A stretch of 64,000 nucleotides of DNA from positions 69,440 through 133,439 of the forward strand of contig CAVUHQ010000039.1 of the NCBI GenBank assembly GCA_963741215.1, given 5' to 3'. The stretch comes from an uncultured beta proteobacterium. Its GTDB lineage: Bacteria > Pseudomonadota > Gammaproteobacteria > Burkholderiales > SHXO01. The translations under genes were made by a program, and so were the position numbers. Below are positions 1 to 64,000 of the stretch, in pieces. Below the pieces are notes generated by a model that saw only the letters and a list, made by a program, of their open reading frames with translations, made no database searches and had not been told where the DNA came from. Positions within the stretch are counted from its first letter, which is position 1. Each line of letters begins with the position of its first letter.

Positions 1-5
1 GAGCC

Positions 6-302
6 ATGCTGGACGAGCTGACGCAACTCGACTTCGCACCTCTGGTGACCGATAGATTTCGGCTGGTCGAAAGCGACGTAACGCTGGACTTGGAGCTACT
101 CTCCGCAGAGGCCGCGACTGTCAGCGGCCATCAAGCTTCCGGGCGCGCACCTTTTTCGCTCGTCTTCCGCGGGCCGCACGAACCGCTGCTGCCCCAACGT
201 ATCTACCCCTTGCAGCATTCCGCCCTGGGCGTTCTGGACATCTTTCTCGTTCCCATCGGCCCCGACGAGTCAGGCCAGCGCTACGAGGCGGTCTTCTCCT
301 AA
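6..302 (+). CDS. small conserved hypothetical protein, cytoplasmic paralogue of 2749..3165
   Basis: 98-aa ORF. The C-terminal half aligns by eye with the 2749..3165 product (FSLVFRGP/LPQRIYPLQH/FLVPIG/YEAVFS versus FSIYFRTP/LPAGLYQVEH/YLEPVS/YRADFS). No signal peptide. It starts 5 nt from the window edge, so the true start may lie upstream. Confidence 0.55.
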   Translation: MLDELTQLDFAPLVTDRFRLVESDVTLDLELLSAEAATVSGHQASGRAPFSLVFRGPHEPLLPQRIYPLQHSALGVLDIFLVPIGPDESGQRYEAVFS

Positions 303-323
303 GATCCTGCGTCGCCACCGCGC

Positions 324-854
324 TCAGCTGCCAGGGCGGACCGTGCCTGGCGGGATCCAGATCATCTCCTTGTAGACCCCGTGGTCGGTTGTCGGCTGGA
401 ACGCGAGGCGTAAATAGAGGCGGATTGCGGCGTTGGACTGCTCGACGTGGATGATGATGGGCTTGCTCTGGCTGGCAGCCTCCGCCTGCAGCTCGCGCAG
501 GAGTGTTCCGCCGATGCCCGCCCCTCGGTACTCGGGCAGCAGCGCGATGTCGATTACGCGGATTTCCTGGTTGGACCGATCCACGTAAAAGCGGCCGGCA
601 GGATCTCCCTCCACCTCGACGACAGCGAACCGAGCCGCGGGAAAATGCGCGTGATAATAGCTGTGCTGCGCATTGAACTGCATGGTGAGGAAGACGTTCT
701 TCTGCTCCTCGCTCCAGCCGGTTAGCCGCAACTCCTCTTCCCGTGTGCTGGCGTAGACGCGAAATAAGAACGCGAGGTCCTGCTCGGAGGCGGCTCGTAG
801 AGCGATACCGGGGATCACAGTACTGCCCGCCTCCGGCCACAGTTGAAACGTCAT
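324..854 (-). CDS. GNAT-family N-acetyltransferase
   Basis: 176 codons from ATG 854 to stop 324, the lower part of ORF 324..1427. The acetyl-CoA site region IALLPEYRGAGIGGTLL followed by a beta-bulge-like segment is typical of GNAT. Co-directional with the collar genes. Confidence 0.85.
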   Translation of the reverse strand: MTFQLWPEAGSTVIPGIALRAASEQDLAFLFRVYASTREEELRLTGWSEEQKNVFLTMQFNAQHSYYHAHFPAARFAVVEVEGDPAGRFYVDRSNQEIRVIDIALLPEYRGAGIGGTLLRELQAEAASQSKPIIIHVEQSNAAIRLYLRLAFQPTTDHGVYKEMIWIPPGTVRPGS

Positions 855-916
855 CCGATGCGGCCACAGCGAGCCGCCGCGGGCCTGGATCCGTTGCAGA
901 GGGCGCCCGGTGACGC

Positions 917-1427
917 TTAGTTGCGGGCAGGAAATATCCCTTGGAGCGCGATGATGAAGTTCAGGGCGAGATAGGGCTGACGGTTGTCGTGCGGCTGCGA
1001 ATTGCCAGTGGGCAACACCGCCACGCCGGCCATGGGCACCAGATTGCCGGGCGGCCCGAAAATCTTCGCGGCCGACTGCCCAAGCACGCTGGCCCCGGGC
1101 GTATTTGTCGATGCGCCGGTCGACGCGGTCAGCTGGTGCGAATGGGCCGGTATCTGACCAAGGTTCAACGTCACAGTTTCCTCGCCGCCTTGCTCCCCAA
1201 GCGTACGGTTGGTGAGCCCTGGCCCCTGGCCTTGATGCATAGGCGAGCATCCGCGCAGGTCCGGCAGCGCGAAGTTGCGTCTTGCCATCGCCGCCATAGG
1301 TCGTACCTAGCAGCGAGAACAGCGCGGTGTTCTGCGAGATGGGAAACAACTGTCCGTTGCAAAACGCCCATCCCTTCGGCGCAAAGTTCCCCGCGAAGAT
1401 CCTGATTTCAGCGACGAATTGGTCCAT
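917..1427 (-). CDS. phage tail collar domain protein (MdpB-like), copy 1, read through one +1 frame break near 1278
   Basis: The N-terminus MDQFVAEIRIFAGNFAPKGWAFCNGQLFPISQNTALFSLLGTTYGGDGKT lies in the frame of ORF 324..1427. The remainder NFALPDLRG...PHDNRQPYLALNFIIALQGIFPARN lies in ORF 917..1297. Length is 511 nt (3n+1). Confidence 0.8.
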
Positions 1428-1455
1428 GATCGGTATCCTCGATAGCCGCAGCGAT

Positions 1456-1959
1456 TCAGCCTTGCGACGGGAACACGCCGAACAGCGAAATGATGAAGCT
1501 CACGCACAGGTAGGGAGCCATGTTGTCGTGCGGGCCGCTACCCCCTGCGGTGCTCACTGCCTGCGCGCTCATCGCCACCGCGACATTGAAGTCGTAGACG
1601 TTGCTTACTCCCGTGTTGGCGAGGAGGCTGCCCGCCGGACTCGAGAGCGGGTTGGCTGCGTCGCTGGAGCCTTGAAGTTGGTGACGATGTGCCGGCATCT
1701 GCTGGAGCGTGATAGTCACCGTTTCCGTACCAGCGGCTTGGGCAAGCACGTGCGTGCCCCCTTGGTCGATGGGAATCCTTCCCCGCAGGTCGGGTAGCGC
1801 AAATGTGTTCTGGCCATCCCCCCCGTAGGTCGTCCCGATAAGGTTGAACAGGGTCTCGTTCTCGGCGATGGGCAGCAATTGTCCGTCGCAGAACATCCAT
1901 CCCACAGGCGGGAAGTTGCCCGCAAACATCCTGATTTCGCCGACATAGGGGGTAGCCAT
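1456..1959 (-). CDS. phage tail collar domain protein (MdpB-like), copy 2
   Basis: Intact 167-aa ORF with GEIRMFAGNFPPVGWMFCDGQLLPIAENETLFNLIGTTYGGDGQNTFALPDLRG and a C-terminal PHDNMAPYLCVSFIISLFGVFPSQG. Confidence 0.9.
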   Translation of the reverse strand: MATPYVGEIRMFAGNFPPVGWMFCDGQLLPIAENETLFNLIGTTYGGDGQNTFALPDLRGRIPIDQGGTHVLAQAAGTETVTITLQQMPAHRHQLQGSSDAANPLSSPAGSLLANTGVSNVYDFNVAVAMSAQAVSTAGGSGPHDNMAPYLCVSFIISLFGVFPSQG

Positions 1960-1986
1960 GAGACTTCTCCCGATCCAAACTGGCGT

Positions 1987-2496
1987 TCAATTCTGTGAAG
2001 GGAAAATGCCTTGCAACGCGATAACGAAGGTGAGCGTAAGGTAGGGCTGCATATTGCTGTGCGGCTGTGTCGCCCCTATCGGGACCAGGGCGTTCGTCGC
2101 CATTGGCACAGCGTGATTGGCGGGGGTGAAGACATCCACGCCGAACCTTGCCTTTTTCGCCACCACCCTGCCGCTAGGATCGGTCGAGGACGCGGAGGTA
2201 GCCGACGCGTAAAGCGTGTGCGCGTGTTGGGGCATTTGGGCCTGGGTCAAAGCTGTGGTCTCCGTGCCAGCGCTTTGCCCAAGTGGATGGGTAGCCGAAA
2301 AATGAACCGGCGCGCGGCCCTGCAGATTCGGCAAGGCAAAGGTGGTAACGCCATCGCCGCCATAGGTCGTACCCAGCAGCGAAAACAACGCCTGGTTCTG
2401 ATTGATCGGCAACAGCTGACCGTTGCACAGCGCGTAACCTTTGGGGGGAAAGTTGAAGCTCACCAGCTTGATTTCGGCGAGGAATGGGTTAGACAT
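1987..2496 (-). CDS. phage tail collar domain protein (MdpB-like), copy 3
   Basis: Intact 169-aa ORF with AEIKLVSFNFPPKGYALCNGQLLPINQNQALFSLLGTTYGGDGVTTFALPNLQG and a C-terminal PHSNMQPYLTLTFVIALQGIFPSQN. Confidence 0.9.
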   Translation of the reverse strand: MSNPFLAEIKLVSFNFPPKGYALCNGQLLPINQNQALFSLLGTTYGGDGVTTFALPNLQGRAPVHFSATHPLGQSAGTETTALTQAQMPQHAHTLYASATSASSTDPSGRVVAKKARFGVDVFTPANHAVPMATNALVPIGATQPHSNMQPYLTLTFVIALQGIFPSQN

Positions 2497-2551
2497 ACTG
2501 ACACTCTCCAGATGCGGGCGGGCTATCTCCGAGCCACCAGTTCACCAGCGC

Positions 2552-2576
2552 AAACTGTGTATTTTTTTAACAGTTT
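2552..2576. promoter_or_regulatory. AT-rich inverted repeat in the divergent promoter region between collar copy 3 and 2749..3165
   Basis: AAACTG-N13(T-rich)-CAGTTT. This is the only strongly AT-rich patch in the 250-bp divergent intergenic region. Confidence 0.3.
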
Positions 2577-2748
2577 TCTGATGCATTGGGTCGGTGCGCT
2601 TGCTGGTAGCATTATTGAGCGGCGCAGATTAAAGTCAAGGACAGCGTGCACTCGCACCTGCGATTGCTATACTGGCGCCACGGTGCGAGTACCGTGTTTT
2701 GGCGAACCGCAAGCGCAGGTCCGCGGCGGCAGCGGAGGAAAATCCAAG

Positions 2749-3165
2749 ATGATGATGAAACGGCGCCAATTTGTAACCGCGGGTAGCGCCCTGCTGGCGG
2801 CAACGGGGTTCGCGCCCGCGCGCTTGATCGCAGAGTCCACGGAGACGCTCGACGTTCGTGTCGTCGGGTTTGCCGGTGGATTGAGCCAGATCAAGTTCAA
2901 GGCTCTCTTGAACCAGACCTTCTACATTCGCGACGAAACATTCGGCACTGTTTTCGCCCAGCTCGTGGCAGTGAAGAATGTGGACGGGCCGGTCAACCCC
3001 GAGCAATTCTCGATCTACTTCCGGACGCCAGCCGTGCCCGCGCTTCCCGCGGGTCTCTATCAAGTCGAGCATTATCTCGCCGGCGTGACCCCGCTCTATC
3101 TGGAGCCTGTGTCCGGATCGGGAGCAGTCCCTCTGTACCGCGCCGATTTCAGTCTGCTGCACTGA
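2749..3165 (+). CDS. Tat-exported small conserved hypothetical protein, paralogue of 6..302
   Basis: 138 codons from ATG 2749. The twin-arginine signal is MMMKRRQFVTAGSALLAATGFAPA. The C-terminal domain is similar to the 6..302 product. Confidence 0.7.
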   Translation: MMMKRRQFVTAGSALLAATGFAPARLIAESTETLDVRVVGFAGGLSQIKFKALLNQTFYIRDETFGTVFAQLVAVKNVDGPVNPEQFSIYFRTPAVPALPAGLYQVEHYLAGVTPLYLEPVSGSGAVPLYRADFSLLH

Positions 3166-3231
3166 CCGCCTGCAGGAGGCACTGGTCAGGCGGCACGCCA
3201 TGCTCTAACGCGGCGTGCAGCTCCGAATTCG

Positions 3232-3260
3232 AAACCCCGCCCCGGCGGGGTTTCGCTTTT
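3232..3260 (+). terminator. rho-independent terminator candidate
   Basis: AAACCCCG-loop-CGGGGTTT stem followed by CGCTTTT, 67 nt after the stop at 3165. Confidence 0.6.
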
Positions 3261-3387
3261 AAGGGGCCGCTGCAGAACGGGCGCCTGCTCCACGTTCACG
3301 CTCGGACGCGGGCTTGTACAATGGCGCGCTGTGTCGCTTCGGCGCCGCTGTATCGCCGTCCCACGAAAGACCCTTCCTGCCTGTCGA

Positions 3388-6300
3388 ATGAAACCTCGAG
3401 ATATCAATCTGCCCGATCGGACGCACGACGCCATCCACATCCAGGGGGCGCGCCAGAACAACCTCAAGAACCTCGACCTGCGTATCCCTTTGAACGAGCT
3501 GGTGGTCGTCACCGGTGTGTCGGGATCCGGCAAGTCGTCGCTGGTGTTCGACACGCTGTACGCGGAGGGCCAGCGACGCTACGTGGAGACGTTCTCGCCC
3601 TACGCCCGGCAGTTCCTGGACCGGATGGACAAGCCGCAGGTGGACCGCATCGACGGCATCCCGCCGGCCATCGCCATCGACCAGACCAACCCGGTGCGCA
3701 CCTCGCGCTCCACGGTGGGAACGATGACGGAGCTCAACGACCACGTGAAGCTCCTCTATGCCCGCGCCGCGCACCTCTATTGCCGAGGCTGCGGTCAGCC
3801 GGTCCGCCGCGACACGCCTGAGACAATTCTGGCCGAGTTGAGCGCGCAGGGCGGAAGGTGCGGGCGACCCGCGCTTGATCGTTACGTTCCCCGTGACGGT
3901 GCCGAAGAACTTCTCGCAGACGGAAGTGCGCCAGCTCCTCGAGCAGCAAGGCTATACGAGATTGCACTCGCACAAGGGCAACCTGCTGGAAGTCGTGCAG
4001 GACCGCTTCCGCGTGTCCGGGGTGGAGCGCTCGCGGATAGCGGAAGCGCTGGAAGCGGCGCTGCGCGTCGGGCAAGGCAAGGTGAACGTCTACGTGATTG
4101 CGGAGGAAAGTATCGCTGTCGCGAACCTTTCTGACGCGGCGGCGGATCAGACTTCGTCTTCATCCCAGGTCTCTCCCACAGCCGGAGAAGAGGCAACCGC
4201 ACCGCTCGGCGCGCAACCGGTGTGGCGCTTCTCGAGCGATCTCCACTGCGCCGACTGCGACATCCACTATCAGGACCCGACGCCGAGCCTGTTCTCCTTC
4301 AACTCGCCCATCGGCGCGTGCGAGACCTGCCGCGGCTTCGGCCGCTCCATCGGCATCGATTTCGGTCTGGTCATACCCGACGAATCGAAGACCCTGCGCG
4401 AGGGTGCCGTCAAGCCCTGGCAGACGCCGAGCTTCAAAGAATGTCAGGACGACATGGAGCGCTTCGTCCGCAAACGCGGTGTGCCGATGGACGTGCCCTG
4501 GCGCGATATGGCCGACGAGCATCGTGAATGGGTGCTGGAGGGCGATCCGGACTGGATCAGCTGGAGCAAGTCCTGGCCGGGCAAGTGGTACGGCGTGCGG
4601 CGCTTCTTCGCGTGGCTGGAGTCGAAGAGCTACAAGATGCACATCCGCGTCCTGCTCTCCAAGTACCGCGCCTACACCGCTTGCATCGCCTGCGAAGGCG
4701 CGCGGCTCAAACCCGATGCGCTGCTGTGGCGCCTGGGCACCAACGAGGACGCCGATGGAGTGCTGGCACCGGAGAAGCGGTTCCGGCCGCACGGATTCAC
4801 ACTTGCAGTGGACCAGCTGCAGGCCCTGCCGGGCTTGACGGTGCACGACCTCATGCTGCTGCCCGTCGACCGCTGCCGGGAGTTCTTCGCTCGCCTGCAT
4901 TTGCCCGCGCCACTGGATGAAGCGACCGATCTGCTCCTCACGGAAATTCGCGCACGCTTCGGCTATCTCAACCAGGTGGGCCTCGGCTATCTGACGCTCG
5001 ATCGCCAGTCGCGCACGCTATCGGGCGGAGAGGTCCAGCGCATCAATCTCACCACCGCGCTCGGCACCTCGCTGGTGAACACACTGTTCGTGCTGGACGA
5101 GCCTTCTATCGGTTTGCATCCGCGCGACATGGGCCGCGTGATCGACGTGATGAAGCACCTGCGCGACGCCGGCAATTCGCTGGTGGTAGTGGAGCACGAC
5201 CCGCAGATCATGCTGGAAGCCGACCGCATCCTCGACATGGGACCCGGTCCGGGAGAGCGCGGCGGCAACGTCGTTTTCTTCGGCACGCCGTCCGAGCTGA
5301 CGCGGATGCCAGGCTCGCTGACTGCGGACTATCTGGCGGGACGACGGCGCGTGGATGACAGATCCGAATCCTCGGCGCCGCAACCGCCGGCCGCGGCCGG
5401 AATGAAGGAGCCCGCCGATGCCGGTTCCATCGATATCCTCGGCGCCGCCGAACACAACCTGAAGGCGATCAACGTCGCCATCCCGCTGCATCGACTCGTA
5501 TGCATCACCGGCGTAAGCGGTTCGGGCAAGTCCACGCTGGTGCAGGACGTGCTGTACCCGGCGCTGCGCAAGCACAAAGGCAAGCCGACCGAGGCGCCCG
5601 GCGCCCATCGGGCCGTACTCGGCCACGACAGAATCGCGAATGTCGTGATGGTGGACCAGTCCCCGATCGGCCGCACCACGCGCTCCAACCCGGCCAGCTA
5701 CGTCGGCGCGTTCGATGCCATCCGTCAGCTCTTCGCCAAGGAGCCGCTGGCCAAGGGACGCGGCTATACGCCTGGCACTTTCAGCTTCAACTCGGGTAAT
5801 GGCCGCTGCCCCACCTGCGGGGGGAACGGCTTCGAGCACGTGGAGATGCAGTTCCTGTCCGACGTGTACTTACGCTGTCCAGACTGCGACGGCAAGCGCT
5901 ACCGGGACGAGGTGCTGGAGGTGACGCTGCGCAGGGAAGAGCATTGCCGACGCGCTCGAGATGACGGTGTCGCAGGCGGTTGCCTTCTTCTCCGAGCAGC
6001 CCGAGGTGCTCGCCGTGCTGCGGCCCCTCGCAGACGTGGGACTGGAGTACCTCAAGCTGGGCCAGCCCGTACCCACGCTCTCCGGCGGCGAGGCGCAACG
6101 GCTGAAGCTGGCAGGGCATCTCGCCGAGGCTGCGCGGCCTACTTCTCGCGCCCCGAGCACAGCGCGTCCAGCCTTAGCGCCTGCGCACGGGCGCGGGAGC
6201 TTGTTCCTGTTCGATGAACCGACCACCGGGCTGCACTTCGACGACATCGCCAAGCTGCTGAGAGCCTTTCGTCAATTGATTGCGGCAGGACATTCGCTGG

Positions 6301-9264
6301 TGGTAATCGAGCATAACCTCGACGTGATCGGCGCCGCCGACTGGATCATCGACCTGGGCCCCGAGGGCGGTGACGCCGGCGGCGAAGTCATGTGTGCCGG
6401 TACGCCGCAAGAGGTGGCCACGAACGCGCGCTCGTATACGGGCGTAGCTTTGCGGGACTACCGGGCGGCTCTGGTGAATCTGGCGGTCGCGAAGTCCGCT
6501 CTGCACCCGTTGCATGGAGGCGAGGATTTTCCAATTGCGGCACCGGCCGGCGTGCGCCTGAGCAACGGCTCCATCCATATCCACAACGCGCGCGAGCACA
6601 ATCTCAAGAACGTGGACGTGCAGATTCCGCGCGAGAAGTTCACGGTGATCACCGGAGTTTCGGGCAGCGGCAAGAGCACGCTCGCCTTCGATATCTTGTT
6701 CGCCGAAGGCCAGCGGCGCTACCTGGAATCGCTCAACGCCTATGCGCGCCAGTTCGTGCAGCCGGCTTCGCGCCCGGATGTGGACGCCATCTTCGGCATC
6801 CCGCCCACGGTCGCCATCGAGCAACGCACCAGCCGCGGCGGACGCAAGAGCACGGTCGCCACGCTGACCGAGATCTATCACTTCCTGCGGCTGCTGTTCG
6901 TCAAGCTGGGGACCCAGTACTGTCCCAACTGCGACGTGCCGATCGAGCCGCAGAGCTTCGAGGCCATCAGCGCGCGCCTGATGCGCAATTACCGCGGGCA
7001 ACACATCGGCCTGCTGGCGCCGCTGGTGGTGGCGCGCAAGGGCTACTACACGGATCTGGCCAAATGGGCCTCCGGCAAGGGCTATGCGCACCTGCGCGTG
7101 GACGGGGCGTTTCTACCAACCGCCAAGTGGCCGCGGCTGTCGCGCTTCCAGGAGCACAGCATCGAGCTGCCGGTAGCGGATCTGCGCGTGGAGCCGGCGA
7201 ACGAAGCAACGCTGCGCGAGGCGCTGACGCGCGCGCTGGAGTTCGGTAAAGGCGTAGTGCAGGTCATCGCGCCGCTGGATGGGCTCATGCAAGGCAACGC
7301 CAAGGTGACCGAGGCGACGTTCTCGACCAAGCGCGCCTGCCCTTCCTGCGGCACCAGCTTCCCCGAGCTCGACCCGCGGCTGTTCTCCTTCAACTCCAAG
7401 CACGGGTGGTGCGAGACCTGCTTCGGGACCGGATTGAAGCTCGGCGACATCGGCTGGGATGAGGAACGCGAGAGGACCGGGACCGAGGACCATGTCCTCG
7501 ACTCCTGGCTGGAATGGCTCGAGGTGGATGAGGCTTGCCCCGCGTGCGAGGGCAAGCGGCTGAATCCGACGGCGCTGCACGTCCGCTTCCAGGACCGCTC
7601 CATCGCCGACCTCACCGCCTTGCCGGTGGCCACGGTCGAGGGCTTCTTCCATGACATGCGCCTGGAAGGTCGAGGCGCCGAGATTGCGCGCGACATTCTG
7701 GCGGAGTTGAAGGCGCGCCTGTCCTTCCTGCAGGACGTGGGACTGTCTTATCTGGCCCTGGACCGCTCTGCACCGACGCTTTCCGGCGGCGAGGCCCAGC
7801 GCATCCGGCTGGCATCCCAACTCGGGTCCAACCTGCGCGGCGTGTGCTACATCCTGGACGAGCCCACCATCGGCCTGCATCCGCGCGACAACAGGATTCT
7901 GCTGGACACGCTGGCCAAGCTCGAAGCCAAGGGCAACACCTTGGTGGTGGTGGAGCACGACGAGGACACCATCCGTCACGCCGAGCACGTCATCGATCTG
8001 GGCCCTGGAGCCGGCACGCTCGGCGGGCAGGTGGTGGCGCAGGGCTCGGCCGCGGAATTGATGCGTCAACCCGATTCGCTCACGGGGCGATTCCTGGCGC
8101 ACCCGCTCAGGCACCCGATCCAGCCGCGCCGCGCGGTCGAGCGCAAAACGCCGCACATCGATGTGCTCGGCATGCGCCTCCACAACCTCAAGAACGCCGA
8201 CGTGCGCATCCCGCTCGGGCGGCTTACGGTCGTGACCGGTGTGTCGGGCAGCGGCAAGAGCACGCTGGCGCGCGACGTGTTGCATCAGAACCTGGTGCAA
8301 CTGCTGAGCAGCAGCCGGCGGCGGGCGCGACGTCGCGCTGTTCGGCTGCCGGCAGATCGAGGGCTGGGAACAAATCGGACGCGTCCTCGAAGTGGACCAG
8401 ACGCCGATCGGCAAAACGCCGCGCTCCTGCCCGGCGACGTATGTGGGTTTCTGGGACGCGATCCGCAAGATGTTCGCCGAGACCAACGAATCACGCATGC
8501 GCGGGTACGGCCCGGGGCGCTTCTCCTTCAACACCGCGGGCGGGCGCTGCGAATCCTGCGAGGGCCAAGGCCTGAAGACGATCGAGATGAGCTTCCTGCC
8601 GGACGTGAAGGTCACCTGCGAGGCATGCGGCGGCGCGCGCTTCTCGCCCGAGACGCTGATGGTGCGCTTCAAAGGCAAGAGCATCGGCGACGTGCTGGCC
8701 ATGAGCGTGGACGAGGCGGCCGACTTCTTCTCCGCCCATCGCTCGATCCATCATGCGCTCAAGCTGCTGCAAGACGTGGGGCTCGGTTATATCACGCTGG
8801 GTCAACAGAGCCCGACCCTGTCCGGCGGCGAGGCGCAGCGCATCAAGCTGGTTACGGAGCTGGCGAAGGTTCGCACGGATGTTTCTCACCCGTTCAAGGG
8901 GAGAGCCAACGAGGGCACGGGTTCTCGCGGCGGCGGGATTTCCACCCTTTACGTCCTCGACGAGCCCACCGTCGGGCTGCACATGGCCGACGTGGAAATG
9001 CTCATCCGCGTTCTGCACCGCCTGGTCGACGCCGGCAACACGGTAGTGGTCATCGAGCACAATCTAGACGTAATGGCGGATGCCGACTGGATCATCGACC
9101 TCGGCCCGGAGGGCGGCGATGCAGGCGGTGAGATCGTCGCGCAGGGCTCGCCCGAAGACATCACCGGACAGGATCGCGCTCCCGAGACGAGAGGCGGCGC
9201 GGCAGCGCGCTCGCACACGGCCGCGGTATTGAAAGGTTTCCTGGCGCAGCGGGGACGTGGTTGA
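3388..9264 (+). CDS. tandemly duplicated UvrA-family ABC ATPase (two complete UvrA units fused, about 1958 codons), three +1 frame breaks near 3850, 5933 and 8315
   Basis: Four UvrA-type Walker A sites: [66 protein letters not shown] and [18 protein letters not shown]. Four LSGGE(A/V)QR...DEP(S/T)xGLH segments. Zn-finger CxxC pairs are present. Homology continues across ORFs 3331.., 3875.., 5961.. and 8392... Confidence 0.9.
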
Positions 9265-9265
9265 C

Positions 9266-10178
9266 ATGAAGCGTTTCATGCGGTGGCTCATCCGCATCGC
9301 CGCTGGCCTCCTGCTTCTGGTGGTTCTGGCCACGGGAGCCGTATTTGCGCTGAGTGAGATACGGCTGACCCGTACCTACCAGGTTCCGGCCGAAACCGTC
9401 GTGATTCCGCATGACTCCTGCCGGCATAGCGCGCGGGCAACACGTCGCGATCATCAGCGGGTGCGTCGACTGCCACGGCTCGAATCTCGCGGGCCGCGTG
9501 TTCTTCGAGAGTCCGATGATCGGCCGTTTCGTCGCCTCGAACCTCACCGCCGGGAAGGGTGGCATTGGCGGCAGTTTCACCGACCAGGATTGGATCCGCG
9601 CCATCCGCCACGGTGTCCAGCCGAGCGGAAAACCGCTGCTGGTGATGCCGGCCAGAGAGTATTACTTCCTGAGCGATGCCGATCTCGGGACGTTGATCGC
9701 TTACGTGAAGACGATCCCGCCGGTCGACAATGAGCTTCCCGCGAGTGCCGTATCCCCGATGGGACGCGTCTTGATGCTGGCCATCAAGGACATCGCGTTG
9801 CTGGGCGCTGAACGCATCGATCACACCGCGCCGCATCCAGTCGCGCCGGAGCCAGGAGTCACGCCGCAGTACGGCGGCTACCTCGCGGTGCGCTGCACCG
9901 GCTGTCACGGGGACACGCTGTCGGGCGGCAAGATCCCAGGCACTCCGCCGGACTGGCCGCCCGCCCTGAATTTGACACCCTATCCTGGCGCAGCTATCGC
10001 GGAATGGTCGCAGGACGAGTTCATCCGCACGCTGCGCACCGGCATCACCCCGCGCGGGAACCAGCTCGACACGAAGTACATGCCCTGGAAGGTGCTCGGC
10101 CAGATGACCGACGATGAGCTGAAGGCGCTCTGGCTGTTCCTAAGGTCGGCACCGCCGAAGGAGTACGGCGGCCGCTAG
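9266..10178 (+). CDS. membrane-anchored di-haem c-type cytochrome, one +1 frame break near 9415
   Basis: The N-terminal TM segment MKRFMRWLIRIAAGLLLLVVLATGAVFAL is in one frame. Two CxxCH sites (CVDCH and CTGCH) are in ORF 9411..10178. Length is 913 nt (3n+1). The ATG lies 2 nt after the UvrA-fusion stop. Confidence 0.8.
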
Positions 10179-10188
10179 TCGCCCCTAG

Positions 10189-11595
10189 CTAAGCGAATGC
10201 CCGCGGCTGCCCCGTCGCTTCGATAACCGACATCCACAGATCCATGCTGGGATCGACCTGCTTGCGGCTGCGCGTGGCGAGCGGCATCGGCACGTGCACG
10301 AAGCGCCCGTGCCAGCGGCCGATGAGGATCTCGGTGTTGCCCGCCATGGCAGCGTGGACTGCATTACGCGCCATGTTCCAGCAATAGACACTGTCCGACG
10401 GTGTCGCCGGCACGCTGCGAATCGTATAGCTCGGATCGATGTACTTCAGGGTCACGTCGCGGCCGGCGCGGTGGTAGTGCGCGGTGATCGTGTCCCGCAG
10501 ATACACGCCCACGTCCTTGAGCTTGGTATTGCCGCTCTTGTCGGTGCCCTCCGGGCCGTCGGCGATGAGATCCTGGGCTGCGCCTTCGGCGACCACCACC
10601 ACTGCATTCCCTTTGCGCGCGAGCACACGATCCAGGTAGGCGATGACGCCGCCCTCGCCTTCGAGAGTCGCCGGAATCTCCGGGATGAGGACCAGGTCGA
10701 CATCGGTGGACGCGACCGCCGCCTGGCAGGCGACGAAGCCGGAATGGCGCCCCATGAGCTTGACCAGCCCGATGCCGTAGCGCGCCCCCATGGCCTCCAC
10801 ACGCGCGCTGCGGATCACGTCCACCGCGGCCGAGTACGCGCTTTCGAAGCCGAAGCTGCGATCGATGAAATGGATGTCGTTGTCGATCGTCTTGGGGATA
10901 CCGACGACGGCGATCTTCAGGCCGCGGCGCTCGATCTCCGCGGTGATGTGCATCGCACCGCGGATGGTGCCGTCGCCGCCGACGACAAACAAAACGTCGA
11001 TGCCGTTGGCCTCCAGGTTGTCGACCACCTCCGCTGGATCCTGCGAACCGCGCGAGGAGCCGAGGATCGTCCCGCCCTGATGCTGGATGTGCGCGACCGA
11101 TTCCGGCGTCAGCGCCAGGGGTTCGTGGCCGAAGCGCGAGATCAGCCCTTCGTAACCATAGCGGAAACCGAAGATGCGCTTGACCCTGTAGCCGTGCGAC
11201 AACTCGAGCACGATGCCGCGCACCACGTTGTTGAGCCCGGGACACAATCCGCCGCAGGTGACGATGCCGCAGCGGACCGTGCGCGGATCGAAGAAGATGC
11301 GGTTGCGCGGCCCGGCCAGCTCGAAAGCCGGCAGCGCGCCGGGTTGTTCCGTGCTGATCGCAAGCTGCGACATGCGGTCATCGATCAGCACCTTGTCCGC
11401 GGCGCCGACGAACAGCATCGCGGTCTCGCCGAGGTGCGCAGCCACGGGTGAGGGCAGCAGGCACTTGCCCAGATCCTTGACCGCGACATCGGCGGGCGTA
11501 AGCGACGTGAGCAGCGTAGACGCGCCGGCCTTGACCGGTTCGACACTCGCGGCCGCAGGTGCAACGATGTTGACTGAGCGTACTGATTGACTCAT
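10189..11595 (-). CDS. pfk: 6-phosphofructokinase (PfkA family)
   Basis: Intact ORF from MSQSVRS. Motifs IVTCGGLCPGLN, VVGGDGTIRGA, GIPKTIDNDI and MGRHSGF are present. GGDG together with PKTIDND leaves ATP versus PPi specificity unresolved. Confidence 0.9.
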   Translation of the reverse strand: MSQSVRSVNIVAPAAASVEPVKAGASTLLTSLTPADVAVKDLGKCLLPSPVAAHLGETAMLFVGAADKVLIDDRMSQLAISTEQPGALPAFELAGPRNRIFFDPRTVRCGIVTCGGLCPGLNNVVRGIVLELSHGYRVKRIFGFRYGYEGLISRFGHEPLALTPESVAHIQHQGGTILGSSRGSQDPAEVVDNLEANGIDVLFVVGGDGTIRGAMHITAEIERRGLKIAVVGIPKTIDNDIHFIDRSFGFESAYSAAVDVIRSARVEAMGARYGIGLVKLMGRHSGFVACQAAVASTDVDLVLIPEIPATLEGEGGVIAYLDRVLARKGNAVVVVAEGAAQDLIADGPEGTDKSGNTKLKDVGVYLRDTITAHYHRAGRDVTLKYIDPSYTIRSVPATPSDSVYCWNMARNAVHAAMAGNTEILIGRWHGRFVHVPMPLATRSRKQVDPSMDLWMSVIEATGQPRAFA

Positions 11596-11815
11596 CCCAC
11601 TGATCTCGGGATAAGTCTGCCGGGGGAGGAAAATTCTTATTTGGTTGGGACCGAAGCTACGCCGCTGAGCCCCCGGTGTCAACGCCGCTCGCCGCCTTCC
11701 ACGTCCTGGAGAGCCTGTTACGGCGCGTCACGCACTGCGGCGGTGCGCGATCTCCAGCAGGTGCACGTACTCGATGCGCAGAAGCACGCGTTTGCAGTCA
11801 CCTTTGACGAGACCT

Positions 11816-13150
11816 TCAGGCGAGCGCCTCCCTGCGCAGGGACGCAGGCTCCGCTTTGAACACAGTAACGGTGAGCATCGCGCACAGGAAAAAGAACCCG
11901 GCCAGGATGTAAAGCGCGTTAGCGGGACTGCCGGTGAGATCTTTCACGAAGCCGACCAGCCAGGGCCCGGGCATGCCGCCCAGCGCGCCGAAGGAATTGA
12001 TGAGCCCGATGCTGCCGGCCGCCGCGCTGCCCCTCAGGAACGAAGTGGGCAGCGACCAGAACACCGGCGAGACGCACAGCGAGCCGGCGGTCGTCACGGT
12101 CAACGCCGTCATCGCGACGATCGCGGGCGACGAACCCACGTAAGCCGCGACGATCAGGCCGATGCCCGCGAGGATGGCGGGTACCGCCACGTGCCAGCGG
12201 CGCTCGAGCATCTTGTCCGAATGCCGGCCGTTGAGGACCATGGCGACGGCGGCGACGGCCCAGGGGATGGCGGAGATGAGGCCATTGTGCAGCACGTCCG
12301 TCACCCCCATCTCCTTGATGAGCTGCGGCAGGAACAGGATCACGCCGTAGAACGCGATGACATTGGAGAAATAGATCAGCGCCAGGACCCATACACGGTA
12401 GTCCTTGGCCGAATCCACGAAGCGTGCATGCCCGCCGGCGGCATCCTTGCGGCTGGCTTCCTCCTCGATCTGGCGGCCGACCAACTGCTTCTGCTCCTCG
12501 GTGAGCCAGCGCGCAGAGCGCGGCCCGTTGTCCAGGTAGAACAGGGTCACGACGCCGAAGATCACCGCGGGCAAGCCTTCGAGCAGAAACAGCCATTGCC
12601 AGCCGGGCAGGCCATGGACGCCGGCGAGAGACTTCATGATCCAGCCCGACAGGGGGCCGCCGATCACGCCCGAGATCGCGATGGCGGTCATGAACGTCGC
12701 CGTCATCCGCGCGCGGCGGTGGGCGGGAAACCAGTAAGTGAGATACAGGATGATCCCGGGGAAGAAGCCGGCTTCGCCCATGCCCAGGAGGAAGCGCATC
12801 ACGTAGAACTGCATGGGCGTGCGCACGAACATGAAGCTCACGGAGATGATGCCCCAGACGATCAGGATGCGTGCGATCCACACCCTGGCGCCGACACGAT
12901 GCAGGATCAGGTTGCTGGGGATCTCGAGGAAGAAATAACCGATGAAGAACATCCCGGCGCCGAAGCCATACACCGTTTCGCTGAAGCCCAGGTCCGACGA
13001 CATCTGCAGCTTCGCGTAGCTGACGTTGACGCGGTCCAGGAAAGCGATCACGTAGAGCAGAAACACATACGGAACGATGCGCCAGGCGATCTTTCTATAC
13101 GTGGCCGTCTCGAATTCGGACGGCGCTGCAGCCGCAGTCGATGCGCTCAC
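11816..13150 (-). CDS. MFS transporter, anion:cation symporter (ACS)-like
   Basis: A 12-TM-like hydrophobic profile with the AFLDRVNVSYAKLQM and GYFFLEIPSN motifs. The preferred start is GTG 13150, preceded by a GGAGGAG Shine-Dalgarno sequence. The listed ORF extends to 13249. Confidence 0.85.
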   Translation of the reverse strand: MSASTAAAAPSEFETATYRKIAWRIVPYVFLLYVIAFLDRVNVSYAKLQMSSDLGFSETVYGFGAGMFFIGYFFLEIPSNLILHRVGARVWIARILIVWGIISVSFMFVRTPMQFYVMRFLLGMGEAGFFPGIILYLTYWFPAHRRARMTATFMTAIAISGVIGGPLSGWIMKSLAGVHGLPGWQWLFLLEGLPAVIFGVVTLFYLDNGPRSARWLTEEQKQLVGRQIEEEASRKDAAGGHARFVDSAKDYRVWVLALIYFSNVIAFYGVILFLPQLIKEMGVTDVLHNGLISAIPWAVAAVAMVLNGRHSDKMLERRWHVAVPAILAGIGLIVAAYVGSSPAIVAMTALTVTTAGSLCVSPVFWSLPTSFLRGSAAAGSIGLINSFGALGGMPGPWLVGFVKDLTGSPANALYILAGFFFLCAMLTVTVFKAEPASLRREALA

Positions 13151-13384
13151 TTGAGCTTCTCCTCCCTGGAGTTGTCGGACCAGTCTATCGGCTGGCTGGA
13201 ATGGTGCCGTCCCGGCCGCAAGGATCGCTGTTCGACCCGCAATGCGCAAGGCCTCCTGCAGCGAACGGGCTATGGCAGCTGACGATGAAGCGGCGCACTG
13301 CCAGGCGACAGCATACGGTCCGCGGTATCATTACAGGCTCGTAGCGCCCGCTCTGACCTCTACTGACCTTCCCCCGGAAGTCTC

Positions 13385-16300
13385 GTGAAACTCAACGACA
13401 CCGATCTTTCCCTCCCGCCCCAGCAGGTCAGCCTCGACGTGCTGCTGGAGAAGTACGCCAAGGGCGAGGAACGCACTATCGAGGACGTGCGCCGGCGCGT
13501 CGCACGCGCGCTCGCCGCGGTCGAGAAGGAGCCCGCGCAAGTGGGAACCGGTGTTCTACGAAGCGCTCGAGAACGGCTTCATCCCGGGCGGGCGGATCAA
13601 CTCCGCCGCCGGCACGCAGCTCACGGCCACGCTCATCAACTGCTTCGTGCAGCCGGTGGGCGACTCGGTCTCGCAGACGGTGGACGGCAAGCCCGGCATC
13701 TACGTCGCGCTGCTGGAGGCCGCGGAGACCATGCGCCGCGGCGGCGGGGTCGGCTACGATTTTTCGTCGATCCGCCCGAAGGGCGCGCTGGTGCGCGGGA
13801 CCAACAGCAGCGCGAGCGGCCCGGTGTCCTACATGCGCGTGTTCGACCAGAGCTGCGAGACGGTGGAGTCGGCCGGCGCGCGCCGCGGCGCGCAGATGGG
13901 GATACTCCGCTGCGATCACCCCGACATCGAAGACTTCATCCACGCCAAGGACCAGGGCGATCTGCGCAACTTCAACGTGAGCGTGGCGGTCACCGACGCC
14001 TTCATGCGCGCGGTGGAAGCCGACGGCGATTGGGAACTGGTGCACAAGACGCCGCCCGGCCGCGAGTGGGAGCACGGGCCGGTACGTCAGCGCGACGACG
14101 GGAAGTGGGTCTATCGCACGGTCAAGGCGCGCGATCTGTGGCAGCAGATCATGGAGCTCCACGTACGATCACGCCGAGCCGGGCGTGTTCTTCGTCGATC
14201 GCGTCGAACGCGGACGACAACCTCTCGTACTGCGAGAGCATCGAGGCGACCAATCCCGTGCGTTACCGCGGATACCTGGGTGATGACCGGCTCGGGGCCG
14301 CGGCAGGTTCGCGATCTGATCGGTCGGCAGTTCGACGCGATAGTCGATGGGAGAGCCTACCGGCGCTCCGAGGGATTCTTTCGGACCGGCACGAAACCCG
14401 TACTTCAGCTTCGAACGCGGGAAGGCTTCGCATCCGGCTAACAGCCGACCATCTCGTACGCGGGTCTTCTATCGAAGAGCCGTACATGCTGGAGACGGAA
14501 TGGGTACGCGGCGAAAGCGTCTGCAGCCCGGCGATCAAGATCGTGCTGCACGACCATCGAGCCTTGGCTGGTTGGGCCGGTGCGGTACACGAAGACGAGG
14601 GATATCTGATCGGCTTGCTGATCGGCGACGGCCATCTGAAGGAAGACAAGGCCGTCCTGGCAGTCTGGGATCCCGAGGCTCGCATGCAGGCAAATGGTGG
14701 CTGCGTGCTTTCGCCAGGAGCCGGCAGCGTGATGGAGGCCGCAGAACAGCGCGCATTCGGCAGCTGCCCGCATCGCAGCGATTTCCGATGGCTGGCAAAG
14801 CCGCGTAGCCGCGACGATCGGAGTTCCGGCTTCAGTCTGGCGCATTGCGTGACCTGGCGCTCTCGCTTGGAATGCGGCCTGGCAACAAGCGGATCACCGA
14901 TGAGGTCGAGCGCTGCTCATCGGACTTTTGCTGTGGGCTGCTGCGCGGCTTCTTCGATACAGACGGTTCAGTCCAGGGTACGCAGGAGAAGGGCGTAAGC
15001 GTCCGCCTGACGCAGGTCGACCTGAGCAATCTGCGTCCGCGCGCAACGCATGCTGCTTCGGCTGGGCATTAGCTTCGACCATCTACGAGACCGGAAACCG
15101 GCAGGACAGAAGCTCGCTGCCTGATGGCAAGGGCGGCCAAGCGCTATACCCAACCCAGGCACTTCATGAGCTTGTGATCAGCGGGGAGAATCTGCTGCGC
15201 TTCGAGCAAACGGTCGGCTTTGTACACGCACGAGAAAGCGCAGACGGCTAGCCGACTTGCTGGCCTCGTACAAGCGCACACTCAATCGCGAACGTTATAC
15301 CGCGACGGTTGAGTCGGTCATTGAGGACGGCATGGAGGACGTGTTCGACGTGACCGTTCCTGACGTACAGTGCGTTCGATGCGAATGGCCTCTACGTGCA
15401 CAATTGCGGAGAGCAGCCGCTTCCCTCCTACGGCTGCTGCTGCCTCGGCAGCATCAACCTCGACGCCGTTCGTCGCGCGATCCGTTCACGCCGAAGGCGC
15501 GCTTCGACTTCGACGCCTTCGGCAAAGTCGTGCGCCCGGCGGTGCGCATGCTCGACAACGTGCTCGACGTCGACCGTGTGGCCGCTCCCGCAGCAGCAGG
15601 ACGAGGCGATGACCAAGCGCCGCGTGGGGCTCGGCTTCACCGGCCTGGGCGATGCGCTGATCATGCTGGGGCTGCGCTACGACACCGACGAAGCGCGCCG
15701 CATGGGCGCGAAGATCGCGGAGGCGATGCGCGACGAGGCCTACGCGGCGTCGGTCGAGCTGGCGCAGGAGAAAGGCGCCTTTCCCGCTGCTCGACGCGGA
15801 GCAGCTATCTCGCCGCGCCGCGCTTCGCCTCGCGCCTGCCGGAGCGATCTGAAGGGCGAAATCCGCAAGCACGGCATCCGCAACAGCCACCTGCTGTCGA
15901 TCGCGCCCACCGGCACGATCTCGCTCGCCTTCGCCGACAACGCCTCGAACGGCATCGAGCCGCCCTACTCCTGGACCTACCAGCGCAAGAAGCGCAGGCC
16001 CGACGGCTCGATCAAGATCTACGACGTCGAGGACCACGCCTGGCGGCTGTACCGGCATCTCGGCGGCGACGTGGAGAAGCTGCCGCCGCAGTTCGTCACC
16101 GCGCTGGAGCATCTCCGCGCTCGACCACATGCGCATGGTCGCGGCGGTGGCGCCGTTCGTGGATTCGGCGATCAGCAAGACGGTCAACGTGCCGGAGGAC
16201 TATCCGTACGAGCAGTTCAAGGACCTCTACCTGGAGGCCTGGAAGGCGGGGCTGAAGGGCATCACCACTTACCGCCCGAACAAGGTGCTGGGCAGCGTGC

Positions 16301-17399
16301 TGTCGGTCGCGCCCAGCCCGAAGCCGAGCAGCCGAACGATCTCGACACTCAGACGCCGACCGCCGCATCCGGCTGGAGGCGGCGCCGCAGCCCGCGCTGT
16401 CGAGCCTGCGCTGGCCGGGGCGGCCGAAGCTCGCCGCCGGCAATCCGTCCTGGACCTACATGGTCGAGTCGCCGTTCGGCCAGTTCGCGATCTTCGTCGG
16501 CCACGTCGAGAACGGCGAGCCGTACCCGTTCGAGGTGTGGGTCAACGGCAACGAGCAGCCGCGCGGACTGGGCGCGGTCGCCAAGACGCTGTCGATGGAC
16601 ATGCGCGCGCAGGACCAGGCCTGGCTGCGCATGAAGCTCGACATCCTGGCGCGCACCGCGGGCGACGACGCCTTCGACTGCCCGATGCCGCCCGATGGCA
16701 AGCCGGTGCGCGTGCCGAGCCTGGTGGCGGCGTTCGCGCGCATCGTGCGCTATCGCGTGGACCAGCTCGGCGCGCTGCGCGACAGAGCCGGACGGCAGAG
16801 TCGCCGGTGCTCGACGCGCTGTTCGCGAAGAAGGAGCCCAAGACCGGCACCGACGGCACGATGTCGTGGACGGTGGACGTGCACAATCCGCGCGCCGGCG
16901 ATGACTTCGTGCTGATCCTGAAGGAGCTGGTGCTGCCCAACGGCCAGCGCCGTCCGTACTCGGTGTGGATGGCGGGCGACTACCCGCGCGCGCTCGACGG
17001 GCTTGTGCAAGCTGCTGTCGCTCGACATGCGCGTGATCGACCCGGCGTGGATCGGCATGAAGCTGCGCAAGCTGCTCAACTACGCCGAGCCGCTCGGCGA
17101 TTTCATGGCGCGGGTGCCGGGCGAGGAGCGGCAGCAGAATTTCCCGAGCACGATCGCCTACGTGCGCGCGGCTCATCATCCACCGCTACGCGATGCTCGG
17201 CGTGCTCGACGAGCGCGGCTATCCGGTGAACGAGATGGGCGTGCTCGAGATTCCCGAGGACGACCGCGAAGCCGCGAAGACGCCGCCTACCGCGTCGCTG
17301 CCCGGCAAGCGCTGCGCGGAATGCGGCAACGCGGCGGTGATCAACAAGGACGGCTGCGAGTTCTGCACGGCGTGCGGGGCGATCGGCGCGTGCGGGTGA
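13385..17399 (+). CDS. nrdJ: class II (adenosylcobalamin-dependent) ribonucleotide reductase NrdJ interrupted by an intein; many frame breaks
   Basis: Extein segments [35 protein letters not shown] / [29 protein letters not shown] and [33 protein letters not shown]. The C-terminal Cys cluster is [22 protein letters not shown]. The pieces are scattered over all three forward frames. Confidence 0.85.
14259..15404 (+). mobile_element. intein with LAGLIDADG homing-endonuclease domain inside nrdJ
   Basis: Begins [10 protein letters not shown] directly after extein ATNP. Block B is IRLTADHLV. The LAGLIDADG motifs are [13 protein letters not shown] and [13 protein letters not shown]. It ends GLYVHN, followed by extein CGEQPLP. 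Length is 1146 nt. The reading frame is broken several times inside the intein. Confidence 0.8.
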
Positions 17400-17445
17400 G
17401 TGCCGATGTTTCGGCCCTTGCCGCAAGACGCCCCCGGCAATCGCG

Positions 17446-18432
17446 TCAGCGGACCGACGAAGCCGCGCTATCTTGGTAGGACGGCGCCGCCCTCCTATAG
17501 CTGACGGTGGACCGCTCTGACTCCGCCGGCGCTGACCAGTCCGTCAGCGACGGCACCAATGTCCACGCATCCAGCTCCTGCTCGAAGAGCTTCCTGAGCA
17601 GCCTGGCATGAAGCGCGTGACCCGGCTTGAAGCCGACGTAAGTCGCCCGCATGGGCCAGCCGCCCAGCGACAGGTCCCCGATCGCGTCGAGCACCTTGTG
17701 TCTGACGAACTCATCGGGATACCTCAAGCCGCCGGGGTTGCGGATCTGCTCGCCGTCCACCACCACCGTATTGCTCAGGTCGGCTCCGCGAGCGTGACCG
17801 CGCTCCAGCAGAGCAGCATGATCGACGGCAAAGCCGAAGCTGCGCGCGGGGGCAATCTCGCGCCTGAAGAAATCGTCATTCCACGCCGCGATGACCGATT
17901 GCATGCCGACCGGAGTCCCGGGAAAGTCGATGCTTACGACCAGGCGTGGGTTCAGGCTCGGACTGAGCCGGACGTACCGGTTGCCGGTGCAGACCTCCAC
18001 CGAACGCAGCAAGACGAGGGTTCGAGCCGGTACGTCTTGCTCGACCGTGCCGACGTGCTCGATCCGCCTGAGGAATGGAGCCGCGCTGCCATCCATCGCC
18101 GGGACTTCGGGACCATCGAGCTCGATCAGCGCGTTGTCCACCCCGCCCAGCCGGAGGGCCGCCAGGAGATGCTCGACGGTTCGCACAGTAACGCCTGCGG
18201 CATTGCCGAGGTCGGTGGAGTATTGAGCGTTCACGATATTGCTCCAGCGCGCGAGAATCAGGCCGCGTGCCGGCGGCTGGTCCGTGCGCAGGAAACAAAT
18301 CCCCACATCCGGTTCCGCTGGAGAGACGGTCATGCACACCTGCTCACCCGTGTGCACGCCTCTTCCACAAAGCTGGAACTCCTTGGCCAATGTTCGCTGC
18401 CGAATCACTCGATCTTCGATCTTGCTCATCAT
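17446..18432 (-). CDS. lpxC: UDP-3-O-acyl-N-acetylglucosamine deacetylase
   Basis: Intact. Motifs RQRTL, GRGVHTGE, TVEHLLAAL, MDGSAAPF, DEFVRHKVLDAIGDL and KPGHALH, meaning the Zn ligands and catalytic His are present. Confidence 0.85.
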   Translation of the reverse strand: MMSKIEDRVIRQRTLAKEFQLCGRGVHTGEQVCMTVSPAEPDVGICFLRTDQPPARGLILARWSNIVNAQYSTDLGNAAGVTVRTVEHLLAALRLGGVDNALIELDGPEVPAMDGSAAPFLRRIEHVGTVEQDVPARTLVLLRSVEVCTGNRYVRLSPSLNPRLVVSIDFPGTPVGMQSVIAAWNDDFFRREIAPARSFGFAVDHAALLERGHARGADLSNTVVVDGEQIRNPGGLRYPDEFVRHKVLDAIGDLSLGGWPMRATYVGFKPGHALHARLLRKLFEQELDAWTLVPSLTDWSAPAESERSTVSYRRAAPSYQDSAASSVR

Positions 18433-18870
18433 GTCCGTATCGCTCCTTTGGTTGCGCGGGTGCCGGAAATCCATGAATGGGCCTTCCGCGTTCAGGAGCT
18501 AAGATTAAAGAGGAGCCGCGTATTGGCACAGGTCGCGCTCCGCCAATCGCTTGTCCGAATGCGCCAGCGGAGAATCGTCTGCATGTTGGTCCCCCGATTT
18601 ATGGATTTGGGCTATGCGGGTCTGCTGACCCGTCCCCGCTGCGCCTTCAGCAGCCGCCATGCCAATGGATTTTTCATTAGCCGGTTCAGCAGGTTAACGT
18701 CAGCGGCGGGGAATGCGATAAGCAGCGGAATGTTGTGCTTGCACAACGCCCTTGCGCGACCGCGGAGCGAAAGCACCAGCCGCGCAACCACTTGCGTTGT
18801 TGGGCCGGCCCAACGCTCCCGTCGCGATGCCGCGCTGGCCGATGCTGCGCTCATCTTAGGCTAGCCGAGA

Positions 18871-19870
18871 ATGGGACCGTCCACACTGACCTCCTGGGCG
18901 CTGCTGATCCATCGAGCGCTGTCTGCACGCGCAATCGATAGCGGCCCTCTGTTCCGTAGCGCGGGACTCGATCCGGAGCGGATGGAGGATCCGAACGCCC
19001 GTTACCCAATGGCACAGCTGCAGCGGCTTTGGGCCCTGGCGATAGCGGCGACCGGGGACGAATGTTTCGGGCTCGAGGTCGCTCAAGCTTGGCACCCGAC
19101 GACGTTCCACGCTTTGGGCTACTCCGCGCTGGCGAGCGAAACCTTGCGCGAGGCGCTCGAACGCGCAGCTCGATACAGTCAGTGGTTACGACTGGCGCCC
19201 GTCTCGAATTGCAGCAGGACGGCGAAGAGGTGATGGTAAAGCTTGTTCGGCTTGTTACCCGATCGATCAGATCGTCCCGGCCTCCATCGATGCCGGCATC
19301 GCCTCGCTGGTGATCCTGTGTCGCGAAGGCCGCGGCGGACGGATCGACCCGGTGCGCGTCGAAGCTGGCACGGCCGGGGTCGAGCTGCCTGGATCGTTTG
19401 CAGGCTTTCTTCGGTTGCCCGATCGATTTCGGCGCCACGGAGGATTGCGTCGTGTTCCGAGCCGCCGATCTGGATGCGCACTTATCCACCGCGAATCCGG
19501 TGCTCCTGCGGGTGAACGAGCAGGTCTTGACCGACTACATGGCGCGTCTGGACCGCAGCGAGGTCACGGTCCAGGTGCAGGCGAAGCTGATCCAGGTCCT
19601 GCCGCGGCAAGGTGGGCGAAGCATCGATGGCACGCGCGCTCAACCTCAGCCTGCGGAGCTTGCAGCGCAAGCTGAACGAGCGGGGCAGCTAGCTTCCGCA
19701 AGCTGCTCGACGACACGCGCAGACAGCTCGCCGAGCAATATCTCCAGGACTCGACGCTGATCCGTGTCGGAGATCGCCTACCTGCTCGGGTTCGCCGAGG
19801 TGAGCAGCTTCTCACGCGCCTTCAAGCGATGGACTGGTAACGCACCGCGCGCACGCCCTTGGTCGGATTG
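18871..19870 (+). CDS. AraC-family transcriptional regulator (N-terminal AraC-binding-like domain), at least three frame breaks
   Basis: The N-terminus is [43 protein letters not shown]...FGLEVAQ. The C-terminal [32 protein letters not shown], is in another frame. Confidence 0.75.
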
Positions 19871-19882
19871 ACGCGATCATCA

Positions 19883-20569
19883 TCACCGTTCAGCGGGCAG
19901 CGCACGCCGGCCGAAGTACCGCTCGACGAACACGTTCTCGCTCAGAACGTTGTCCACGATCAGCTCGGCCGCGGAGGGGTCGCCACGATAGCAATCCGCG
20001 TAGGCGAGGATGTCGTTCAATCCCTGCGCTGAACGGCTCGAGCCGCCGGCACGGTTGAACCAGCTGAGCGCGGGCCGTGGCAACCCGCGGCGACGCTGCA
20101 GGAAATCGGAGATCCGCCGGCCCATTCGATCCAGCAGATACTCGAAGGCCACCGCCTCGACCAGCTCGGCAAAACCCAGATCGCGCAGGCTGGTGTACGG
20201 GGCGGGGTCGGAGATCATGCGGGCGAAAGCCTCCCGCGCCTGTGCGTGCAGATCTGGCAGCTCGCTCCCGAGGCCGGCGGCGATCAGCATCGTCTCCAGC
20301 GAGGACGGTCGATCCTGCCCGCTGCGCTGCGCGTCGAGCGGGTCCAGGAGCTCGAGCCGCAGGCGCTCCGGCATATCGGTTGGCGCGACCGACTTCAGAA
20401 ACGCGATCAACTGCGGGCAATTCAGGTGCGTCAACGCCACCCGCCGGAGCAGGGCGTCGTAGCTCGAGGCGTCGGCGAGTCCCGCCTCCAGCGACCGGAA
20501 CATCGCGTGGTCCGCGAACTGTTCGGCATGGTCGAGGTAGCGCTTGCACACTGCGGCACGCGAAAACAT
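19883..20569 (-). CDS. haem-oxygenase-like / iron-containing redox enzyme family protein (all-helical)
   Basis: 228 codons from MFSRAAV. Resemblance to the PF14518-type family is general. I could not confirm the metal-ligand motifs. Confidence 0.5.
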   Translation of the reverse strand: MFSRAAVCKRYLDHAEQFADHAMFRSLEAGLADASSYDALLRRVALTHLNCPQLIAFLKSVAPTDMPERLRLELLDPLDAQRSGQDRPSSLETMLIAAGLGSELPDLHAQAREAFARMISDPAPYTSLRDLGFAELVEAVAFEYLLDRMGRRISDFLQRRRGLPRPALSWFNRAGGSSRSAQGLNDILAYADCYRGDPSAAELIVDNVLSENVFVERYFGRRALPAER

Positions 20570-20882
20570 CGGTGACCCCCTTTTACAGTCCAGTCGCTGC
20601 GCGCCCGCTCTGCGCTGCTGTCGGGCTCGTCCGGGCGAAACGCCGAGCACGCGAGGGAGAATCATGTGCGTCGCAACGGCAGGAGGAGAAGCGCGCCGGA
20701 GGTTGTTGCCACCTGTGCTTCTGCGGGTATCGTCAAATGATACTGCGGCGGCGCTGACCTGGCCGGCGGCGCCGCGGTCGGGTTACGCCGAGCGTTTGAT
20801 TGCTGGCGGACGGTCCGCAGGGTTCTGACGGAGCGCGATTGGGTAAACTGCTAGGTTTCAGACTGCTTTCGCCGCGACAACC

Positions 20883-23608
20883 ATGCTCAACCCCACGCCC
20901 ACGACCATCTACCTCAAGGACTACCGTCCGCCCGCGTTCCTGATTTCCACCGTCGATCTGGACGTGGACATCCAGGACGACTTCGCGCGCGTGACGGCAA
21001 GCCTTGCGGTCCGCCGCAACCCCAAGTCCGCCGATTCGAAAGCGCCGCTGGTGCTCTCCGGCGACGAGGTCGAGCTGGAGTCGATGGCGCTGGACGGCAA
21101 GCCGCTGCCGGCGTCGGCGTACGCGTCGATGCGGCGGAACTGAGCCTCGCCAACGTGCCGGACCAGTTCACCCTGACCACCGTCTGCCGGATACACCCCA
21201 GGCAGAATACCAAGCTGATGGGGCTGTATGCCTCGAAGGACGGCTACTTCACCCAGTGCGAGGCGGAGGGCTTTCGGCGCATCACCTTTTTCATCGATCG
21301 GCCCGACGTGATGGCGCGCTACACCACCACCATCCACGCGGACAAGCAAAAGTATCCGGTGCTGCTGTCGAATGGGAACCTGGTGGCGAGCGGAAGCAGC
21401 CCTCACCTACCCTCTCCCATACGTCGAAGACGACTCCCTCACCACCCTCTCCCGGAGGGAGAGGGAGTTACTGCTCGGAGACTATTTCGGCTCGGCATTG
21501 GGCACGCTGGGAGGACCCGTTCCCCAAGCCCTCCTATCTCTTCGCCCTGGTGGCCGCCAAGCTCGACAAGCTCGAGGATAGCTACGTCACGCAGTCGGGG
21601 CGCACGGTAAGCCTGCAGATCTACGTCGAGCCCGGCAAGCTGGACCAGTCGGGCTTCGCCATGCTGGCGCTGAAGAAGGCCATGCACTGGGACGAGGAGG
21701 TGTTCGGGCTGGAGCTGGACCTCGACCAGTACATGATCGTGGCGGTCGGCGACTTCAACATGGGCGCGATGGAGAACAAGGGGCTCAACATCTTCAACAC
21801 CAAGTACGTGCTCGCCCGTCCCGACACCGCCACCGACACCGACTTCATGCTCATCGACCGCGTGGTGGCGCACGAATACTTCCACAACTGGACCGGCAAC
21901 CGCGTCACCTGCCGCGACTGGTTCCAGCTCTCGCTCAAGGAAGGCCTGACGGTGTTCCGCGACCAGGAGTTCGGCGCCGACATGTACTCGCGCGCGGTGC
22001 AGCGCATCCAGGAAGTGCGCGGCCTGCGCGCGGCGCAGTTTCCCGAGGATGCGGGGCCGATGGCGCATCCGGTGCGGCCGCAGTCGTACATGGAGATCAG
22101 CAACTTCTACACCGCGACGGTGTACGAGAAGGGCGCTGAAGTCGTGCGCATGATCCACACGCTGATCGGACGCGCGAACTTCCGCAAGGGCATGGACTTG
22201 TATTTCCAGCGCTTCGACGGCCAGGCCGTCACCACCGACGACTTCGCCCAGGCCATGCAGGATGCGAGCGGCGTGGATCTCGCCCAGTTCAAGCGCTGGT
22301 ACGATCAGGCCGGCACGCCGGTGCTGGAGGTCAGCGGCACCTACGACGCGGACGCGAAGCGCTATACGCTCACCGTGAAGCAGTCCTGCCCGCCCAGTCC
22401 CGGGCAGCCCGACAAGCTGCCATTCCACATTCCGTTTGCCGTCGGTCTCGTCGATGCCGATGGCAAGGAGCTTCCGCTGCGGCTGGAAGGCGAAGCCGAG
22501 GCAGCAGGCACGACGCGCGTGCTGTCGCTGAGATCACCCGAAGCGCGCTACACCTTCGTGGACGTGGCGACAAAACCCGTGCCCTCGCTGCTGCGCGGCT
22601 TCTCTGCGCCGGTGCTGCTGAGATACGCCTACACCGACGGCGAGCTGACGCATCTGATGGCGCACGACAATGACGCCGTCAACCGCTGGGAAGCGGGACA
22701 GCGGCTCGCGCTCGAGATCGTGCTCGACGGCATCGCAAAGCAGCAGGCCGGCCGCCAGCCGGATTTTCCGGCGAGCTTCGTCGACGCCTTCGCGCGCGTG
22801 CTGGCCGATGGGCCCGCGGACCCGGCCTTCGCAGCCGATGCGCTGTCGCTGCCCTCCGAGGGCTACATCGCGGAGCAGATGAAAGTGGTCGACCCCGACG
22901 CCATCCACGCCGTGCGCGTGGAATTGCGCCGCTACCTGGCGCGATCGCTGCGCAGCCAGTTGCTCGCAACCTACGCGTCTCAGAACGTGACCGGACCATA
23001 CAGCCCGGACGCGGAAGCGGCAGGACGGCGCGCGCTGCGCAACCTGTGCCTGGGCTATCTCATGGAACTGGACGACCCCGAGATGCGCTCGCTCACCATG
23101 CGGCAGTTCACCGGCGCCAACAACATGACCGACGCCATGGCGGCGCTCTCGACCCTGGCCAACACCGACTGCGCGGAGCGCCAGGCTGCACTCGACGCCT
23201 TTTATGCCAAGTGGAAGGAGGAGCCGCTGGTGGTGGACAAGTGGCTCGGCGTGCAGGCGAGCTCGCGTCTGCCCGGCACGCTCGGCGAAGTAAAGCGGTT
23301 GCTGGTCGCACGAGGCCTTCAACATCAAGAATCCGAACAAGGTGTATGCGCTGATCGGCGGCTTCCGCGGCAATCAGGTGCGCTTCCACGCGGCCGACGG
23401 TGCCGGATACGCATTCCTCGCGGACCAGGTGATCGTGCTCGACGCCCTCAATCCGACAGTGGCGGCGCGCATGGCGCGCGGCTTCGACCGCTGGAGGAAG
23501 TTCGACACTGGACGGCAGGTGAAGGCGCGCCAGGCGCTCGAGCGCATCCGCGATGCGCAGGGGTTGTCGAAGGATACGTTCGAGGTCGTAACTCGCGCGC
23601 TGGCATGA
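20883..23608 (+). CDS. pepN: aminopeptidase N, frame breaks near 21125, 21400-21490 and 23305
   Basis: [12 protein letters not shown], the zincin motif [34 protein letters not shown], and collinearity with E. coli PepN through to the C-terminal [12 protein letters not shown]. Confidence 0.9.
21445..21465. repeat. perfect 9-bp-stem hairpin CCCTCTCCC-GGA-GGGAGAGGG inside an extra segment of pepN
   Basis: Read directly. It lies within about 80 extra nt between conserved [11 protein letters not shown] and [13 protein letters not shown]. Confidence 0.6.
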
Positions 23609-23684
23609 GGGTGATTTACGCACATTCTCAGGTTCGCGCGCCTGGCCGGGTGCCGCGCGATCGTTCAGGTCGGGATGAGTGCGG

Positions 23685-24155
23685 TCATTCCGCCTCGCCG
23701 TCCGCGCTGCCTGGCTGGAACACCGAGCGCAGCCACCGCGCCCAGGCCCAGAGCGCGAAGCAGCTGATCAGCACACCACCGATCCCGAACCAGATGCGGC
23801 CGCTCAGCTCGCTGCTGGCCGAAGAGGTGAACACCGGGCCGATCGACAACCCGCCGCTGAAGTGGCGCTCGCCGGGCCCGAAGGCGACCCAGTCGAATAC
23901 CGATGCGAACGCCGTGACCAGCAACCCGCCGAGGAAGCCGCGCAGTCTTATCCAGTCCTCCGGCAGCAGAACCAGCGTTCCTGCCATGGAGAAGGTGAAC
24001 CCGGCCATGAACACGACCCACTCCGGCGCATGCAGGCTGCCGGGCCTGGGCGTGATGAGGCCGGTGGCCACCGCCATGATCGGCAATCCGGCAACCACGA
24101 AGATCAGGCCCATGGCCAGCCGGCCGCCGGGGGTGAGTGGTGCGTCGTTAGGCAT
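23685..24155 (-). CDS. hypothetical integral membrane protein
   Basis: 156 codons from MPNDAPL with four hydrophobic segments. No family recognised. Confidence 0.5.
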   Translation of the reverse strand: MPNDAPLTPGGRLAMGLIFVVAGLPIMAVATGLITPRPGSLHAPEWVVFMAGFTFSMAGTLVLLPEDWIRLRGFLGGLLVTAFASVFDWVAFGPGERHFSGGLSIGPVFTSSASSELSGRIWFGIGGVLISCFALWAWARWLRSVFQPGSADGEAE

Positions 24156-24234
24156 GGTCAGCTTGCATGCGCGGCGTGTTACCCGACCGATGCAACATCC
24201 GTGCGCAGCTCTCCTGAAAATCGATACGGCATAG

Positions 24235-24990
24235 ATGACCATCCTCGCCCTGGCCCTGGACTTCGGACTGGGCGCCCTGATCGGCGCCTTCGGCGGGCTG
24301 TTCGGCGTCGGCGGCGGAGTGATCGCGGTGCCGGTGCTGGCGTTGCTATACGGCCTGGATCAACAGCACGCGCAGGGCACGGCGATGATGATGGTGGTCC
24401 CCAACGTGCTGCTGGGCCTGCGCCGGTATCGCCAGAAGGCCGCGATGGACAACCGGATGGCGCTGACGCTTGCTGCCAGCGCCATGGTCTTCACGCTCCC
24501 GTTCGCACTGCTCGCTACCCACGTGAGCTCGAGCGCGTTGCGCGCGGCCTTCGCCTGTTTTCTGCTGGCGCTTGGTCTGTTTCTCGCGTGGCGCCTGCTG
24601 CGCCGACCGGATGCGAGCTCCGCCGGTGCGAAGCTCGCGTGGGGCTGGTCGAGCCTCGTAGGTGCCATCGGCGGCAGCCTGTCGGGGCTGTTCGGGGTGG
24701 GCGGCGCGATGGTCGCCCCGCCCGCGCTCACCGGCTTGTTCGGCGTCACGCAGACGCAAGCGCAAGGTCTGGCGCTGGCGCTGGTGGCGCCCGGGACCGT
24801 GGTGAGCCTGCTCACATATGCCATGGCCGGCGACGTGGAGTGGCCCACTGGCATCGCTCTCGCCGCCGGTGGACTCACTACCGTTTCGGCGGGAGTGGCC
24901 CTGGCACACCGCCTGCCGGAGCGCACCATGCGGCTGCTGTTCTGTGCCCTGATGCTGGTTACCGCACTGGTGCTCGCGCTTCGGCGATAG
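24235..24990 (+). CDS. TSUP (TauE/SafE) family anion exporter permease
   Basis: Intact 251 aa. The glycine-rich repeats GAFGGLFGVGGGVIAVP and LSGLFGVGGAMVAPP are typical of the family. Confidence 0.85.
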   Translation: MTILALALDFGLGALIGAFGGLFGVGGGVIAVPVLALLYGLDQQHAQGTAMMMVVPNVLLGLRRYRQKAAMDNRMALTLAASAMVFTLPFALLATHVSSSALRAAFACFLLALGLFLAWRLLRRPDASSAGAKLAWGWSSLVGAIGGSLSGLFGVGGAMVAPPALTGLFGVTQTQAQGLALALVAPGTVVSLLTYAMAGDVEWPTGIALAAGGLTTVSAGVALAHRLPERTMRLLFCALMLVTALVLALRR

Positions 24991-25002
24991 CGAAGACCGG
25001 TC

Positions 25003-25311
25003 TTAGCGTCCTGAGTCACTAATTCGCGGCCGAAAACCGGACGAGAATCGGCCTCATGCGTTGTTGCGAATCCTCGCCAGGTGTTCAGCACCTGGACTGC
25101 GGTTCGCGCCTAGCCTGGATACCCGCTCCCGGGAGAGCCGACGCGCACGCGGGCCGCTGCTGCGGCCGATACGCAGGCCTGGCTGCGGATCGCGCCTAAC
25201 CACGACCAATTTCGCCGGTTTTCCAATCGCCTCCGAAAAGCTGGCCTAGTCACGAACGAAAACGTATCGCATGCCGTGATCTATCCCACGAACTAGTGAC
25301 TCAGGACACTA
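25003..25311. mobile_element. MITE-like element with 23-bp terminal inverted repeats
   Basis: Left end is TAGCGTCCTGAGTCACTAATTCG. The reverse complement of the right end is TAGTGTCCTGAGTCACTAGTTCG (21/23 identical). There is no ORF inside. The internal direct repeat is CTGCGGWTCGCGCCTARCC x2. Confidence 0.45.
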
Positions 25312-25515
25312 GCGCCGAGAGCGTTTCGGTTTGGTTGGCGCAGCGGCAGGCTTCGCCGGCACGACCTCCACCACTCCGCTATCCGACGGCGAGGCGTCCT
25401 GCGCCGGCGGCTCGAGCAGCGCAGCCATCAGCAACCGGTAGCGCAGCTCCGACGCGCTGCCGGACAGTGTGGTGGTCTCCGTCGGCACCACTTCGATCAG
25501 GTCTATGCAGGACAT
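25309..25515 (-). CDS. small hypothetical protein (68 aa) with a Lys/Arg-rich tail
   Basis: ORF with a plausible AAGGTG Shine-Dalgarno sequence upstream. No family recognised. Its stop codon is the outermost TA(G) of the MITE-like element. Confidence 0.3.
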   Translation of the reverse strand: MSCIDLIEVVPTETTTLSGSASELRYRLLMAALLEPPAQDASPSDSGVVEVVPAKPAAAPTKPKRSRR

Positions 25516-25869
25516 TTTTGTTTCACCTTCGCTGGTGTCGGCCGCGGAAGCCTGAAATGGGAAGCGGCGGCATCGCTATCTCTCGTTCAGTTGCGAACAA
25601 CGTGCCCGCGCCGATCTGGCCCGCCGAGCGGGAGCTTCAGTGGACCAGGGCGGATGAGCGGAGGCCGCGGCCCGACGAGCGGCGGCTGGACTCTCGTAGG
25701 CGGCGGAGCAAAGGTGCCGCGCCCGGGCCAACCTGATCCGAGCGCGACGGGTTTCCGTCATCCGGCGACGAGCCTCCGGCACGCTCGCGCGACACCTCCC
25801 CCATCGCAGGTTTGGAGCAGAATAGGCGCTGCACCCAGCGTTCACACCTGCAAGATGAAGGAGACTCCC

Positions 25870-26664
25870 ATGAGCGAAGCAACCGCTGTGAGTGGAGTAA
25901 CCCCATCCGCGCCTGCCGATCGAAAGGACAAGCTCGGTCTGCGTATCGCGACGGTTGGACTGGTGGTGGCCGTGATCTGCGCTCTGGCAGCGGTGTTGTC
26001 CGGCATCGGTTACCGCCTCGACCTGTGGCATTTCCGCACCGGCTTCGCCATTCTGCAGTGGGCTTTTTTCGGGGCGCTGGCGGCGGCACTGATCTCCCTG
26101 GCGGGGCTGATCGTGGGCCGCGCGGCCAAGCCCGCCGTGCTGCTCATCGGTCTGCTCGGGCTGCTGATCGGCCTGGTCACCGCTTATCTGCCGTGGAGCT
26201 ACAAGCGCGTCGTGAGCAGCCTGCCCTACATCCACGACATCACCACCGATGTGCAGAACCCGCCCGCATTCGTGGCGGCGGCGAAGCTGCGCAAGGAGGG
26301 CGATCATCCGGTCGCGTACGATGGTCCCGAGGTGGCGGCGAAACAGCAGGAGGCTTACCCGGATCTCGCCCCCTTTGTTACCAAAGCGCCGCAGGCTCAG
26401 GTGTTCGAGGCCGCGCGCAATGCTCTGACCGCTCTTGGGCTGGAGATCACCGAGGCCAACCCGGCCGAAGGGCGCATCGAAGCAGTGGCCACGACATTGC
26501 TCTACGGATTCAAGGACGACGTGGTGGTGCGGATTCAGGACACGCCGGAAGGCACACGGGTGGATGTGCGCTCGAAGTCGCGCGTGGGGCGCAGCGACCT
26601 AGGCGTGAACGCGAAGCGTATCCGGGCGTTCTTGCAGAAGCTCAAGGTCGCATTGCCTGCCTGA
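25870..26664 (+). CDS. DUF1499-like membrane-anchored protein
   Basis: Start MSEATAV follows an AAGGAG Shine-Dalgarno sequence. Three TM segments are followed by HDITTD...NPP and a C-terminal VRSKSRVGRSDLGVNAKRI motif. Confidence 0.7.
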   Translation: MSEATAVSGVTPSAPADRKDKLGLRIATVGLVVAVICALAAVLSGIGYRLDLWHFRTGFAILQWAFFGALAAALISLAGLIVGRAAKPAVLLIGLLGLLIGLVTAYLPWSYKRVVSSLPYIHDITTDVQNPPAFVAAAKLRKEGDHPVAYDGPEVAAKQQEAYPDLAPFVTKAPQAQVFEAARNALTALGLEITEANPAEGRIEAVATTLLYGFKDDVVVRIQDTPEGTRVDVRSKSRVGRSDLGVNAKRIRAFLQKLKVALPA

Positions 26665-26684
26665 AAGTCTTGTGCACCGGGCGC

Positions 26685-27477
26685 TCACGGCATCCGATGC
26701 TCGACGCCATACCGGGCGTAGATGCGCGTCACTGTGCCGTCTTTCAGGAGCCGATCCAGCACTTGGTTCACGGCATCGACCAATGCCTGGTCGGACTTGC
26801 GCATGCCGACCGCGACGCTCCATGCGAGTTGCGGCTCGTCGTCGTAGGCAGGAATGGAGCGGATGCCGGCTTCCGGATGCTGACGTGCGTAGTAGGCGAG
26901 CGTGGCGGGCGAGGCTGCAACACCGAACAGCTCGCCTTTGACCAGGTCGTCCAGCATGTCCTGCTCGAACGCATAGGGTGAAACGCTGATGCCGCGCTTG
27001 CCCAGCACCACGCTCGCCAGCGAGTTGATCATCACGCCGACCTTCTGGCCTTTGCGCAGGTCCCCGAAGCCGCGGATACCGTCCCCGCTAGGGCCGACTC
27101 CCAGGGCTACACCGGTGTACTGATAGGAGTGCGACAGCAACAGCCGTCCCTCGTATATGGACGGATCGTTGATGCTGTCGAGCAGGACGTCGCAGTTCAC
27201 CAGCGAGGCGCGACGGCGCGGCAGGATCCATTGCATCTCTAGGGATACGCCGAGCCCGGCAGCCAGCGCACGTCCCAGCTCGATCTGGAAGCCGGGCGGA
27301 TCGGCTTTCTCGCTGGCGTACGGCAAAGCGTCCGGATTGGCGCACAGCGAGATCGCGCCTTTCGCTTTGATCTCGGCCAGGGTACGGGCCTCGACGCTGG
27401 ACACGCCGGCCACCAGCGCAATCAACGAGCAGGCTGGCCGCAAGCGCGGCCGGAAATCGAAACGGAAGCAAGCTCAT
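26685..27477 (-). CDS. MoxJ/XoxJ-like periplasmic binding protein associated with PQQ dehydrogenase, one +1 frame break near 27420
   Basis: SBP type-3 fold motifs (ISLCANPDALPYAS and GFQIELGRALA). The signal peptide MSLLPFRFPAALAA is in a neighbouring frame. Length is 793 nt (3n+1). The ATGA start/stop overlaps the cytochrome gene. Confidence 0.75.
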
Positions 27478-27849
27478 GGGTCGACGTCGGGCGTAGGCTG
27501 CGAATGAAGGTCGACGATCTGGTGGATCTGCTCGTCGGTGAATGCGCCGCCGAACGCGGCCATGCGGCCGGGCTTGCCGTTCTTGATGCGGTTGAAAATC
27601 TGCTCGTCGGTGAGCTCGGTGCCCATCAGCTGCGGCCCTTTGCCGGCCTTGCGCCCGTAGTTCTCGTGGCAGAAGCCGCAGATGTTGCGGAAGGTGTTCT
27701 TGACGCTGAACTGCTGCTTGGGCGGCGCGCCTTCGCTGCTCTGCGCGGCCGGTGCTGGCGGCTTGGTGTCTGTTTCCGCTGCCAGGCTGCCTGGTGCAGC
27801 GGCCAGGCGTCAGCGCAGCGCAGGCCGCAATGAATGCATATCGGTACAT
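27474..27849 (-). CDS. small periplasmic c-type cytochrome (XoxG/cytochrome cL-like position), one +1 frame break near 27800
   Basis: Hand translation gives MYRYAFIAACAAL then ...KQQFSVKNTFRNICGFCHENYGRKAGKGPQLMGTELTDEQIFNRIKNGKPGRMAAFGG. There is a single CxxCH site. Length is 376 nt (3n+1). Confidence 0.7.
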
Positions 27850-27999
27850 GGACGTACGACTCTCGGAGGTTACGGAAGGTTGCGCCGAACCGCGCACGTG
27901 CAGGCTCAGTGCTGCAACCAACGAACGAAAGGCATTCTGGCCGACAGTAAAACGGCGGGGACATACATCCCCGCCGTCGAACCTCAAACTAAAGCCTGC

Positions 28000-29749
28000 T
28001 CACTCCAGCGCGAAGGCCTTCACTACGCCGGAGTCCTTCGGCATGCTCACCCAGGGCTCGCCCCACAGGTCGCCGTAGCCGTCGCTCACCAGGCTGCCCC
28101 AGCCGGTCTCGACCAGAATGTATTGCTTGCCTTTGGCCTTGTAGCTGATGATCCCGCCGTCGTGGCCTTGGCCATCGTTGTGGGTCCACAGCTTCTTGCC
28201 GTTGCTGGCGTCGTACGCCACCAGCGTGCCGTCGGCCTCGGGCACGAACAGCAGCCCGCCGCCGGTGGTCAGCAGGCTGGCATGCGGCGGGGCGGCCTTG
28301 GGCCCCTTGTACGAAATCTCGAACGCCACCTTGCCGGTGACCGGGTCGCGCGCACGAATGTGGCCGCGCAGCTGGTCGCCTTCCGGCGCTACGAACTTGA
28401 AGTCCGCGCCGATGTTGAGCTGTGCCATCGGCTCGAGCACCGGTTCGGTCCGCACCACTTCGAGGTCGATACACCATTCCCAGCCGACCTTGTAGAACAG
28501 CCCGGTCTTCGGGCTGTAGGAGCCCGAGTTCCAGCTGTAGCCCCCGGCGATCGACGGGCACAGGTTCTTGTGCTTGCCTTCGGCCAGGTCGCGCCGTCCG
28601 ATCAGCTCGCCGGTCTTGGGGTTGATGTCTTTGACGAAGTTGATGTTGTCTACACCCCGATACACGTTCTGGACTTTCACGTTGCGGTCGTAGACCCACA
28701 CCCAGCCGCTCTTGCCCGGCGTGCACCACGTACTTCTTGCCGCCCTTGTCGATCATCATGAACTCGCCGGGAGCCGAGTCGAAGTCCCACGCGTCGTGCG
28801 GGATTTCCTGATGGAACGCCTTGAGATTGCCCGTGTCCGGGTCGAGCAAGATGACCGAGGTCGTATACAGGTTGATACCCGGGCGCGGGCCTTCGGTTTG
28901 CCACTTTTCACCCGCATAGTCGTATAGAGGCGCCGGATTCCCGGTGCCCCACCAGACCGAGTTGGTCTCCGGATCGTAGCCGCCGGCCATCCAGCCGCCG
29001 CCGCCGCCCGTCTTCCAGGAGTCGTTGCCCCAGGTGTTGCGCGCGTCGGAGGGCGTTCCTTCGTTGCCGCCCACGGTGAAGAACGTCCACACCAGCGCAC
29101 CGGTCTTGGCATTCACGCCAAACATCGGACCGCGGTAGGGCCATTCGCCACCCTGCGCGCCGATGATGACCTTATCCTTCACCACCAGCGGGGCGCCGGT
29201 GAAGCCCACGGTGAGCTTCTCGGAGTTGACCAGCTTGGTTTCCCAGTTGAGCTTGCCGGTCTTCATGTCGATGGCGACCAGCTTGCCGTCCAGGGTGCCC
29301 ATGTAGATGTTGCCGTAGGCCGCGGCGATACCGCGGTTGTAAGGCGAGTGCGTCTGCTTGGCCACCAGGTCCTCGTTCAGCTTTTGCTTGTACGTCCACA
29401 GCATCTGGCCGGTGGCCCCGTCCAGCGCATACACCTGATTGTAGGAACTGGAGTAGTACACGATGCCGTCGATGGCCAGGGGGAAGCCCTGCAATCCGCG
29501 GTTGGCGCGCGAGGCCACGTGCGACCACGCCTCTTTGAGCTTGCCGACGTTGGCAGTGGTGATCTGATCCAGCGCGCTGTAGTGCCAGGACTTGTAGCCA
29601 CCGTGGTAGCTCATCCAGTTGCTGGGGTCCTTGTCCGCGTTCAGCAGGCGCTCGAAGGTGACATCGTCTGCGCATGCCAGCGTGGAAATGCCGAGAAGGG
29701 CCGCTGCTGCCATGGCCCCCGCGACGCCTTTGGGTTGCATCCTACTCAT
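28000..29749 (-). CDS. PQQ-dependent alcohol/methanol dehydrogenase, XoxF-like, one +1 frame break at about 28715
   Basis: An eight-bladed propeller with W-motifs, a signal peptide, and GGGGGWMAGGYDPETNSVWWGTGNPAP and PHDAWDFDS. The C-terminal part is in ORF 28000..28701. Length is 1750 nt (3n+1). Confidence 0.85.
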
Positions 29750-29764
29750 GAGTCTCTCCTTATT

Positions 29765-29794
29765 GACAACCGCTTTATTAGATTAGCGACAACC
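29765..29794. promoter_or_regulatory. direct repeat GACAACC-N16-GACAACC in an AT-rich patch just upstream of the PQQ dehydrogenase start
   Basis: Read directly. The repeat starts are 23 bp apart, 16-45 nt from the ATG at 29749. Confidence 0.3.
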
Positions 29795-29959
29795 TCATCT
29801 TGGCTTCGAGCCGGAGCTTCGACTGTGCGAGCCCGGATTTTTTATAGCTGCGCCCCCTGGGATTGCGGCCGCAGGGAGATGCCTCGCCGCGAAACGCCAT
29901 CTCATGCTCTGGGACCGGATTGGCTGAATAGCTGCAGGAGAACTACCCCAAACCGCAGG

Positions 29960-30325
29960 CGACGGATGTTACACCGATTCCGAGATCCCAGGCAGCGGCG
30001 GGAGCGCCAACTGGGCGGGCGAAGCGCGGCTCAGCGGCGGCCCTTCAGTACGCCGATGGGAAGCCTTGCGCACTGCCGCAAACGGTGCGGCGGACGGGCA
30101 GATGGGGCTGGAGAGCGCGGCAGCGCAGCGGATCTGCGCGTATTCAACAAAGGCTTCCGAAGGTTCGTCGACACGGTGCAGCATGGCAAGGACTCCGGCC
30201 GCATCATGACTATGCCGGCGTGGGGCGGCGTGCTCGACGAAAAGACCATTTTCCAGATCGGCGCCTATCTCGAGACGCTCGCGCTCCAAGGCGCGAACTG
30301 GAAGGAAGGCGTGGTAAACCGATAG
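29960..30325 (+). pseudogene. c-type cytochrome remnant (C-terminal part recognisable, haem site not readable in one frame)
   Basis: The ORF tail reads DLRVFNKGFRRFVDTVQHGKDSGRIMTMPAWGGVLDEKTIFQIGAYLETLA. The upstream TGCGCACTGCCGC region yields no intact CxxCH in any frame. Confidence 0.4.
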
Positions 30326-30342
30326 CAGGTCGCAGAAAAACA

Positions 30343-30400
30343 CCGTTCGCGATGATCCTTCGACTCCGGGCGCTGCGCGCCCTACGCTCTCAAGAAACAG
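30343..30400. repeat. solitary, diverged REP-like unit (CCGTTCGCG.TGATCCTTCGACTCCGGGCGCTGCGCGCCCTACGCT...)
   Basis: Matches the internal units of the elements at 33097, 43130 and 61714. Confidence 0.55.
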
Positions 30401-30579
30401 CATCGCGAACGATTTTGAATCAAGGATCTACAGAGACGCGCAAAACACCCAAACAGCACCCACAACTTGTTTCTTCACCTCGCCTTGCCCCGCCAGCGGC
30501 GGGCCTTAGTTGGCTCAGGACGAACGGATTTAGAGGTGTTTTCAATAGCCTGCTAGCTAGTGTCGTCGCCGGAAGGGAC

Positions 30580-32263
30580 TCAGGCAGGGACGTCTGCTTC
30601 GGTGCTGGCGGCGGCGCGCCGTTGTGCCAGGCCCGTAGACGTGCGCTCCGCCAGAATCATTTCCGCGGCCCGCTCCGCGATCATCACCGTGGGTGCGTTG
30701 GTGTTGCCCGAGGTGATGCGCGGCATGATGGACGCGTCCACCACTCTCAAACCCGCCACCCCGCGCAGGCGCAGACGGTCGTCCACGACCGCCATCTCGT
30801 CGTGGCCCATCTTGCAGGTGCCCACCGGGTGAAAGATGGTGGTGCCGAGATCGCCTGCCGCGCGCAGCAACTCGGCATCCGATTCCACCGCGACGCCAGG
30901 CTTCACCTCTTCTGGCTGATACTTGGCCAGGGCCTGGGCCGCCATGATCCGGCGCGTGAAGCGCATGGAGTCCACGGCAACCCGGCGGTCCTCCTCGGTG
31001 GAAAGATAGTCGAGCTTGATCGCCGGGTACGCGTGCGGATCCGGGCTCTTGATGCGCACGTAACCTCTGCTGGTGGGTTGCAGGTTGCACACCGACGGGG
31101 TGATCGCCGGGTACGAGTGCAGCGGCTCGCCGAACTTGTCCAGCGACAGCGGTTGCACGTGCCACTCGATGTTGGCCGATGCCCGCGACGGATCGCTGCG
31201 CGCGAAGGCACCGAGCTGCGAGGGCGGCATGGTGAGCGGGCCGGTCTTGAACAGCAGATACTCCAGCCCCATCGCCGCCTTGCCGGACAGGCTGTTGGCG
31301 CGCTGGTTCAGCGTCAGCACGTTCTTCACCTTGTACACCAGGCGTACCTGCAGATGGTCGTGCAGGTTCTCGCCCACGCCGAGGCAGCTCGTGGATGACC
31401 GGCAGGCGCAGTTCGCGCAGCAGCGCGCCCGGGCCGACACCCGACAATTGCAGGATCTGCGGAGAGCCGATGGAGCCGGCCGCCAGGATGACCTCGCGCC
31501 GCGCCTCCACCATCGTCTCACCGGTTTGCGGCGAGTGCAGCTCTACCCCGGTCGCGTGCTTGGCCCCATCGCGCGTCTCGATGCGGATGCGTTGCACGTG
31601 GGCGTGGATCATCACCTTCAAGTTGCGACGGTGCAAGGCAGGGCGCAGGAAGGCCTTGGTGGCGCTCCAGCGCACGCCGCGACGCTGGTTCATCTGGAAG
31701 TAGGCGTTGCCGAAGTTGTCGCCGCGGTTGAACTCCGCGATCTTGGGGATGCCGCATTCCGCGGCCGCGTCGCGCCAGGCGTCCAGGATCTCCCAGTTCA
31801 CCCGCCGTTCCTCCACGCGCAACTCCCCGCCGGCTCCGTGGAACGCGTCCGCTCCGTGGACGTAATCCTCGGAGCGCTTGAAGTAGGGCAAGACCTCGTC
31901 CCAGGACCAGCCGCGATTGCCGAGCGCGGCCCAGTGATCGTAGTCGCTCTTCTGACCGCGCATGTAGACCATCGCGTTGATCGACGAGCAGCCGCCCAGC
32001 ACCTTGCCGCGGGCGTAGCCGATCGAGCGCCCGTTGAGCCCCTGGTCCGGCTCGGTCTTGTAGCACCAGTCGGTGCGCGGATTGCCGATGGTGTACAGGT
32101 ACCCGACTGGAATATCGATCCAGAAGTAGTTGTCCTTGCCACCGGCTTCGATCAGCAGCACGTTGACCTCCGGGTCGGCCGAGAGCCGGTTGGCGAGAAC
32201 GCAGCCGGCGGTACCCGCTCCTACGATCACGTAGTCGTAGCTGCCCAGCGATTTGGGAGCCAT
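30580..32263 (-). CDS. GMC-family FAD oxidoreductase (choline dehydrogenase-like), one +1 frame break near 31390
   Basis: N-terminal YDYVIVGAGTAGCVLANRLS, GMC signature GKVLGGCSSINAMVYMRG, and C-terminal HPVGTCKMG...VVDASIMP in ORF 30580..31521. Length is 1684 nt (3n+1). Confidence 0.85.
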
Positions 32264-32469
32264 CAGTTCCTCCTGTCTTGTTCGCGGCTTGCCGCTCCCG
32301 GCGCGAAGCCACGTTCGCAGGACGGAATGTTACCCCTATGCAGGCCGGAGAAATGCGCAAAGGCGCGGCGTGACCGGTTCGTGCAAGGCACAATCCTGGC
32401 AGCGGGCTTGCCCTGAGCACTCCCTGCGCCGAAAATGGCTGACTCCAACCAGTGCTTCGGAGTATCCGG

Positions 32470-33108
32470 ATGACTGCGACGACGATCTGCAACCGGCTGG
32501 CCGGCATGCGGGTGATACCCGTGCTGCGACTGGCTACGCGCGAGGCGGCCGTGGCGGGGATAGATTGCCTGGTCGAAGCGGGATTCGAGACCGTCGAGCT
32601 GACGTTGACCACACCCGACGCCATCGCGCTGATCGCCGAGCTGCGCCAGCGAATGCCGGATTCGTTCCTGGTCGGCGCGGGTACCGTGCTGGATCTCGAA
32701 ACCGCTCGCCGCTGCCTAGACGCGGGCGCGGACTATCTGGTGTCGCCTTGCCTGGTCCCCGGGATGCCCAGCATCGCACGCGATGCCGAGCGCGCGGCGC
32801 TGATGGGCGCGTTCACGCCGAGCGAAGTGGCGGCGGCCTGGCGCGAAGGGGCGCAGATCGTGAAGGTATTCCCCGCAAGCAGCGGCGGGCCATCTCACCT
32901 GCAGGCGATCCACGCGGTGTTTCCGGCCATCCCGCTTTGTCCCACGGGCGGCGTGTCGACGGCCAACATGCTCGACTATTTCAAAGCGGGCGCGACGGTC
33001 GTCGGTGTCGGCAACAACATCATCGACCAGAAGGCGCTGGCCGCCGGAGACCGCGCGCAGGTGATGAAGCATGCGCGGGGGTTTCTCTTGAAGGCCGGTG
33101 AAGGGTGA
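32470..33108 (+). CDS. eda: KDPG / 4-hydroxy-2-oxoglutarate aldolase
   Basis: VIPVLR, VELTLTTPDA, GAGTV, the active-site region VKVFPA, and CPTGGV. Intact. Confidence 0.85.
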   Translation: MTATTICNRLAGMRVIPVLRLATREAAVAGIDCLVEAGFETVELTLTTPDAIALIAELRQRMPDSFLVGAGTVLDLETARRCLDAGADYLVSPCLVPGMPSIARDAERAALMGAFTPSEVAAAWREGAQIVKVFPASSGGPSHLQAIHAVFPAIPLCPTGGVSTANMLDYFKAGATVVGVGNNIIDQKALAAGDRAQVMKHARGFLLKAGEG

Positions 33109-33280
33109 AGGGTGAAGAGTGAAGAGTAAAGGCGACGAGGATCAGATCATCCGTTCGCGCTGATCCTTCGACTCTGCAGCTGGCGCTGCGACGCTCAGCG
33201 CGAACGTGGTTGGGTGTTGAGCGCGCTCGCACCCTAAGACCTCACCCTTCACTCTTCACCCTTCACTCTTCACGCCTTTC
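33097..33280. repeat. composite intercistronic repeat: (GGTGAAG)n arm, REP-like hairpin, (CTTCACY)n arm
   Basis: Five heptamers at 33097-33131, the hairpin CCGTTCGCGCTGA...TCAGCGCGAACG at 33151-33206, and five inverted heptamers at 33240-33274. It fills the eda-kdgK spacer exactly. Confidence 0.8.
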
Positions 33281-34210
33281 ATGACCACCCCCATCGACAT
33301 CGTCTCCCTCGGCGAGCCGATGTACGAGTTCAGCCAGATCCCCGGCGAAGGCAACCGCTACCTGCAGGGCTTCGGCGGCGACACCATGAACGCGGCGATC
33401 GCGGCGGTGCGCCAGGGCGCCAAGGTCGCGTACGTCACGCGGCTCGGCGACGACGAGTTCGGCAGGCAGTTCCTCGCGCTGTGGCGCGCGGAAGGACTGG
33501 ATAGTTCCGGCGTCGGCATCGATCCCGAGGCCCACACTGCGGTCTACTTCATCCATCACGGGCCGCAGGGTCACGTGTTCAGCTACATGCGGGCAGGCTC
33601 TGCGGCGAGCCGCATGCGGCCCGAGCATCTGCCGCTGGATCTCATCCGCGGCGCCAGGTTCTTTCACACGTCGGCCATCTCACAGGCGATCAGCGCCAGC
33701 GCGTGCGACACGGTGTTCGCCGCGATCGAAGCGGCCACTGCGGCTGGCGTGAAGTTCACTTATGACTCCAACCTGCGCCTGCGGCTGTGGTCCCTGCCGC
33801 GCGCAAAGGCAGTGATCACCGCGACCATTCCGCTGGCCGACTACTTCCTGCCGAGTCTCGACAACGTCAAGGCGCTGTCGGGATTGGAGCAGCCCGAGGC
33901 CATCGTGGACTGGAGCCATCGCCTGGGAGCGAAATACGTGGCGCTCAAGCTGGGTGCGGATGGCGTGCTCGCCAGCGACGGCGCACGCCGCGAGCGCATG
34001 GCGGCGCACAAGGTGAATTGTGTGGACGCGACCGGCGCAGGAGACTGCTTTGCCGGATCCTTCCTCGCCCGCCTGTCGCGCGGAGACGATTTCTGGCAAG
34101 CGGCGCGCTACGCCAACGCGGCGGCGGCATTGACGACGACCGGGTACGGCGCCGTGGCGCCGCTTCCACGGCCAGCGGCGGTCGAGGCGCTGCTCGCGCG
34201 TGGTTCGTAG
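33281..34210 (+). CDS. kdgK: 2-dehydro-3-deoxygluconokinase (PfkB family)
   Basis: Intact 309 aa with GGDTMN and the C-terminal DATGAGDCFAG motif. Operon partner of eda. Confidence 0.85.
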   Translation: MTTPIDIVSLGEPMYEFSQIPGEGNRYLQGFGGDTMNAAIAAVRQGAKVAYVTRLGDDEFGRQFLALWRAEGLDSSGVGIDPEAHTAVYFIHHGPQGHVFSYMRAGSAASRMRPEHLPLDLIRGARFFHTSAISQAISASACDTVFAAIEAATAAGVKFTYDSNLRLRLWSLPRAKAVITATIPLADYFLPSLDNVKALSGLEQPEAIVDWSHRLGAKYVALKLGADGVLASDGARRERMAAHKVNCVDATGAGDCFAGSFLARLSRGDDFWQAARYANAAAALTTTGYGAVAPLPRPAAVEALLARGS

Positions 34211-34279
34211 CGGGGTTCGCGCCAAGATCTGCTCGGCAACGCCCCCAAGGCTGGGTTGCCGTGTCAGGACACCAGCGGA

Positions 34280-34402
34280 TCATCGAATAACCTCGTTGGC
34301 CTGCAGCACAATCGACTGCGGTACGGTCAGCCCGAAGGCTTTGGCGGTCTTGAGGTTGACGACGAGCAGGTACTGGGTCGGTTGTTCGATCGGCAGGTCG
34401 TA
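34280..34402 (-). pseudogene. 3-prime fragment of a COG2984/PF04392-type binding-protein gene
   Basis: Translates as DLPIEQPTQYLLVVNLKTAKAFGLTVPQSIVLQANEVIR-stop, the family C-terminus. Upstream sequence has no homology. Confidence 0.6.
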
Positions 34403-34422
34403 GCATCCAGAAGGTCCAGTCG

Positions 34423-35151
34423 CTAACCTTTGTCGAGCACGATGTCCCAAACGGCGATAACTGAGTCCGGCTCGAGGTCCTTTGTGGGCTGGAGGATCCT
34501 GGCAATCGCTCCCTCTTTGTTCGATCGCACAGACTGCAAAAGAATGTCGCTATCGTTCAGCGGTTCTCCCGGAAAATACATTTGAGTCGTCAGGCGGTTG
34601 GTCCTGCCGGTGACCTCAAAATGTATATGCGGTGGCCGCATCCAGTTGGGGTTCGCTGGGTATGCTCCAGGCTTAATTGTCTTGAAGCGATAGCGACCCT
34701 CGTCGTCGGTGAGTTGCGCGCTGAAGCCTTCAAAGTTCGCGTCTAATGGCGCAGGATTCGTATCGCTCAGATGTGTGTAACGCCCATGGGTGTTGGCTTG
34801 CCAGATCTCAATCCTGGCTCCCTGCACCGGTTCGCCTTTCAGATTCAGTACCCGCCCCATGAGATAAACAACCTGTCCTTGTGCGTGCCCTGGCTTGCCA
34901 GAGATCACTGTGAGATCAGCATCCTGGTCGAGCGGCTTGAGAACGGGATAGAACGGCCCGACGATTTCACCCGGCGTGCGCTTTAGCGCTTGGGCAAACG
35001 CCGAGCCTACTACGCCGGGCATTGCGAATCCGGCAACAGCCAGCGACATTGCGAGAACGCGTCGTCGTGAAACTCGCTGTTGGGTATTCAATTTGGATCC
35101 CCTCGAACGTTGCGTGCTCGTATCTTCCGCTTTACTGTCCAGGAGTGCCAC
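34423..35151 (-). CDS. Tat-exported intradiol ring-cleavage dioxygenase
   Basis: The twin-arginine signal is SRRRVLAMSLAVAGFAMPGVVGSAFA. Also EIWQANTHGRY, GRYRFKTIKPGAY, and the iron site RPPHIHF. Confidence 0.8.
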   Translation of the reverse strand: MALLDSKAEDTSTQRSRGSKLNTQQRVSRRRVLAMSLAVAGFAMPGVVGSAFAQALKRTPGEIVGPFYPVLKPLDQDADLTVISGKPGHAQGQVVYLMGRVLNLKGEPVQGARIEIWQANTHGRYTHLSDTNPAPLDANFEGFSAQLTDDEGRYRFKTIKPGAYPANPNWMRPPHIHFEVTGRTNRLTTQMYFPGEPLNDSDILLQSVRSNKEGAIARILQPTKDLEPDSVIAVWDIVLDKG

Positions 35152-35294
35152 CTTCGCACGTGCTCTGCCTGTCCAACCGCCCCAGTTCGCCGGGCGACAA
35201 CGGCAGCACTGCGTTTGCCATTGCCGCTCCGGTGGAACTGGTTGTTGGGCGTCACTCGTTTGCGCTGAAGGACAGCACCGAGTGCCGAGTTGAC

Positions 35295-35753
35295 CTACGG
35301 TGCGACCGGTAGCCGCGAGCCATGCTGATCAACGATCTGCCACCGTCCTCCGATCTTTGCCCAAACCACGCTGCTTCGCAGCGGGTAGGTCATCACCACC
35401 CCCTGTTGGTTGGTCACGTAGAGGACCGAATAGCTGTTCGTAATCACCAGGTCATCGTTGTACACGCGCGTCGTCGACTGCCGGGGCAGGACGCGACGCT
35501 TTGGGTATATGGCAAACAATTCCGTGAAGTGGGCTCGTATAGCCTCCTTGCCCTCGACGCGGAATGCCGACAGCGCGGACTGGAACACAGCGTTATCGGC
35601 GAACGCAGCCATGTATGCATCCAGGTTTCCGTCTTGCAGGGCCTGCAACCTCGGCGCGGCCATCTGGGCAACTTCCTCCGCGGGTCCTGCCCAGACCACA
35701 CCACCGAATCCCCCAATAGTCAACGCGAGCAGCGTAGCAATCGATCGCTTCAT
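35295..35753 (-). CDS. exported NTF2/SnoaL-like (DUF4440-like) protein
   Basis: Signal peptide MKRSIATLLALTIGGFGGVVWA. The cone-fold pattern ends WAKIGGRWQIVDQH. Confidence 0.6.
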   Translation of the reverse strand: MKRSIATLLALTIGGFGGVVWAGPAEEVAQMAAPRLQALQDGNLDAYMAAFADNAVFQSALSAFRVEGKEAIRAHFTELFAIYPKRRVLPRQSTTRVYNDDLVITNSYSVLYVTNQQGVVMTYPLRSSVVWAKIGGRWQIVDQHGSRLPVAP

Positions 35754-36203
35754 GGCTTCCCCCCACAGAATGGAACTGCGCACGGCAGTCGGCCCGTGCA
35801 GCGCACGAGTCATTGACTGGCTTGCAGAGTGGTACAGGTAGGTACCGAAAGAGCGGGCCTGCGGCCCAAAAGTGCAGCGTAGGAGCAGCCGAACAGCTGA
35901 TCCCTTATCGCTTCTTGTATCGCGGCGGGTTAGGTAGTCTACTCCGTCGGGCGATCGGCGTGCGGCCCTTAGAGCCTAGGTTGCGCCACCACGCTTGCAG
36001 ACATCCGTGACGCCGAACGACAGCGTCAAGGACGCGCCGCCGCTTTCGCACTGCGTCCTCTGGAACGCAGGTGGAAGACGCGCGCGATACCTTCCGCCGC
36101 TTTGAGACATAGCTCGAACAATCCGTCTCCTATGGCTGCGACGCGCGTAGCGCGGCGCGCTACCCAACGGCGACGTCGGTGAAATCCCCGCCTGACGCCG
36201 GTG

Positions 36204-37175
36204 TCATCGAATCAGCTCGTCCGCACGGACGAGCATAGACTCTGGGATTCGGACACCAAGCGCCCGGGCGGTCTTGAGATTGATCGCCAGGTGGAACCTT
36301 GAGATCTGCTCAACAGGCAACTCGGCTGCTTTGGACCCCTTCAAGAGGCGATCGATAAGGTACGTCACGCGACGCATAGCTTCGGTCAGATCTGGGCCAT
36401 ATGAAAGTAGTCCCCCGGCGGTTGTGAACCAGGGCTCTTGGAACACGGTGGGCAGCTTGGCCTTTAGAGCTTCGGCGGCCAGACTGGCGCGTGGCAAGAA
36501 GAAGGTCGGGGAGTACAAGAACATACCCGCGTCAGCGCCTTGTCTCTCCTGCCGCAGAAGATCCGCAAATCCGCGGACATCCCGAACTTCGACGAGACGC
36601 ACCTCAATGTTTAGCGCGTGTGCGGCTGGCTCGAGTTCTCCGAGCTGGTTGCGGCTGAAGGAGTCCCAGAAAACCATAACCCGGCGCGCGGTGGGTATCA
36701 GCTCCTTCAACAGCTCAAGCCGCTTTCCGGTGAGCTGCGTCTGCAGCAGGGACACTCCTGTTACATTGCCTCCAGGTCGGCTGAGGCTCTCGATCAAACC
36801 CGCAGCTAGAGGGTCATAGTCCCATGCTAGGAATACGATGGGAATAGTGTTGGTGGCTTGCTTTGCCGCGCGCAACCCCGGTTCGTTCGGCGTCATGATG
36901 ACGTCCACCTTTTCCTCGACAAACTCAGCGGCGATCCGAGGAATCCGCTCTCGATGACCTTCCGCATAGCGACTGTCTATCTTTATGTTTCTTCCGTCTT
37001 CATACCCTAGCTCGCGCAGCCCTTGAAGGAACGGAGGCATGGAAGGATCATTCGGATCAAACGCAGAGCCTCTTACGATTCCAACGACGGGCACGCGACT
37101 TGATTCCCGTCCGAATGCACGGCTGGGCAGCGCGAGCGGCACGATCGAACCTAGAAGAAAGTCGCGACGCTTCAT
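36204..37175 (-). CDS. orphan ABC-type substrate-binding protein, COG2984/PF04392-like (copy 1)
   Basis: Intact 323 aa with an RRDFLL signal, SLSRPGGNVTG, and the C-terminal LPVEQISRFHLAINLKTARALGVRIPESMLVRADELIR. Confidence 0.85.
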   Translation of the reverse strand: MKRRDFLLGSIVPLALPSRAFGRESSRVPVVGIVRGSAFDPNDPSMPPFLQGLRELGYEDGRNIKIDSRYAEGHRERIPRIAAEFVEEKVDVIMTPNEPGLRAAKQATNTIPIVFLAWDYDPLAAGLIESLSRPGGNVTGVSLLQTQLTGKRLELLKELIPTARRVMVFWDSFSRNQLGELEPAAHALNIEVRLVEVRDVRGFADLLRQERQGADAGMFLYSPTFFLPRASLAAEALKAKLPTVFQEPWFTTAGGLLSYGPDLTEAMRRVTYLIDRLLKGSKAAELPVEQISRFHLAINLKTARALGVRIPESMLVRADELIR

Positions 37176-37337
37176 TCACTCACTTTTCGGTCGCATCCAG
37201 TAGCCGACCGCATCGGACGCTCGACGCTTCGCATGACCGGGCGTTGGCATGCGCAGCGTGACGGGTACCAACGGTACTGCCGCTTCGCGCTCCGGTCGCT
37301 GCGAGCTTGGGCATCTGCTCGCAAAGCGCGGCAGCAC

Positions 37338-37886
37338 TCACTTGAGCGGCGGCCCCACCACTTCCATGTTGTGTGTCTTCATGAGCGTGCGGTACGTCTC
37401 TGCGTCCACACCTTGTCGTTCCTGGAAAATCCTCTCAAGTCCTCCTGGCGTCACGCCGACTAGCAACACGCCAGGCTCGCCGCCGACATTCTGGAAGGCG
37501 TGCGCGGTTCCTCGAGGCACGAACATAACGGACTGAGCAGGGGCGCTCATGATACGGTCGCCCAATTTGACCTTGAACTCCCCGCTCACGACGTAGAAGA
37601 ACTCGTCTTCGGTTTGGTGAACGTGGGTGGGCGGACCGCTCTTGGGTGCGATGGTCTGACGGAACATGCCGAGCGAACCTCCGGTTTGGTCAGCTGTTGC
37701 CAGGAGCTCGGTGAAGTCCGCCTCTCTGCCCTGTTGGCCGGAGAATCGTGGCGCACTGTCAGGTAAGACGACGAACCCCGCTGCTGCCAACAACCAAACA
37801 GCAGCCACCGCGCTGGGACCCGAGAGCAGAGTGCCCACGATGCATCCGACAACGATCCATGTCCGAGAGCCGAGACGTAACTTCAT
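37338..37886 (-). CDS. cupin-domain protein with an N-terminal membrane anchor/signal
   Basis: Cupin motifs PPTHVHQTEDEFFYVVSGE and VPRGTAHAF. The N-terminal segment is hydrophobic. Confidence 0.75.
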   Translation of the reverse strand: MKLRLGSRTWIVVGCIVGTLLSGPSAVAAVWLLAAAGFVVLPDSAPRFSGQQGREADFTELLATADQTGGSLGMFRQTIAPKSGPPTHVHQTEDEFFYVVSGEFKVKLGDRIMSAPAQSVMFVPRGTAHAFQNVGGEPGVLLVGVTPGGLERIFQERQGVDAETYRTLMKTHNMEVVGPPLK

Positions 37887-37943
37887 GGCGCGAGTTCTCC
37901 TTCTCAAAGTAATTCGATAAGACCAGTGGATTGGGCGGCACTT

Positions 37944-38921
37944 TCAACGGATCGCCTCGTCGGCGCGCAAGAGTATCGATTGGGGGACCGTCAGGTTGAG
38001 GGCTTTTGCCGTTTTGAGATTTACGACCATCTCTAACTCGGTCGGCTGCTCAACTGGAAGATCATTTGGCCTGGCGCCCTTGACCACTCGATCGATGAAA
38101 TACGCAAGACGCTTGAAGGTCTTCAAAGCGTCGGTGCCGTAAGACATGAAGAATCCGGCTCTCGCGAAGTCCGATGAGTAGCCAATCACCGGCAACCGGT
38201 TGTCGACGGCCTGCTGCGCAATGGATTCGCGAACGACGTAGAACGCGGGCGAATACAGGAACATCGCGGCGCCCGCCTTCTTTTGCTTCGCGCTCTTGAA
38301 AGAGATGCCGTAGTTGTAGGGGGGCGTCAACTCCGTGAGTACGAGCTGAATGCCGAGCGAGCGTGATGCGGACTGAACATCCTCCACCTGGCGGCGCCCA
38401 TAGGAGTCGTAGAAAACAGCGACACGCGATAGGTTCGGAATCGCTTCCTTTAGCAGTTCGAGGCGCTTGCCGATCAACTCCGGCGCGCGCGTGAAGACAC
38501 CCGTAATGTTCCCGCCGGGATGAGCCAAGCTGTCGATCAAGCCGGCAGCGACAGGATCGTAGTCGAAGAGCGCCGCGACGATCGGGATCGTGCTGGTGGA
38601 CCGCTTCGCGGCGAGCATTGCCCCTTCGGTTCCGACGATGATGAAGTCAACCTTGAGCTGCACAAGCTCCTCTGCCAGGGGCTGGAGTCGATCAACCTGC
38701 CCCTGTGCGCCACGGTACTCGAACCGGAAGTCGCGACCCTCGACGTATCCCAGCTCGAGAAGTCCTTTGCCGATGGCGTGGATGGAGGGATCATCCGGGC
38801 CGGCGCTCACGAATAGTATGCCCAAGACGAGCGCTCGGCTCGATTGCTCTGCCCACCCAGTGATCGGGAGCGTGGCGAGACTTATCGCGATAGCGAGGCA
38901 CGCCGAGCGTATGGTCGCCAT
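37944..38921 (-). CDS. orphan ABC-type substrate-binding protein, COG2984/PF04392-like (copy 2)
   Basis: Intact. Signal peptide, SLAHPGGNITG, and the C-terminal LPVEQPTELEMVVNLKTAKALNLTVPQSILLRADEAIR. Confidence 0.85.
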   Translation of the reverse strand: MATIRSACLAIAISLATLPITGWAEQSSRALVLGILFVSAGPDDPSIHAIGKGLLELGYVEGRDFRFEYRGAQGQVDRLQPLAEELVQLKVDFIIVGTEGAMLAAKRSTSTIPIVAALFDYDPVAAGLIDSLAHPGGNITGVFTRAPELIGKRLELLKEAIPNLSRVAVFYDSYGRRQVEDVQSASRSLGIQLVLTELTPPYNYGISFKSAKQKKAGAAMFLYSPAFYVVRESIAQQAVDNRLPVIGYSSDFARAGFFMSYGTDALKTFKRLAYFIDRVVKGARPNDLPVEQPTELEMVVNLKTAKALNLTVPQSILLRADEAIR

Positions 38922-38959
38922 ATATCGTGATCTCGACAGGGCATTGGGCGGCAAATTAA

Positions 38960-40298
38960 TCAAGCTCTGTAGTAGCGGCGCGCTCGCTGCTCAGCTCGAG
39001 CTGCGGCCGCCTGCGGCGTTGACTGTCCCGACGCAGCCTCGGCCACCATGTTCACCAGAACGAAATCCGACAAGCACGCCGCCGAGGCGTGACCTAAGCT
39101 GCCCGCGTACCCTGTGTCCAGCGTCATCCGCCCGCCATCCCGAAAGGGCGTGTGTTTGGGGTCCTCGGTCCAGACAGGGTTGGATTCGTATTGTCTCAGC
39201 GGCTGTGTGATGTACCCCAAGGAAGCCTGCTGCCAACGCTCGTACTGTTCACGCTCCAGCATGAATCGCAAGTACTCTCGGGCTGCGTTGGGATACTTGG
39301 TGTACTTGAACACCCACGCGGACGTGAACACCGCCAGCTCGGTGGGTCGATTGACAGGGCCAATCGGCAGATGCGCGTGAAATATGTCGGGCGCCAGCGC
39401 CTTTAGACCCGGTTCTTGTGCTCGTCTTGGCGGCGTAGTAAATCGAGATGCCGTTATAGGTCAAACTGATTTCGCCGGCGAGGAAGGCTTTGTTGTTGTT
39501 CGGATCCAGCCACGACAGCGTGCCCGGAATGAAGGTTGGGTAGAGCTCACGGCCGTACTCAAGCGCGGCCAGCGTCTCCTTGGAGTTGATGACAACCTCG
39601 TTTCTCTCGTTCACCATCCTGCCGCCGTGCGCCCAGATCAGCCAATGGCACCAGGTATTGGCATCTCCGCCAGCATTGCCTAACGCAAGTCCCGCCGGGG
39701 TTCCTCTCTCCTTGAGGGCTTTGCACAGCTTCAAAAAACCGGGCAGGTCCTGCGGGACCTCGGCAAATCCAGCCGCCTGGACCATACTCTTGCGGTACAC
39801 GACGCACTCTGTGAGGAATGCCATGCCCACCGCAATCCAACGGCCATTCGTAGTGCAATATCTCGCGCAGGCGGCATACCAGCCGCCATATTTGTCACCG
39901 AGGTACTGCGCCAGCTCGGTAAGGTCCAAGCACTTTTCTGGATAGAGTTGAGGGGCATCGTAGGCCCCATAGATAATGTCGGGACCTGCCCCAACATTCG
40001 CCGCGAGTGCTGCCTTTGGAGCCACTTCCCCCGGTCCGACGCTCTCCACCTGGACAGCCACCCCGGTTACTTCAAAAAACTTCCGCGTGTTGGCCATCCA
40101 TTGGTCTTCGTCGCCCTGTACGAATCGCTTCCAACGCAGCAGCCTCAGTGTTGCGCCTTTCTCGGGCTGGTATCTCAATTCTCGAGCCGCGCTGGCAGGG
40201 CGTGGCGCGTCAAACTCCGCGGCACCGGCCAGTGCCGCAGCGCCAAGAACCTTCAATGCATCCCGCCTGGTCAGGTTCCTCACAGTCTCCCCTCCCAT
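38960..40298 (-). CDS. Tat-exported extracellular solute-binding protein (family 1, sugar-type), one +1 frame break near 39415
   Basis: RRDALKVLGAAALAGAA signal. SBP_bac_1-like body in ORF 39249..40379, with the tail in ORF 38960..39331. Length is 1339 nt (3n+1). No permease or ATPase genes nearby. Confidence 0.7.
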
Positions 40299-40487
40299 GA
40301 CGCGTTCCCCTGCTTCAGCGGGGGCTATCTTGCAGGAAATATGGCCCAACGACCCCAGTTCACCGGGCCGCGAGAGCAAGCGAAGCGCCGCTTTCGCGGC
40401 TTCGATGCAACTGACGGTTGGGCGTCACATGGTTCATACTGACTCGAACGCGTCCAGCAGCACGCCATAACCGAAGCGCTCGACAGT

Positions 40488-41460
40488 TCATCGGATCACC
40501 TCGTCGGCGCGCTGAAGGATCGACTGCGGGATGGTCAGACCGAGAGCTCTTGGCGGTCTTTAGGTTGACGACGAGTTCGAATTTGGTTGGTTGCTCGATC
40601 GGCAGGTCGCCTGGCTTGGCGCCCTTGAGGATGCGGTCCACGTAGATGGCGACGCGGCGATTGAGTTCCGCGATGACCGGTCCATAGGCCATCAGCCCTC
40701 CGTCTCGCGCGATCTCTCCCCACTCGTACATCGCCGGGATACGACGCTTCGCTGCCGCCTCGATAATCCGTTGGTGCTCAAAATAGAACCGCGGAAAGGA
40801 CAGTACCAGGACGGCATCGACACGTGCCCTGGCCATTGTGTCAAAGACGCGGTCGTAGCCCTCCGAGCCGGGCGGGTCGGTGATGTGGAGCTGGATCCCG
40901 GCCGCCCGCGCTGCTTGGCGTACCTCCGTGAACGTCCAGCCATCGCCGGGGTTGAGCACTGCGACCTTCCTCGCGTTCGGCAGAGCCTCCAAGAGCAGTT
41001 CGAAGCGCTTTGCGTCCAGTTCCGCGGCGAGCATGTAAACGCCGGTAACGTTGCCGCCAGGCCGGGCGAAGCTCGCAACGAGCCCGGATTCGAGCAGACC
41101 TTCTCCGCCCCAAAATCCCATGACGACCGGGATCGTGCTGGTCGCGTGCTTTGCCGCCAGAATCGCTGGCGGACTCACCGCCACGATGATGTCCACCTTC
41201 GAACGGACCAGCTCGGCCGCCAGCTCTGGAAGCCGGTCGAGATTGTCCCCCGCAGCGCGAACCTCAAACGTGATTGTCTGATTCTCGACGTAGCCCAGTG
41301 CGCGCAACGCTGCGACAAACTCCGGCCAGACACCGCCGCTCGCGGGGGTAAGGAACCCGATCCGTGCAATCTTCGCCTGCGCCCAGCACTGTCCAGTCCA
41401 CCCGAGGGTGGTAAGCAACGCAACCGCAACGAGCAGCACAGCAGCAATTCGATGTCTCAT
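40488..41460 (-). CDS. orphan ABC-type substrate-binding protein, COG2984/PF04392-like (copy 3), one +1 frame break at about 40548
   Basis: SFARPGGNVTG and LPIEQPTKFELVVNLKTAK, then after removing one base ALGLTIPQSILQRADEVIR-stop at 40488. Length is 973 nt (3n+1). Confidence 0.8.
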
Positions 41461-41562
41461 ACCCCTCTTCCGCGCGTGGTGCCGCAAGCTGTCATCATCA
41501 TCGTATCGCTGTGTCAGGGGTGCAGTTCACGCGATGTGCAGGTCGCAGTCCCGCTGGCGCCC

Positions 41563-41625
41563 TTCACCGAATCATCTCGTCGGCACCTGCATAGGTGAGG
41601 CATGGAACGGGCGCCTTCGTGACGC
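41563..41625 (-). pseudogene. short degenerate 3-prime remnant of the same binding-protein family
   Basis: Translates as ...GVTKAPVPCLTYAGADEMIR-stop. Only the terminal ADExIR-stop and spacing match the family. Confidence 0.3.
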
Positions 41626-41982
41626 CAACTAGAGGTCGGCACCTTCGAGGTGCAGACTACGCCCACACCAAGGTGCATGCAAACCGCCTGGAAGGTGTAT
41701 CAATGTTTCCAGCGCCGCCTAAGCCGCTGGTGCCCTCGTCTGGCCATTCCTGGAGGACGGTGAGGCAGCCAGAACCTGTCCCTCTGCGCGTTTGAGCTAC
41801 CCTCGCGAGCAAGGCTCCTAGACTAGGTCCGGGGCGTCTGCGCGGCGAGCACTACGGTATCCGCACCGAGCCGGTTTATGTGGATTGGGTGAGGCGTTCT
41901 TGACCCACGTGGCGGGTCCGGGTCGAATTCGGCCCCCACAGGAATCCGAAACGGGATGTCCTGGTGGACTCGGTCAGCCGGT

Positions 41983-42570
41983 TCAGATCGTCGGAAAACC
42001 CAGCGCGGCGCGAAACCGGGTCTTCAGAAACACTCCGTCGCGCGGCGGTAGCGCACGCGTCACCTCCTCCGCGCGCACTCGAATTCGCGCGAGCCCACAT
42101 CCTTGCATCGCCTTCAGACGCGTTGCCAGCGGTGCGATGGCGCTTTCCTCGCCGATGTCGAGCGTCCAAGCGAACCCGCATGCAGCGGCGACCCCCGCCA
42201 GGCTGACGCCCATCGCGGTGTGGCTGCGCTGCATCCCGGTCTCTCCGAAACGCGCGTTGTCCAGGACCACGACCGTTAGATTCTTCGGTTGCTGCACGCC
42301 GATCGTAGCCAGCGCACCGATTCCCATCAGCTGCTCGCCGTCGCCCGTGAGCACGAGCACTGGACGCCGCGGCTGCGCCAGCGCCAGACCCAGGCCCATG
42401 GCGGCGGCTCCACCCATGGCGCCCCACAGATAGAAGTTCAAGCTGCGGTCGCCGGCGGCAAACAGGTCGTAGCCGGCGGAGCCCAGACCGGCCACCACGA
42501 GAACGTCGGTGCACTCCGCCATCAGCAAGGCGACCGCTGAGCGCCGGTCGAGCCCGTCGTCTTCGCTCAC
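41983..42570 (-). CDS. ThDP-dependent decarboxylase beta subunit (sulfopyruvate/phosphonopyruvate decarboxylase-like)
   Basis: The GTG start overlaps the alpha stop (GTGA). The ThDP/Mg motif is LTGDGEQLMGIGALATIG...VVVLDNARFGETG. Confidence 0.7.
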   Translation of the reverse strand: MSEDDGLDRRSAVALLMAECTDVLVVAGLGSAGYDLFAAGDRSLNFYLWGAMGGAAAMGLGLALAQPRRPVLVLTGDGEQLMGIGALATIGVQQPKNLTVVVLDNARFGETGMQRSHTAMGVSLAGVAAACGFAWTLDIGEESAIAPLATRLKAMQGCGLARIRVRAEEVTRALPPRDGVFLKTRFRAALGFPTI

Positions 42571-43085
42571 TTTTCGCTGATCCAAGTCTTTCTCCCAATC
42601 AGCCGCTGCGACAACAGCACCGCCACGGCCTGTTCGCTGCCGAACGCCAGCTCCGCCGCGGACTGGACGGTCTCGACCACATCCTTGGCTTCGGTCACAC
42701 GGAACACGGTGATGCCCATCGACTCGAGCGCGACCGGCGTGGCCTTGGCCATCGGCACCTGCCACGGGTTGAACTCGGCCCACTCGCCACGCATCGTGAT
42801 CAGGGCCAGGAAAGGAAAGCGGCAGTTCGACAGGAGCGAGAACATGTCCACGCAATTGCCGACGCCGCTGCTCTGCATCAGCAGGACGGCGCGCTCGCCG
42901 CCGAGCCAGGCGCCGCAGACCAGCGCCACGCCTTCTTCCTCGGTGGTCAGCACCACCGCGCGCAGGTCGGGATCGCCCTCCGCGCGCTCGATCAGTCGCG
43001 CATGCCCCGCGTCGGGAACATAGGCGACTTGCCTGACGCGGTTTTCTTTCAGCAGGTCGAACAGTTGGTCTTGCCAGTTGGTCAC
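42567..43085 (-). CDS. ThDP-dependent decarboxylase alpha subunit (pyrimidine-binding domain)
   Basis: 172 aa from a GTG start with an AAGAGG Shine-Dalgarno sequence. VPDAGHARL, TEEEGVALVCGAWLGG and LLMQSSGVGN are present. Confidence 0.7.
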   Translation of the reverse strand: MTNWQDQLFDLLKENRVRQVAYVPDAGHARLIERAEGDPDLRAVVLTTEEEGVALVCGAWLGGERAVLLMQSSGVGNCVDMFSLLSNCRFPFLALITMRGEWAEFNPWQVPMAKATPVALESMGITVFRVTEAKDVVETVQSAAELAFGSEQAVAVLLSQRLIGRKTWISEK

Positions 43086-43129
43086 GGTTGCCTCTTCAAG
43101 GTGCCATGGTTGTCGCAGGCAGCATGATA

Positions 43130-43399
43130 AAGGAGATGGCGAGGGGCGAGGGTGCTTCGACTCCGTGGCTGACCGCCACTACGCTCAGCACGAACGGGGG
43201 GTGAGGGCCGCAGGTCCGTTCGCGCTGAGCGTCGCAGCGTAGGCTGAGAGTCGAAGCGTCGGATAACATTCGCAACGGAACTCGGGCTTCGACTCCGTGG
43301 CGACGCACTGATCCGTTCGTCCTGAGCGTAGGGCGCGCAGCGTCCGGAGTCGAAGGATCAGCGCGAACGGAGTGAGAGTAATCCCAAGCCCACCCTCAC
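43130..43399. repeat. composite intercistronic repeat, variant arms (GGCGAGGGGCGAGGGTG / CACCCTCACTCAC) around three REP-like units
   Basis: The best unit, at 43313-43370, is CCGTTCGTCCTGAGCGTAGGGCGCGCAGCGTCCGGAGTCGAAGGATCAGCGCGAACGG. The element fills the spacer between the AttH-like stop and the decarboxylase start. Confidence 0.7.
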
Positions 43400-44440
43400 T
43401 CACAACTGCAAATCCTGCCCATACCCCGTCAGCTCTAGATAGCCCCGCCCGATTTCCTCGCCTTTTCGCATGGCGCGCACCGCGCCTTCCCAGTAGATGG
43501 CGCCGGTGCTGACGCGCGCATCCAGCTCCTGGTCGTCCATGAGCGGTTCGAGGTCGAGGGTCAGATCGCCTGCGGTCACGCTCATCGCCACTGGATATTC
43601 TGTGCCGCTGCGAGGTGAGCGCCAGCGTCGCACGGGACTGAACCGCACTTCACCCGGCGCAAACGCGCGCACTCGACCGCGAGCATCGCGCCAGGTCCCT
43701 CCCGCCCAGACATCCTTGCCGGATTTTCCGCGCATGCGAAACGCCATCAGTGCGCCGCCGTCGGACAGATTGATCCCGATCCAGTCCCAGCCCACGGCAT
43801 CCGCCGCCAGATATTCGCTGGACCATTCGTGATCCAGCCACGCCTGACCCTTCACCAGCAGAGTTTTGCCCTCCACCGTGATGGTGCCGCGCGCGGCGAG
43901 ATGCGGGCGGCTGTAATAGTAGCTGGCCTGCACCGGCTTTGGCCCCTTGCGGCTGAAGCCGCCCTCGCCCTTCGAGCAGCACGGGCTGAGTCGGCTCGAA
44001 CGTGAGATCGAGATGGAACTCGCGCGCGCGTACCGCGTGGCGTAGCTGCCAGTGCCCAGCTCCAGCGACGAGTCTTCGACCGATACCCGGGTGTTCGCTT
44101 CGTCGGTCCGGCCAGGCCGAGTCCGGCGCGTGCCGTGCGCTGGTCGTGTCGCAGACGGCGTAGCGGGCATCGGCGAGGGCGGCGTGGGCGAACACGATCT
44201 GCTTCGGCGCGAAGGCAGTGGAATTTTCTTCCTGCACGCCCGGGCGGCTGTGGAAAAAAGTGACTGGCACGCCGAAATCGTTGCCGGCGTGTCCTGGATC
44301 CAGCCGGTGATGTACGACTACTCGGTGCGGAATGCCGGATGGCTGCCGTGATCGCGCGGGAAGACGAGTGCGCGTCCGGAAATGACATCCGGAGTACCGG
44401 CCTCGGCCCACGCGGCTGCAAGACCGCGAGCGGGGTAAGG
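43400..44440 (-). pseudogene. AttH/CrtC-like lipocalin-fold protein, several frame breaks plus an in-frame TAG
   Basis: The C-terminal part is intact in ORF 43400..44170 (QAWLDHEWSSEYL...WDWIGINL...YWEGAV). The N-terminal FPRDHGSHPAFRTE-TAG-SYITGW and later pieces are in other frames. The start is uncertain. Confidence 0.65.
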
Positions 44441-44480
44441 TGAGCAGAAACCGCTGGCGCCCCGGTCTTTGACCGATTAC

Positions 44481-44512
44481 TCTTCACTCTTTCACCTTCA
44501 CGCCATCATCTT
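44481..44512. repeat. solitary pyrimidine arm CTCTTCACTCTTTCACCTTCACGCC of the heptamer repeat family
   Basis: Read directly, about 60 nt upstream of the amidase-like start. Confidence 0.5.
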
Positions 44513-44572
44513 CCTCTTAACGCCTTCGTATAAAACTCGCCCAAATTAACCGACATCTCGGAGGAGCTGAAC

Positions 44573-45641
44573 ATGATCAAGCCCTACACGGCCGTCGGCC
44601 TCATTCCCACCGTGCGCGGCATCCGCAAGCGCGAGGACATCAAGCTCAACCTGGAGCACCTGTCGCACCTGGTCAAGGCGGCGGCCTGGCTGTCCAGCCT
44701 GGATCTGCCGGTGCGGCTGATCGCGTTCCCCGAAGGCGCGCTGCAGGGCTTCAACGACGAAGTGCTGGACCTCGACCATGTGCAGTTCGCGCGCGAGTGC
44801 GCCATCGACATCCCGGGCGAAGAGACCGAGGACCTGGGCAAGATCGCCCGCGAGTACGACGCGTTCATCATGGCCCAGGCCAAGGCGCGCCATCCCGATC
44901 TCAAGGATCGCTTCTTCAACGTCGGCTTCATCATCGATCCCAAGGGCGAGGTGATCCTGCAGCACTACAAGGTCTCGCCGCTCTTCCCGGTCGAGCACTC
45001 GGTCTGCCCGCACGACGTCTACGACTGGTGGGTGGAGAAGTATGGCCGCAACCTGGAGGCCTTCTGGCCGGTGGTGGATACCGAGATCGGTCGCCTGGGC
45101 ATCATGATGGCCAACGAAGGCTCCTACCCGGAGAATGCGCGCGCGCTGGCCATGAACGGCGCCGAAGTGGTGTATCGCGCCTCCTATCCGCACCCGGCAC
45201 CGGCAACGAGTTGTTCGAGATCCAGAGCCGGGCCCGCGCGCTCGACAACAACATGTACATCGTGGCGCCCGAACATGGGCACCTATTATCTGTTCCCCGA
45301 AGAGACCACGCCGATCGACACCTTCGGCGGGCGCTCGTTCGTCATCAACTACAAGGGCCAGATCGTCGGGCGGCAGGACTATGGCGCCGGCTCGACCTAT
45401 GTCGGCGGGGTGATCGACATCGAGGCGCTGCGCGACCACCGCGCCCGCGCCCAGTGGGACAACTGGATGAAGGACCTGCGCACCGAGCTGTACCAGATCG
45501 CTCTACGAGCAGCCGATCTACCCGAAGAACCTGTATCTCGATCGCGAGCCGATGAAGCACGCCGAGTATCGCGAGAAAGTCATCAAGACGCAGATCGAGC
45601 TGATGCACGAGCGCGGCATCTGGGTAAAGCCGGAGCGCTGA
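44573..45641 (+). CDS. nitrilase-superfamily protein of the aliphatic amidase/formamidase branch, at least three frame breaks, nucleophile Cys replaced by Ala
   Basis: Glu motif RLIAFPEGALQGF, Lys motif LQHYKVSP, and GIMMANEGSYPE where amidases have IICDDGNYPE. The tail RDHRARAQWDNWMKDL...IWVKPER is spread over three frames. Confidence 0.7.
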
Positions 45642-45683
45642 GGCAAGGACCAGCGAACGAAGACCAGTAGTTTGATCCGATGT

Positions 45684-45708
45684 CTTCGGCACGTGGTGAG
45701 TGCCGAAG
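45684..45708. terminator. 9-bp-stem hairpin between convergent genes (possible bidirectional terminator, no U-tract)
   Basis: CTTCGGCAC-GTGGTGA-GTGCCGAAG. Confidence 0.35.
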
Positions 45709-45747
45709 CAAGCGGGCGGGCGCAGGTGCGTCGCCCGTGCGTCGCGG

Positions 45748-48700
45748 TCAGCGTTTATGTTTGCTTTGGCACCTTGATCCGGATGCCGAGTTGGGATTGC
45801 GCTCCGCCTTGGTCAACGCCATCCCGTTCACAAAGTCGGCGACCCAGCTGGAACGTCCCGCCGAAACGGACACGTCGCTCGCCGCGACCGCATCCCAATT
45901 GATCACGGGCGCTGCCCCGCTGGACGACTGTGCGTTGTACTCCGCCTCGCTCACCCTGGGATCATCGCCCGGGCCGCCGTCCAGCGTGTCCCGACCGCTG
46001 CCCAGAACGATCGTGTCATCGCCGGCCTCGCCCTTGACGATGTCGTTGCCGGAGCCACCGATGAGAACATCGTTGCCTGCGCCACCATATAGCTTGTCGT
46101 CGCCGCTGCCGCCGTCGAGATGGTCCGCCGCGGCGCCGCCGTGCAACTCGTCGTTGCCCGTATCGCCACGCAGATCGAGCGGCGCTACCGAGACGCAACC
46201 GCCGTCGATCCGGTCGTTGCCCGCCCCGCCATTGACCAGCGTGTCGACCGTCAACCCGACGAGCTGTACGTAGTCGTCGGCGGCGAGTGCGTCGACATGG
46301 ATCGCGTCACGCCGGAGTATGCGTGGATTTCGTTGTTGACGGCGACGCGCACCAGACCGTCTCGCTCCGAGATCTCGATCTTGTCGCTGCTGTCCGTGCC
46401 CTGCACGAAGAGCACGCGCTGGGGACGTAGCACTTCGAGATCGACGGTGCTCGGCCGAGCCACCCTTGCCGTCCTCCGCGCTCAGCACGAAGTGATAGAG
46501 CCCGGGTTGCGTCGGCCGCCACGTCAGCAGTCCGGACTCCCGTCGAGCGTCGCGCCTTCCGGACCGTCGACGAGCTGGTAGGTCACCGGATCGCCGTCGG
46601 CATCGGTCGCTCCTGCGGCGTACGTATAAGGCGTCGGTTCGGGCAGGCGCAGGTTCGTCGCCGTCACCACCACGTCGTTGAAGTCCTGGTCGCCGCCCTG
46701 GGTCATATCCTCCCAGGCGAGCGTGACTGCACCGGTGGCCTGGATGGTGGCGTGCATGTGGTCGTAGCCGTCGGGTTCGCAGTCGCGGTCGAGAAGAATG
46801 CCAAGGGTCCGCGATCGAGCCGGTTCTCCGGATTCGACGCGAGGAAATGCGCGGTCGTGTCGTTCTGGATGATATAGAACGCGTATAGGCCGCCGCCTTC
46901 GAGCGTGAGGTCGTGCTCCGCGCCGGCTCCCTTGCCGCTCGCGAAGATCACCTGTGCGTGCCCGTCGGCGAGCGCGGCCTTGGCGTAACCGTCATCGCCG
47001 GGCCGCAGCGTGCCGATGCGCCCCGAGGCGTCGTCCACGCGGAAGATGCCGACTTCGTTGTTGTAAGCAGCATCGCGGAACGTCCAATCGAAGCTGGACA
47101 TTGACGGCCTGTCCGGCGTTGCCGACAACCTGGAATACGCTGTCGCGGTTCGCGCCCGTTTGCGACGAGTCGAGGATGAACGAGGTGCTCGGGGTAGTCG
47201 TGTACACCGGTGCATCGTTGACCGGCTTGATGGTCAGATGCACGCTTGCCGTGCTCGACGCATCGTTCGGGTCGCTCGCCTTGTAGGTGAATGCGTCCTC
47301 GCCGGAGAAGTTGGCGACGGGCGTATAAACAAAGGCGCCGGTCCGATCGAGCGTCAGGGTGCCGTGCTGCGGCCCGGTTCCCAGCGATGCCGTCAGCGCA
47401 TCACCGTCGGGATCCACGTCGTTGCCGAGCACCCCGGGCCCACCGATCGAGAGCGCGGTGTCCTCGTCGAAGCTGTACGCATCATCGTGCGCCGACGGTG
47501 CGTGGTTGCCGGGCAAGACGTTGATGGTGACCGCCGCGGTGTCGATATCTTTCCCGTCCGAGACATCGTAGGTGAAACTGTCGACGCCAGAAAACCCCGA
47601 GGCCGGGGTATAACGTACCTGACCGTTCACGACCTCTGCCGTGCCGTGTGCCGCCGCACCCAGGCTCGCTATGGACAGCGGCTTCGATTCCATGTTCGGT
47701 TGTTCGCCAGCACGTCGATATCGACCGGGACGCCCTGCGTCGTGGTGGCCGCGTCGTCTTCGGCCACCGGCGATCGTCGACCGGCGATACCGTCAGCGAC
47801 ACGGTCGCGACGTGGTCGGCGCTCACGGTTCCTATCGTTGACGCGATAGGTGAAAGAGTCCGCGCCAAAGTAATTTCGCTACCGGCGTGTAGGTGAACGT
47901 GCCGTCTGCTCCGAACTGCAGCTGCCCACTCGCGTGGGGCCCGCTACGAGCGAGGCAACCAGCGTGTCGCCGTCCACGTCCGTATCGTTGCCCAACACCC
48001 CTAGTGCTGCGACCGCGAGAGGCGTGTCTTCCGCCGTCTGATACGCGTCATCCGCAGCGATCGGCTTGTCGTTCACCGGGGAGACAGTGATGTGAAACAC
48101 CGACGTTGCCGACCCACCGTGGCCATCCGTCAGCTCATAGGTAAAGTCGTCGGGGCCGAAGAAGTCGGGTGCGGGAGTGTAGGTCGCGACGCCATTGACG
48201 AGCTCCAGAGTACCGTTATGGGGAGCTTCGACGAGCGTTGTACTCAAGGCATCTCCATCGACATCCGTGCCGTTCGCCGCAAGGGTCAGGACAAGCGGAG
48301 TATCTTCATCGGTGGCGCCGACATCCGGACCAGGGACGGGCGCGTGGTTCACCGGCAGGACGGTAATGGACACCGTCCCCGGTGCGGAGCCGCCATGCCC
48401 ATCCGTCACTTCGTACATGAAGCTGTCCGAACCGTTGCGTTGCTTCGGGCACATAGGTCGCGAGTCCATCAGCGAGCTGCACGGTACCGTGAGCGGGACC
48501 TTGCGTAATGGCGGCGCTCAACACGTCGCCGTCCGGGTCCGTGTCATTGGCCAGGATGGGAATGAAGGCGCGAGCGCCCTGATCGAGGACGGCGGATTCG
48601 TCGGTTACCACGGGAGGGCTTATCACCGGCGCCGCGGCCATATTGATCACGACGGGATCTCCGGCCGGAGCTTGCTCCTGAGAAATGGCTGGGGGGTCTT

Positions 48701-48932
48701 CGGGCGGTGGCTCGCTCGGTACCGCAGCTCCGGCCAGGGGGTCGGGCAGCATGAGCATCCGCAGCTCGAGCGCTTCGAACAGAGGTTTACGTTGTGACAA
48801 AGCGCTGACGCAGCCCGGCCCCGACTGCGTGGGCCTGGATGCAGAAAGCTGGGGGCGGAAAAACCGCAGAATCCTTTGAGGCCACTGCCGCAGGTCCGAA
48901 GCAACGATGGAGAAGATCGACAAGGTGGTCAT
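45748..48932 (-). CDS. large secreted repeat protein: about six Ig/cadherin-like ~95-aa repeats, a DUF4114-like domain and C-terminal RTX Ca-binding repeats; many frame breaks
   Basis: N-terminal RKPLFEALELRMLM. Repeats take the form DSFTY.V.DG...A.V.I.V.PVNDAPV and NDTDVDGD. Also FDWTFRDAAYNNEVGIFRVDD...DFNDVVV, and GGAGNDRIDGG / GGSGDDKLYGGAGNDVLIGGSGND. The pieces span ORFs 48306.., 47879.., 46992.., 46703.., 46524.. and 45748... Confidence 0.75.
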
Positions 48933-49176
48933 GGAAGAAGTCCTTGAACGGCACTGAAGTTGACTGGGAACTTGGAGATCGTCGGAAGTACCGGCGGCGG
49001 GACGGTCAAAGGCCGCGCGAGCTGTACTCGTCAGGATCATCCTGTGCAGAACGGCGCAAACGATGGTGTCCTCGCGCAAGTACTCACTGGTATTCGCTAT
49101 GCATACGACTGCCGTGATGAAACCGCAACACGTGAGAGCAAGGCATCGGCCCGATCCTCGATGTGAACCAAGATGT

Positions 49177-50067
49177 TCATGCGGATAGTCGCCGTCTGCT
49201 GCAATATGAATAGCGAGATTGCGCGGCGAAACTTTCGTGCGGGATGAGTGCTGCTATTGACGATGCATATCCAAGAAGAGATCTTGCCGGGCTTGGAAGC
49301 AACTGTCCGACGAAATTGGATTGGCGGGGACGTGCGTCTCGTTCGTCCCGAACCGGCTGGGCTGCTGACCTTGCGGCATGTAGAAGGTGCCGAACAGAAG
49401 GTCGACGAATGGAAACAGGGGCGCGAAGTTCTTGTCGAGTCCCTGCTCTTCGGTCGTGTGATGCCAGCGATGGAACAGCGGGCTCGCGATCACGTAGCGC
49501 AGCGGTCCGAACGACCAGCTCACGTTGGCATGCAGCAAGATGGCATAAAAGGTCAGGAACGGGACGTAGGCCGCGAGGGCCGGCAAGGGAAAGCCGAGGC
49601 AGGCGAGCGTTACCGCCAGCACCAGCTTGGACAGCGCGTCGTTGACCGGGTGGACCCGCACCGCCGATAACCAGTCGAGCTGGGTGGAGCTGTGATGCAC
49701 GGCATGGAGCCTCCACAAGCAGGAGCCGTGAAACCACCGGTGCGTCCGGTAGCCGACCACGTCTCCCACCACGAACATCTCGAGCACGATGACCCACTGC
49801 GGCTGACTCATCACCGGACCGAATCCGCGCGCAGCTTCGGGACCATTTGGCGACCCAGCGCGGCCAGTGCGATGACGCGACGGCCAAGGCAACGGCCTTC
49901 GATATCGCCCTGGTCACCAGCGGCGTGCAAAACCAGTACAGCAGATCGACCCTGCTGTCCCGGCGCCACAAAGGCTGCCCGCTCACTGCCGGGAAGGCCC
50001 ACTCGAGCGCATAGAGCAAAGCGCTCAACCCCGCGAGCGCAATGAAAATTCCGAGGATCTGGATCAT
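49177..50067 (-). CDS. fatty acid hydroxylase / sterol desaturase family membrane protein, frame breaks
   Basis: His boxes HRWFH, HAVHH and HRWHH in ORF 49254..49892. The N-terminal TM part MIQILGIFIALAG is in the frame of ORF 49177..50175. Confidence 0.7.
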   Translation of the reverse strand: MIQILGIFIALAGLSALLYALEWAFPAVSGQPLWRRDSRVDLLYWFCTPLVTRAISKAVALAVASSHWPRWVAKWSRSCARIRSGDESAAVGHRARDVRGGRRGRLPDAPVVSRLLLVEAPCRASQLHPARLVIGGAGPPGQRRAVQAGAGGNARLPRLSLAGPRGLRPVPDLLCHLAACQRELVVRTAALRDREPAVPSLASHDRRAGTRQELRAPVSIRRPSVRHLLHAARSAAQPVRDERDARPRQSNFVGQLLPSPARSLLGYASSIAALIPHESFAAQSRYSYCSRRRLSA

Positions 50068-50314
50068 GGTCGGCGCCCCCTTCACATCCTTGGAAGCAGG
50101 AACTGCTCCCGGGCACATGCGATAACCGACCCTCGCTTCCGGTAGCGCTCCCGTCGTGCCAGCAAGCGCTAGCACGCTGAATCTGCGGGTGTAGGGATTG
50201 TGAATTCAGGCCCGGCGCCCGTGGCCGGGTCAGCCCCTGGCCGTGGCCGACTCTTTGCTTTAGCGGCTTTATGTTCGACGCCACGGCAGCGATATCCCCC
50301 TTGAATAGCGCGCG

Positions 50315-52718
50315 ATGAAGCTACGCAGCCTCAGCAGCCGAATGGTTCTCGTCTTCGCGCTCCTGTTCACCGTGGTGCAGGCGAGCGTGCTGGTGCTCGT
50401 CGATCGCGTCGGCCTCCGAATCGCGCGCGAGCGCAACGCCGAAGAACTGCAGGTCGGCGAACGCGTGTTCCTGCGGCTGCTGGACCAGAACCGTCAGCGT
50501 CTGCTGCAAGCGGCCGAGGTGCTGTCCAAGGATTTCGCGTTTCGGCAGGCGGTCGCGACGGGCGATGCGCCCACGATCTCGTCGGTCCTCCACAACCACG
50601 GCGCCCGCATCCAGGCCAGCGTGATGATGCTGGTGTCGCTCGGACAACATTCTGATTGCCGATTCCCTGCACCCGGCGAGCAGCCGTCGGCCTTCCCGCA
50701 GCCCGCCCTGATCCGCTCGGCGCAGGAACACGGCCGGGCATCGGCGATCATGCGCATCGACGACTGCGCTGTATCAGGTGGTCGTCGTCCCGGTGCTTGC
50801 GCCGGATCCGATCGCATGGGTCGCGATGGGCTTTTCGATCGACAAGGCTTTTCTGCACGATCTGCGCACGCTCACCTCGCTTGCACGTCTCGTTCCTCGA
50901 GCGCGAGCCCGGCCGGACGCTGGCGCAGTGCTCGCCACGACGCAACCGCAGCCCGAGCTCGAAGCGTCGCTGCGCGGTACTGCCATCGGCGCGCAGCCGC
51001 CGAGCGTGCCGCTGCAGCTGCACGACTTCGACACCATCGTCACCGCCCTGCCGCAGGAAGGCAGCAACCCGATCGAGGTCGCGCTGCAGCGCTCGGTCAC
51101 CGAAGGACTCGAGCCGTTCGAGCGTCTGAAATCGATGCTCGCGCTGCTCACGGCGGCGAGCATCGTGGCCTCCGTCGTCGGCAGCATCGTCCTGGCCCGC
51201 CGCATCACGCAGCCGCTCGCCGCGCTGACCCGGTTCGCGAGCGCGCGTCCGCGACGGCGACTACCGCGGCGCGCTGGAGCTCAAACGCAACGACGAGATC
51301 GGTGCGCTGTCGGCCAGCTTCAATCACATGCTGGATGGCATCGAAGCGCGCCAGGCGGAGATCCTGCGCCTCGCCTACGAAGACACCGTGACCGGGCTGC
51401 CGAACCGGGTGATGTTCAACACCCGGCTGACGCGAAGCGGTCGAGCACTATCGCCGCGACCGGCGAACCGACGTCGCCGTGCTGCTGATGGATCTCGATC
51501 GCTTCAAGTTCATCAACGACACGCTCGGCCATCACGCGGGCGACATGGTGCTGCAGGCAGTGGCGAAGCGGCTGCGCGAATGCGCTGCGCGAATCCGACA
51601 CCGTAGCCCGGCTGGGCGGCGACGAGTTCGCCATTCTGCTGACCGGCGCGCGATCCGACGCGCGCATCGGCAGTCGGGCGCATGATCCAGACGATTCTCG
51701 AGGAGCCGATCGACCTGGACGGGCAGCCCGTGGACGTCGGTTCGAGCATCGGCATTGCGCAATGCCCCGTGCATGGCGAGGATCCGTCGTTGCTGCTGCG
51801 CCGGGCGGACATCGCCATGTACGTCGCCAAGCGCGACAAGTCCGGCGTCGCGATGTACGAGTCGCGTTTCGACCAGCATCGCGCCGAGCATCTTTCGCTG
51901 CTGAGCGACCTGCGCCGGGCGATCGCCGAGACGCAGCTCTCGCTGCACTACCAGCCCAAGGTCGATCTGCGCCGCGGGCAGGTGGTCGGCGTCGAGGCGC
52001 TGATCCGCTGGCTGCATCCCGAACGGGGCATGATTCCGCCGTCGGATTTCATCCTGTTCGCCGAGCAGACCGGCATGATCCGGCACGTGACGCGCTGGGT
52101 CATCGAGGAGGCGATCCGCCAATGCGGCGTCTGGCTTGCCAGCGGCACTGCGCTGAGCGTCTCGCTGAACGTTTCCAGCCGCGATCTGCTCGACCGCGAG
52201 CTGCCGCAGTTGTTCGCTGGCCGCGACGCGCAGGCACGCGGTCCCACCGGAACTGATCACGGTCGAGGTCACCGAGAGCGCGTTGATGGAAGATCCGCAG
52301 CGCGCGCAGGAAACGATTCGTGGCCTGAAGGAGCAGGGATTCCGACTGTCCATCGACGACTACGGCACCGGCTATTCCTCGCTCGCCTACATCCAGCGCC
52401 TGCAGTGCGACGAGCTCAAGAGTCGATCGCGCCTTCGTGACGCATGCGTCCGGGGACGGCAAGGACGCCGCCATCGTGCGCTCCACCATCGAGCTGGGCC
52501 ACAGCCTGGGCCTGACGGTGGTCGCCGAAGGCGTCGAAGATACCCGAGGTGATGGAGGTGCTGCGCGACCTGGGCTGCGATCTCGCGCAAGGCTACGCGA
52601 TCTCGCGCCCGCTGTCCGCGCAGGAAGCTTGCGCAGTGGATTGCAGACCTGCGCAGTGGACCACCGGCCGGCGCGCGGACCCGTCACCAAGGTCGCGGAT
52701 CGTCTGCGCGCGGTGTGA
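50315..52718 (+). CDS. membrane sensor diguanylate cyclase/phosphodiesterase (periplasmic sensor-HAMP-GGDEF-EAL), many frame breaks
   Basis: N-terminal TM segment, HAMP-like [19 protein letters not shown] ([11 protein letters not shown]), and EAL ([27 protein letters not shown]). Confidence 0.8.
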
Positions 52719-52738
52719 TCGGCATGCAGCGACTCCAG

Positions 52739-53624
52739 ATGAAGCGGATGCTGCTGTTCGGCGCCTGCTGTGGCCTGCTGCTTGCCGCCATCGCTCGCGC
52801 GGAATTGGGGCTTCGACGCGGCTGCCGGATTCACCTACGACGACAACGCTGTCGAATGCGATCGAGGCCGAGGATCGGAAGGCAGACAGCGCGCATCACG
52901 CTCAACGTATCCGGCGGACTTCACGAGCAGCTTGGCGCGAGCACCGGGTCGGGCTTGAGCCTCGTCGCCGAATCGGCGTACTACCTGCGCTACTCCGGCC
53001 TGAGCAACCTCGGCCTGGGCGCGCTCGCGCAGCTGCGCCACAAGTTCGGCGCTGGGTGGCGATGCGCCCTGGGCGGCCGTTCTCGGCTCAGGCGATCCAC
53101 CGCAACTATCACTACGACTATCGCGACGGCTGGCAGTACGACGCCGCCGCGACCGCAGGCAAGCAGCTCGGAGAGCGCTGGAGCGTGCGCGCAAGCGTGC
53201 GCTACGACCGCTATCACCGCGGATCACCTGCAGCCCACGGTGCTGCCAGGCGTATCCACCGCGGCGTACGATACGTCGGGCTGGAGCTTCGGTGCCCAGG
53301 CCACTTTTCTCCTGACCGAGGCCGATCTGCTGTCGTTTCGTACACCTGGCGCAATGGCACGGTCACGGCGGTCACGCCGCCGGACGAGAAGTCCTCGAAT
53401 ACTCGAGCGCGGTCGCACGCGACCCGGTGTTCGGCGGCACGCCGCCTCTGATTGCGTACCGGATCGAGGCCAAGACCGATACGCTGTCGCTGACTTGGAG
53501 CCACACGCTTGGGTCGCCATGCGGCCGTCAATGTCGCCTATGCCTATCCGCGGAGCCGCACCGACTCCGATCTGGAGACTACTATTCCAACCTGATCAGC
53601 CTCAGCGTGAGCTACAGCCGGTGA
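52739..53624 (+). CDS. putative outer-membrane beta-barrel protein, frame breaks
   Basis: Signal peptide MKRMLLFGACCGLLLAAIARA, alternating beta-pattern segments, and a C-terminal YYSNLISLSVSYSR ending in an aromatic-x-basic pattern. Family not recognised. Confidence 0.4.
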
Positions 53625-54289
53625 TGACGACGCGCGTCGCATTGCTCGGTCGCATCCAGACCTGCCTGGCGCTGCTTGATGCCGTCGGCATCGGCCGCAC
53701 AGCTGCGTGCAGATCGTCTCGACCGCGACGGAAAACCGTTGCCGAATGCCGTGGTCGTGGCCGTCCCCGAGGATGGCCAGCTCCCGGCGCCGAAGCCGAC
53801 CGTGGAGATCGTCGACCAGATCGACAAGGAGTTCGTGCCCTACGTCAAGCCGGTGCGGGTCGGCGTCGTACGTGCAGTTTCCCAACAAGGACAACATCCG
53901 CCACCACGTCTACTCTTTTTCTGCCGCCAGGAAGTTCGAGCTGCCGCTCTACAGCGGCACGCCGGCTCAGCCCGTGCTGTTCGACAAGGTCGGCGTCGTC
54001 AAGCTCGGGTGCAACATCCACGACTGGATGATCGGCTACATCTACGTGACCGAGACGCCCTACTTCGGAAAGAGCAACGCGGAGGGCCGCGTCGATATGG
54101 ATCCAGCTGCCGCCAGGGCGCTATCGGGTACGCGTCTGGCATCCGCGCATGGAAGGATCCGAAGACGCGACGGTCAAGCATGTAGAGCTGCAGGATGCGA
54201 CTGCCGCTACGGTCGAATGGAAGCTCAAGCTCAAACCAGAGTTCAGGCCGCGGCGCATGCCGCTGCCCGGCGAGGCTGGATATCGCTAG
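53624..54289 (+). CDS. cupredoxin-like protein of the kind annotated as methylamine utilization protein, three +1 frame breaks
   Basis: FVPYVKPVRVGSYVQFPNKDNIRHHVYSFSAARKFELPLYSG...GCNIHDWMIGYIYV. The start ATG overlaps the preceding stop (GTGATGA). Confidence 0.5.
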
Positions 54290-54559
54290 GGCACCCGTTC
54301 TCGTACCCGGTCGTTGCTGCTCCCGGTCGTTCCCCTCGCCATTCGTTCCCGGTCGTTCCCGTTCGCGACACCCATTGACCTCGCTGGTCTCCGGCCGAGT
54401 ACTCTCGAACACTGCTAAGGCCGGGAACGGGACTGAGAAAGCGGTCTAGATAATCATCGCGGAAGTCTCCTGCGAGGTGTCGGACCCGCCATCGATTCGC
54501 AGGTCATCTCGCTCAAGAGCAGCAGCGCCGATACGCTCCTCGAGGCAATATCGTTTTAT

Positions 54560-54614
54560 TCATCAATTGAGGCTTGTTTTTCCATCAAATGACGGCGTAT
54601 TCTTCATCAAATGA
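54560..54614. promoter_or_regulatory. three palindromic boxes TCATCAAWTGA phased exactly 22 bp apart upstream of the toxin-antitoxin pair
   Basis: TCATCAATTGA at 54560, CCATCAAATGA at 54582 and TCATCAAATGA at 54604. Each is preceded by a T-run. They lie in a visibly AT-richer stretch. Confidence 0.5.
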
Positions 54615-54672
54615 GAGCGACTTGTAGTTCGGCGTCAGCCGGCGGACGCAGATGGGAGTATTCTTAGGCCCT

Positions 54673-54897
54673 ATGAAGATTGCTACTGGAAAGGTGATTG
54701 GCGGAAAGGTCGTGCTAGAGGGCACGGCCTTCGAGGAAGGCAGTTCCGTCACAGTCCTAGCTCGGGATGAGGAGGGTGACATCACCGTTACGCCTGAGGA
54801 AGAAGCCGAGCTTCTTCTCGCGATTGCCGAGGCAGATCGAGGCGAAATGGTTTCAGCGGAGGAAGTGCTCGCGAAGCTCGCGCGTCGTCGTGGCTAG
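54673..54897 (+). CDS. type II antitoxin (partner of ParE)
   Basis: MKIATGKVIGGKVVLEGTAFEEGSSVTVL...TPEEEAELLLAIAEADRGEMVSAEEVLAKL. An alternative start is ATG 54652. It ends 8 nt before the toxin start. Confidence 0.7.
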   Translation: MKIATGKVIGGKVVLEGTAFEEGSSVTVLARDEEGDITVTPEEEAELLLAIAEADRGEMVSAEEVLAKLARRRG

Positions 54898-54904
54898 CTG
54901 AGCC

Positions 54905-55198
54905 GTGAGAGTCCGGGTCACGAAGCGTGCGCAAGCGCAGATTGACCGAGCCGCCGTTTGGTGGGATGAGAATCGTGAGCTTGCGCCCGAAGCCTTCGAC
55001 GAGGATCTCGCCGAGGCTTTTTCACTTGTGAGCGTCGAACCGGGGATCGGCGCACCGGTCGCAAGTGCACGCATCCTAGGAGTGCGGCGTTTGCATCTAG
55101 CTCGAATTCATTGCTTCCTCTACTACCGAGTACATCGTGGAGAAGTGCACGTGCTGCGTATTTGGCACACAAGCCGAGGTAGTAGCCCTGCTTTGTAG
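54905..55198 (+). CDS. parE: ParE/RelE-family type II toxin
   Basis: GTG start, 97 aa. AQIDRAAVWWDENR and the C-terminal YYRVHRGEVHVLRIWHTSR pattern are typical of ParE. Confidence 0.8.
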   Translation: MRVRVTKRAQAQIDRAAVWWDENRELAPEAFDEDLAEAFSLVSVEPGIGAPVASARILGVRRLHLARIHCFLYYRVHRGEVHVLRIWHTSRGSSPAL

Positions 55199-55220
55199 TT
55201 GAGGCGATGACGCCGAACCC

Positions 55221-55310
55221 TGCAATCGACCGGAGCGCCCAACGGCAGCGCCGTTGGGTCCCCGTCCCGCTGCGCGCGCCGGCGCCCGGTGACTGCATAC
55301 GTTGGACATC
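55221..55310. repeat. GC-rich palindromic repeat (second REP family) containing the hairpin CCCAACGGC-AGC-GCCGTTGGG
   Basis: The arms TGCAATCGACCGGAGCGCC and GGCGCCCGGTGACTGCA are inverted. A related 30-nt copy is at 56391..56421 and a related hairpin is at 58196..58240. Confidence 0.5.
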
Positions 55311-55395
55311 ACGGGTTGGTCATTGAAGTCAAGCATGTGGAGATGTCGACAATCGCCTCACCACTAGTGCTACGCAAGTCTGTTGGATTGATCTC

Positions 55396-56376
55396 GTGAA
55401 CAGACGTTTGTTTCTGCTCATGCTGCTCCTGGAGGCAGCCCACGTGTCCGAGGTCGGCGCACAGTCCTCCGTCGAAGCAGTTCGCGTCACATTCGTTGGC
55501 TCGGTTTCTGAGTCCACGGCTCCCCGAGCTGTAGCAGCCTTCTGGACTCATCTCCGGCAGCTCGGTTGGGTGGAAGGCCAGAATCTAATACGTGAGACAT
55601 ACTGGGCTGAAGGCGACGTCGAGAGACTACCGAAGCTAATGTCGGACGCGGTCTCCCGGCCCGTCAACGTGTTGGTTACCTTTGGAACGCCGGCTGCAAC
55701 CGCCGCTCGAAACGTCAGCCGAACGGTCCCAATCGTCGTGATGGGAATGGGCGATCCCGTTGCAACGGGGTTGGTCCAGAGTCTGGCACGCCCTGGTGGC
55801 AACCTCACCGGACTTTCTGCAGCGTGGGACCAAGCCTTCGCGGGGAAGTGGCTCGAGCTGATACAGGAAGCGACTCCAAGACTCGCCACCGTAGCCGTCC
55901 TGGGTCACGCGGGCAATCCGCTCACCGTCAAGGTCCTTGACGCTGTGAAAGCGCGCGCGGTCGAGCGGGGGTTGAAGATCCGCTTCCTCGGGTTGAAGGC
56001 CGCTGATGGCATCGGATCCGCGATCGACGAGGCTAGAAAACACACGCAAGCGCTCCTCGTCCTTTCAGACCCTGTCACATTCACCGCCCGACGGCAGCTG
56101 GTTGCCCTCGCGGCGAAAAATCGGCTACCCACCGTGTTCCCGATGCGTGAGTTCGTTGACGACGGTGGGTTGATGTCATATGGGTCCGATTCAGCAGATC
56201 TCGGCCGACGGGCCGCGGAGTACGTGGACAAGATTCTCAGAGGCGCTAGGCCGGGAGACTTGCCGATCGAACAACCCACGCGATTCGTGCTCGTGGTCAA
56301 CCTGCGAACTGCCCGCGAGCTTGGGCTACAGATGCCAGAGTCCATTCTGCTGCGGGCAGACGAAGTGATACGCTAG
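55396..56376 (+). CDS. orphan ABC-type substrate-binding protein, COG2984/PF04392-like (copy 4)
   Basis: Intact, GTG start. SLARPGGNLTG and the C-terminal LPIEQPTRFVLVVNLRTARELGLQMPESILLRADEVIR. Confidence 0.85.
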   Translation: MNRRLFLLMLLLEAAHVSEVGAQSSVEAVRVTFVGSVSESTAPRAVAAFWTHLRQLGWVEGQNLIRETYWAEGDVERLPKLMSDAVSRPVNVLVTFGTPAATAARNVSRTVPIVVMGMGDPVATGLVQSLARPGGNLTGLSAAWDQAFAGKWLELIQEATPRLATVAVLGHAGNPLTVKVLDAVKARAVERGLKIRFLGLKAADGIGSAIDEARKHTQALLVLSDPVTFTARRQLVALAAKNRLPTVFPMREFVDDGGLMSYGSDSADLGRRAAEYVDKILRGARPGDLPIEQPTRFVLVVNLRTARELGLQMPESILLRADEVIR

Positions 56377-56472
56377 TGACGTCCAACATCTGCATCGACC
56401 GGAGCGCCCAACAGCATCGCAGCACAGACCAGACCCGACCCGATGGGACGAACGCTTCATGGAGCGGCGGAA

Positions 56473-56695
56473 GTGACACAAAGACGGAAGACGAAGTACA
56501 TCCACGAAGGGCAATTCGTTGCCGAGGTTGAAGGTTGAGGTTATTGAAGATGACTCCTCCTGGTCGCCCTACCTCTCTGTTGCTGACGCCACCCGACTTG
56601 ATAAGGTGCGCGACGCATCGTGCAGAGGCGACCTCAAGGCAGCTGCTTCTCTGGGTCGCGTGTACAGGCTTGAACCCGTAGCACCGACGCATTGA
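56473..56695 (+). CDS. small hypothetical protein (about 73 aa), one +1 frame break at about 56533
   Basis: Hand translation gives VTQRRKTKYIHEGQFVAEVE / VEVIEDDSSWSPYLSVADATRLDKVRDA..RGDLKAAASLGRVYRLEPV. It resembles a small conserved family I cannot name. Length is 223 nt (3n+1). Confidence 0.3.
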
Positions 56696-56699
56696 TGCC

Positions 56700-56990
56700 C
56701 AAGAAGGGCCTGGAGGGGAGCACCCACCAGCGTGACTCTACCTTGGCTGACCGGTCAGGACGCTGGACTGAATTCCTCGGGGCTCCCTGCGCTCACGAAA
56801 CGTAGTTCGACCGCCAGCGACGGCGCTGCCGCCTTGAGCTCCGCGATCGCCTTCGGGTGCCACCTCGCATCCGTATGCCATCTGTAAGTTCCCGGATGCT
56901 AGCCTGCGAGTCCGGACCGGGGCTGGAGATGCCCGGCAGAAACCCGGGCGACCAATCTCACGCACGTTGCTCGGCGCGGGAAGAGCAGAG
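56700..56990 (-). pseudogene. heavily degraded remnant of a COG2984/PF04392-type binding-protein gene
   Basis: Minus-strand translation shows AIAELKAAAPSLAVELRFVSAGSPEEF, which fits the mid-protein pattern of the four intact copies. There are faint N-terminal traces and multiple stops. Confidence 0.3.
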
Positions 56991-57077
56991 TTATACCTTC
57001 CCTGTTGAACCTATCCCAAGCGCGAGCGGGATGCGCCTGCCGACACCGGGCGCCGTATCGAAATGCGGGGAGGAGTA

Positions 57078-57570
57078 ATGCGCAACGCACTTGCAGTTGC
57101 CGCGTCTGGTCTGGTTGTTGCCGCCTTCTGTAGTTCGGTCGCCGCCCAGCAACTTCCGAAGTCGGGCAGCATCAGCGTCCACAGCGGCTATTGGGCCGTG
57201 GGCGAGTCGGTCGACTGTCGCCGAGAAGACTGTCCAAGGCCACGGCAACAATCGAGGCATCACGTTCAACGATAAAGGTTCAGGTCCGCTGCACCTTGGC
57301 CCTACTGATTGCTTCTACACGTTTTCTACCATTGCCGAGCGCACCAAAGTGAAGGGCTATTGCACCTTCGGCGACACCGATGGAGACCGCATATTCACCG
57401 ATTTCAAAGGTGCCTTTCAGCCCAGCGGCTATGTTGAGGGCACGCACGACGTGGACGGCGGCACCGGCAAGTACTCTGGCATCCAGGGCACCATGATGTT
57501 CAAGTGCAAGTACTCGGGCCCGAACGGCGAGCTCGAGTGCATTCAACGTTTAGACTATCGACTCCCGTAG
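57078..57570 (+). CDS. secreted Cys-containing hypothetical protein, paralogue A, one +1 frame break near 57215
   Basis: GGAGGAG Shine-Dalgarno sequence, signal peptide MRNALAVAASGLVVAAFCSSVAAQ, and DGGTGKYSGIQG near the C-terminus. Length is 493 nt (3n+1). Confidence 0.6.
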
Positions 57571-57690
57571 CCGAAAGAGGGGCTGCCGAGCTCAGCGTTT
57601 CGGCTTCGTTGAAGAGACTCGCGCTCATCGCGAGCGGGATGCGCCAACCGTACGAACCGGCGCAGCACTTCAAGTGGGAGTGGAGGGGAT

Positions 57691-58162
57691 ATGAACGAGA
57701 GGGGGAAGTTCATCTATCTAGTAGTGCTGGCTGTTGGCTGTGGTGTGCCTGGCGTCAGTTTCGCCGGGAAAATGCGCTGGAAACAACATCAACAATCTGG
57801 TGTCATGGGAACCTACAGAGATATCCAAGGGGACCACGCTCGCCACTTTGCGGATAACAAGCGTCACCGTAAGTGACGATCCCAGCGCCGCCTATCACCT
57901 TGTGTCTGGCGAATGCGTCGGCAGTTTTCTGACTACTCCCGACGGAAAGACGCAGGGGAGTGGAAGTTGCGCGCGCAGGGACAAGGACGGCGATGTTCTG
58001 AACGAAGAGTGGGTTTCAACTGATGGCGCCGGGGCCAAAGGAACTTGGAAGAACGTGGGCGGGACCGGCAAGTTCGCCAAGGCCGCCTCTACGGGCCAGT
58101 GGGAATTTACTCAGTTGCAGGGGAAGATGGCTGCCGTGCGCTGGGTAGGCAACTGCCAGTAA
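57691..58162 (+). CDS. secreted Cys-containing hypothetical protein, paralogue B, one +1 frame break near 57775
   Basis: Signal-like N-terminus MNERGKFIYLVVLAVGCGVPGVSFA and VGGTGKFAKAAS near the C-terminus. Length is 472 nt (3n+1). Confidence 0.55.
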
Positions 58163-58195
58163 GTGTTGCTGCCAAGAGCCCAACAACGCGCTGAA

Positions 58196-58240
58196 CCGGA
58201 CGCACCAACAGCGGCGTTTCGCTTGCCGTTGGTGCGCCGG
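58196..58240. repeat. imperfect GC-rich hairpin CCGGACGCACCAACAGCGGC...GCCGTTGGTGCGCCGG (second REP family)
   Basis: Read directly, between convergent genes. Confidence 0.45.
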
Positions 58241-58345
58241 CTAGCGCGGGCGTTCGGCGTCATGGAAGGTGCGCGGTGACCAGTCCGCCGCCGTGTTGGT
58301 CATTCGGGACTGAAGTCCGGTACTGGGACGTTCGTGGCCCGTCGC

Positions 58346-59063
58346 TCAGACACCCAGATAGCGATGCCAGAGCCCGTGATCCGCCGCAAGCTGCGCTCGA
58401 GCTCCCTCGCCAGGCCACTCGCCCGCGCTCGATGATGGTGTGGTGATCTGCGAGCGGGATCAGGCGCTCCACATATTTATCCACCACCAGGATAGTCTGG
58501 CCGGCCGTCTTCAACGCTGCCAGGCAGCGCCACACCTCTTCGCGGATCAGCGGCGCGAGTCCTTCGGTGGCTTCATCCAGGATCAGCAGATCAGGGTTGG
58601 TCATCAATGCGCGCCCGATCGCGAGCATCTGCTGCTCGCCGCCCGAGAGCTGATGGCCCATGTTCTGGATCCGCGCCGCGAGGCTCGGGAAGAACTCCAG
58701 CACCCGCTGCAGCGTCCAGGGGACCGGGCCGCCGCCACGGCTGTCGGCAAACGCAAGCAGGTTCTCGCGCACGCTGAGGTTGGGAAAGATCTGCCGCCCT
58801 TCGGGTACCAATGCAACGCCACGCCGCGCAATCTGGTCTGGCCGCAAATGCTCGATGCGCTCACCGCGCAGCGTAACGGTTCCGGCGTGCGGGGGCGTGA
58901 GGCCCAGCAGGGCGCGAATGGTGGTGGTCTTGCCCATGCCGTTGCGCCCCAGCAGTGTAGCCACCTCACCACGCTTGAGTTCGAGGTCGATCCCGAACAG
59001 GACCTGGCTCATGCCGTAGCCCGCCTCCAGTCCTTCGGCACGCAACAGCGGCTCGCTGGTCAT
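58346..59063 (-). CDS. livF: branched-chain amino acid (HAAT) ABC transporter ATP-binding protein, one +1 frame break near 58405
   Basis: Walker A GRNGMGKTT, signature LSGGEQQML, and Walker B LLILDE. The true tail AQLAADHGLWHRYLGV-stop is in the neighbouring frame. Length is 718 nt (3n+1). Confidence 0.85.
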
Positions 59064-59810
59064 GCCTCATCTCCGAGATACGCGCGCTTGACTTCCGCGT
59101 TGGCCCGAATCGCTTCCGGTGCTCCGGTCGCGATGATCCTCCCTGACACCAGCACCGAGATGCGATCGGCCAGGCGGAACACCGCATCCATGTCGTGCTC
59201 CACCAGCAGCACCGTCACGACACCTTTGAGCCCGGCGATCAGCTCGATCATGCGTTGCGACTCGTCGGGCCCCATCCCCGCCATCGGCTCGTCGAGGAGC
59301 AGCAGCCGGGCATCGGTAGCCAGCGCCAGTCCGACCTCGAGCTGGCGCTGCTCGCCGTGAGCCAGGGTGCCGGCGGTCTTGTGCTCGCGGCCCGCGAGGC
59401 CGACGCGAGCGGCAATCGCTTGCGCTTCCTCGGACAGCGCCGGTTCGTGCGCCAGCGGCCGCCAGAAGCGCACACTCGATCCGCTGCGGGCGAGCACCGC
59501 CAGCGTGAGGTTGTGCAGGACGCTGAAACGACGGAACACGCTGGTGATCTGGTAGGAGCGCGCCAATCCCAGCCGCACGCGTTCGTGCAGGCTGCGCGCC
59601 GTGATCTCCTGCCCGTCGAACAGGATCCTGCCGGCGTCGGGCTTGAGCGCGCCGGATAGCTGGTGGATGAACGTGGTCTTGCCCGCGCCGTTGGGGCCGA
59701 TGAGCGCGTGCAGCTCGCCGCGCTCGACGTCGAAGTCCAACCGGTCGGTCGCGACCAGGCCGCCGAAATGCTTTTGCAGCGCTCTCCGCCCGCAGCAGCG
59801 TGTCAGCCAC
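59060..59810 (-). CDS. livG: branched-chain amino acid (HAAT) ABC transporter ATP-binding protein, one +1 frame break near 59780
   Basis: GPNGAGKTT, LAHGEQRQLEV, LLLLDEP and the C-terminal VKRAYLG. Length is 751 nt (3n+1). Confidence 0.85.
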
Positions 59811-60747
59811 CGGCCGCCCTCCTCTGCGCCAGCGCTGCGATCAACCCGGCGAGGCCCTGTCGCGCATACAGCACGATGATCAGCAGCACCACGCCCAAGC
59901 CGAGCTGCCAGTGGATGGTGTAGCTGGACAGTACCTCCTCCAGCACCAGGAACACCACCGCGCCCAGCACGCCGCCGTACAGATAGCCGACGCCGCCGAG
60001 AATCACCATCAGCATGAGCGTGCCGGACTGGGTCCACTGGAGCAGGTTCGGACTCACGAAGCTGTTCTGGTTGGCGATCAGCGCGCCCGCGAGCCCCGCC
60101 ACTCCGCCGGCGATCACGAAGCAGATCAGCTTGTACCGGTAGGTGGGGAAGCCGATCGCTTCCATGCGCGTCTCGTTCTCGCGGATCGCCTGGATCACCT
60201 GGCCGAAGCGGGCGTTCAGCAGCCGCCGCAACAGATACAGCGTCGCCGCGAGGATGGCGAGTACAACGTAGTAGAAACTGAGGTCGTCCGCGAGGTCCAC
60301 GCCGAAGCCCAGGCGCGAGCGCGATGCGAGGTTGAGTCCATCCTCGCCGCCGTAGGCGCGCATGGAGATGAACAGGTAGTACATCATCTGGGCGAAGGCG
60401 AGCGTGATCATGATGAAGTACACGCCGCGCGTGCGCAGGGAGATGGCGCCAATCACGAGAGCGAGCAGCGCCGACACCAGCACGGCCAGCGGCCAGCTCA
60501 CCCAGGCGCTGCGCACGCCTTCGGCCATGAGTATCGCCACCGTATAGGCGCCGGCGCCGAGAAAGGCCGCGTGCCCGAAGCTCACCATGCCGCCGTAGCC
60601 CAGGATCAGATTCAAGCTGGTAGCCGCCAGCGCGAAGATGAGGATGCGCGCGGCGAAGCTCACATAGAACAGCTGGCCCCAGTGCTTCGCCGCCAGCGGA
60701 AATACGAGCAGCAGCAAGAGCACACCGATCGTGAGACGCTTATGCAT
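59803..60747 (-). CDS. livM: branched-chain amino acid ABC transporter permease
   Basis: Intact 314 aa with the typical LNLILGYGGMVSFGHAAF motif. Confidence 0.85.
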   Translation of the reverse strand: MHKRLTIGVLLLLLVFPLAAKHWGQLFYVSFAARILIFALAATSLNLILGYGGMVSFGHAAFLGAGAYTVAILMAEGVRSAWVSWPLAVLVSALLALVIGAISLRTRGVYFIMITLAFAQMMYYLFISMRAYGGEDGLNLASRSRLGFGVDLADDLSFYYVVLAILAATLYLLRRLLNARFGQVIQAIRENETRMEAIGFPTYRYKLICFVIAGGVAGLAGALIANQNSFVSPNLLQWTQSGTLMLMVILGGVGYLYGGVLGAVVFLVLEEVLSSYTIHWQLGLGVVLLIIVLYARQGLAGLIAALAQRRAAGG

Positions 60748-60794
60748 CGTCTTCAGCAGCCGCTAGTCAACCGCGCAGGTGCACGAAGCGCAAC

Positions 60795-61713
60795 TCACGC
60801 CCTCGCAGGGAACAGACCCTGCGGGCGCCAGAACAGCACGGCAACCATGAGCACGTAGATGGCGATGGAGGCGAGCGCGGGGCCGAGGCCCGACGCGACG
60901 GCCGGCGGCAGGATGCTGCGCAGCAGAGGAGGAAGCAAAGCGCGTCCGACCGTGTCCACCATGCCGACCAGCAGCGCCCCGACCATCGCGCCGCGGATGG
61001 AACCGATGCCGCCGATGACGATGACGACGAAGGCCAGGATGAGAATGCTCTCGCCCATCCCCACCTGCACCGCCAGGATCGGGCCCAGCATGGCGCCGGC
61101 CACCGCGCACAGCGCCGCTCCCACCGCGAACACCAGCGTAAATAGCATCCTGCACGTTGACGCCCATCGCGGTCGCCATCTCGCGGTTGGAAGCGCCGGC
61201 ACGCACGCGCATGCCGACACGTGTCTTCGCCACCAGCAGATACAGCAACACCGCAACGGCGAGTCCGACGCCGATGACGACCAGCCGGTAGGCCGGATAG
61301 TAGAAGTCCGGCAGCAGCTCAACCGGACCCGACAGCGCCGCGGGCATGTTGAGCATGAGCGGCTGCGAACCGAAGATCATGCGCACGACCTCGTTGCAGA
61401 TGAGCAGCAGCGCGAAGGTGGCGAGCACCTGCGACAGATGATCGCGAGTGTAGAGCTGGCGCAGGACCGTGAGCTCGAGCACCACGCCGATCACCGCCGT
61501 TCCCACCACCGCCCCAACGACTGCGAGCATGAAAGACCCGGTCGCCTGCGCTACGGACGCGGCCAGATAAGCCCCGATCATGTAGAGCGACCCATGCGCG
61601 AGGTTGATCATGTCCATGATCCCGAACACCAGGGTGAGGCCGGCGGCGAGCAAAAACAGCATCAGGCCGAACTGGAGGCCGTTGAGGGTTTGCTCCAGGA
61701 TCAGGACGGACAT
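60795..61713 (-). CDS. livH: branched-chain amino acid ABC transporter permease, one +1 frame break near 61150
   Basis: LTLVFGIMDMINLAHG is in ORF 60763..61713. The tail GGIGSIRGAMVGALLVG is in ORF 60795..61322. Length is 919 nt (3n+1). Confidence 0.85.
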
Positions 61714-61977
61714 CTGAAGAGCGTGAAGGGTGAAGAGTGAAGGGTGAAGAGTATGGAGCGTCAGTTCACGGGGCTACCGTTCCTTCGACTCCGGCGCTGC
61801 GCGCCCTAGTCCCGTTCGTCCTGAGCGTAGGGTGCGCAGCGCCCAGAGTCGAAGGATCACGACGAACGGATTCAGGTGTGTCAGCCATCGGACTCGAAGG
61901 ATCAGCGCGAACGGAGGATTTGAACCTGTCGCTTTCACCCTTTACCCTTCACTCTTCACTCTTCACTCTTCACACAT
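61714..61977. repeat. composite intercistronic repeat: heptamer arms around REP-like units, filling the binding-protein/permease spacer
   Basis: On the + strand there are (GTGAAGR)x4 at 61723-61750, units at 61777-61810, 61812-61869 and 61892-61914, and (YCTTCAC)x6 at 61932-61973. Confidence 0.8.
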
Positions 61978-63141
61978 TCACTTCAACGGACACTGCTCCA
62001 CATACACATCGGGATGATCCTTGAGCACGGTGCTCAGCGTCCTATTGGTGATGCGGCCCTTGCTGTCCCGCTCCACCACTCGCAGGTAGAAGTTCTCGAT
62101 CGGGAAGCCGTTGCGGTTGATCTTGAACGGGCCGCGTACGGACTTGAAATCGTTGGCGCGCAGAGCCTTGCGCACAGCCTCGGCATCCTCCACCTTTCCG
62201 TTCACTCCTCGCACTGCCGCGTCGATCGCCCGCGCGGCGTCGTAGCCTTGCGCCGCGTACCCGGTCGGCAGCCGCCCGTACTCCTTCTCGAAAGCCGCCA
62301 CGAAAGCCCGGCTCTCCGGGTTGTCCATGTCATGGTTCCAGAAACCGGTGTTGTAGATCCCGAGCATCGGCTCGCCCACGGCCGGGATGATGTCCTCGTC
62401 CACGGAAAACGCGGTGCTGATCAGCGTGACCTGCTTGCCGAGCCCGGACGCCGAGAACTGCTTGATGAAGTTGATGCCCATCCCGCCGGGCAGAAAGAAG
62501 AACACCGCATCGGGCTTCGCCGCACGGATCTGCGCCAGCTCCGCGGAGAAGTCGAGCTGTCCCAGCTTTGGATAGACCTCGTCGGCGACAGCGCCCTTGT
62601 AGAAGCGCTTGAACCCGGCCACCATGTCCTTGCCGGCCGGGTAGTTCGGTGACAACAGGAAAACGTTCTTGAAGCCTTTGTCCGCGGTGTATTTTCCTGC
62701 TGCCTCCATGGTGCCGTCGTTCTGCCACGCCATGCTGAAGAACCATGGGCTGCATTGCGCTCCCGCAAGCAGCGACGGGCCGGCATTCGCGCTGATCAGG
62801 AAGGTCTTGCTCTCGAACACCGCGGGCGCCACCGCGAGCAGCACGTTGGAGAACACGATGCCGGTGACGAAGTCGACATGGTCGCGCTTGAGATACTTGT
62901 CGACGATCTGGCGGCCCACATCCGGATTCTGCTGATCGTCGTTGACGATCACCTCGGCGGGCAGGCCGCCCAGCTTGCCGCCGCTCGTCTTCAGCCCCAG
63001 GTTGAAGCCGTCTCGAATGTCGGTCCCGATGGCAGCGCCCGGTCCGGACAGGGTGCTGACGAAGCCGACCTTGACCTTGTCGGCGGCCTGGACGGACGCC
63101 GCGAACAGCATCGCCAGCGCCGCCAGAATTGTTGTTTTCAC
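61978..63141 (-). CDS. periplasmic branched-chain amino acid-type binding protein (Peripla_BP_6-like)
   Basis: The preferred start is GTG 63141, after a GGAGG Shine-Dalgarno sequence. Signal peptide VKTTILAALAMLFAASVQA. KVGFVSTLSGPGAAIG is present. Intact. Confidence 0.85.
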   Translation of the reverse strand: MKTTILAALAMLFAASVQAADKVKVGFVSTLSGPGAAIGTDIRDGFNLGLKTSGGKLGGLPAEVIVNDDQQNPDVGRQIVDKYLKRDHVDFVTGIVFSNVLLAVAPAVFESKTFLISANAGPSLLAGAQCSPWFFSMAWQNDGTMEAAGKYTADKGFKNVFLLSPNYPAGKDMVAGFKRFYKGAVADEVYPKLGQLDFSAELAQIRAAKPDAVFFFLPGGMGINFIKQFSASGLGKQVTLISTAFSVDEDIIPAVGEPMLGIYNTGFWNHDMDNPESRAFVAAFEKEYGRLPTGYAAQGYDAARAIDAAVRGVNGKVEDAEAVRKALRANDFKSVRGPFKINRNGFPIENFYLRVVERDSKGRITNRTLSTVLKDHPDVYVEQCPLK

Positions 63142-63199
63142 GGTGAGCCTCCCTGCGTTAAGTGCTGCGCGGAAGTGTAGCGTAAAGCTGCGGCGCGCC

Positions 63200-64000
63200 T
63201 CACCAGTCCTCTCGCACCGCCCGCACAACGTCTCCACCCATGGCCTGCCTGCCGCTTACGGCGGCGGTAACGGTCGCCAGCGCCAGCATCACGAACGAGA
63301 ACAAGACGAGCCCCGTCCACGGGACATGCAGCTCCATGCTCCAATGAAACGACTGGCGGTTGACCACGTGGATCAGGATCAGGCTGATCAACCACCCGAG
63401 AGCCAGCCCCACCGCAAGGCCGAGCGCGCTGGACAGCAAACCTTCCGCACCCAGCATGGCCGCGATCTGCCGCCGGGTCATGCCGATGTGCCGCAGCATG
63501 CCGAACTCGCGGCGCCGCGCCAGCACCAATGCCGTCACACTGCCGGACAGGCTGAACAGCCCGATCAGGATGGCGCAGGCCTCTAGCGCGTAGGTGACGG
63601 CGAAGGTACGGTCGAAGATGGTCAGCGAAATCCGGCGGATCTCGCCCGGCTCCGACAACTCGATCCGCTCGCCGTTGGGGACGCTATCCCGCAGCGCGCG
63701 GCTCAGTCGGGCCACGTCCATCCCCGGCGCGAGCCAGAGCCCGGCATCGGTTGCCACGCGGTCGCCGGTCAATTGGATGTACAGCGCCCGGTCGATCAGG
63801 AGTGCGCCGTTCTGCCGTGCATAGTCGCGCCAGATGCCGGCGACGGTGAAGGGCAGACTCCGTCCTGCCAGCGGCAGCGCAACACGCGCACCGGGACGCA
63901 GGCCGAACATATCCGCGACCGGCTCCGTGATCCACACCGGCGGCGGATCACCCGGCGCCGGCCGCACCACCGCAGAGACCAGCGGCAGAACGGTTTCGGC
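63200..64000 (-). CDS. FtsX-like ABC transporter permease, C-terminal part (5-prime end outside the window)
   Basis: RREFGMLRHIGMTRRQI followed by three TM segments. The frame stays open to the window end. Confidence 0.75.
   Translation of the reverse strand, partial: AETVLPLVSAVVRPAPGDPPPVWITEPVADMFGLRPGARVALPLAGRSLPFTVAGIWRDYARQNGALLIDRALYIQLTGDRVATDAGLWLAPGMDVARLSRALRDSVPNGERIELSEPGEIRRISLTIFDRTFAVTYALEACAILIGLFSLSGSVTALVLARRREFGMLRHIGMTRRQIAAMLGAEGLLSSALGLAVGLALGWLISLILIHVVNRQSFHWSMELHVPWTGLVLFSFVMLALATVTAAVSGRQAMGGDVVRAVREDW

Follow-up and report, generated by a model that had tools for sequence, protein, structure and literature searches.

The window, by which we mean the whole 64-kb stretch of DNA that was analyzed, carries six genes within its first 3165 positions. 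Three of these, encoding collar A (1987..2496, 169 aa), collar B (1456..1959, 167 aa), and collar C (917..1427, 169 aa once reconstructed), are arranged in tandem on the minus strand with spacers of 27 and 28 nt. Collar A is the first gene of this operon, and the last gene, 62 nt downstream of the collars and on the same strand, encodes a GNAT acetyltransferase of 176 aa (324..854). The two remaining genes are on the plus strand and encode proteins of the DUF6916 family. D1 (6..302), a cytoplasmic protein of 98 aa, is encoded convergently with the GNAT across a gap of 21 nt, and D2 (2749..3165), a protein of 138 aa with a predicted Tat-type signal, is encoded divergently from the collar operon. 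The initial annotation had given the six genes and their spacers correctly, but its account of the strands has to be replaced by the one above. A candidate sigma-70-like promoter for the collar operon (TTGACT-16-AATAAT, 10 of 12 matches) is located on the minus strand at 2611..2638, about 115 nt 5' to the start of collar A, and a terminator-like hairpin (GCCCCGGCGGGGT followed by a T-rich tail) is located on the plus strand at 3239..3251, 3' of D2; both were assigned by consensus match only. The neighboring gene past these six encodes, as had been proposed, a UvrA-like ATPase, which in a relative (L001) is one intact ORF of 1962 aa.

The encoded proteins were compared with Pfam HMMs at gathering cutoffs of 24 bits for Collar, 27 bits for DUF6916, 20.7 bits for Acetyltransf_1, and 27 bits for Gp10_C. 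All three proteins of about 170 aa matched Collar (PF07484), with E-values of 1.2e-26 for collar A (92.8 bits), 1e-29 for collar B (102.7 bits), and 7e-23 for collar C (80.8 bits, N-terminal part only), which bears out the collar fold previously assigned to them; collar A additionally matched Gp10_C with 28 bits. D1 (E-value 1.7e-28, 98.9 bits) and D2 (E-value 7e-14, 52.1 bits, residues 49-134) both matched DUF6916 (PF21880), so the two flanking small proteins are indeed paralogues, one of them with a predicted Tat-type signal. The match of the GNAT to Acetyltransf_1 (E-value 7.8e-11, 42.7 bits) and Acetyltransf_7 agrees with its earlier identification. An assignment of this enzyme as the RimI ribosomal-protein-alanine N-acetyltransferase was rejected, as its score of 40.6 bits against the rimI equivalog TIGR01575 is below the cutoff of 86.4 bits. 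When a profile of the module GNATs was searched against the PDB, the best matches were protein N-alpha-acetyltransferases, in the AcCoA-binding core only.

The AF2 model of D1 (pLDDT 89.7) consists of one helix and a six-stranded beta-barrel, for which Foldseek gave no significant match in the PDB or BFVD; because there is no recognizable fold relative, any role given to DUF6916 is a guess. The N-terminus of D2, MMMKRRQFVTAGSALLAATGFAPARLIA, contains a KRRQFV motif, a hydrophobic stretch, and the sequence LIA, and reads as a predicted Tat-type signal.

The gene for collar C is not intact in the window, a point that was overlooked when 917..1427 was taken as a whole gene. One extra base near 1277-1278 splits it into two frames (ORFs 917..1297 and 324..1427). 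The extra base is missing from two relatives of about 96% identity, L001 and L002, both of which encode an intact collar C of 169 aa. The genes for the UvrA-like ATPase, PepN, and RNR in the window are also broken by frameshifts, which indicates assembly error. For both reasons the frameshift in collar C is probably an error of the assembly; it could also mark a genuine pseudogene.

Three types of collar protein

The collar paralogues of the window are 48-55% identical overall. The initial annotation had them differing mainly in their middle segments, and this description holds, with 34-39% identity there versus 57-68% in the two terminal parts. The collar consensus quoted there fits approximately, but collar A has VSFNF and GY in place of FAGNF and GW, and collar B has LFNLIG. 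The HxH (PxHxH) and PHxN motifs are invariant in the collar alignment, as are H144, N146, and P149, and a variable insert lies between the collar and the distal strand PHxNxxPY...F.I. The proteins begin with M-[A/S]-[E/Q/D]-P-[F/Y] without an N-terminal extension; at position 2, about 95% have Ala or Ser and about 99% have a small residue (Ala, Ser, or Gly). Neither a fiber shaft nor a signal peptide was found in the collar proteins, which, at about 168 aa each, correspond to minimal gp12-type units of "collar plus head".

Compared across loci, the three genes of the window cluster as the orthogroups A, B, and C, each kept at 60-65% identity. Collar B, for example, is 60-64% identical to the middle genes of other triplets versus 48-53% to its own paralogues, and for 238 of 252 proteins the nearest neighbor from another locus occupies the same operon position. 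Every one of the 84 triplets examined contained a single A, a single B, and a single C, in the order ABC in 75, and extra collar copies come as whole triplets (ABCABC or BACBAC). Of 13 type-specific fixed columns, 12 are located in the collar parts and one in the middle segment, which is poorly conserved even within one type (41-45% identity).

Distribution of the module

The module was defined as collars A, B, and C in tandem with a module-type GNAT and an adjacent cytoplasmic DUF6916 protein. The window has the three collars in tandem and the GNAT with D1 beside it, and the latter two score 282 and 140, respectively, with the module HMMs. At least 595 genome loci match, and the gene set is kept across at least eight phyla. 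If a locus had at least 3.5 kb on both sides, it was counted as fully flanked; the 52 loci of this kind contained the collar triplet in all cases, a module GNAT (identified with an HMM built from module GNATs) in 47, and DUF6916 in 44. The reverse search from DUF6916 resulted in the same module, with a GNAT in 21, collars in 20, and the full triplet in 16 of 24 contigs of at least 5 kb. The conservation of the gene arrangement that had been anticipated is therefore found across phyla from either starting point. Among 71 metagenome contigs with room for one, a GNAT adjoined DUF6916 in 47, and the exact layout of the window recurs in L001, L002, and three contigs of the DUF6916 search (L177, L190, and L228).

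D2-equivalent copies elsewhere carry [ST]RRxF[LI]K signals, such as the near-consensus SRRKFLK. As in the window, exactly one copy has such a signal in 22 of the 24 loci with two DUF6916 copies, and a D2 with a Tat signal is present in about 25 of 80 loci (about a third). Directly upstream of the module, 33 of 88 loci (about 40%) encode a giant secreted cadherin-like (cadherin/Big_9) protein, a frequent but not universal neighbor. These giant proteins are Sec-secreted and share a conserved C-terminal domain, an HMM of which finds none in the 64-kb window. Literature searches turned up no publication on a collar/GNAT/DUF6916 module and no assigned function for the arrangement, in line with the initial annotation. 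The module is very widespread and previously undescribed, and positions 1-3165 hold one complete copy of it.

Relation to phage fibers and other collar proteins

The non-phage context described for the locus was confirmed. No phage or tailocin genes were found in the 64-kb window, the remainder of which consists of ordinary chromosomal genes. Nor were any found past position 1 in L001 and L002, two collinear relatives; there, a PEP-CTERM protein of 239 aa is encoded, followed by a GntR regulator. IMG/VR contains full-length stand-alone triplets on no more than a few short contigs (L094-L102, L105), of which L105 (19.5 kb) is the longest with a full triplet; the remaining matches are collar domains within larger tail proteins or mini-collars of 78-100 aa. 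The module is cellular and not part of any phage. A decayed prophage or tailocin tail-fiber remnant without cellular function, with the frameshift as a sign of decay, would agree with the collar domain being best known from phage tail fibers (PHROGs tail families) and with the one frame-shifted collar gene of the window. Against such decay stand the lack of phage genes in the window and in the flanks of the relatives, the upkeep of the same gene set with a dedicated GNAT and DUF6916 in at least eight phyla, the conservation within the orthogroups, and the further frameshifts that point to assembly error. This reading is largely refuted, and we give it next to no probability.

Sequence relatives of the collars in the PDB are phage tail fibers only, among them T4 gp12 (phmmer E-value 3e-05) and 8KEC (profile E-value 7e-10). 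The Collar domain is common to the module, the C-terminal receptor-binding domain of T4 gp12 (PDB 1OCY, 1PDI, 5IV5), and 8KEC, and the PxHxH motif aligns to LPSHQH of 8KEC in a profile search against the PDB. Both the H-x-H motif and, at the terminus, the PHxNxxPY strand recur in gp12-type fibers, and the middle part of the window collars weakly matches Gp10_C. The AF2 monomer model of collar B fails (pLDDT 45), as would be expected for one chain of a knitted trimer. In contrast to gp12, the window collars have neither the fiber shaft nor the baseplate-binding N-terminus, as they are 167-169 aa long and start three residues before the collar. Moreover, gp12 consists of a single chain type and belongs to a phage tail, whereas the module always encodes three distinct chains, has no phage context, and includes a GNAT and DUF6916.

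Stand-alone, non-phage collar proteins encoded in small operons, as in the module, include RhiB (Rhizobium rhiABC) and MrpB (Microcystis) of COG4675 ("microcystin-dependent protein"), and JGI gives this name to homologues of the window collars. For over 20 years such collar-domain proteins (MdpB, RhiB, COG4675) have been on record from outside phages, to our knowledge with no function given to them. A large share of the non-phage collar proteins falls in one sharply defined module, in which three ancient chains that are not interchangeable are joined by a dedicated GNAT, by one or two DUF6916 proteins, and often by a giant adhesin. RhiB aligned with the collar profile at an hhalign probability of 95% over 84 columns with 24% identity, its C-terminal half remaining unaligned, and neither the collar profile nor the DUF6916 profile was matched by RhiA or RhiC (hhalign probabilities below 1%). 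In pRL10, the rhi locus includes an AHL synthase as well as a LuxR-type regulator and lacks GNAT and DUF6916. With RhiA and RhiC unmatched, RhiB distant, and these two genes missing, rhiABC was ruled out as the same system. Operons in which tail-collar proteins are co-encoded with modifying enzymes, acetyltransferases included, were reported by Iyer, Aravind, et al. (2010; PMC2938197), and the collar proteins were proposed as substrates of these enzymes. The module resembles them in this co-occurrence, but they are centered on dioxygenases, sulfotransferases, and PAPS synthetases, and triplets, DUF6916, and a Tat-exported partner are not described in that work.

Proposed assembly of the module

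The explanation that we prefer, with slightly more confidence than doubt, is a cellular module in which an A:B:C knob is modified by the GNAT and accompanied by DUF6916 partners. The module probably builds a three-chain binding knob. Collars A, B, and C would co-fold at 1:1:1 as a trimeric knob of intertwined chains, a metal on the axis of the trimer would be bound by the invariant P-x-H-x-H motifs, and the fast-evolving middle segments would form the binding surface. Sequence comparison favors an obligate A:B:C heterotrimer, because one of each type is present in 84 of 84 triplets, duplications involve whole triplets, and the type-specific residues are located in the collar parts. The shared operon position of nearest neighbors, the invariant HxH and PHxN motifs, and the failed monomer model also count in its favor. 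The earlier suggestion of a heterotrimer is thus strengthened, short of proof. T4 gp12 and other solved collar-bearing fibers are homotrimers, and this precedent, together with the strong middle-segment differences between the paralogues, would suit three separate homotrimers, each with its own ligand specificity, as a small arsenal of lectin-like knobs. Such knobs would be expected to be gained and lost one by one; instead, full A/B/C sets and whole-triplet duplications are observed, and the residues that define the types are in the collar parts rather than the variable middle. Middle segments within one type are so divergent (see above) that the types do not equal fixed specificities, and we regard separate homotrimers as unlikely. 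If the heterotrimer is real, it would be a rare remaking of a phage receptor-binding fold as a three-gene cellular complex.

In the preferred cellular module, the GNAT would modify the collar subunits, most plausibly at their conserved Ala/Ser N-termini after removal of Met. The small residues at position 2, the N-alpha-acetyltransferases among the top profile matches, and the substrate proposal of Iyer et al. speak for this target; the confinement of the similarity to the AcCoA core and the score below the rimI cutoff speak against it. The DUF6916 proteins may act as partners or adaptors, with the Tat-signal copy offering the folded complex a way through the inner membrane. Tat hitch-hiker export is known for folded hetero-oligomers such as the small and large subunits of hydrogenases. 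In the module only D2 has a predicted twin-arginine signal and the putative metal-bound oligomer has none, a likeness that is an analogy only; because Tat-signal D2 copies are limited to the third of loci noted above, hitch-hiking cannot account for export in general. The giant cadherin-like protein would be a likely cell-surface partner in many other genomes, the window representing a version without it.

A binding complex at the surface or outside the cell is what we infer, although action of the collars in the cytoplasm is an alternative. An intracellular module might serve as an anti-phage decoy or sensor that interferes with tail-fiber assembly, or a GNAT toxin/partner pair with DUF6916 to which the collars are accessory. 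This would be consistent with the lack of signal peptides on the collars, the GNAT, and D1, with the GNAT and D1 being nearly always direct neighbors, and with the positive selection reported among Solibacter collar paralogues (PMC3174227). However, none of the six proteins matched a PADLOC model, and the GNAT and D1 genes are often convergent, unlike toxin-antitoxin operons. The recurrence of a putatively Tat-exported DUF6916 protein and a Sec-secreted giant neighbor indicates the envelope, and an intracellular role is in our view improbable. A more elaborate form of the surface complex, in which a domesticated phage receptor-binding knob is an obligate, N-terminally acetylated A:B:C complex that hitch-hikes through Tat on DUF6916 and serves giant cadherin-like adhesins as recognition tip or partner, is distinctly unlikely as a whole; if true, it would constitute an unrecognized, phylum-spanning bacterial system for surface recognition. 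Concrete, testable hypotheses now exist for the stoichiometry, for acetylation, and for dependence on Tat, and tractable organisms can be named, as cultured hosts of the module include Mesorhizobium erdmanii, Chiayiivirga flava, Dyadobacter linearis, Flavobacterium phragmitis, Deinococcus ficus, and Aminobacter sp. SR38.

Gene content and distribution of the module

The six genes in positions 1-3165 were called by combining a list of ORFs with inspection of the sequence and Pfam matches. A DUF6916 protein is encoded at either end, both on the plus strand: the cytoplasmic D1 at 6..302 (E = 1.7e-28) and D2 at 2749..3165 (E = 7e-14), whose N-terminus, MMMKRRQFVTAGSALLAATGFAPARLIA, resembles a Tat-type signal. 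Between them, on the minus strand, lie the first collar gene (A, 1987..2496; Pfam Collar, E = 1.2e-26, with Gp10_C slightly above the cutoff), the middle one (B, 1456..1959; E = 1e-29), the third (C, 917..1427; E = 7e-23, with the match confined to the N-terminal part), and the GNAT (324..854; Acetyltransf_1, E = 7.8e-11). The initial annotation had the gene set right, as well as the spacers (27 and 28 nt between the collar genes, given there as under 30 nt, and 62 nt before the GNAT) and the assignment of all three collar products to the Collar family, which the HMM confirmed. Its observations needed correcting in two respects, strand and frameshift: the collars and the GNAT form a minus-strand operon, on which one DUF6916 gene is convergent and from which the other is divergent, and the third collar, described as a plain gene, is interrupted, an additional base near 1277-1278 having placed its two parts in different frames. 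The annotation is otherwise largely right, and its interpretation is upheld. The three paralogues are 48-55% identical overall and do differ mainly in the middle segment, as had been described (34-39% identity there versus 57-68% in the N- and C-terminal parts). An Rfam search of 1-3600 returned no RNA element above noise, no PADLOC model matched the module proteins, and PADLOC and NCBIfam together gave no family or defence-system match for the collars or DUF6916.

The window collars belong to Pfam Collar and COG4675. Members of this family are expressed, since COG4675 proteins turn up in soil metaproteomes. Among genomes scanned at one per species, at least 595 loci matched the collar proteins; the best 80 of these are distributed over Acidobacteriota, Pseudomonadota (alpha, beta, and gamma), Verrucomicrobiota, Chloroflexota, Bacteroidota, Actinomycetota, Gemmatimonadota, and Eremiobacterota. 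Gene content was then counted with purpose-built HMMs (collar, module GNAT, and DUF6916) in the loci flanked by 3.5 kb or more on each side (n = 52). All 52 contain the collar triplet, 47 the module GNAT, 44 DUF6916, and 18 two copies of DUF6916. The reverse search, starting from DUF6916 (8787 cluster representatives at 50% identity) and covering metagenome contigs 5 kb or longer (n = 24), recovered the GNAT in 21, collars in 20, and the full triplet in 16. The arrangement is conserved across phyla, whether approached from the collars or from DUF6916. Gene order varies from locus to locus and the gene set is constant; the exact layout of the window recurs in three further loci (L177, L190, and L228), and the same gene set is found on plasmids of Aminobacter, Deinococcus ficus, and Paenibacillus. 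The window locus is an ordinary copy of a module that is both widespread and sharply defined. No description of it was found in the literature searched on DUF6916, COG4675, or tail collar with Tat, acetyltransferase, or cadherin. In some loci a further gene separates the triplet from the GNAT: on the Aminobacter plasmid (L010, 7071..8555) it encodes a 494-aa protein with weak FG-GAP/tectonin-like matches, and on the Deinococcus ficus plasmid (L012, 7081..8241) a Peripla_BP_6 protein. Triplet-GNAT gaps of 0.7-2 kb occur in several others.

Three collar types and their predicted assembly

Collar B shares 60-64% identity with its counterparts in the middle of other triplets, versus only 48-53% with its own neighbours. 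Clustering of 252 proteins from 84 triplets gave three groups (A, B, and C), and each of the 84 triplets contains exactly one member of each, in the order ABC (75), BAC (6), BCA (2), or CBA (1). Extra copies come as whole triplets (ABCABC, BACBAC, or ABCAB interrupted by the contig end). Thirteen alignment columns are fixed within each type and different between types; because 12 of these lie in the collar parts and only one in the variable middle, which is itself poorly conserved within a type (41-45% identity), chain identity appears, from these alignments, to be encoded in the part responsible for assembly and not in the part responsible for binding. Such an arrangement is what an obligate A:B:C heterotrimer would predict, and we infer that the collars form one. 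Three independent homotrimers, each built from a single collar type, would be hard to reconcile with chain identity residing in the assembly part and with the presence of one of each type per triplet. The AF2 monomer model of collar B (pLDDT 45, unusable for a fold search) would be consistent with a knitted oligomer.

The motifs P-x-H-x-H and PHxNxxP are invariant in the collar alignment, and in 8kec, a long tail fibre of solved structure, the HxH aligns to LPSHQH (profile E = 7e-10). In gp12, such histidines coordinate metal on the trimer axis, and by analogy the collars may contain a metal site. The window collars nonetheless differ from gp12-type fibres, lacking both a shaft and a phage context. 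An equivalence with rhiABC was also considered and rejected: at 24% identity over 84 columns, RhiB is only distantly related to the collars, and RhiA and RhiC match neither the collar nor the DUF6916 profile.

The collar N-termini, which carry no extension and no signal peptide, follow the pattern M-[A/S]-[E/Q/D]-P-[F/Y]-[L/V]-x-E-I-R. About 95% have Ala or Ser at position 2, and Met removal before this residue would leave Ala or Ser at the N-terminus. The module GNAT scores below the rimI equivalog cutoff. When a profile built from 22 module GNATs was searched against the PDB, the top matches were protein N-alpha-acetyltransferases (6wqb, 1e-13; RimI, 1e-8; Naa50, 2e-8), with the matches restricted to the AcCoA core. 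Collar proteins co-encoded with modifying enzymes have been proposed as substrates of those enzymes (Iyer et al. 2010, PMC2938197). The collars may likewise be the acetylation target here, and N-terminal acetylation by the GNAT is our preferred, low-confidence guess.

DUF6916 proteins, possible export, and the giant upstream protein

The AF2 model of DUF6916 is confident (pLDDT 89.7) and consists of one helix and a six-stranded barrel, for which Foldseek found no significant match in the PDB (best E = 0.2) or BFVD (best E = 0.06). Two kinds of copy occur: one is cytoplasmic, adjoins the GNAT, and is often convergent, whereas the other bears a signal with the motif [ST]RRxF[LI]K. Spectral clustering by sequence did not separate the two kinds, which were told apart by the presence of the signal peptide. 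Exactly one copy is signal-bearing in 22 of 24 two-copy loci, as in the window, and this pattern suggests an envelope destination, possibly with the folded collar knob exported by Tat hitch-hiking. A signal-bearing copy is present in only about 25 of 80 loci. Tat-assisted export and a surface-binding role for the module are both putative.

A protein of at least 700 aa is encoded directly upstream of the triplet, on the same strand, in 33 of 88 loci, and one lies within 8 kb in 61 of 86. These giant proteins reach 2633 aa or more in the flanks covered, contain cadherin, Big_9, DUF11, or DUF7933 repeats, and show Sec-type signals where the N-terminus was captured. They share a C-terminal domain of about 130 aa, outside all Pfam models, with ISGNT-type turns, an R-L-R-Q-R...LPGY motif, two conserved Cys, and a C-P-x-P end; loci encoding a giant protein with this domain include L014, L019, L020, L028, L036, L048, L051, L057, L066, L069, and L073. 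The giant protein is absent from the window, from its close relatives L001 and L002, and from L004. At 45748..49079 (minus strand), the window contains a large adhesin-like gene, broken into fragments, whose product has RTX nonapeptide repeats and Big_9/cadherin-like domains. It was rejected as the giant partner, as the weak tblastn matches at 45.9-48.7 kb reflect a generic RTX/Big_9/cadherin adhesin, and the conserved C-terminal domain was not found in it.

Genomic context and assembly quality

Outside the module, the window carries ordinary chromosomal genes (for phosphofructokinase, ribonucleotide reductase, aminopeptidase N, a PQQ dehydrogenase, solute-binding proteins, a sensor kinase, and the RTX/cadherin adhesin), in agreement with the earlier view that phage genes are absent. 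The same holds beyond position 1 in the relatives L001 and L002, from which alone that flank is known; they encode, immediately past that position, a 239-aa protein (L002, 1971..2690; L001, 11746..12465) with a PEP-CTERM sorting motif and no further Pfam domain, and also a GntR regulator. In a scan of IMG/VR, full-length stand-alone triplets were confined to a few short contigs, some with a GNAT or DUF6916; the remaining matches were collars within larger tail proteins or mini-collars of 78-100 aa. The mini-collar ORFs, found on many phage contigs (L111-L117, L122-L124, and L129-L166), have the N-terminal collar part fused straight to the last strand, with the middle domain absent. One IMG/VR contig (L099, 1..5456; UViG_2848685470_000004) carries nine tandem collar genes, i.e., three successive triplets; they belong to a divergent clade with ambiguous A/B/C typing.

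In L001 and L002, two metagenome contigs that are collinear with the window and about 96% identical to it (over 11.6 kb and 5.6 kb, respectively), the extra base is missing and collar C is an intact protein of 169 aa, which rules out a programmed frameshift. Other genes in the window are also broken. The UvrA-like gene next to the module (3331..9264, plus strand) is split into four overlapping ORFs, the ribonucleotide reductase ORF (15396..16634) is matched only in part by the barrel-domain model, and aminopeptidase N (PepN, 21004..24234) is frame-broken, with homologues spanning only 65% of 21604-24234. Given the intact relatives and these further breaks, we read the interruption of collar C as an assembly error; the partial reductase match and the broken PepN indicate that the assembly, which probably derives from long reads, is rich in indels. 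Homologues of PepN (74-83% identity) come from MAGs named as Burkholderiales or Betaproteobacteria, the best named being Burkholderiales MAGs. The UvrA-like gene is of double length, and its counterpart in L001, a single 1962-aa ORF, identifies it as a tandem-duplicated UvrA paralogue. Elsewhere in the window, four solute-binding protein genes lie in a row at 36204..41487 (minus strand), three of them ABC_sub_bind (PF04392) paralogues and one SBP_bac_8.

Follow-up and report, generated by a model that had tools for sequence, protein, structure and literature searches.

Reductive decay has left many pseudogenes in Mycobacterium leprae and in recent host-restricted symbionts, and bacterial pseudogenes are deletion-biased. 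Programmed +1 ribosomal frameshifting is used in bacterial prfB and, genome-wide at stop codons, in Euplotes. Errors in Nanopore consensus sequences are usually deletions within homopolymers. In PacBio CLR and Nanopore assemblies and metagenome-assembled genomes (MAGs), single-base indels split conserved genes, which is the problem targeted by proovframe; such long-read frameshifts lower marker-gene completeness and persist where consensus polishing is weak. For raw PacBio reads, the part of the proovframe preprint drawn on here quotes an error profile in which insertions exceed deletions and substitutions are rare.

The window analysed here, the whole stretch of 64,000 nucleotides taken from contig CAVUHQ010000039.1 of an uncultured beta proteobacterium, resembles these long-read assemblies in its conserved genes split by single-base indels and in the lowered marker-gene completeness of its genome. 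It shares the order of insertions, deletions and substitutions with the raw PacBio profile in that part of the preprint. The window differs from Nanopore consensus in that its errors are not homopolymer deletions, and its inserted bases shun duplication of a neighbour more than expected by chance, a trait that was matched to no documented error mode. As in reductive decay, a large fraction of the genes is frame-broken and some are hit repeatedly; in contrast to such decay, the broken genes include essential ones, nearly every lesion affects a single base, with insertions favoured over deletions, nonsense codons hardly occur, the sites lie outside homopolymers and the pattern tracks assembly type across species. 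The downstream frame at most junctions is +1, as in prfB and Euplotes, whereas the sites have no slippery or stop-adjacent motif, are not conserved and are mixed with −1 events and nonsense codons. The evidence indicates that the frame breaks very probably have a technical origin, as sequencing errors left uncorrected in a metagenome assembly of long reads, and not a biological one.

Frame breaks in the window

Searches with tblastn and frameshift-aware protein-to-DNA alignment to intact orthologues found approximately 27–29 of about 53 genes in the window to be frame-broken, with homology resuming in an adjacent frame, in agreement with the preliminary description, according to which about half of the genes are affected (Table 1; genomes used for comparison are designated by G numbers). 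At least 62 well-supported single extra bases (+1) were located, together with at least 16 single missing bases (−1) backed by all or most references. The proposal that every resolvable break is a +1 event is refuted by the latter; the bias is strong and the polarity is mixed. The split between insertions and deletions was approximately 78:22 (about four-fifths extra bases) rather than the balanced mix that had been named as evidence against an artefact. The original observation was right for the most part, and overstated. Substitutions were rare. Two clear (Table 1) and two doubtful (50307 and 14807) in-frame nonsense codons were found, i.e., at most four nonsense codons versus at least 78 frameshifts.

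Twelve of the 14 genes previously described as needing a single correction carried one extra base each, one of them weakly supported (27423) and one called from frame tracking only (about 9402); the remaining two, 27474–27849 and 56473–56695, were without a usable reference. The three breaks reported in the UvrA-fusion gene and the three in 53576–54289 each proved to be +1. In nrdJ, the four breaks listed earlier were likewise all +1 (13538, 14157, 14206 and 14255), and the list fell far short of the number present. For the gene at 43403–44483, a model allowing deletions beat an insertion-only model by 53 points in residue-level alignment.

Table 1. Frame-broken genes of the window, with positions of single extra (+1) and missing (−1) bases
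Gene	Span	Strand	+1	−1 or other lesion	Basis
Tail-collar-like paralogue	917..1427	-	1280 (about 1277-1283); suffices alone		alignment to both adjacent paralogues (intact), 1456-1959 and 1987-2496
UvrA-fusion gene	3352..9250	+	3847, 5930, 8322-8343		intact 1,904-1,956 aa orthologues align through frames 1, 2, 3, then 1 again
Cytochrome c gene	9266..10178	+	~9402		ab initio frame track, +2 to +0; Pfam Cytochrom_C in downstream piece only
nrdJ (class II ribonucleotide reductase) with intein	13385..17396	+	exteins, at least 16: 13538, 14157, 14206, 14255, 15371/86, 15462, 15481, 15572, 15780, 15805, 15845, 16110, 16787, 16800, 16999, 17165	exteins, −1: 16317, 16351	one reference for the first four +1; up to six references agree from 15462 onward
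	18880..19835	+	19361, 19605, 19687, 19760	−1: 19181; near 19250 two +1 or one −1; ~6-7 breaks in all	G002 and G032 orthologue alignments
	19892..20657	-	20585		protein alignment; extra C at 20586 versus G030 in nucleotide alignment
pepN	20850..23605	+	23305	−1: 21124; net −1 in variable insert, ~21400-21490	6/6 references (21124, 23305); versus G030 DNA, base missing at 21123, extra T at 23306
	23688..24714	-	24219	in-frame TAG at 24347 (for E)	
Solute-binding protein gene	26685..27477	-	27423 (27423-27441), sign weakly resolved		
PQQ dehydrogenase gene	28000..29779	-	28718		G030 orthologue, 94% identity; extra G at 28719 in nucleotide alignment
GMC oxidoreductase gene	30580..32272	-	31381		6/6 references
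	38960..40302	-	39419		4/4 references
	40488..41460	-	40551 (40548-40551)		reference at 97% identity
	43403..44483	-	43970, one near 44393-44435	−1, consecutive: 44028, 44106, 44161, 44287; TAG at 44319 (for W)	6/6 references for 43970 and each −1
Amidase-like gene	44554..45638	+	45268, 45500, possibly 44569	−1: 45198	five to six references; G030 DNA concordant
Large RTX/cadherin-repeat adhesin	45748..49079	-		at least six open frames; signs obscured by internal repeats	Pfam Big_9, Cadherin_4/5 and HemolysinCabind in separate pieces; frame track alternates
	49279..50125	-		−1: 49318, 49845, 49880	G030 and G002 references
807-aa gene	50279..52715	+	~15: 50639, 50765, 50880, ~50912, 50927, 51243, 51433, 51578, 51660, 52219, 52421, 52545, 52615, ~52645/52653	−1, one or two: 50695, possibly 52667	four to six references for listed +1, weaker for ~52645/52653
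	52690..53625	+	52805, 52848, 52894, 53051, 53082, 53215, 53508	−1: 53334, 53387, 53573	intact G030 open frame; nucleotide alignment concordant
	53576..54289	+	53672, 53865, 54103		
Secreted small protein gene	57078..57570	+	57213		G025 orthologue alignment
Paralogous secreted small protein gene	57691..58162	+	57766		orthologue alignment
ABC-transporter operon	58346..61713	-	58397, 59783, 61152	gene 59806-60750 intact	

Placement and sequence context

The density of breaks was uneven, as had been noted before: none was found in 10.1–13.3 kb or 32.4–34.2 kb, and about 50 fell within 43.4–54.3 kb. The PFK gene and its neighbour (10126–13269, minus strand) showed zero supported events against up to 72 references, and eda and kdgK (32467–34204, plus strand) were break-free in frameshift-aware alignment. 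The events were clustered in patches of approximately 5–10 kb (variance-to-mean ratio of 2.5), with autocorrelation of the event counts extending to about 6–9 kb. The patch edges were intragenic, e.g., a single gene was dense in events at 43970–44393 and clean at 43403–43970, and pepN had breaks at its 5′ end followed by approximately 1.8 kb of clean sequence. Event-dense genes had 76–87% amino-acid identity to G030, compared to 89–97% for event-poor genes. Greater divergence of event-dense genes is also expected from real decay and is a counterpoint to an artefact.

The sites resembled random positions, consistent with the earlier claim of motif-free contexts with few homopolymers. Homopolymer runs near the events were not enriched in comparison to random positions, and a motif search across 60 sites revealed no position above codon-periodicity information. 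A stop codon of the old frame lay within 6 nt at two of the 60 sites, the median distance being 278 nt. The base composition of the inserted bases was near-genomic. In nucleotide alignments, nine of 36 inserted bases duplicated a neighbour, versus a chance expectation of approximately 47%. This avoidance was matched to no specific platform, polisher or documented error mode.

Genome-wide extent and comparison with sister genomes

The assembly comprises 4.8 Mb in 40 contigs (including one of 1.0 Mb) with a marker-gene completeness of 71%, features typical of a long-read assembly in which marker genes are broken. Ab initio tracking counted 2,681 +1 and 1,297 −1 same-strand frame switches genome-wide (5.6 and 2.7 per 10 kb, respectively); control loci totalling 1.2 Mb gave rates of 0.97 and 1.38. 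Both ileS and secA ran through three frames, with both steps being +1, and gyrA was in at least three pieces; all three are essential single-copy genes, and a living cell cannot lack all of them. The rpoB, rpoC, fusA and tuf genes were intact across approximately 11.6 kb, a slightly surprising result if errors fall at random; an artefactual origin would then require the errors to be patchy or conserved genes to be better supported by reads. An ORF in the 23S intervening sequence was present in two rRNA-operon copies, of which the one in contig C13 was intact and the one at the end of contig C35 needed four +1 corrections.

A frame-switch survey of the genus, covering 100 kb of each of the first seven genomes and 20–40 kb of the rest, gave 7.9, 5.4, 4.1 and 3.6 +1 switches per 10 kb in the few-contig, low-completeness assemblies of sister species G033, G005, G032 and G034, versus 0.6–1.8 in high-completeness assemblies. 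The +1 excess follows assembly type rather than lineage, and in those four assemblies it affected other genes and other positions. The orthologues aligned from fragmented or high-completeness genus assemblies were intact and had none of the breaks of the window, and a relative at 87–90% nucleotide identity had no extra bases at the sites. The 807-aa gene, with about 17 events here, had one event in G033; its orthologues in G032, G002, G026 and G011 were free of events. In G033, pepN carried nine +1 events at positions unlike those described here; no such events were found in pepN of the six other genomes tested.

Origin of the frame breaks

An artefact rather than gene decay, as put forward in the preliminary description, is supported despite the mixed polarity: essential genes are broken, the orthologues aligned from fragmented or high-completeness assemblies are intact and the breaks are unshared, and further, among other species of the genus the +1 excess recurs only in few-contig, low-completeness assemblies, the lesions are indel-dominated and the sites show no motif or homopolymer bias. 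The frame breaks are very probably single-base consensus errors, mostly spurious extra bases, that persisted in an inadequately polished long-read MAG. The patches would probably mark spots with few or discordant reads behind the consensus, and the true genes of the organism would almost certainly be intact. The 78:22 ratio resembles the raw PacBio continuous long read error profile. Annotations throughout this genome should be read with frameshift-aware methods.

Massive pseudogenisation, in which the indels are real mutations, would fit the gene-wise clustering seen in places (at least 18 breaks in nrdJ and about 17 in the 807-aa gene), the intact state of rpoB, rpoC, fusA and tuf, and the greater divergence of event-dense genes from G030. 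We consider it very improbable, as the essential ileS, secA and gyrA are broken, nearly all lesions are single-base and run about 4:1 towards insertion, against the deletion bias of pseudogenes, and nonsense codons are so few beside the frameshifts. The absence of a homopolymer association and the intragenic patch edges also speak against decay, as does the recurrence of the signature in other genes of few-contig sister-species assemblies, while the fragmented or high-completeness ones tested were without it. The strong predominance of +1 events would also be expected from programmed recoding, be it ribosomal +1 frameshifting, quadruplet-decoding tRNAs or RNA-level removal of the extra base, and the essential genes hit would need to remain in expression if the DNA sequence is taken at face value. 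Such recoding is nevertheless improbable in the extreme: the 60 sites have no common motif and just two lie close to an old-frame stop, the −1 events (about 22%) and nonsense codons are beyond rescue by a +1 mechanism, orthologues, those of the relative at 87–90% nucleotide identity included, do not share the sites, and extra bases are also present in the rRNA intervening sequence. The sole tRNA call with a four-base anticodon was a poor ARAGORN false positive within GC-rich sequence.

The motif-free sites outside homopolymers and the near-genomic composition of the inserted bases would fit simulated noise, i.e., bases added to or removed from the deposited record, deliberately or by accident, after assembly. 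That the record was perturbed in this way is hardly credible, given the strong, non-uniform clustering of the events, proportions of insertions, deletions and substitutions that match the raw error profile of a real platform, and the same kind of excess in four public assemblies of other species of the genus; deliberate perturbation is unnecessary because those assemblies carry the same signature. Among artefactual origins, poor consensus where co-assembled strains differ (mixed haplotypes), rather than low coverage alone, is conceivable and, on balance, rather unlikely. Mixing would not itself predict the 4:1 insertion bias. It is consistent with the clean state of the conserved rpoB/C, fusA and tuf and with the clustered patches, which were also richer in substitutions relative to G030. 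Differences of 2–4% between overlapping contig ends and between rRNA copies of the bin would likewise fit strain mixing.

Single-base insertions and deletions in the window

The reading frames of the window were checked in a first pass by tblastn, in which the intact open frames of relatives were compared with the DNA. Single proteins of relatives ran on through neighbouring frames: the 1,904-aa orthologue of the UvrA fusion passed through frames 1, 2 and 3 and then 1 again, and nrdJ crossed many frame changes. Coarse frame tracking alone may assign the wrong sign to an event, as two nearby missing bases (-1 events) mimic one extra base (a +1 event; 44105-44161). For this reason, the alignments were made with a purpose-built protein-to-DNA aligner, in which an extra base and a codon short of one base are separate, explicit moves. 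The aligner was validated with synthetic data, and at most six references per gene were used, taken from assemblies without an excess of +1 events. The nrdJ intein and the RTX/cadherin adhesin (45.7-49.1 kb) were left out of the event tally because their low similarity and internal repeats prevent reliable signing.

Frameshift-aware alignment indicated that approximately 27-29 of about 53 genes were frame-broken, in agreement with the share of one half given in the preliminary description. The tally within the window comprised at least 62 insertions (78% of indels), at least 16 deletions (approximately 22%) and at most four nonsense codons, and nearly all lesions detected in the broken genes affected a single base. 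The statement that every resolvable break was a +1 event did not hold, as at least 16 -1 events were backed by all or most references. In-frame nonsense codons were rare, two doubtful ones adding to the two listed in the table. Among the 14 genes described as needing a single correction, 12 carried one extra base, and the remaining two were without a usable reference. The three +1 events claimed for the UvrA fusion and the three claimed for the gene at 53576-54289 were all recovered. The nrdJ gene was multiply broken, as had been noted, but the list of its +1 breaks fell far short of the at least 16 found in the exteins. The nrdJ insert of approximately 1.15 kb also contains frame breaks; an insert at the same position was present in one relative (locus L013, 1,323 aa) and absent from other relatives (approximately 950 aa).

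The gene at 43403-44483 was resolved by residue-level alignment, in which one residue was short of a base at each of four consecutive -1 sites. An insertion-only model of this gene was rejected, as it scored 53 units worse and required paired insertions and residue deletions. A gene length of 3n+1, to which the preliminary description had pointed, is not by itself proof of an insertion, since two deletions leave the same remainder in this gene.

The best relative at the nucleotide level was G030, a public assembly of the same genus (490 contigs), with 82-90% identity across approximately 23 kb of the window. In its nucleotide alignment (22.8 kb), the window had an isolated extra base at 36 sites and lacked a single base at 17, and some of these sites were intergenic. 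The open frames were uninterrupted at the tested sites in G030 and in the other fragmented and high-completeness assemblies of the genus that were aligned. Within the window, no frame breaks were detected at 34.2-38.9 kb, a stretch without references, and the frame tracker used for the genome scan scored 54.1-57.2 kb as non-coding.

Coordinates of single-base events and other features; positions without a prefix refer to the window, and C-numbers are contigs of the assembly under study (G000)
Feature	Position	Strand	Gene or remark
UvrA fusion	3352-9250	+
+1 events	3847, 5930, 8322-8343		UvrA fusion
502-aa shadow ORF	11774-13282	+
Gene opposite the shadow ORF	11816-13249	-
Intein	14259-15404		nrdJ
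-1 events	16317, 16351		All or most references
-1 event	19181		All or most references
pepN	20850-23605	+
-1 event	21124		pepN; 6/6 references
Nonsense codon	24347		E to TAG
GMC oxidoreductase-eda-kdgK region	30552-34400
Second copy of this region	G000:C27:4577-10141
Stretch of lower G+C	36000-40000		59.6% vs approximately 64-66% elsewhere
-1 events, consecutive	44028, 44106, 44161, 44287		Gene 43403-44483; residue-level alignment
Nonsense codon	44319		W to TAG
-1 event	45198		All or most references
Large surface adhesin	45748-49079	-	Big_9, cadherin-like and RTX calcium-binding repeats; at least six open frames
-1 events	49318, 49845, 49880		All or most references
807-aa gene	50279-52715	+
-1 event	50695		All or most references
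-1 events	53334, 53387, 53573		All or most references
+1 events	53672, 53865, 54103		Gene 53576-54289
Pair of small ORFs	54652-55198	+	81 and 97 aa
23S rRNA locus L197	C12:52500-58972
23S rRNA locus L198	C13:1-6000
23S rRNA locus L199	C35:1-6000
Overlapping contig ends	C3:1-4792, C31:1-4787
tRNA-???(caag) call	G000:C17:94032-94127		96 nt

Sequence context of the events

The preliminary description had reported that the events share no motif and mostly lie outside homopolymers, and this was confirmed by the G030 alignment and by comparisons of run length and context. The inserted base was identical to a neighbouring base in 9 of 36 cases in the G030 nucleotide alignment, compared with roughly 47% expected by chance. 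The homopolymer runs within 4 nt of the events were of the same length as those at random positions, and runs of at least 4 occurred within this distance at 3% of the sites, equal to random positions. No shared motif or four-base word was found among 60 aligned +1 contexts read on the coding strand (at most 0.2 bits per position beyond codon periodicity). The first stop codon in the old frame followed the +1 site at a median distance of 278 nt, and such a stop was located within 6 nt at only 2 of the 60 +1 sites.

Genome-wide extent and comparison with other assemblies

The assembly comprises 4.8 Mb in 40 contigs (64% G+C, one contig of 1.0 Mb), the window corresponds to G000:C39:69440-133439, and the nearest public relatives are uncultured Burkholderiales-type MAGs. 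The genome was scanned with a seven-state frame tracker for which the assembly's own long ORFs served as the training set; the scan revealed 2,681 +1 and 1,297 -1 direct same-strand frame switches (5.6 and 2.7 per 10 kb). The total number of events in the genome is estimated at a few thousand. The corresponding values for 1.2 Mb of control loci were 0.97 and 1.38 per 10 kb, a background originating mostly from naturally overlapping neighbour genes, which mimic -1 switches. The event counts were over-dispersed (variance-to-mean ratio of 2.5), their autocorrelation extended to approximately 6-9 kb, and the counts of the two signs increased together. In the window, the dense patches lie at 13.4-21.5 kb and 43.4-54.3 kb and the clean ones at 10.1-13.3 kb and 32.4-38.9 kb. 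Patch edges were found inside single genes: in the gene at 43403-44483, the part at 43970-44393 was dense in events and the remainder was clean, and in pepN the first 600 nt were affected and the next 1.8 kb or so were clean. Essential single-copy genes elsewhere in the genome were affected too: ileS and secA were each split over three frames, with both steps being +1, and gyrA was in at least three pieces. As rpoB, rpoC, fusA and tuf were intact while ileS, secA and gyrA were broken, the effect is patchy.

Among the other assemblies of the genus, four with few contigs (G033, G005, G032 and G034; 64-84% complete, different species) showed 3.6-7.9 +1 switches per 10 kb, and six high-completeness assemblies showed 0.6-1.8, as estimated from samples of 20-100 kb per genome. 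The +1 excess thus tracks assembly type and not phylogeny. The 807-aa gene carried approximately 17 events in the studied assembly and a single one in G033; it was free of events in G032, G002, G026 and G011, the last three being further assemblies of the genus. Three events were found in pepN, for which G033 had nine +1 events at other positions and six other genomes had none. When the shift sites were examined for conservation, the orthologues were without the extra base and the sites of G033 were its own, different ones. Judged by these alignments, the events are private to the studied assembly.

rRNA copies, repeated blocks and tRNA genes

With spans of 3,260 and 3,617 nt, compared with a model of 2,925 positions, the 23S rRNA genes contain intervening sequences. 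One of these encodes a small ORF (approximately 95 aa), which is undamaged in C13; its counterpart at the end of C35 is frame-broken and requires four +1 steps. Compared with another copy, one copy of the intervening sequence had 4-5 additional single bases, and three singleton extra bases were present in the shared 23S core; these cases are few, and substitutions separate the copies as well. The rRNA operon copies differ by 2-4%. The GMC oxidoreductase-eda-kdgK region recurs on C27 with 90-96% nucleotide identity, and this duplicate represents a paralogous block or else a co-binned second strain. The ends of C3 and C31, as well as those of C9 and C35, overlap at 98-99% identity with mismatches and single-base gaps, a sign that repeats or strain variants may have remained unresolved where the assembly breaks. 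The ARAGORN census returned 40 tRNA calls, several of them dubious, and no Asn or Asp tRNA, and is too weak to speak for either side. The call with a four-base anticodon (caag) had a poor acceptor stem in GC-rich sequence and was rejected as most likely a false positive.

Interpretation of the frame breaks

We consider it highly probable that the frame-break pattern of the assembly is not a biological feature but a long-read consensus artefact; the preliminary description, too, had favoured an artefact. This reading is supported by the broken essential genes, the private events and the link of the +1 excess to assembly type. The proportions of insertions, deletions and substitutions are similar to the raw-read profile that the proovframe preprint cites for PacBio (insertions approximately 8%, deletions 3%, substitutions 2%); the preprint also describes the problem of frameshift indels in long-read metagenomes. 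Genuine decay fails as an explanation. A living cell cannot have lost ileS, secA and gyrA, and ordinary pseudogenisation is therefore excluded. Decay would moreover be expected to leave deletion-biased indels of varied size, nonsense mutations and an enrichment at homopolymers, whereas insertions of nearly always a single base prevailed, the few nonsense codons faced at least 78 frameshifts, run lengths equalled those at random positions, and the same pattern recurred across assemblies. For dN/dS, the same shift is expected from random errors as from relaxed selection.

Programmed +1 ribosomal frameshifting or quadruplet decoding, by which the cell would read through the extra bases, likewise fails: the sites lack a motif, are distant from stops and are unconserved in orthologues, the sole tRNA call with a four-base anticodon was discarded, and neither the -1 events nor the nonsense codons could be rescued by a +1 mechanism. 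Rescue by transcriptional slippage at poly-A/T tracts is not borne out either, given that runs near the events were as infrequent as at random. A deliberate perturbation of the deposited sequence is very improbable and, as an assumption, unnecessary, as the events are clustered and other public assemblies bear the same signature. It is extremely improbable that the extra bases are real in the DNA of this lineage and some sister lineages, where they would be tolerated owing to a +1 correction, independent of context, in the RNA or on the ribosome, or would stem from an insertion-prone replication defect in a population sustained by intact gene copies elsewhere. Within the artefact reading, the patches may be due to low coverage or to a mixed-strain consensus. 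Event-dense genes were more divergent from G030 than event-poor genes, and better read support in conserved regions would fit both this divergence and the clean rpoB, rpoC, fusA and tuf.

Consequences for annotation

The frame breaks are no biological discovery; they govern the reading of everything else in the assembly, and their value is that of a warning label for it and for the sister assemblies with the same signature. No reliance can be placed on gene calls, domain architectures, apparent fusions or truncations, small novel ORFs or "pseudogenes", and annotation requires frameshift-aware alignment. Equal caution is probably due for windows of G033, G005, G032 and G034. The marker-gene completeness of 71% (contamination of 0.6%) in a 4.8-Mb assembly of so few contigs is explained by the single-base errors. 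The 502-aa ORF was rejected as a gene, since it is the shadow of a real minus-strand gene that is 79-85% identical to relatives; it exemplifies the origin of long spurious ORFs in DNA of such G+C content. The two adjoining small ORFs at 54652-55198 are intact, lie in a stretch of atypical codon usage and look like a toxin-antitoxin pair.
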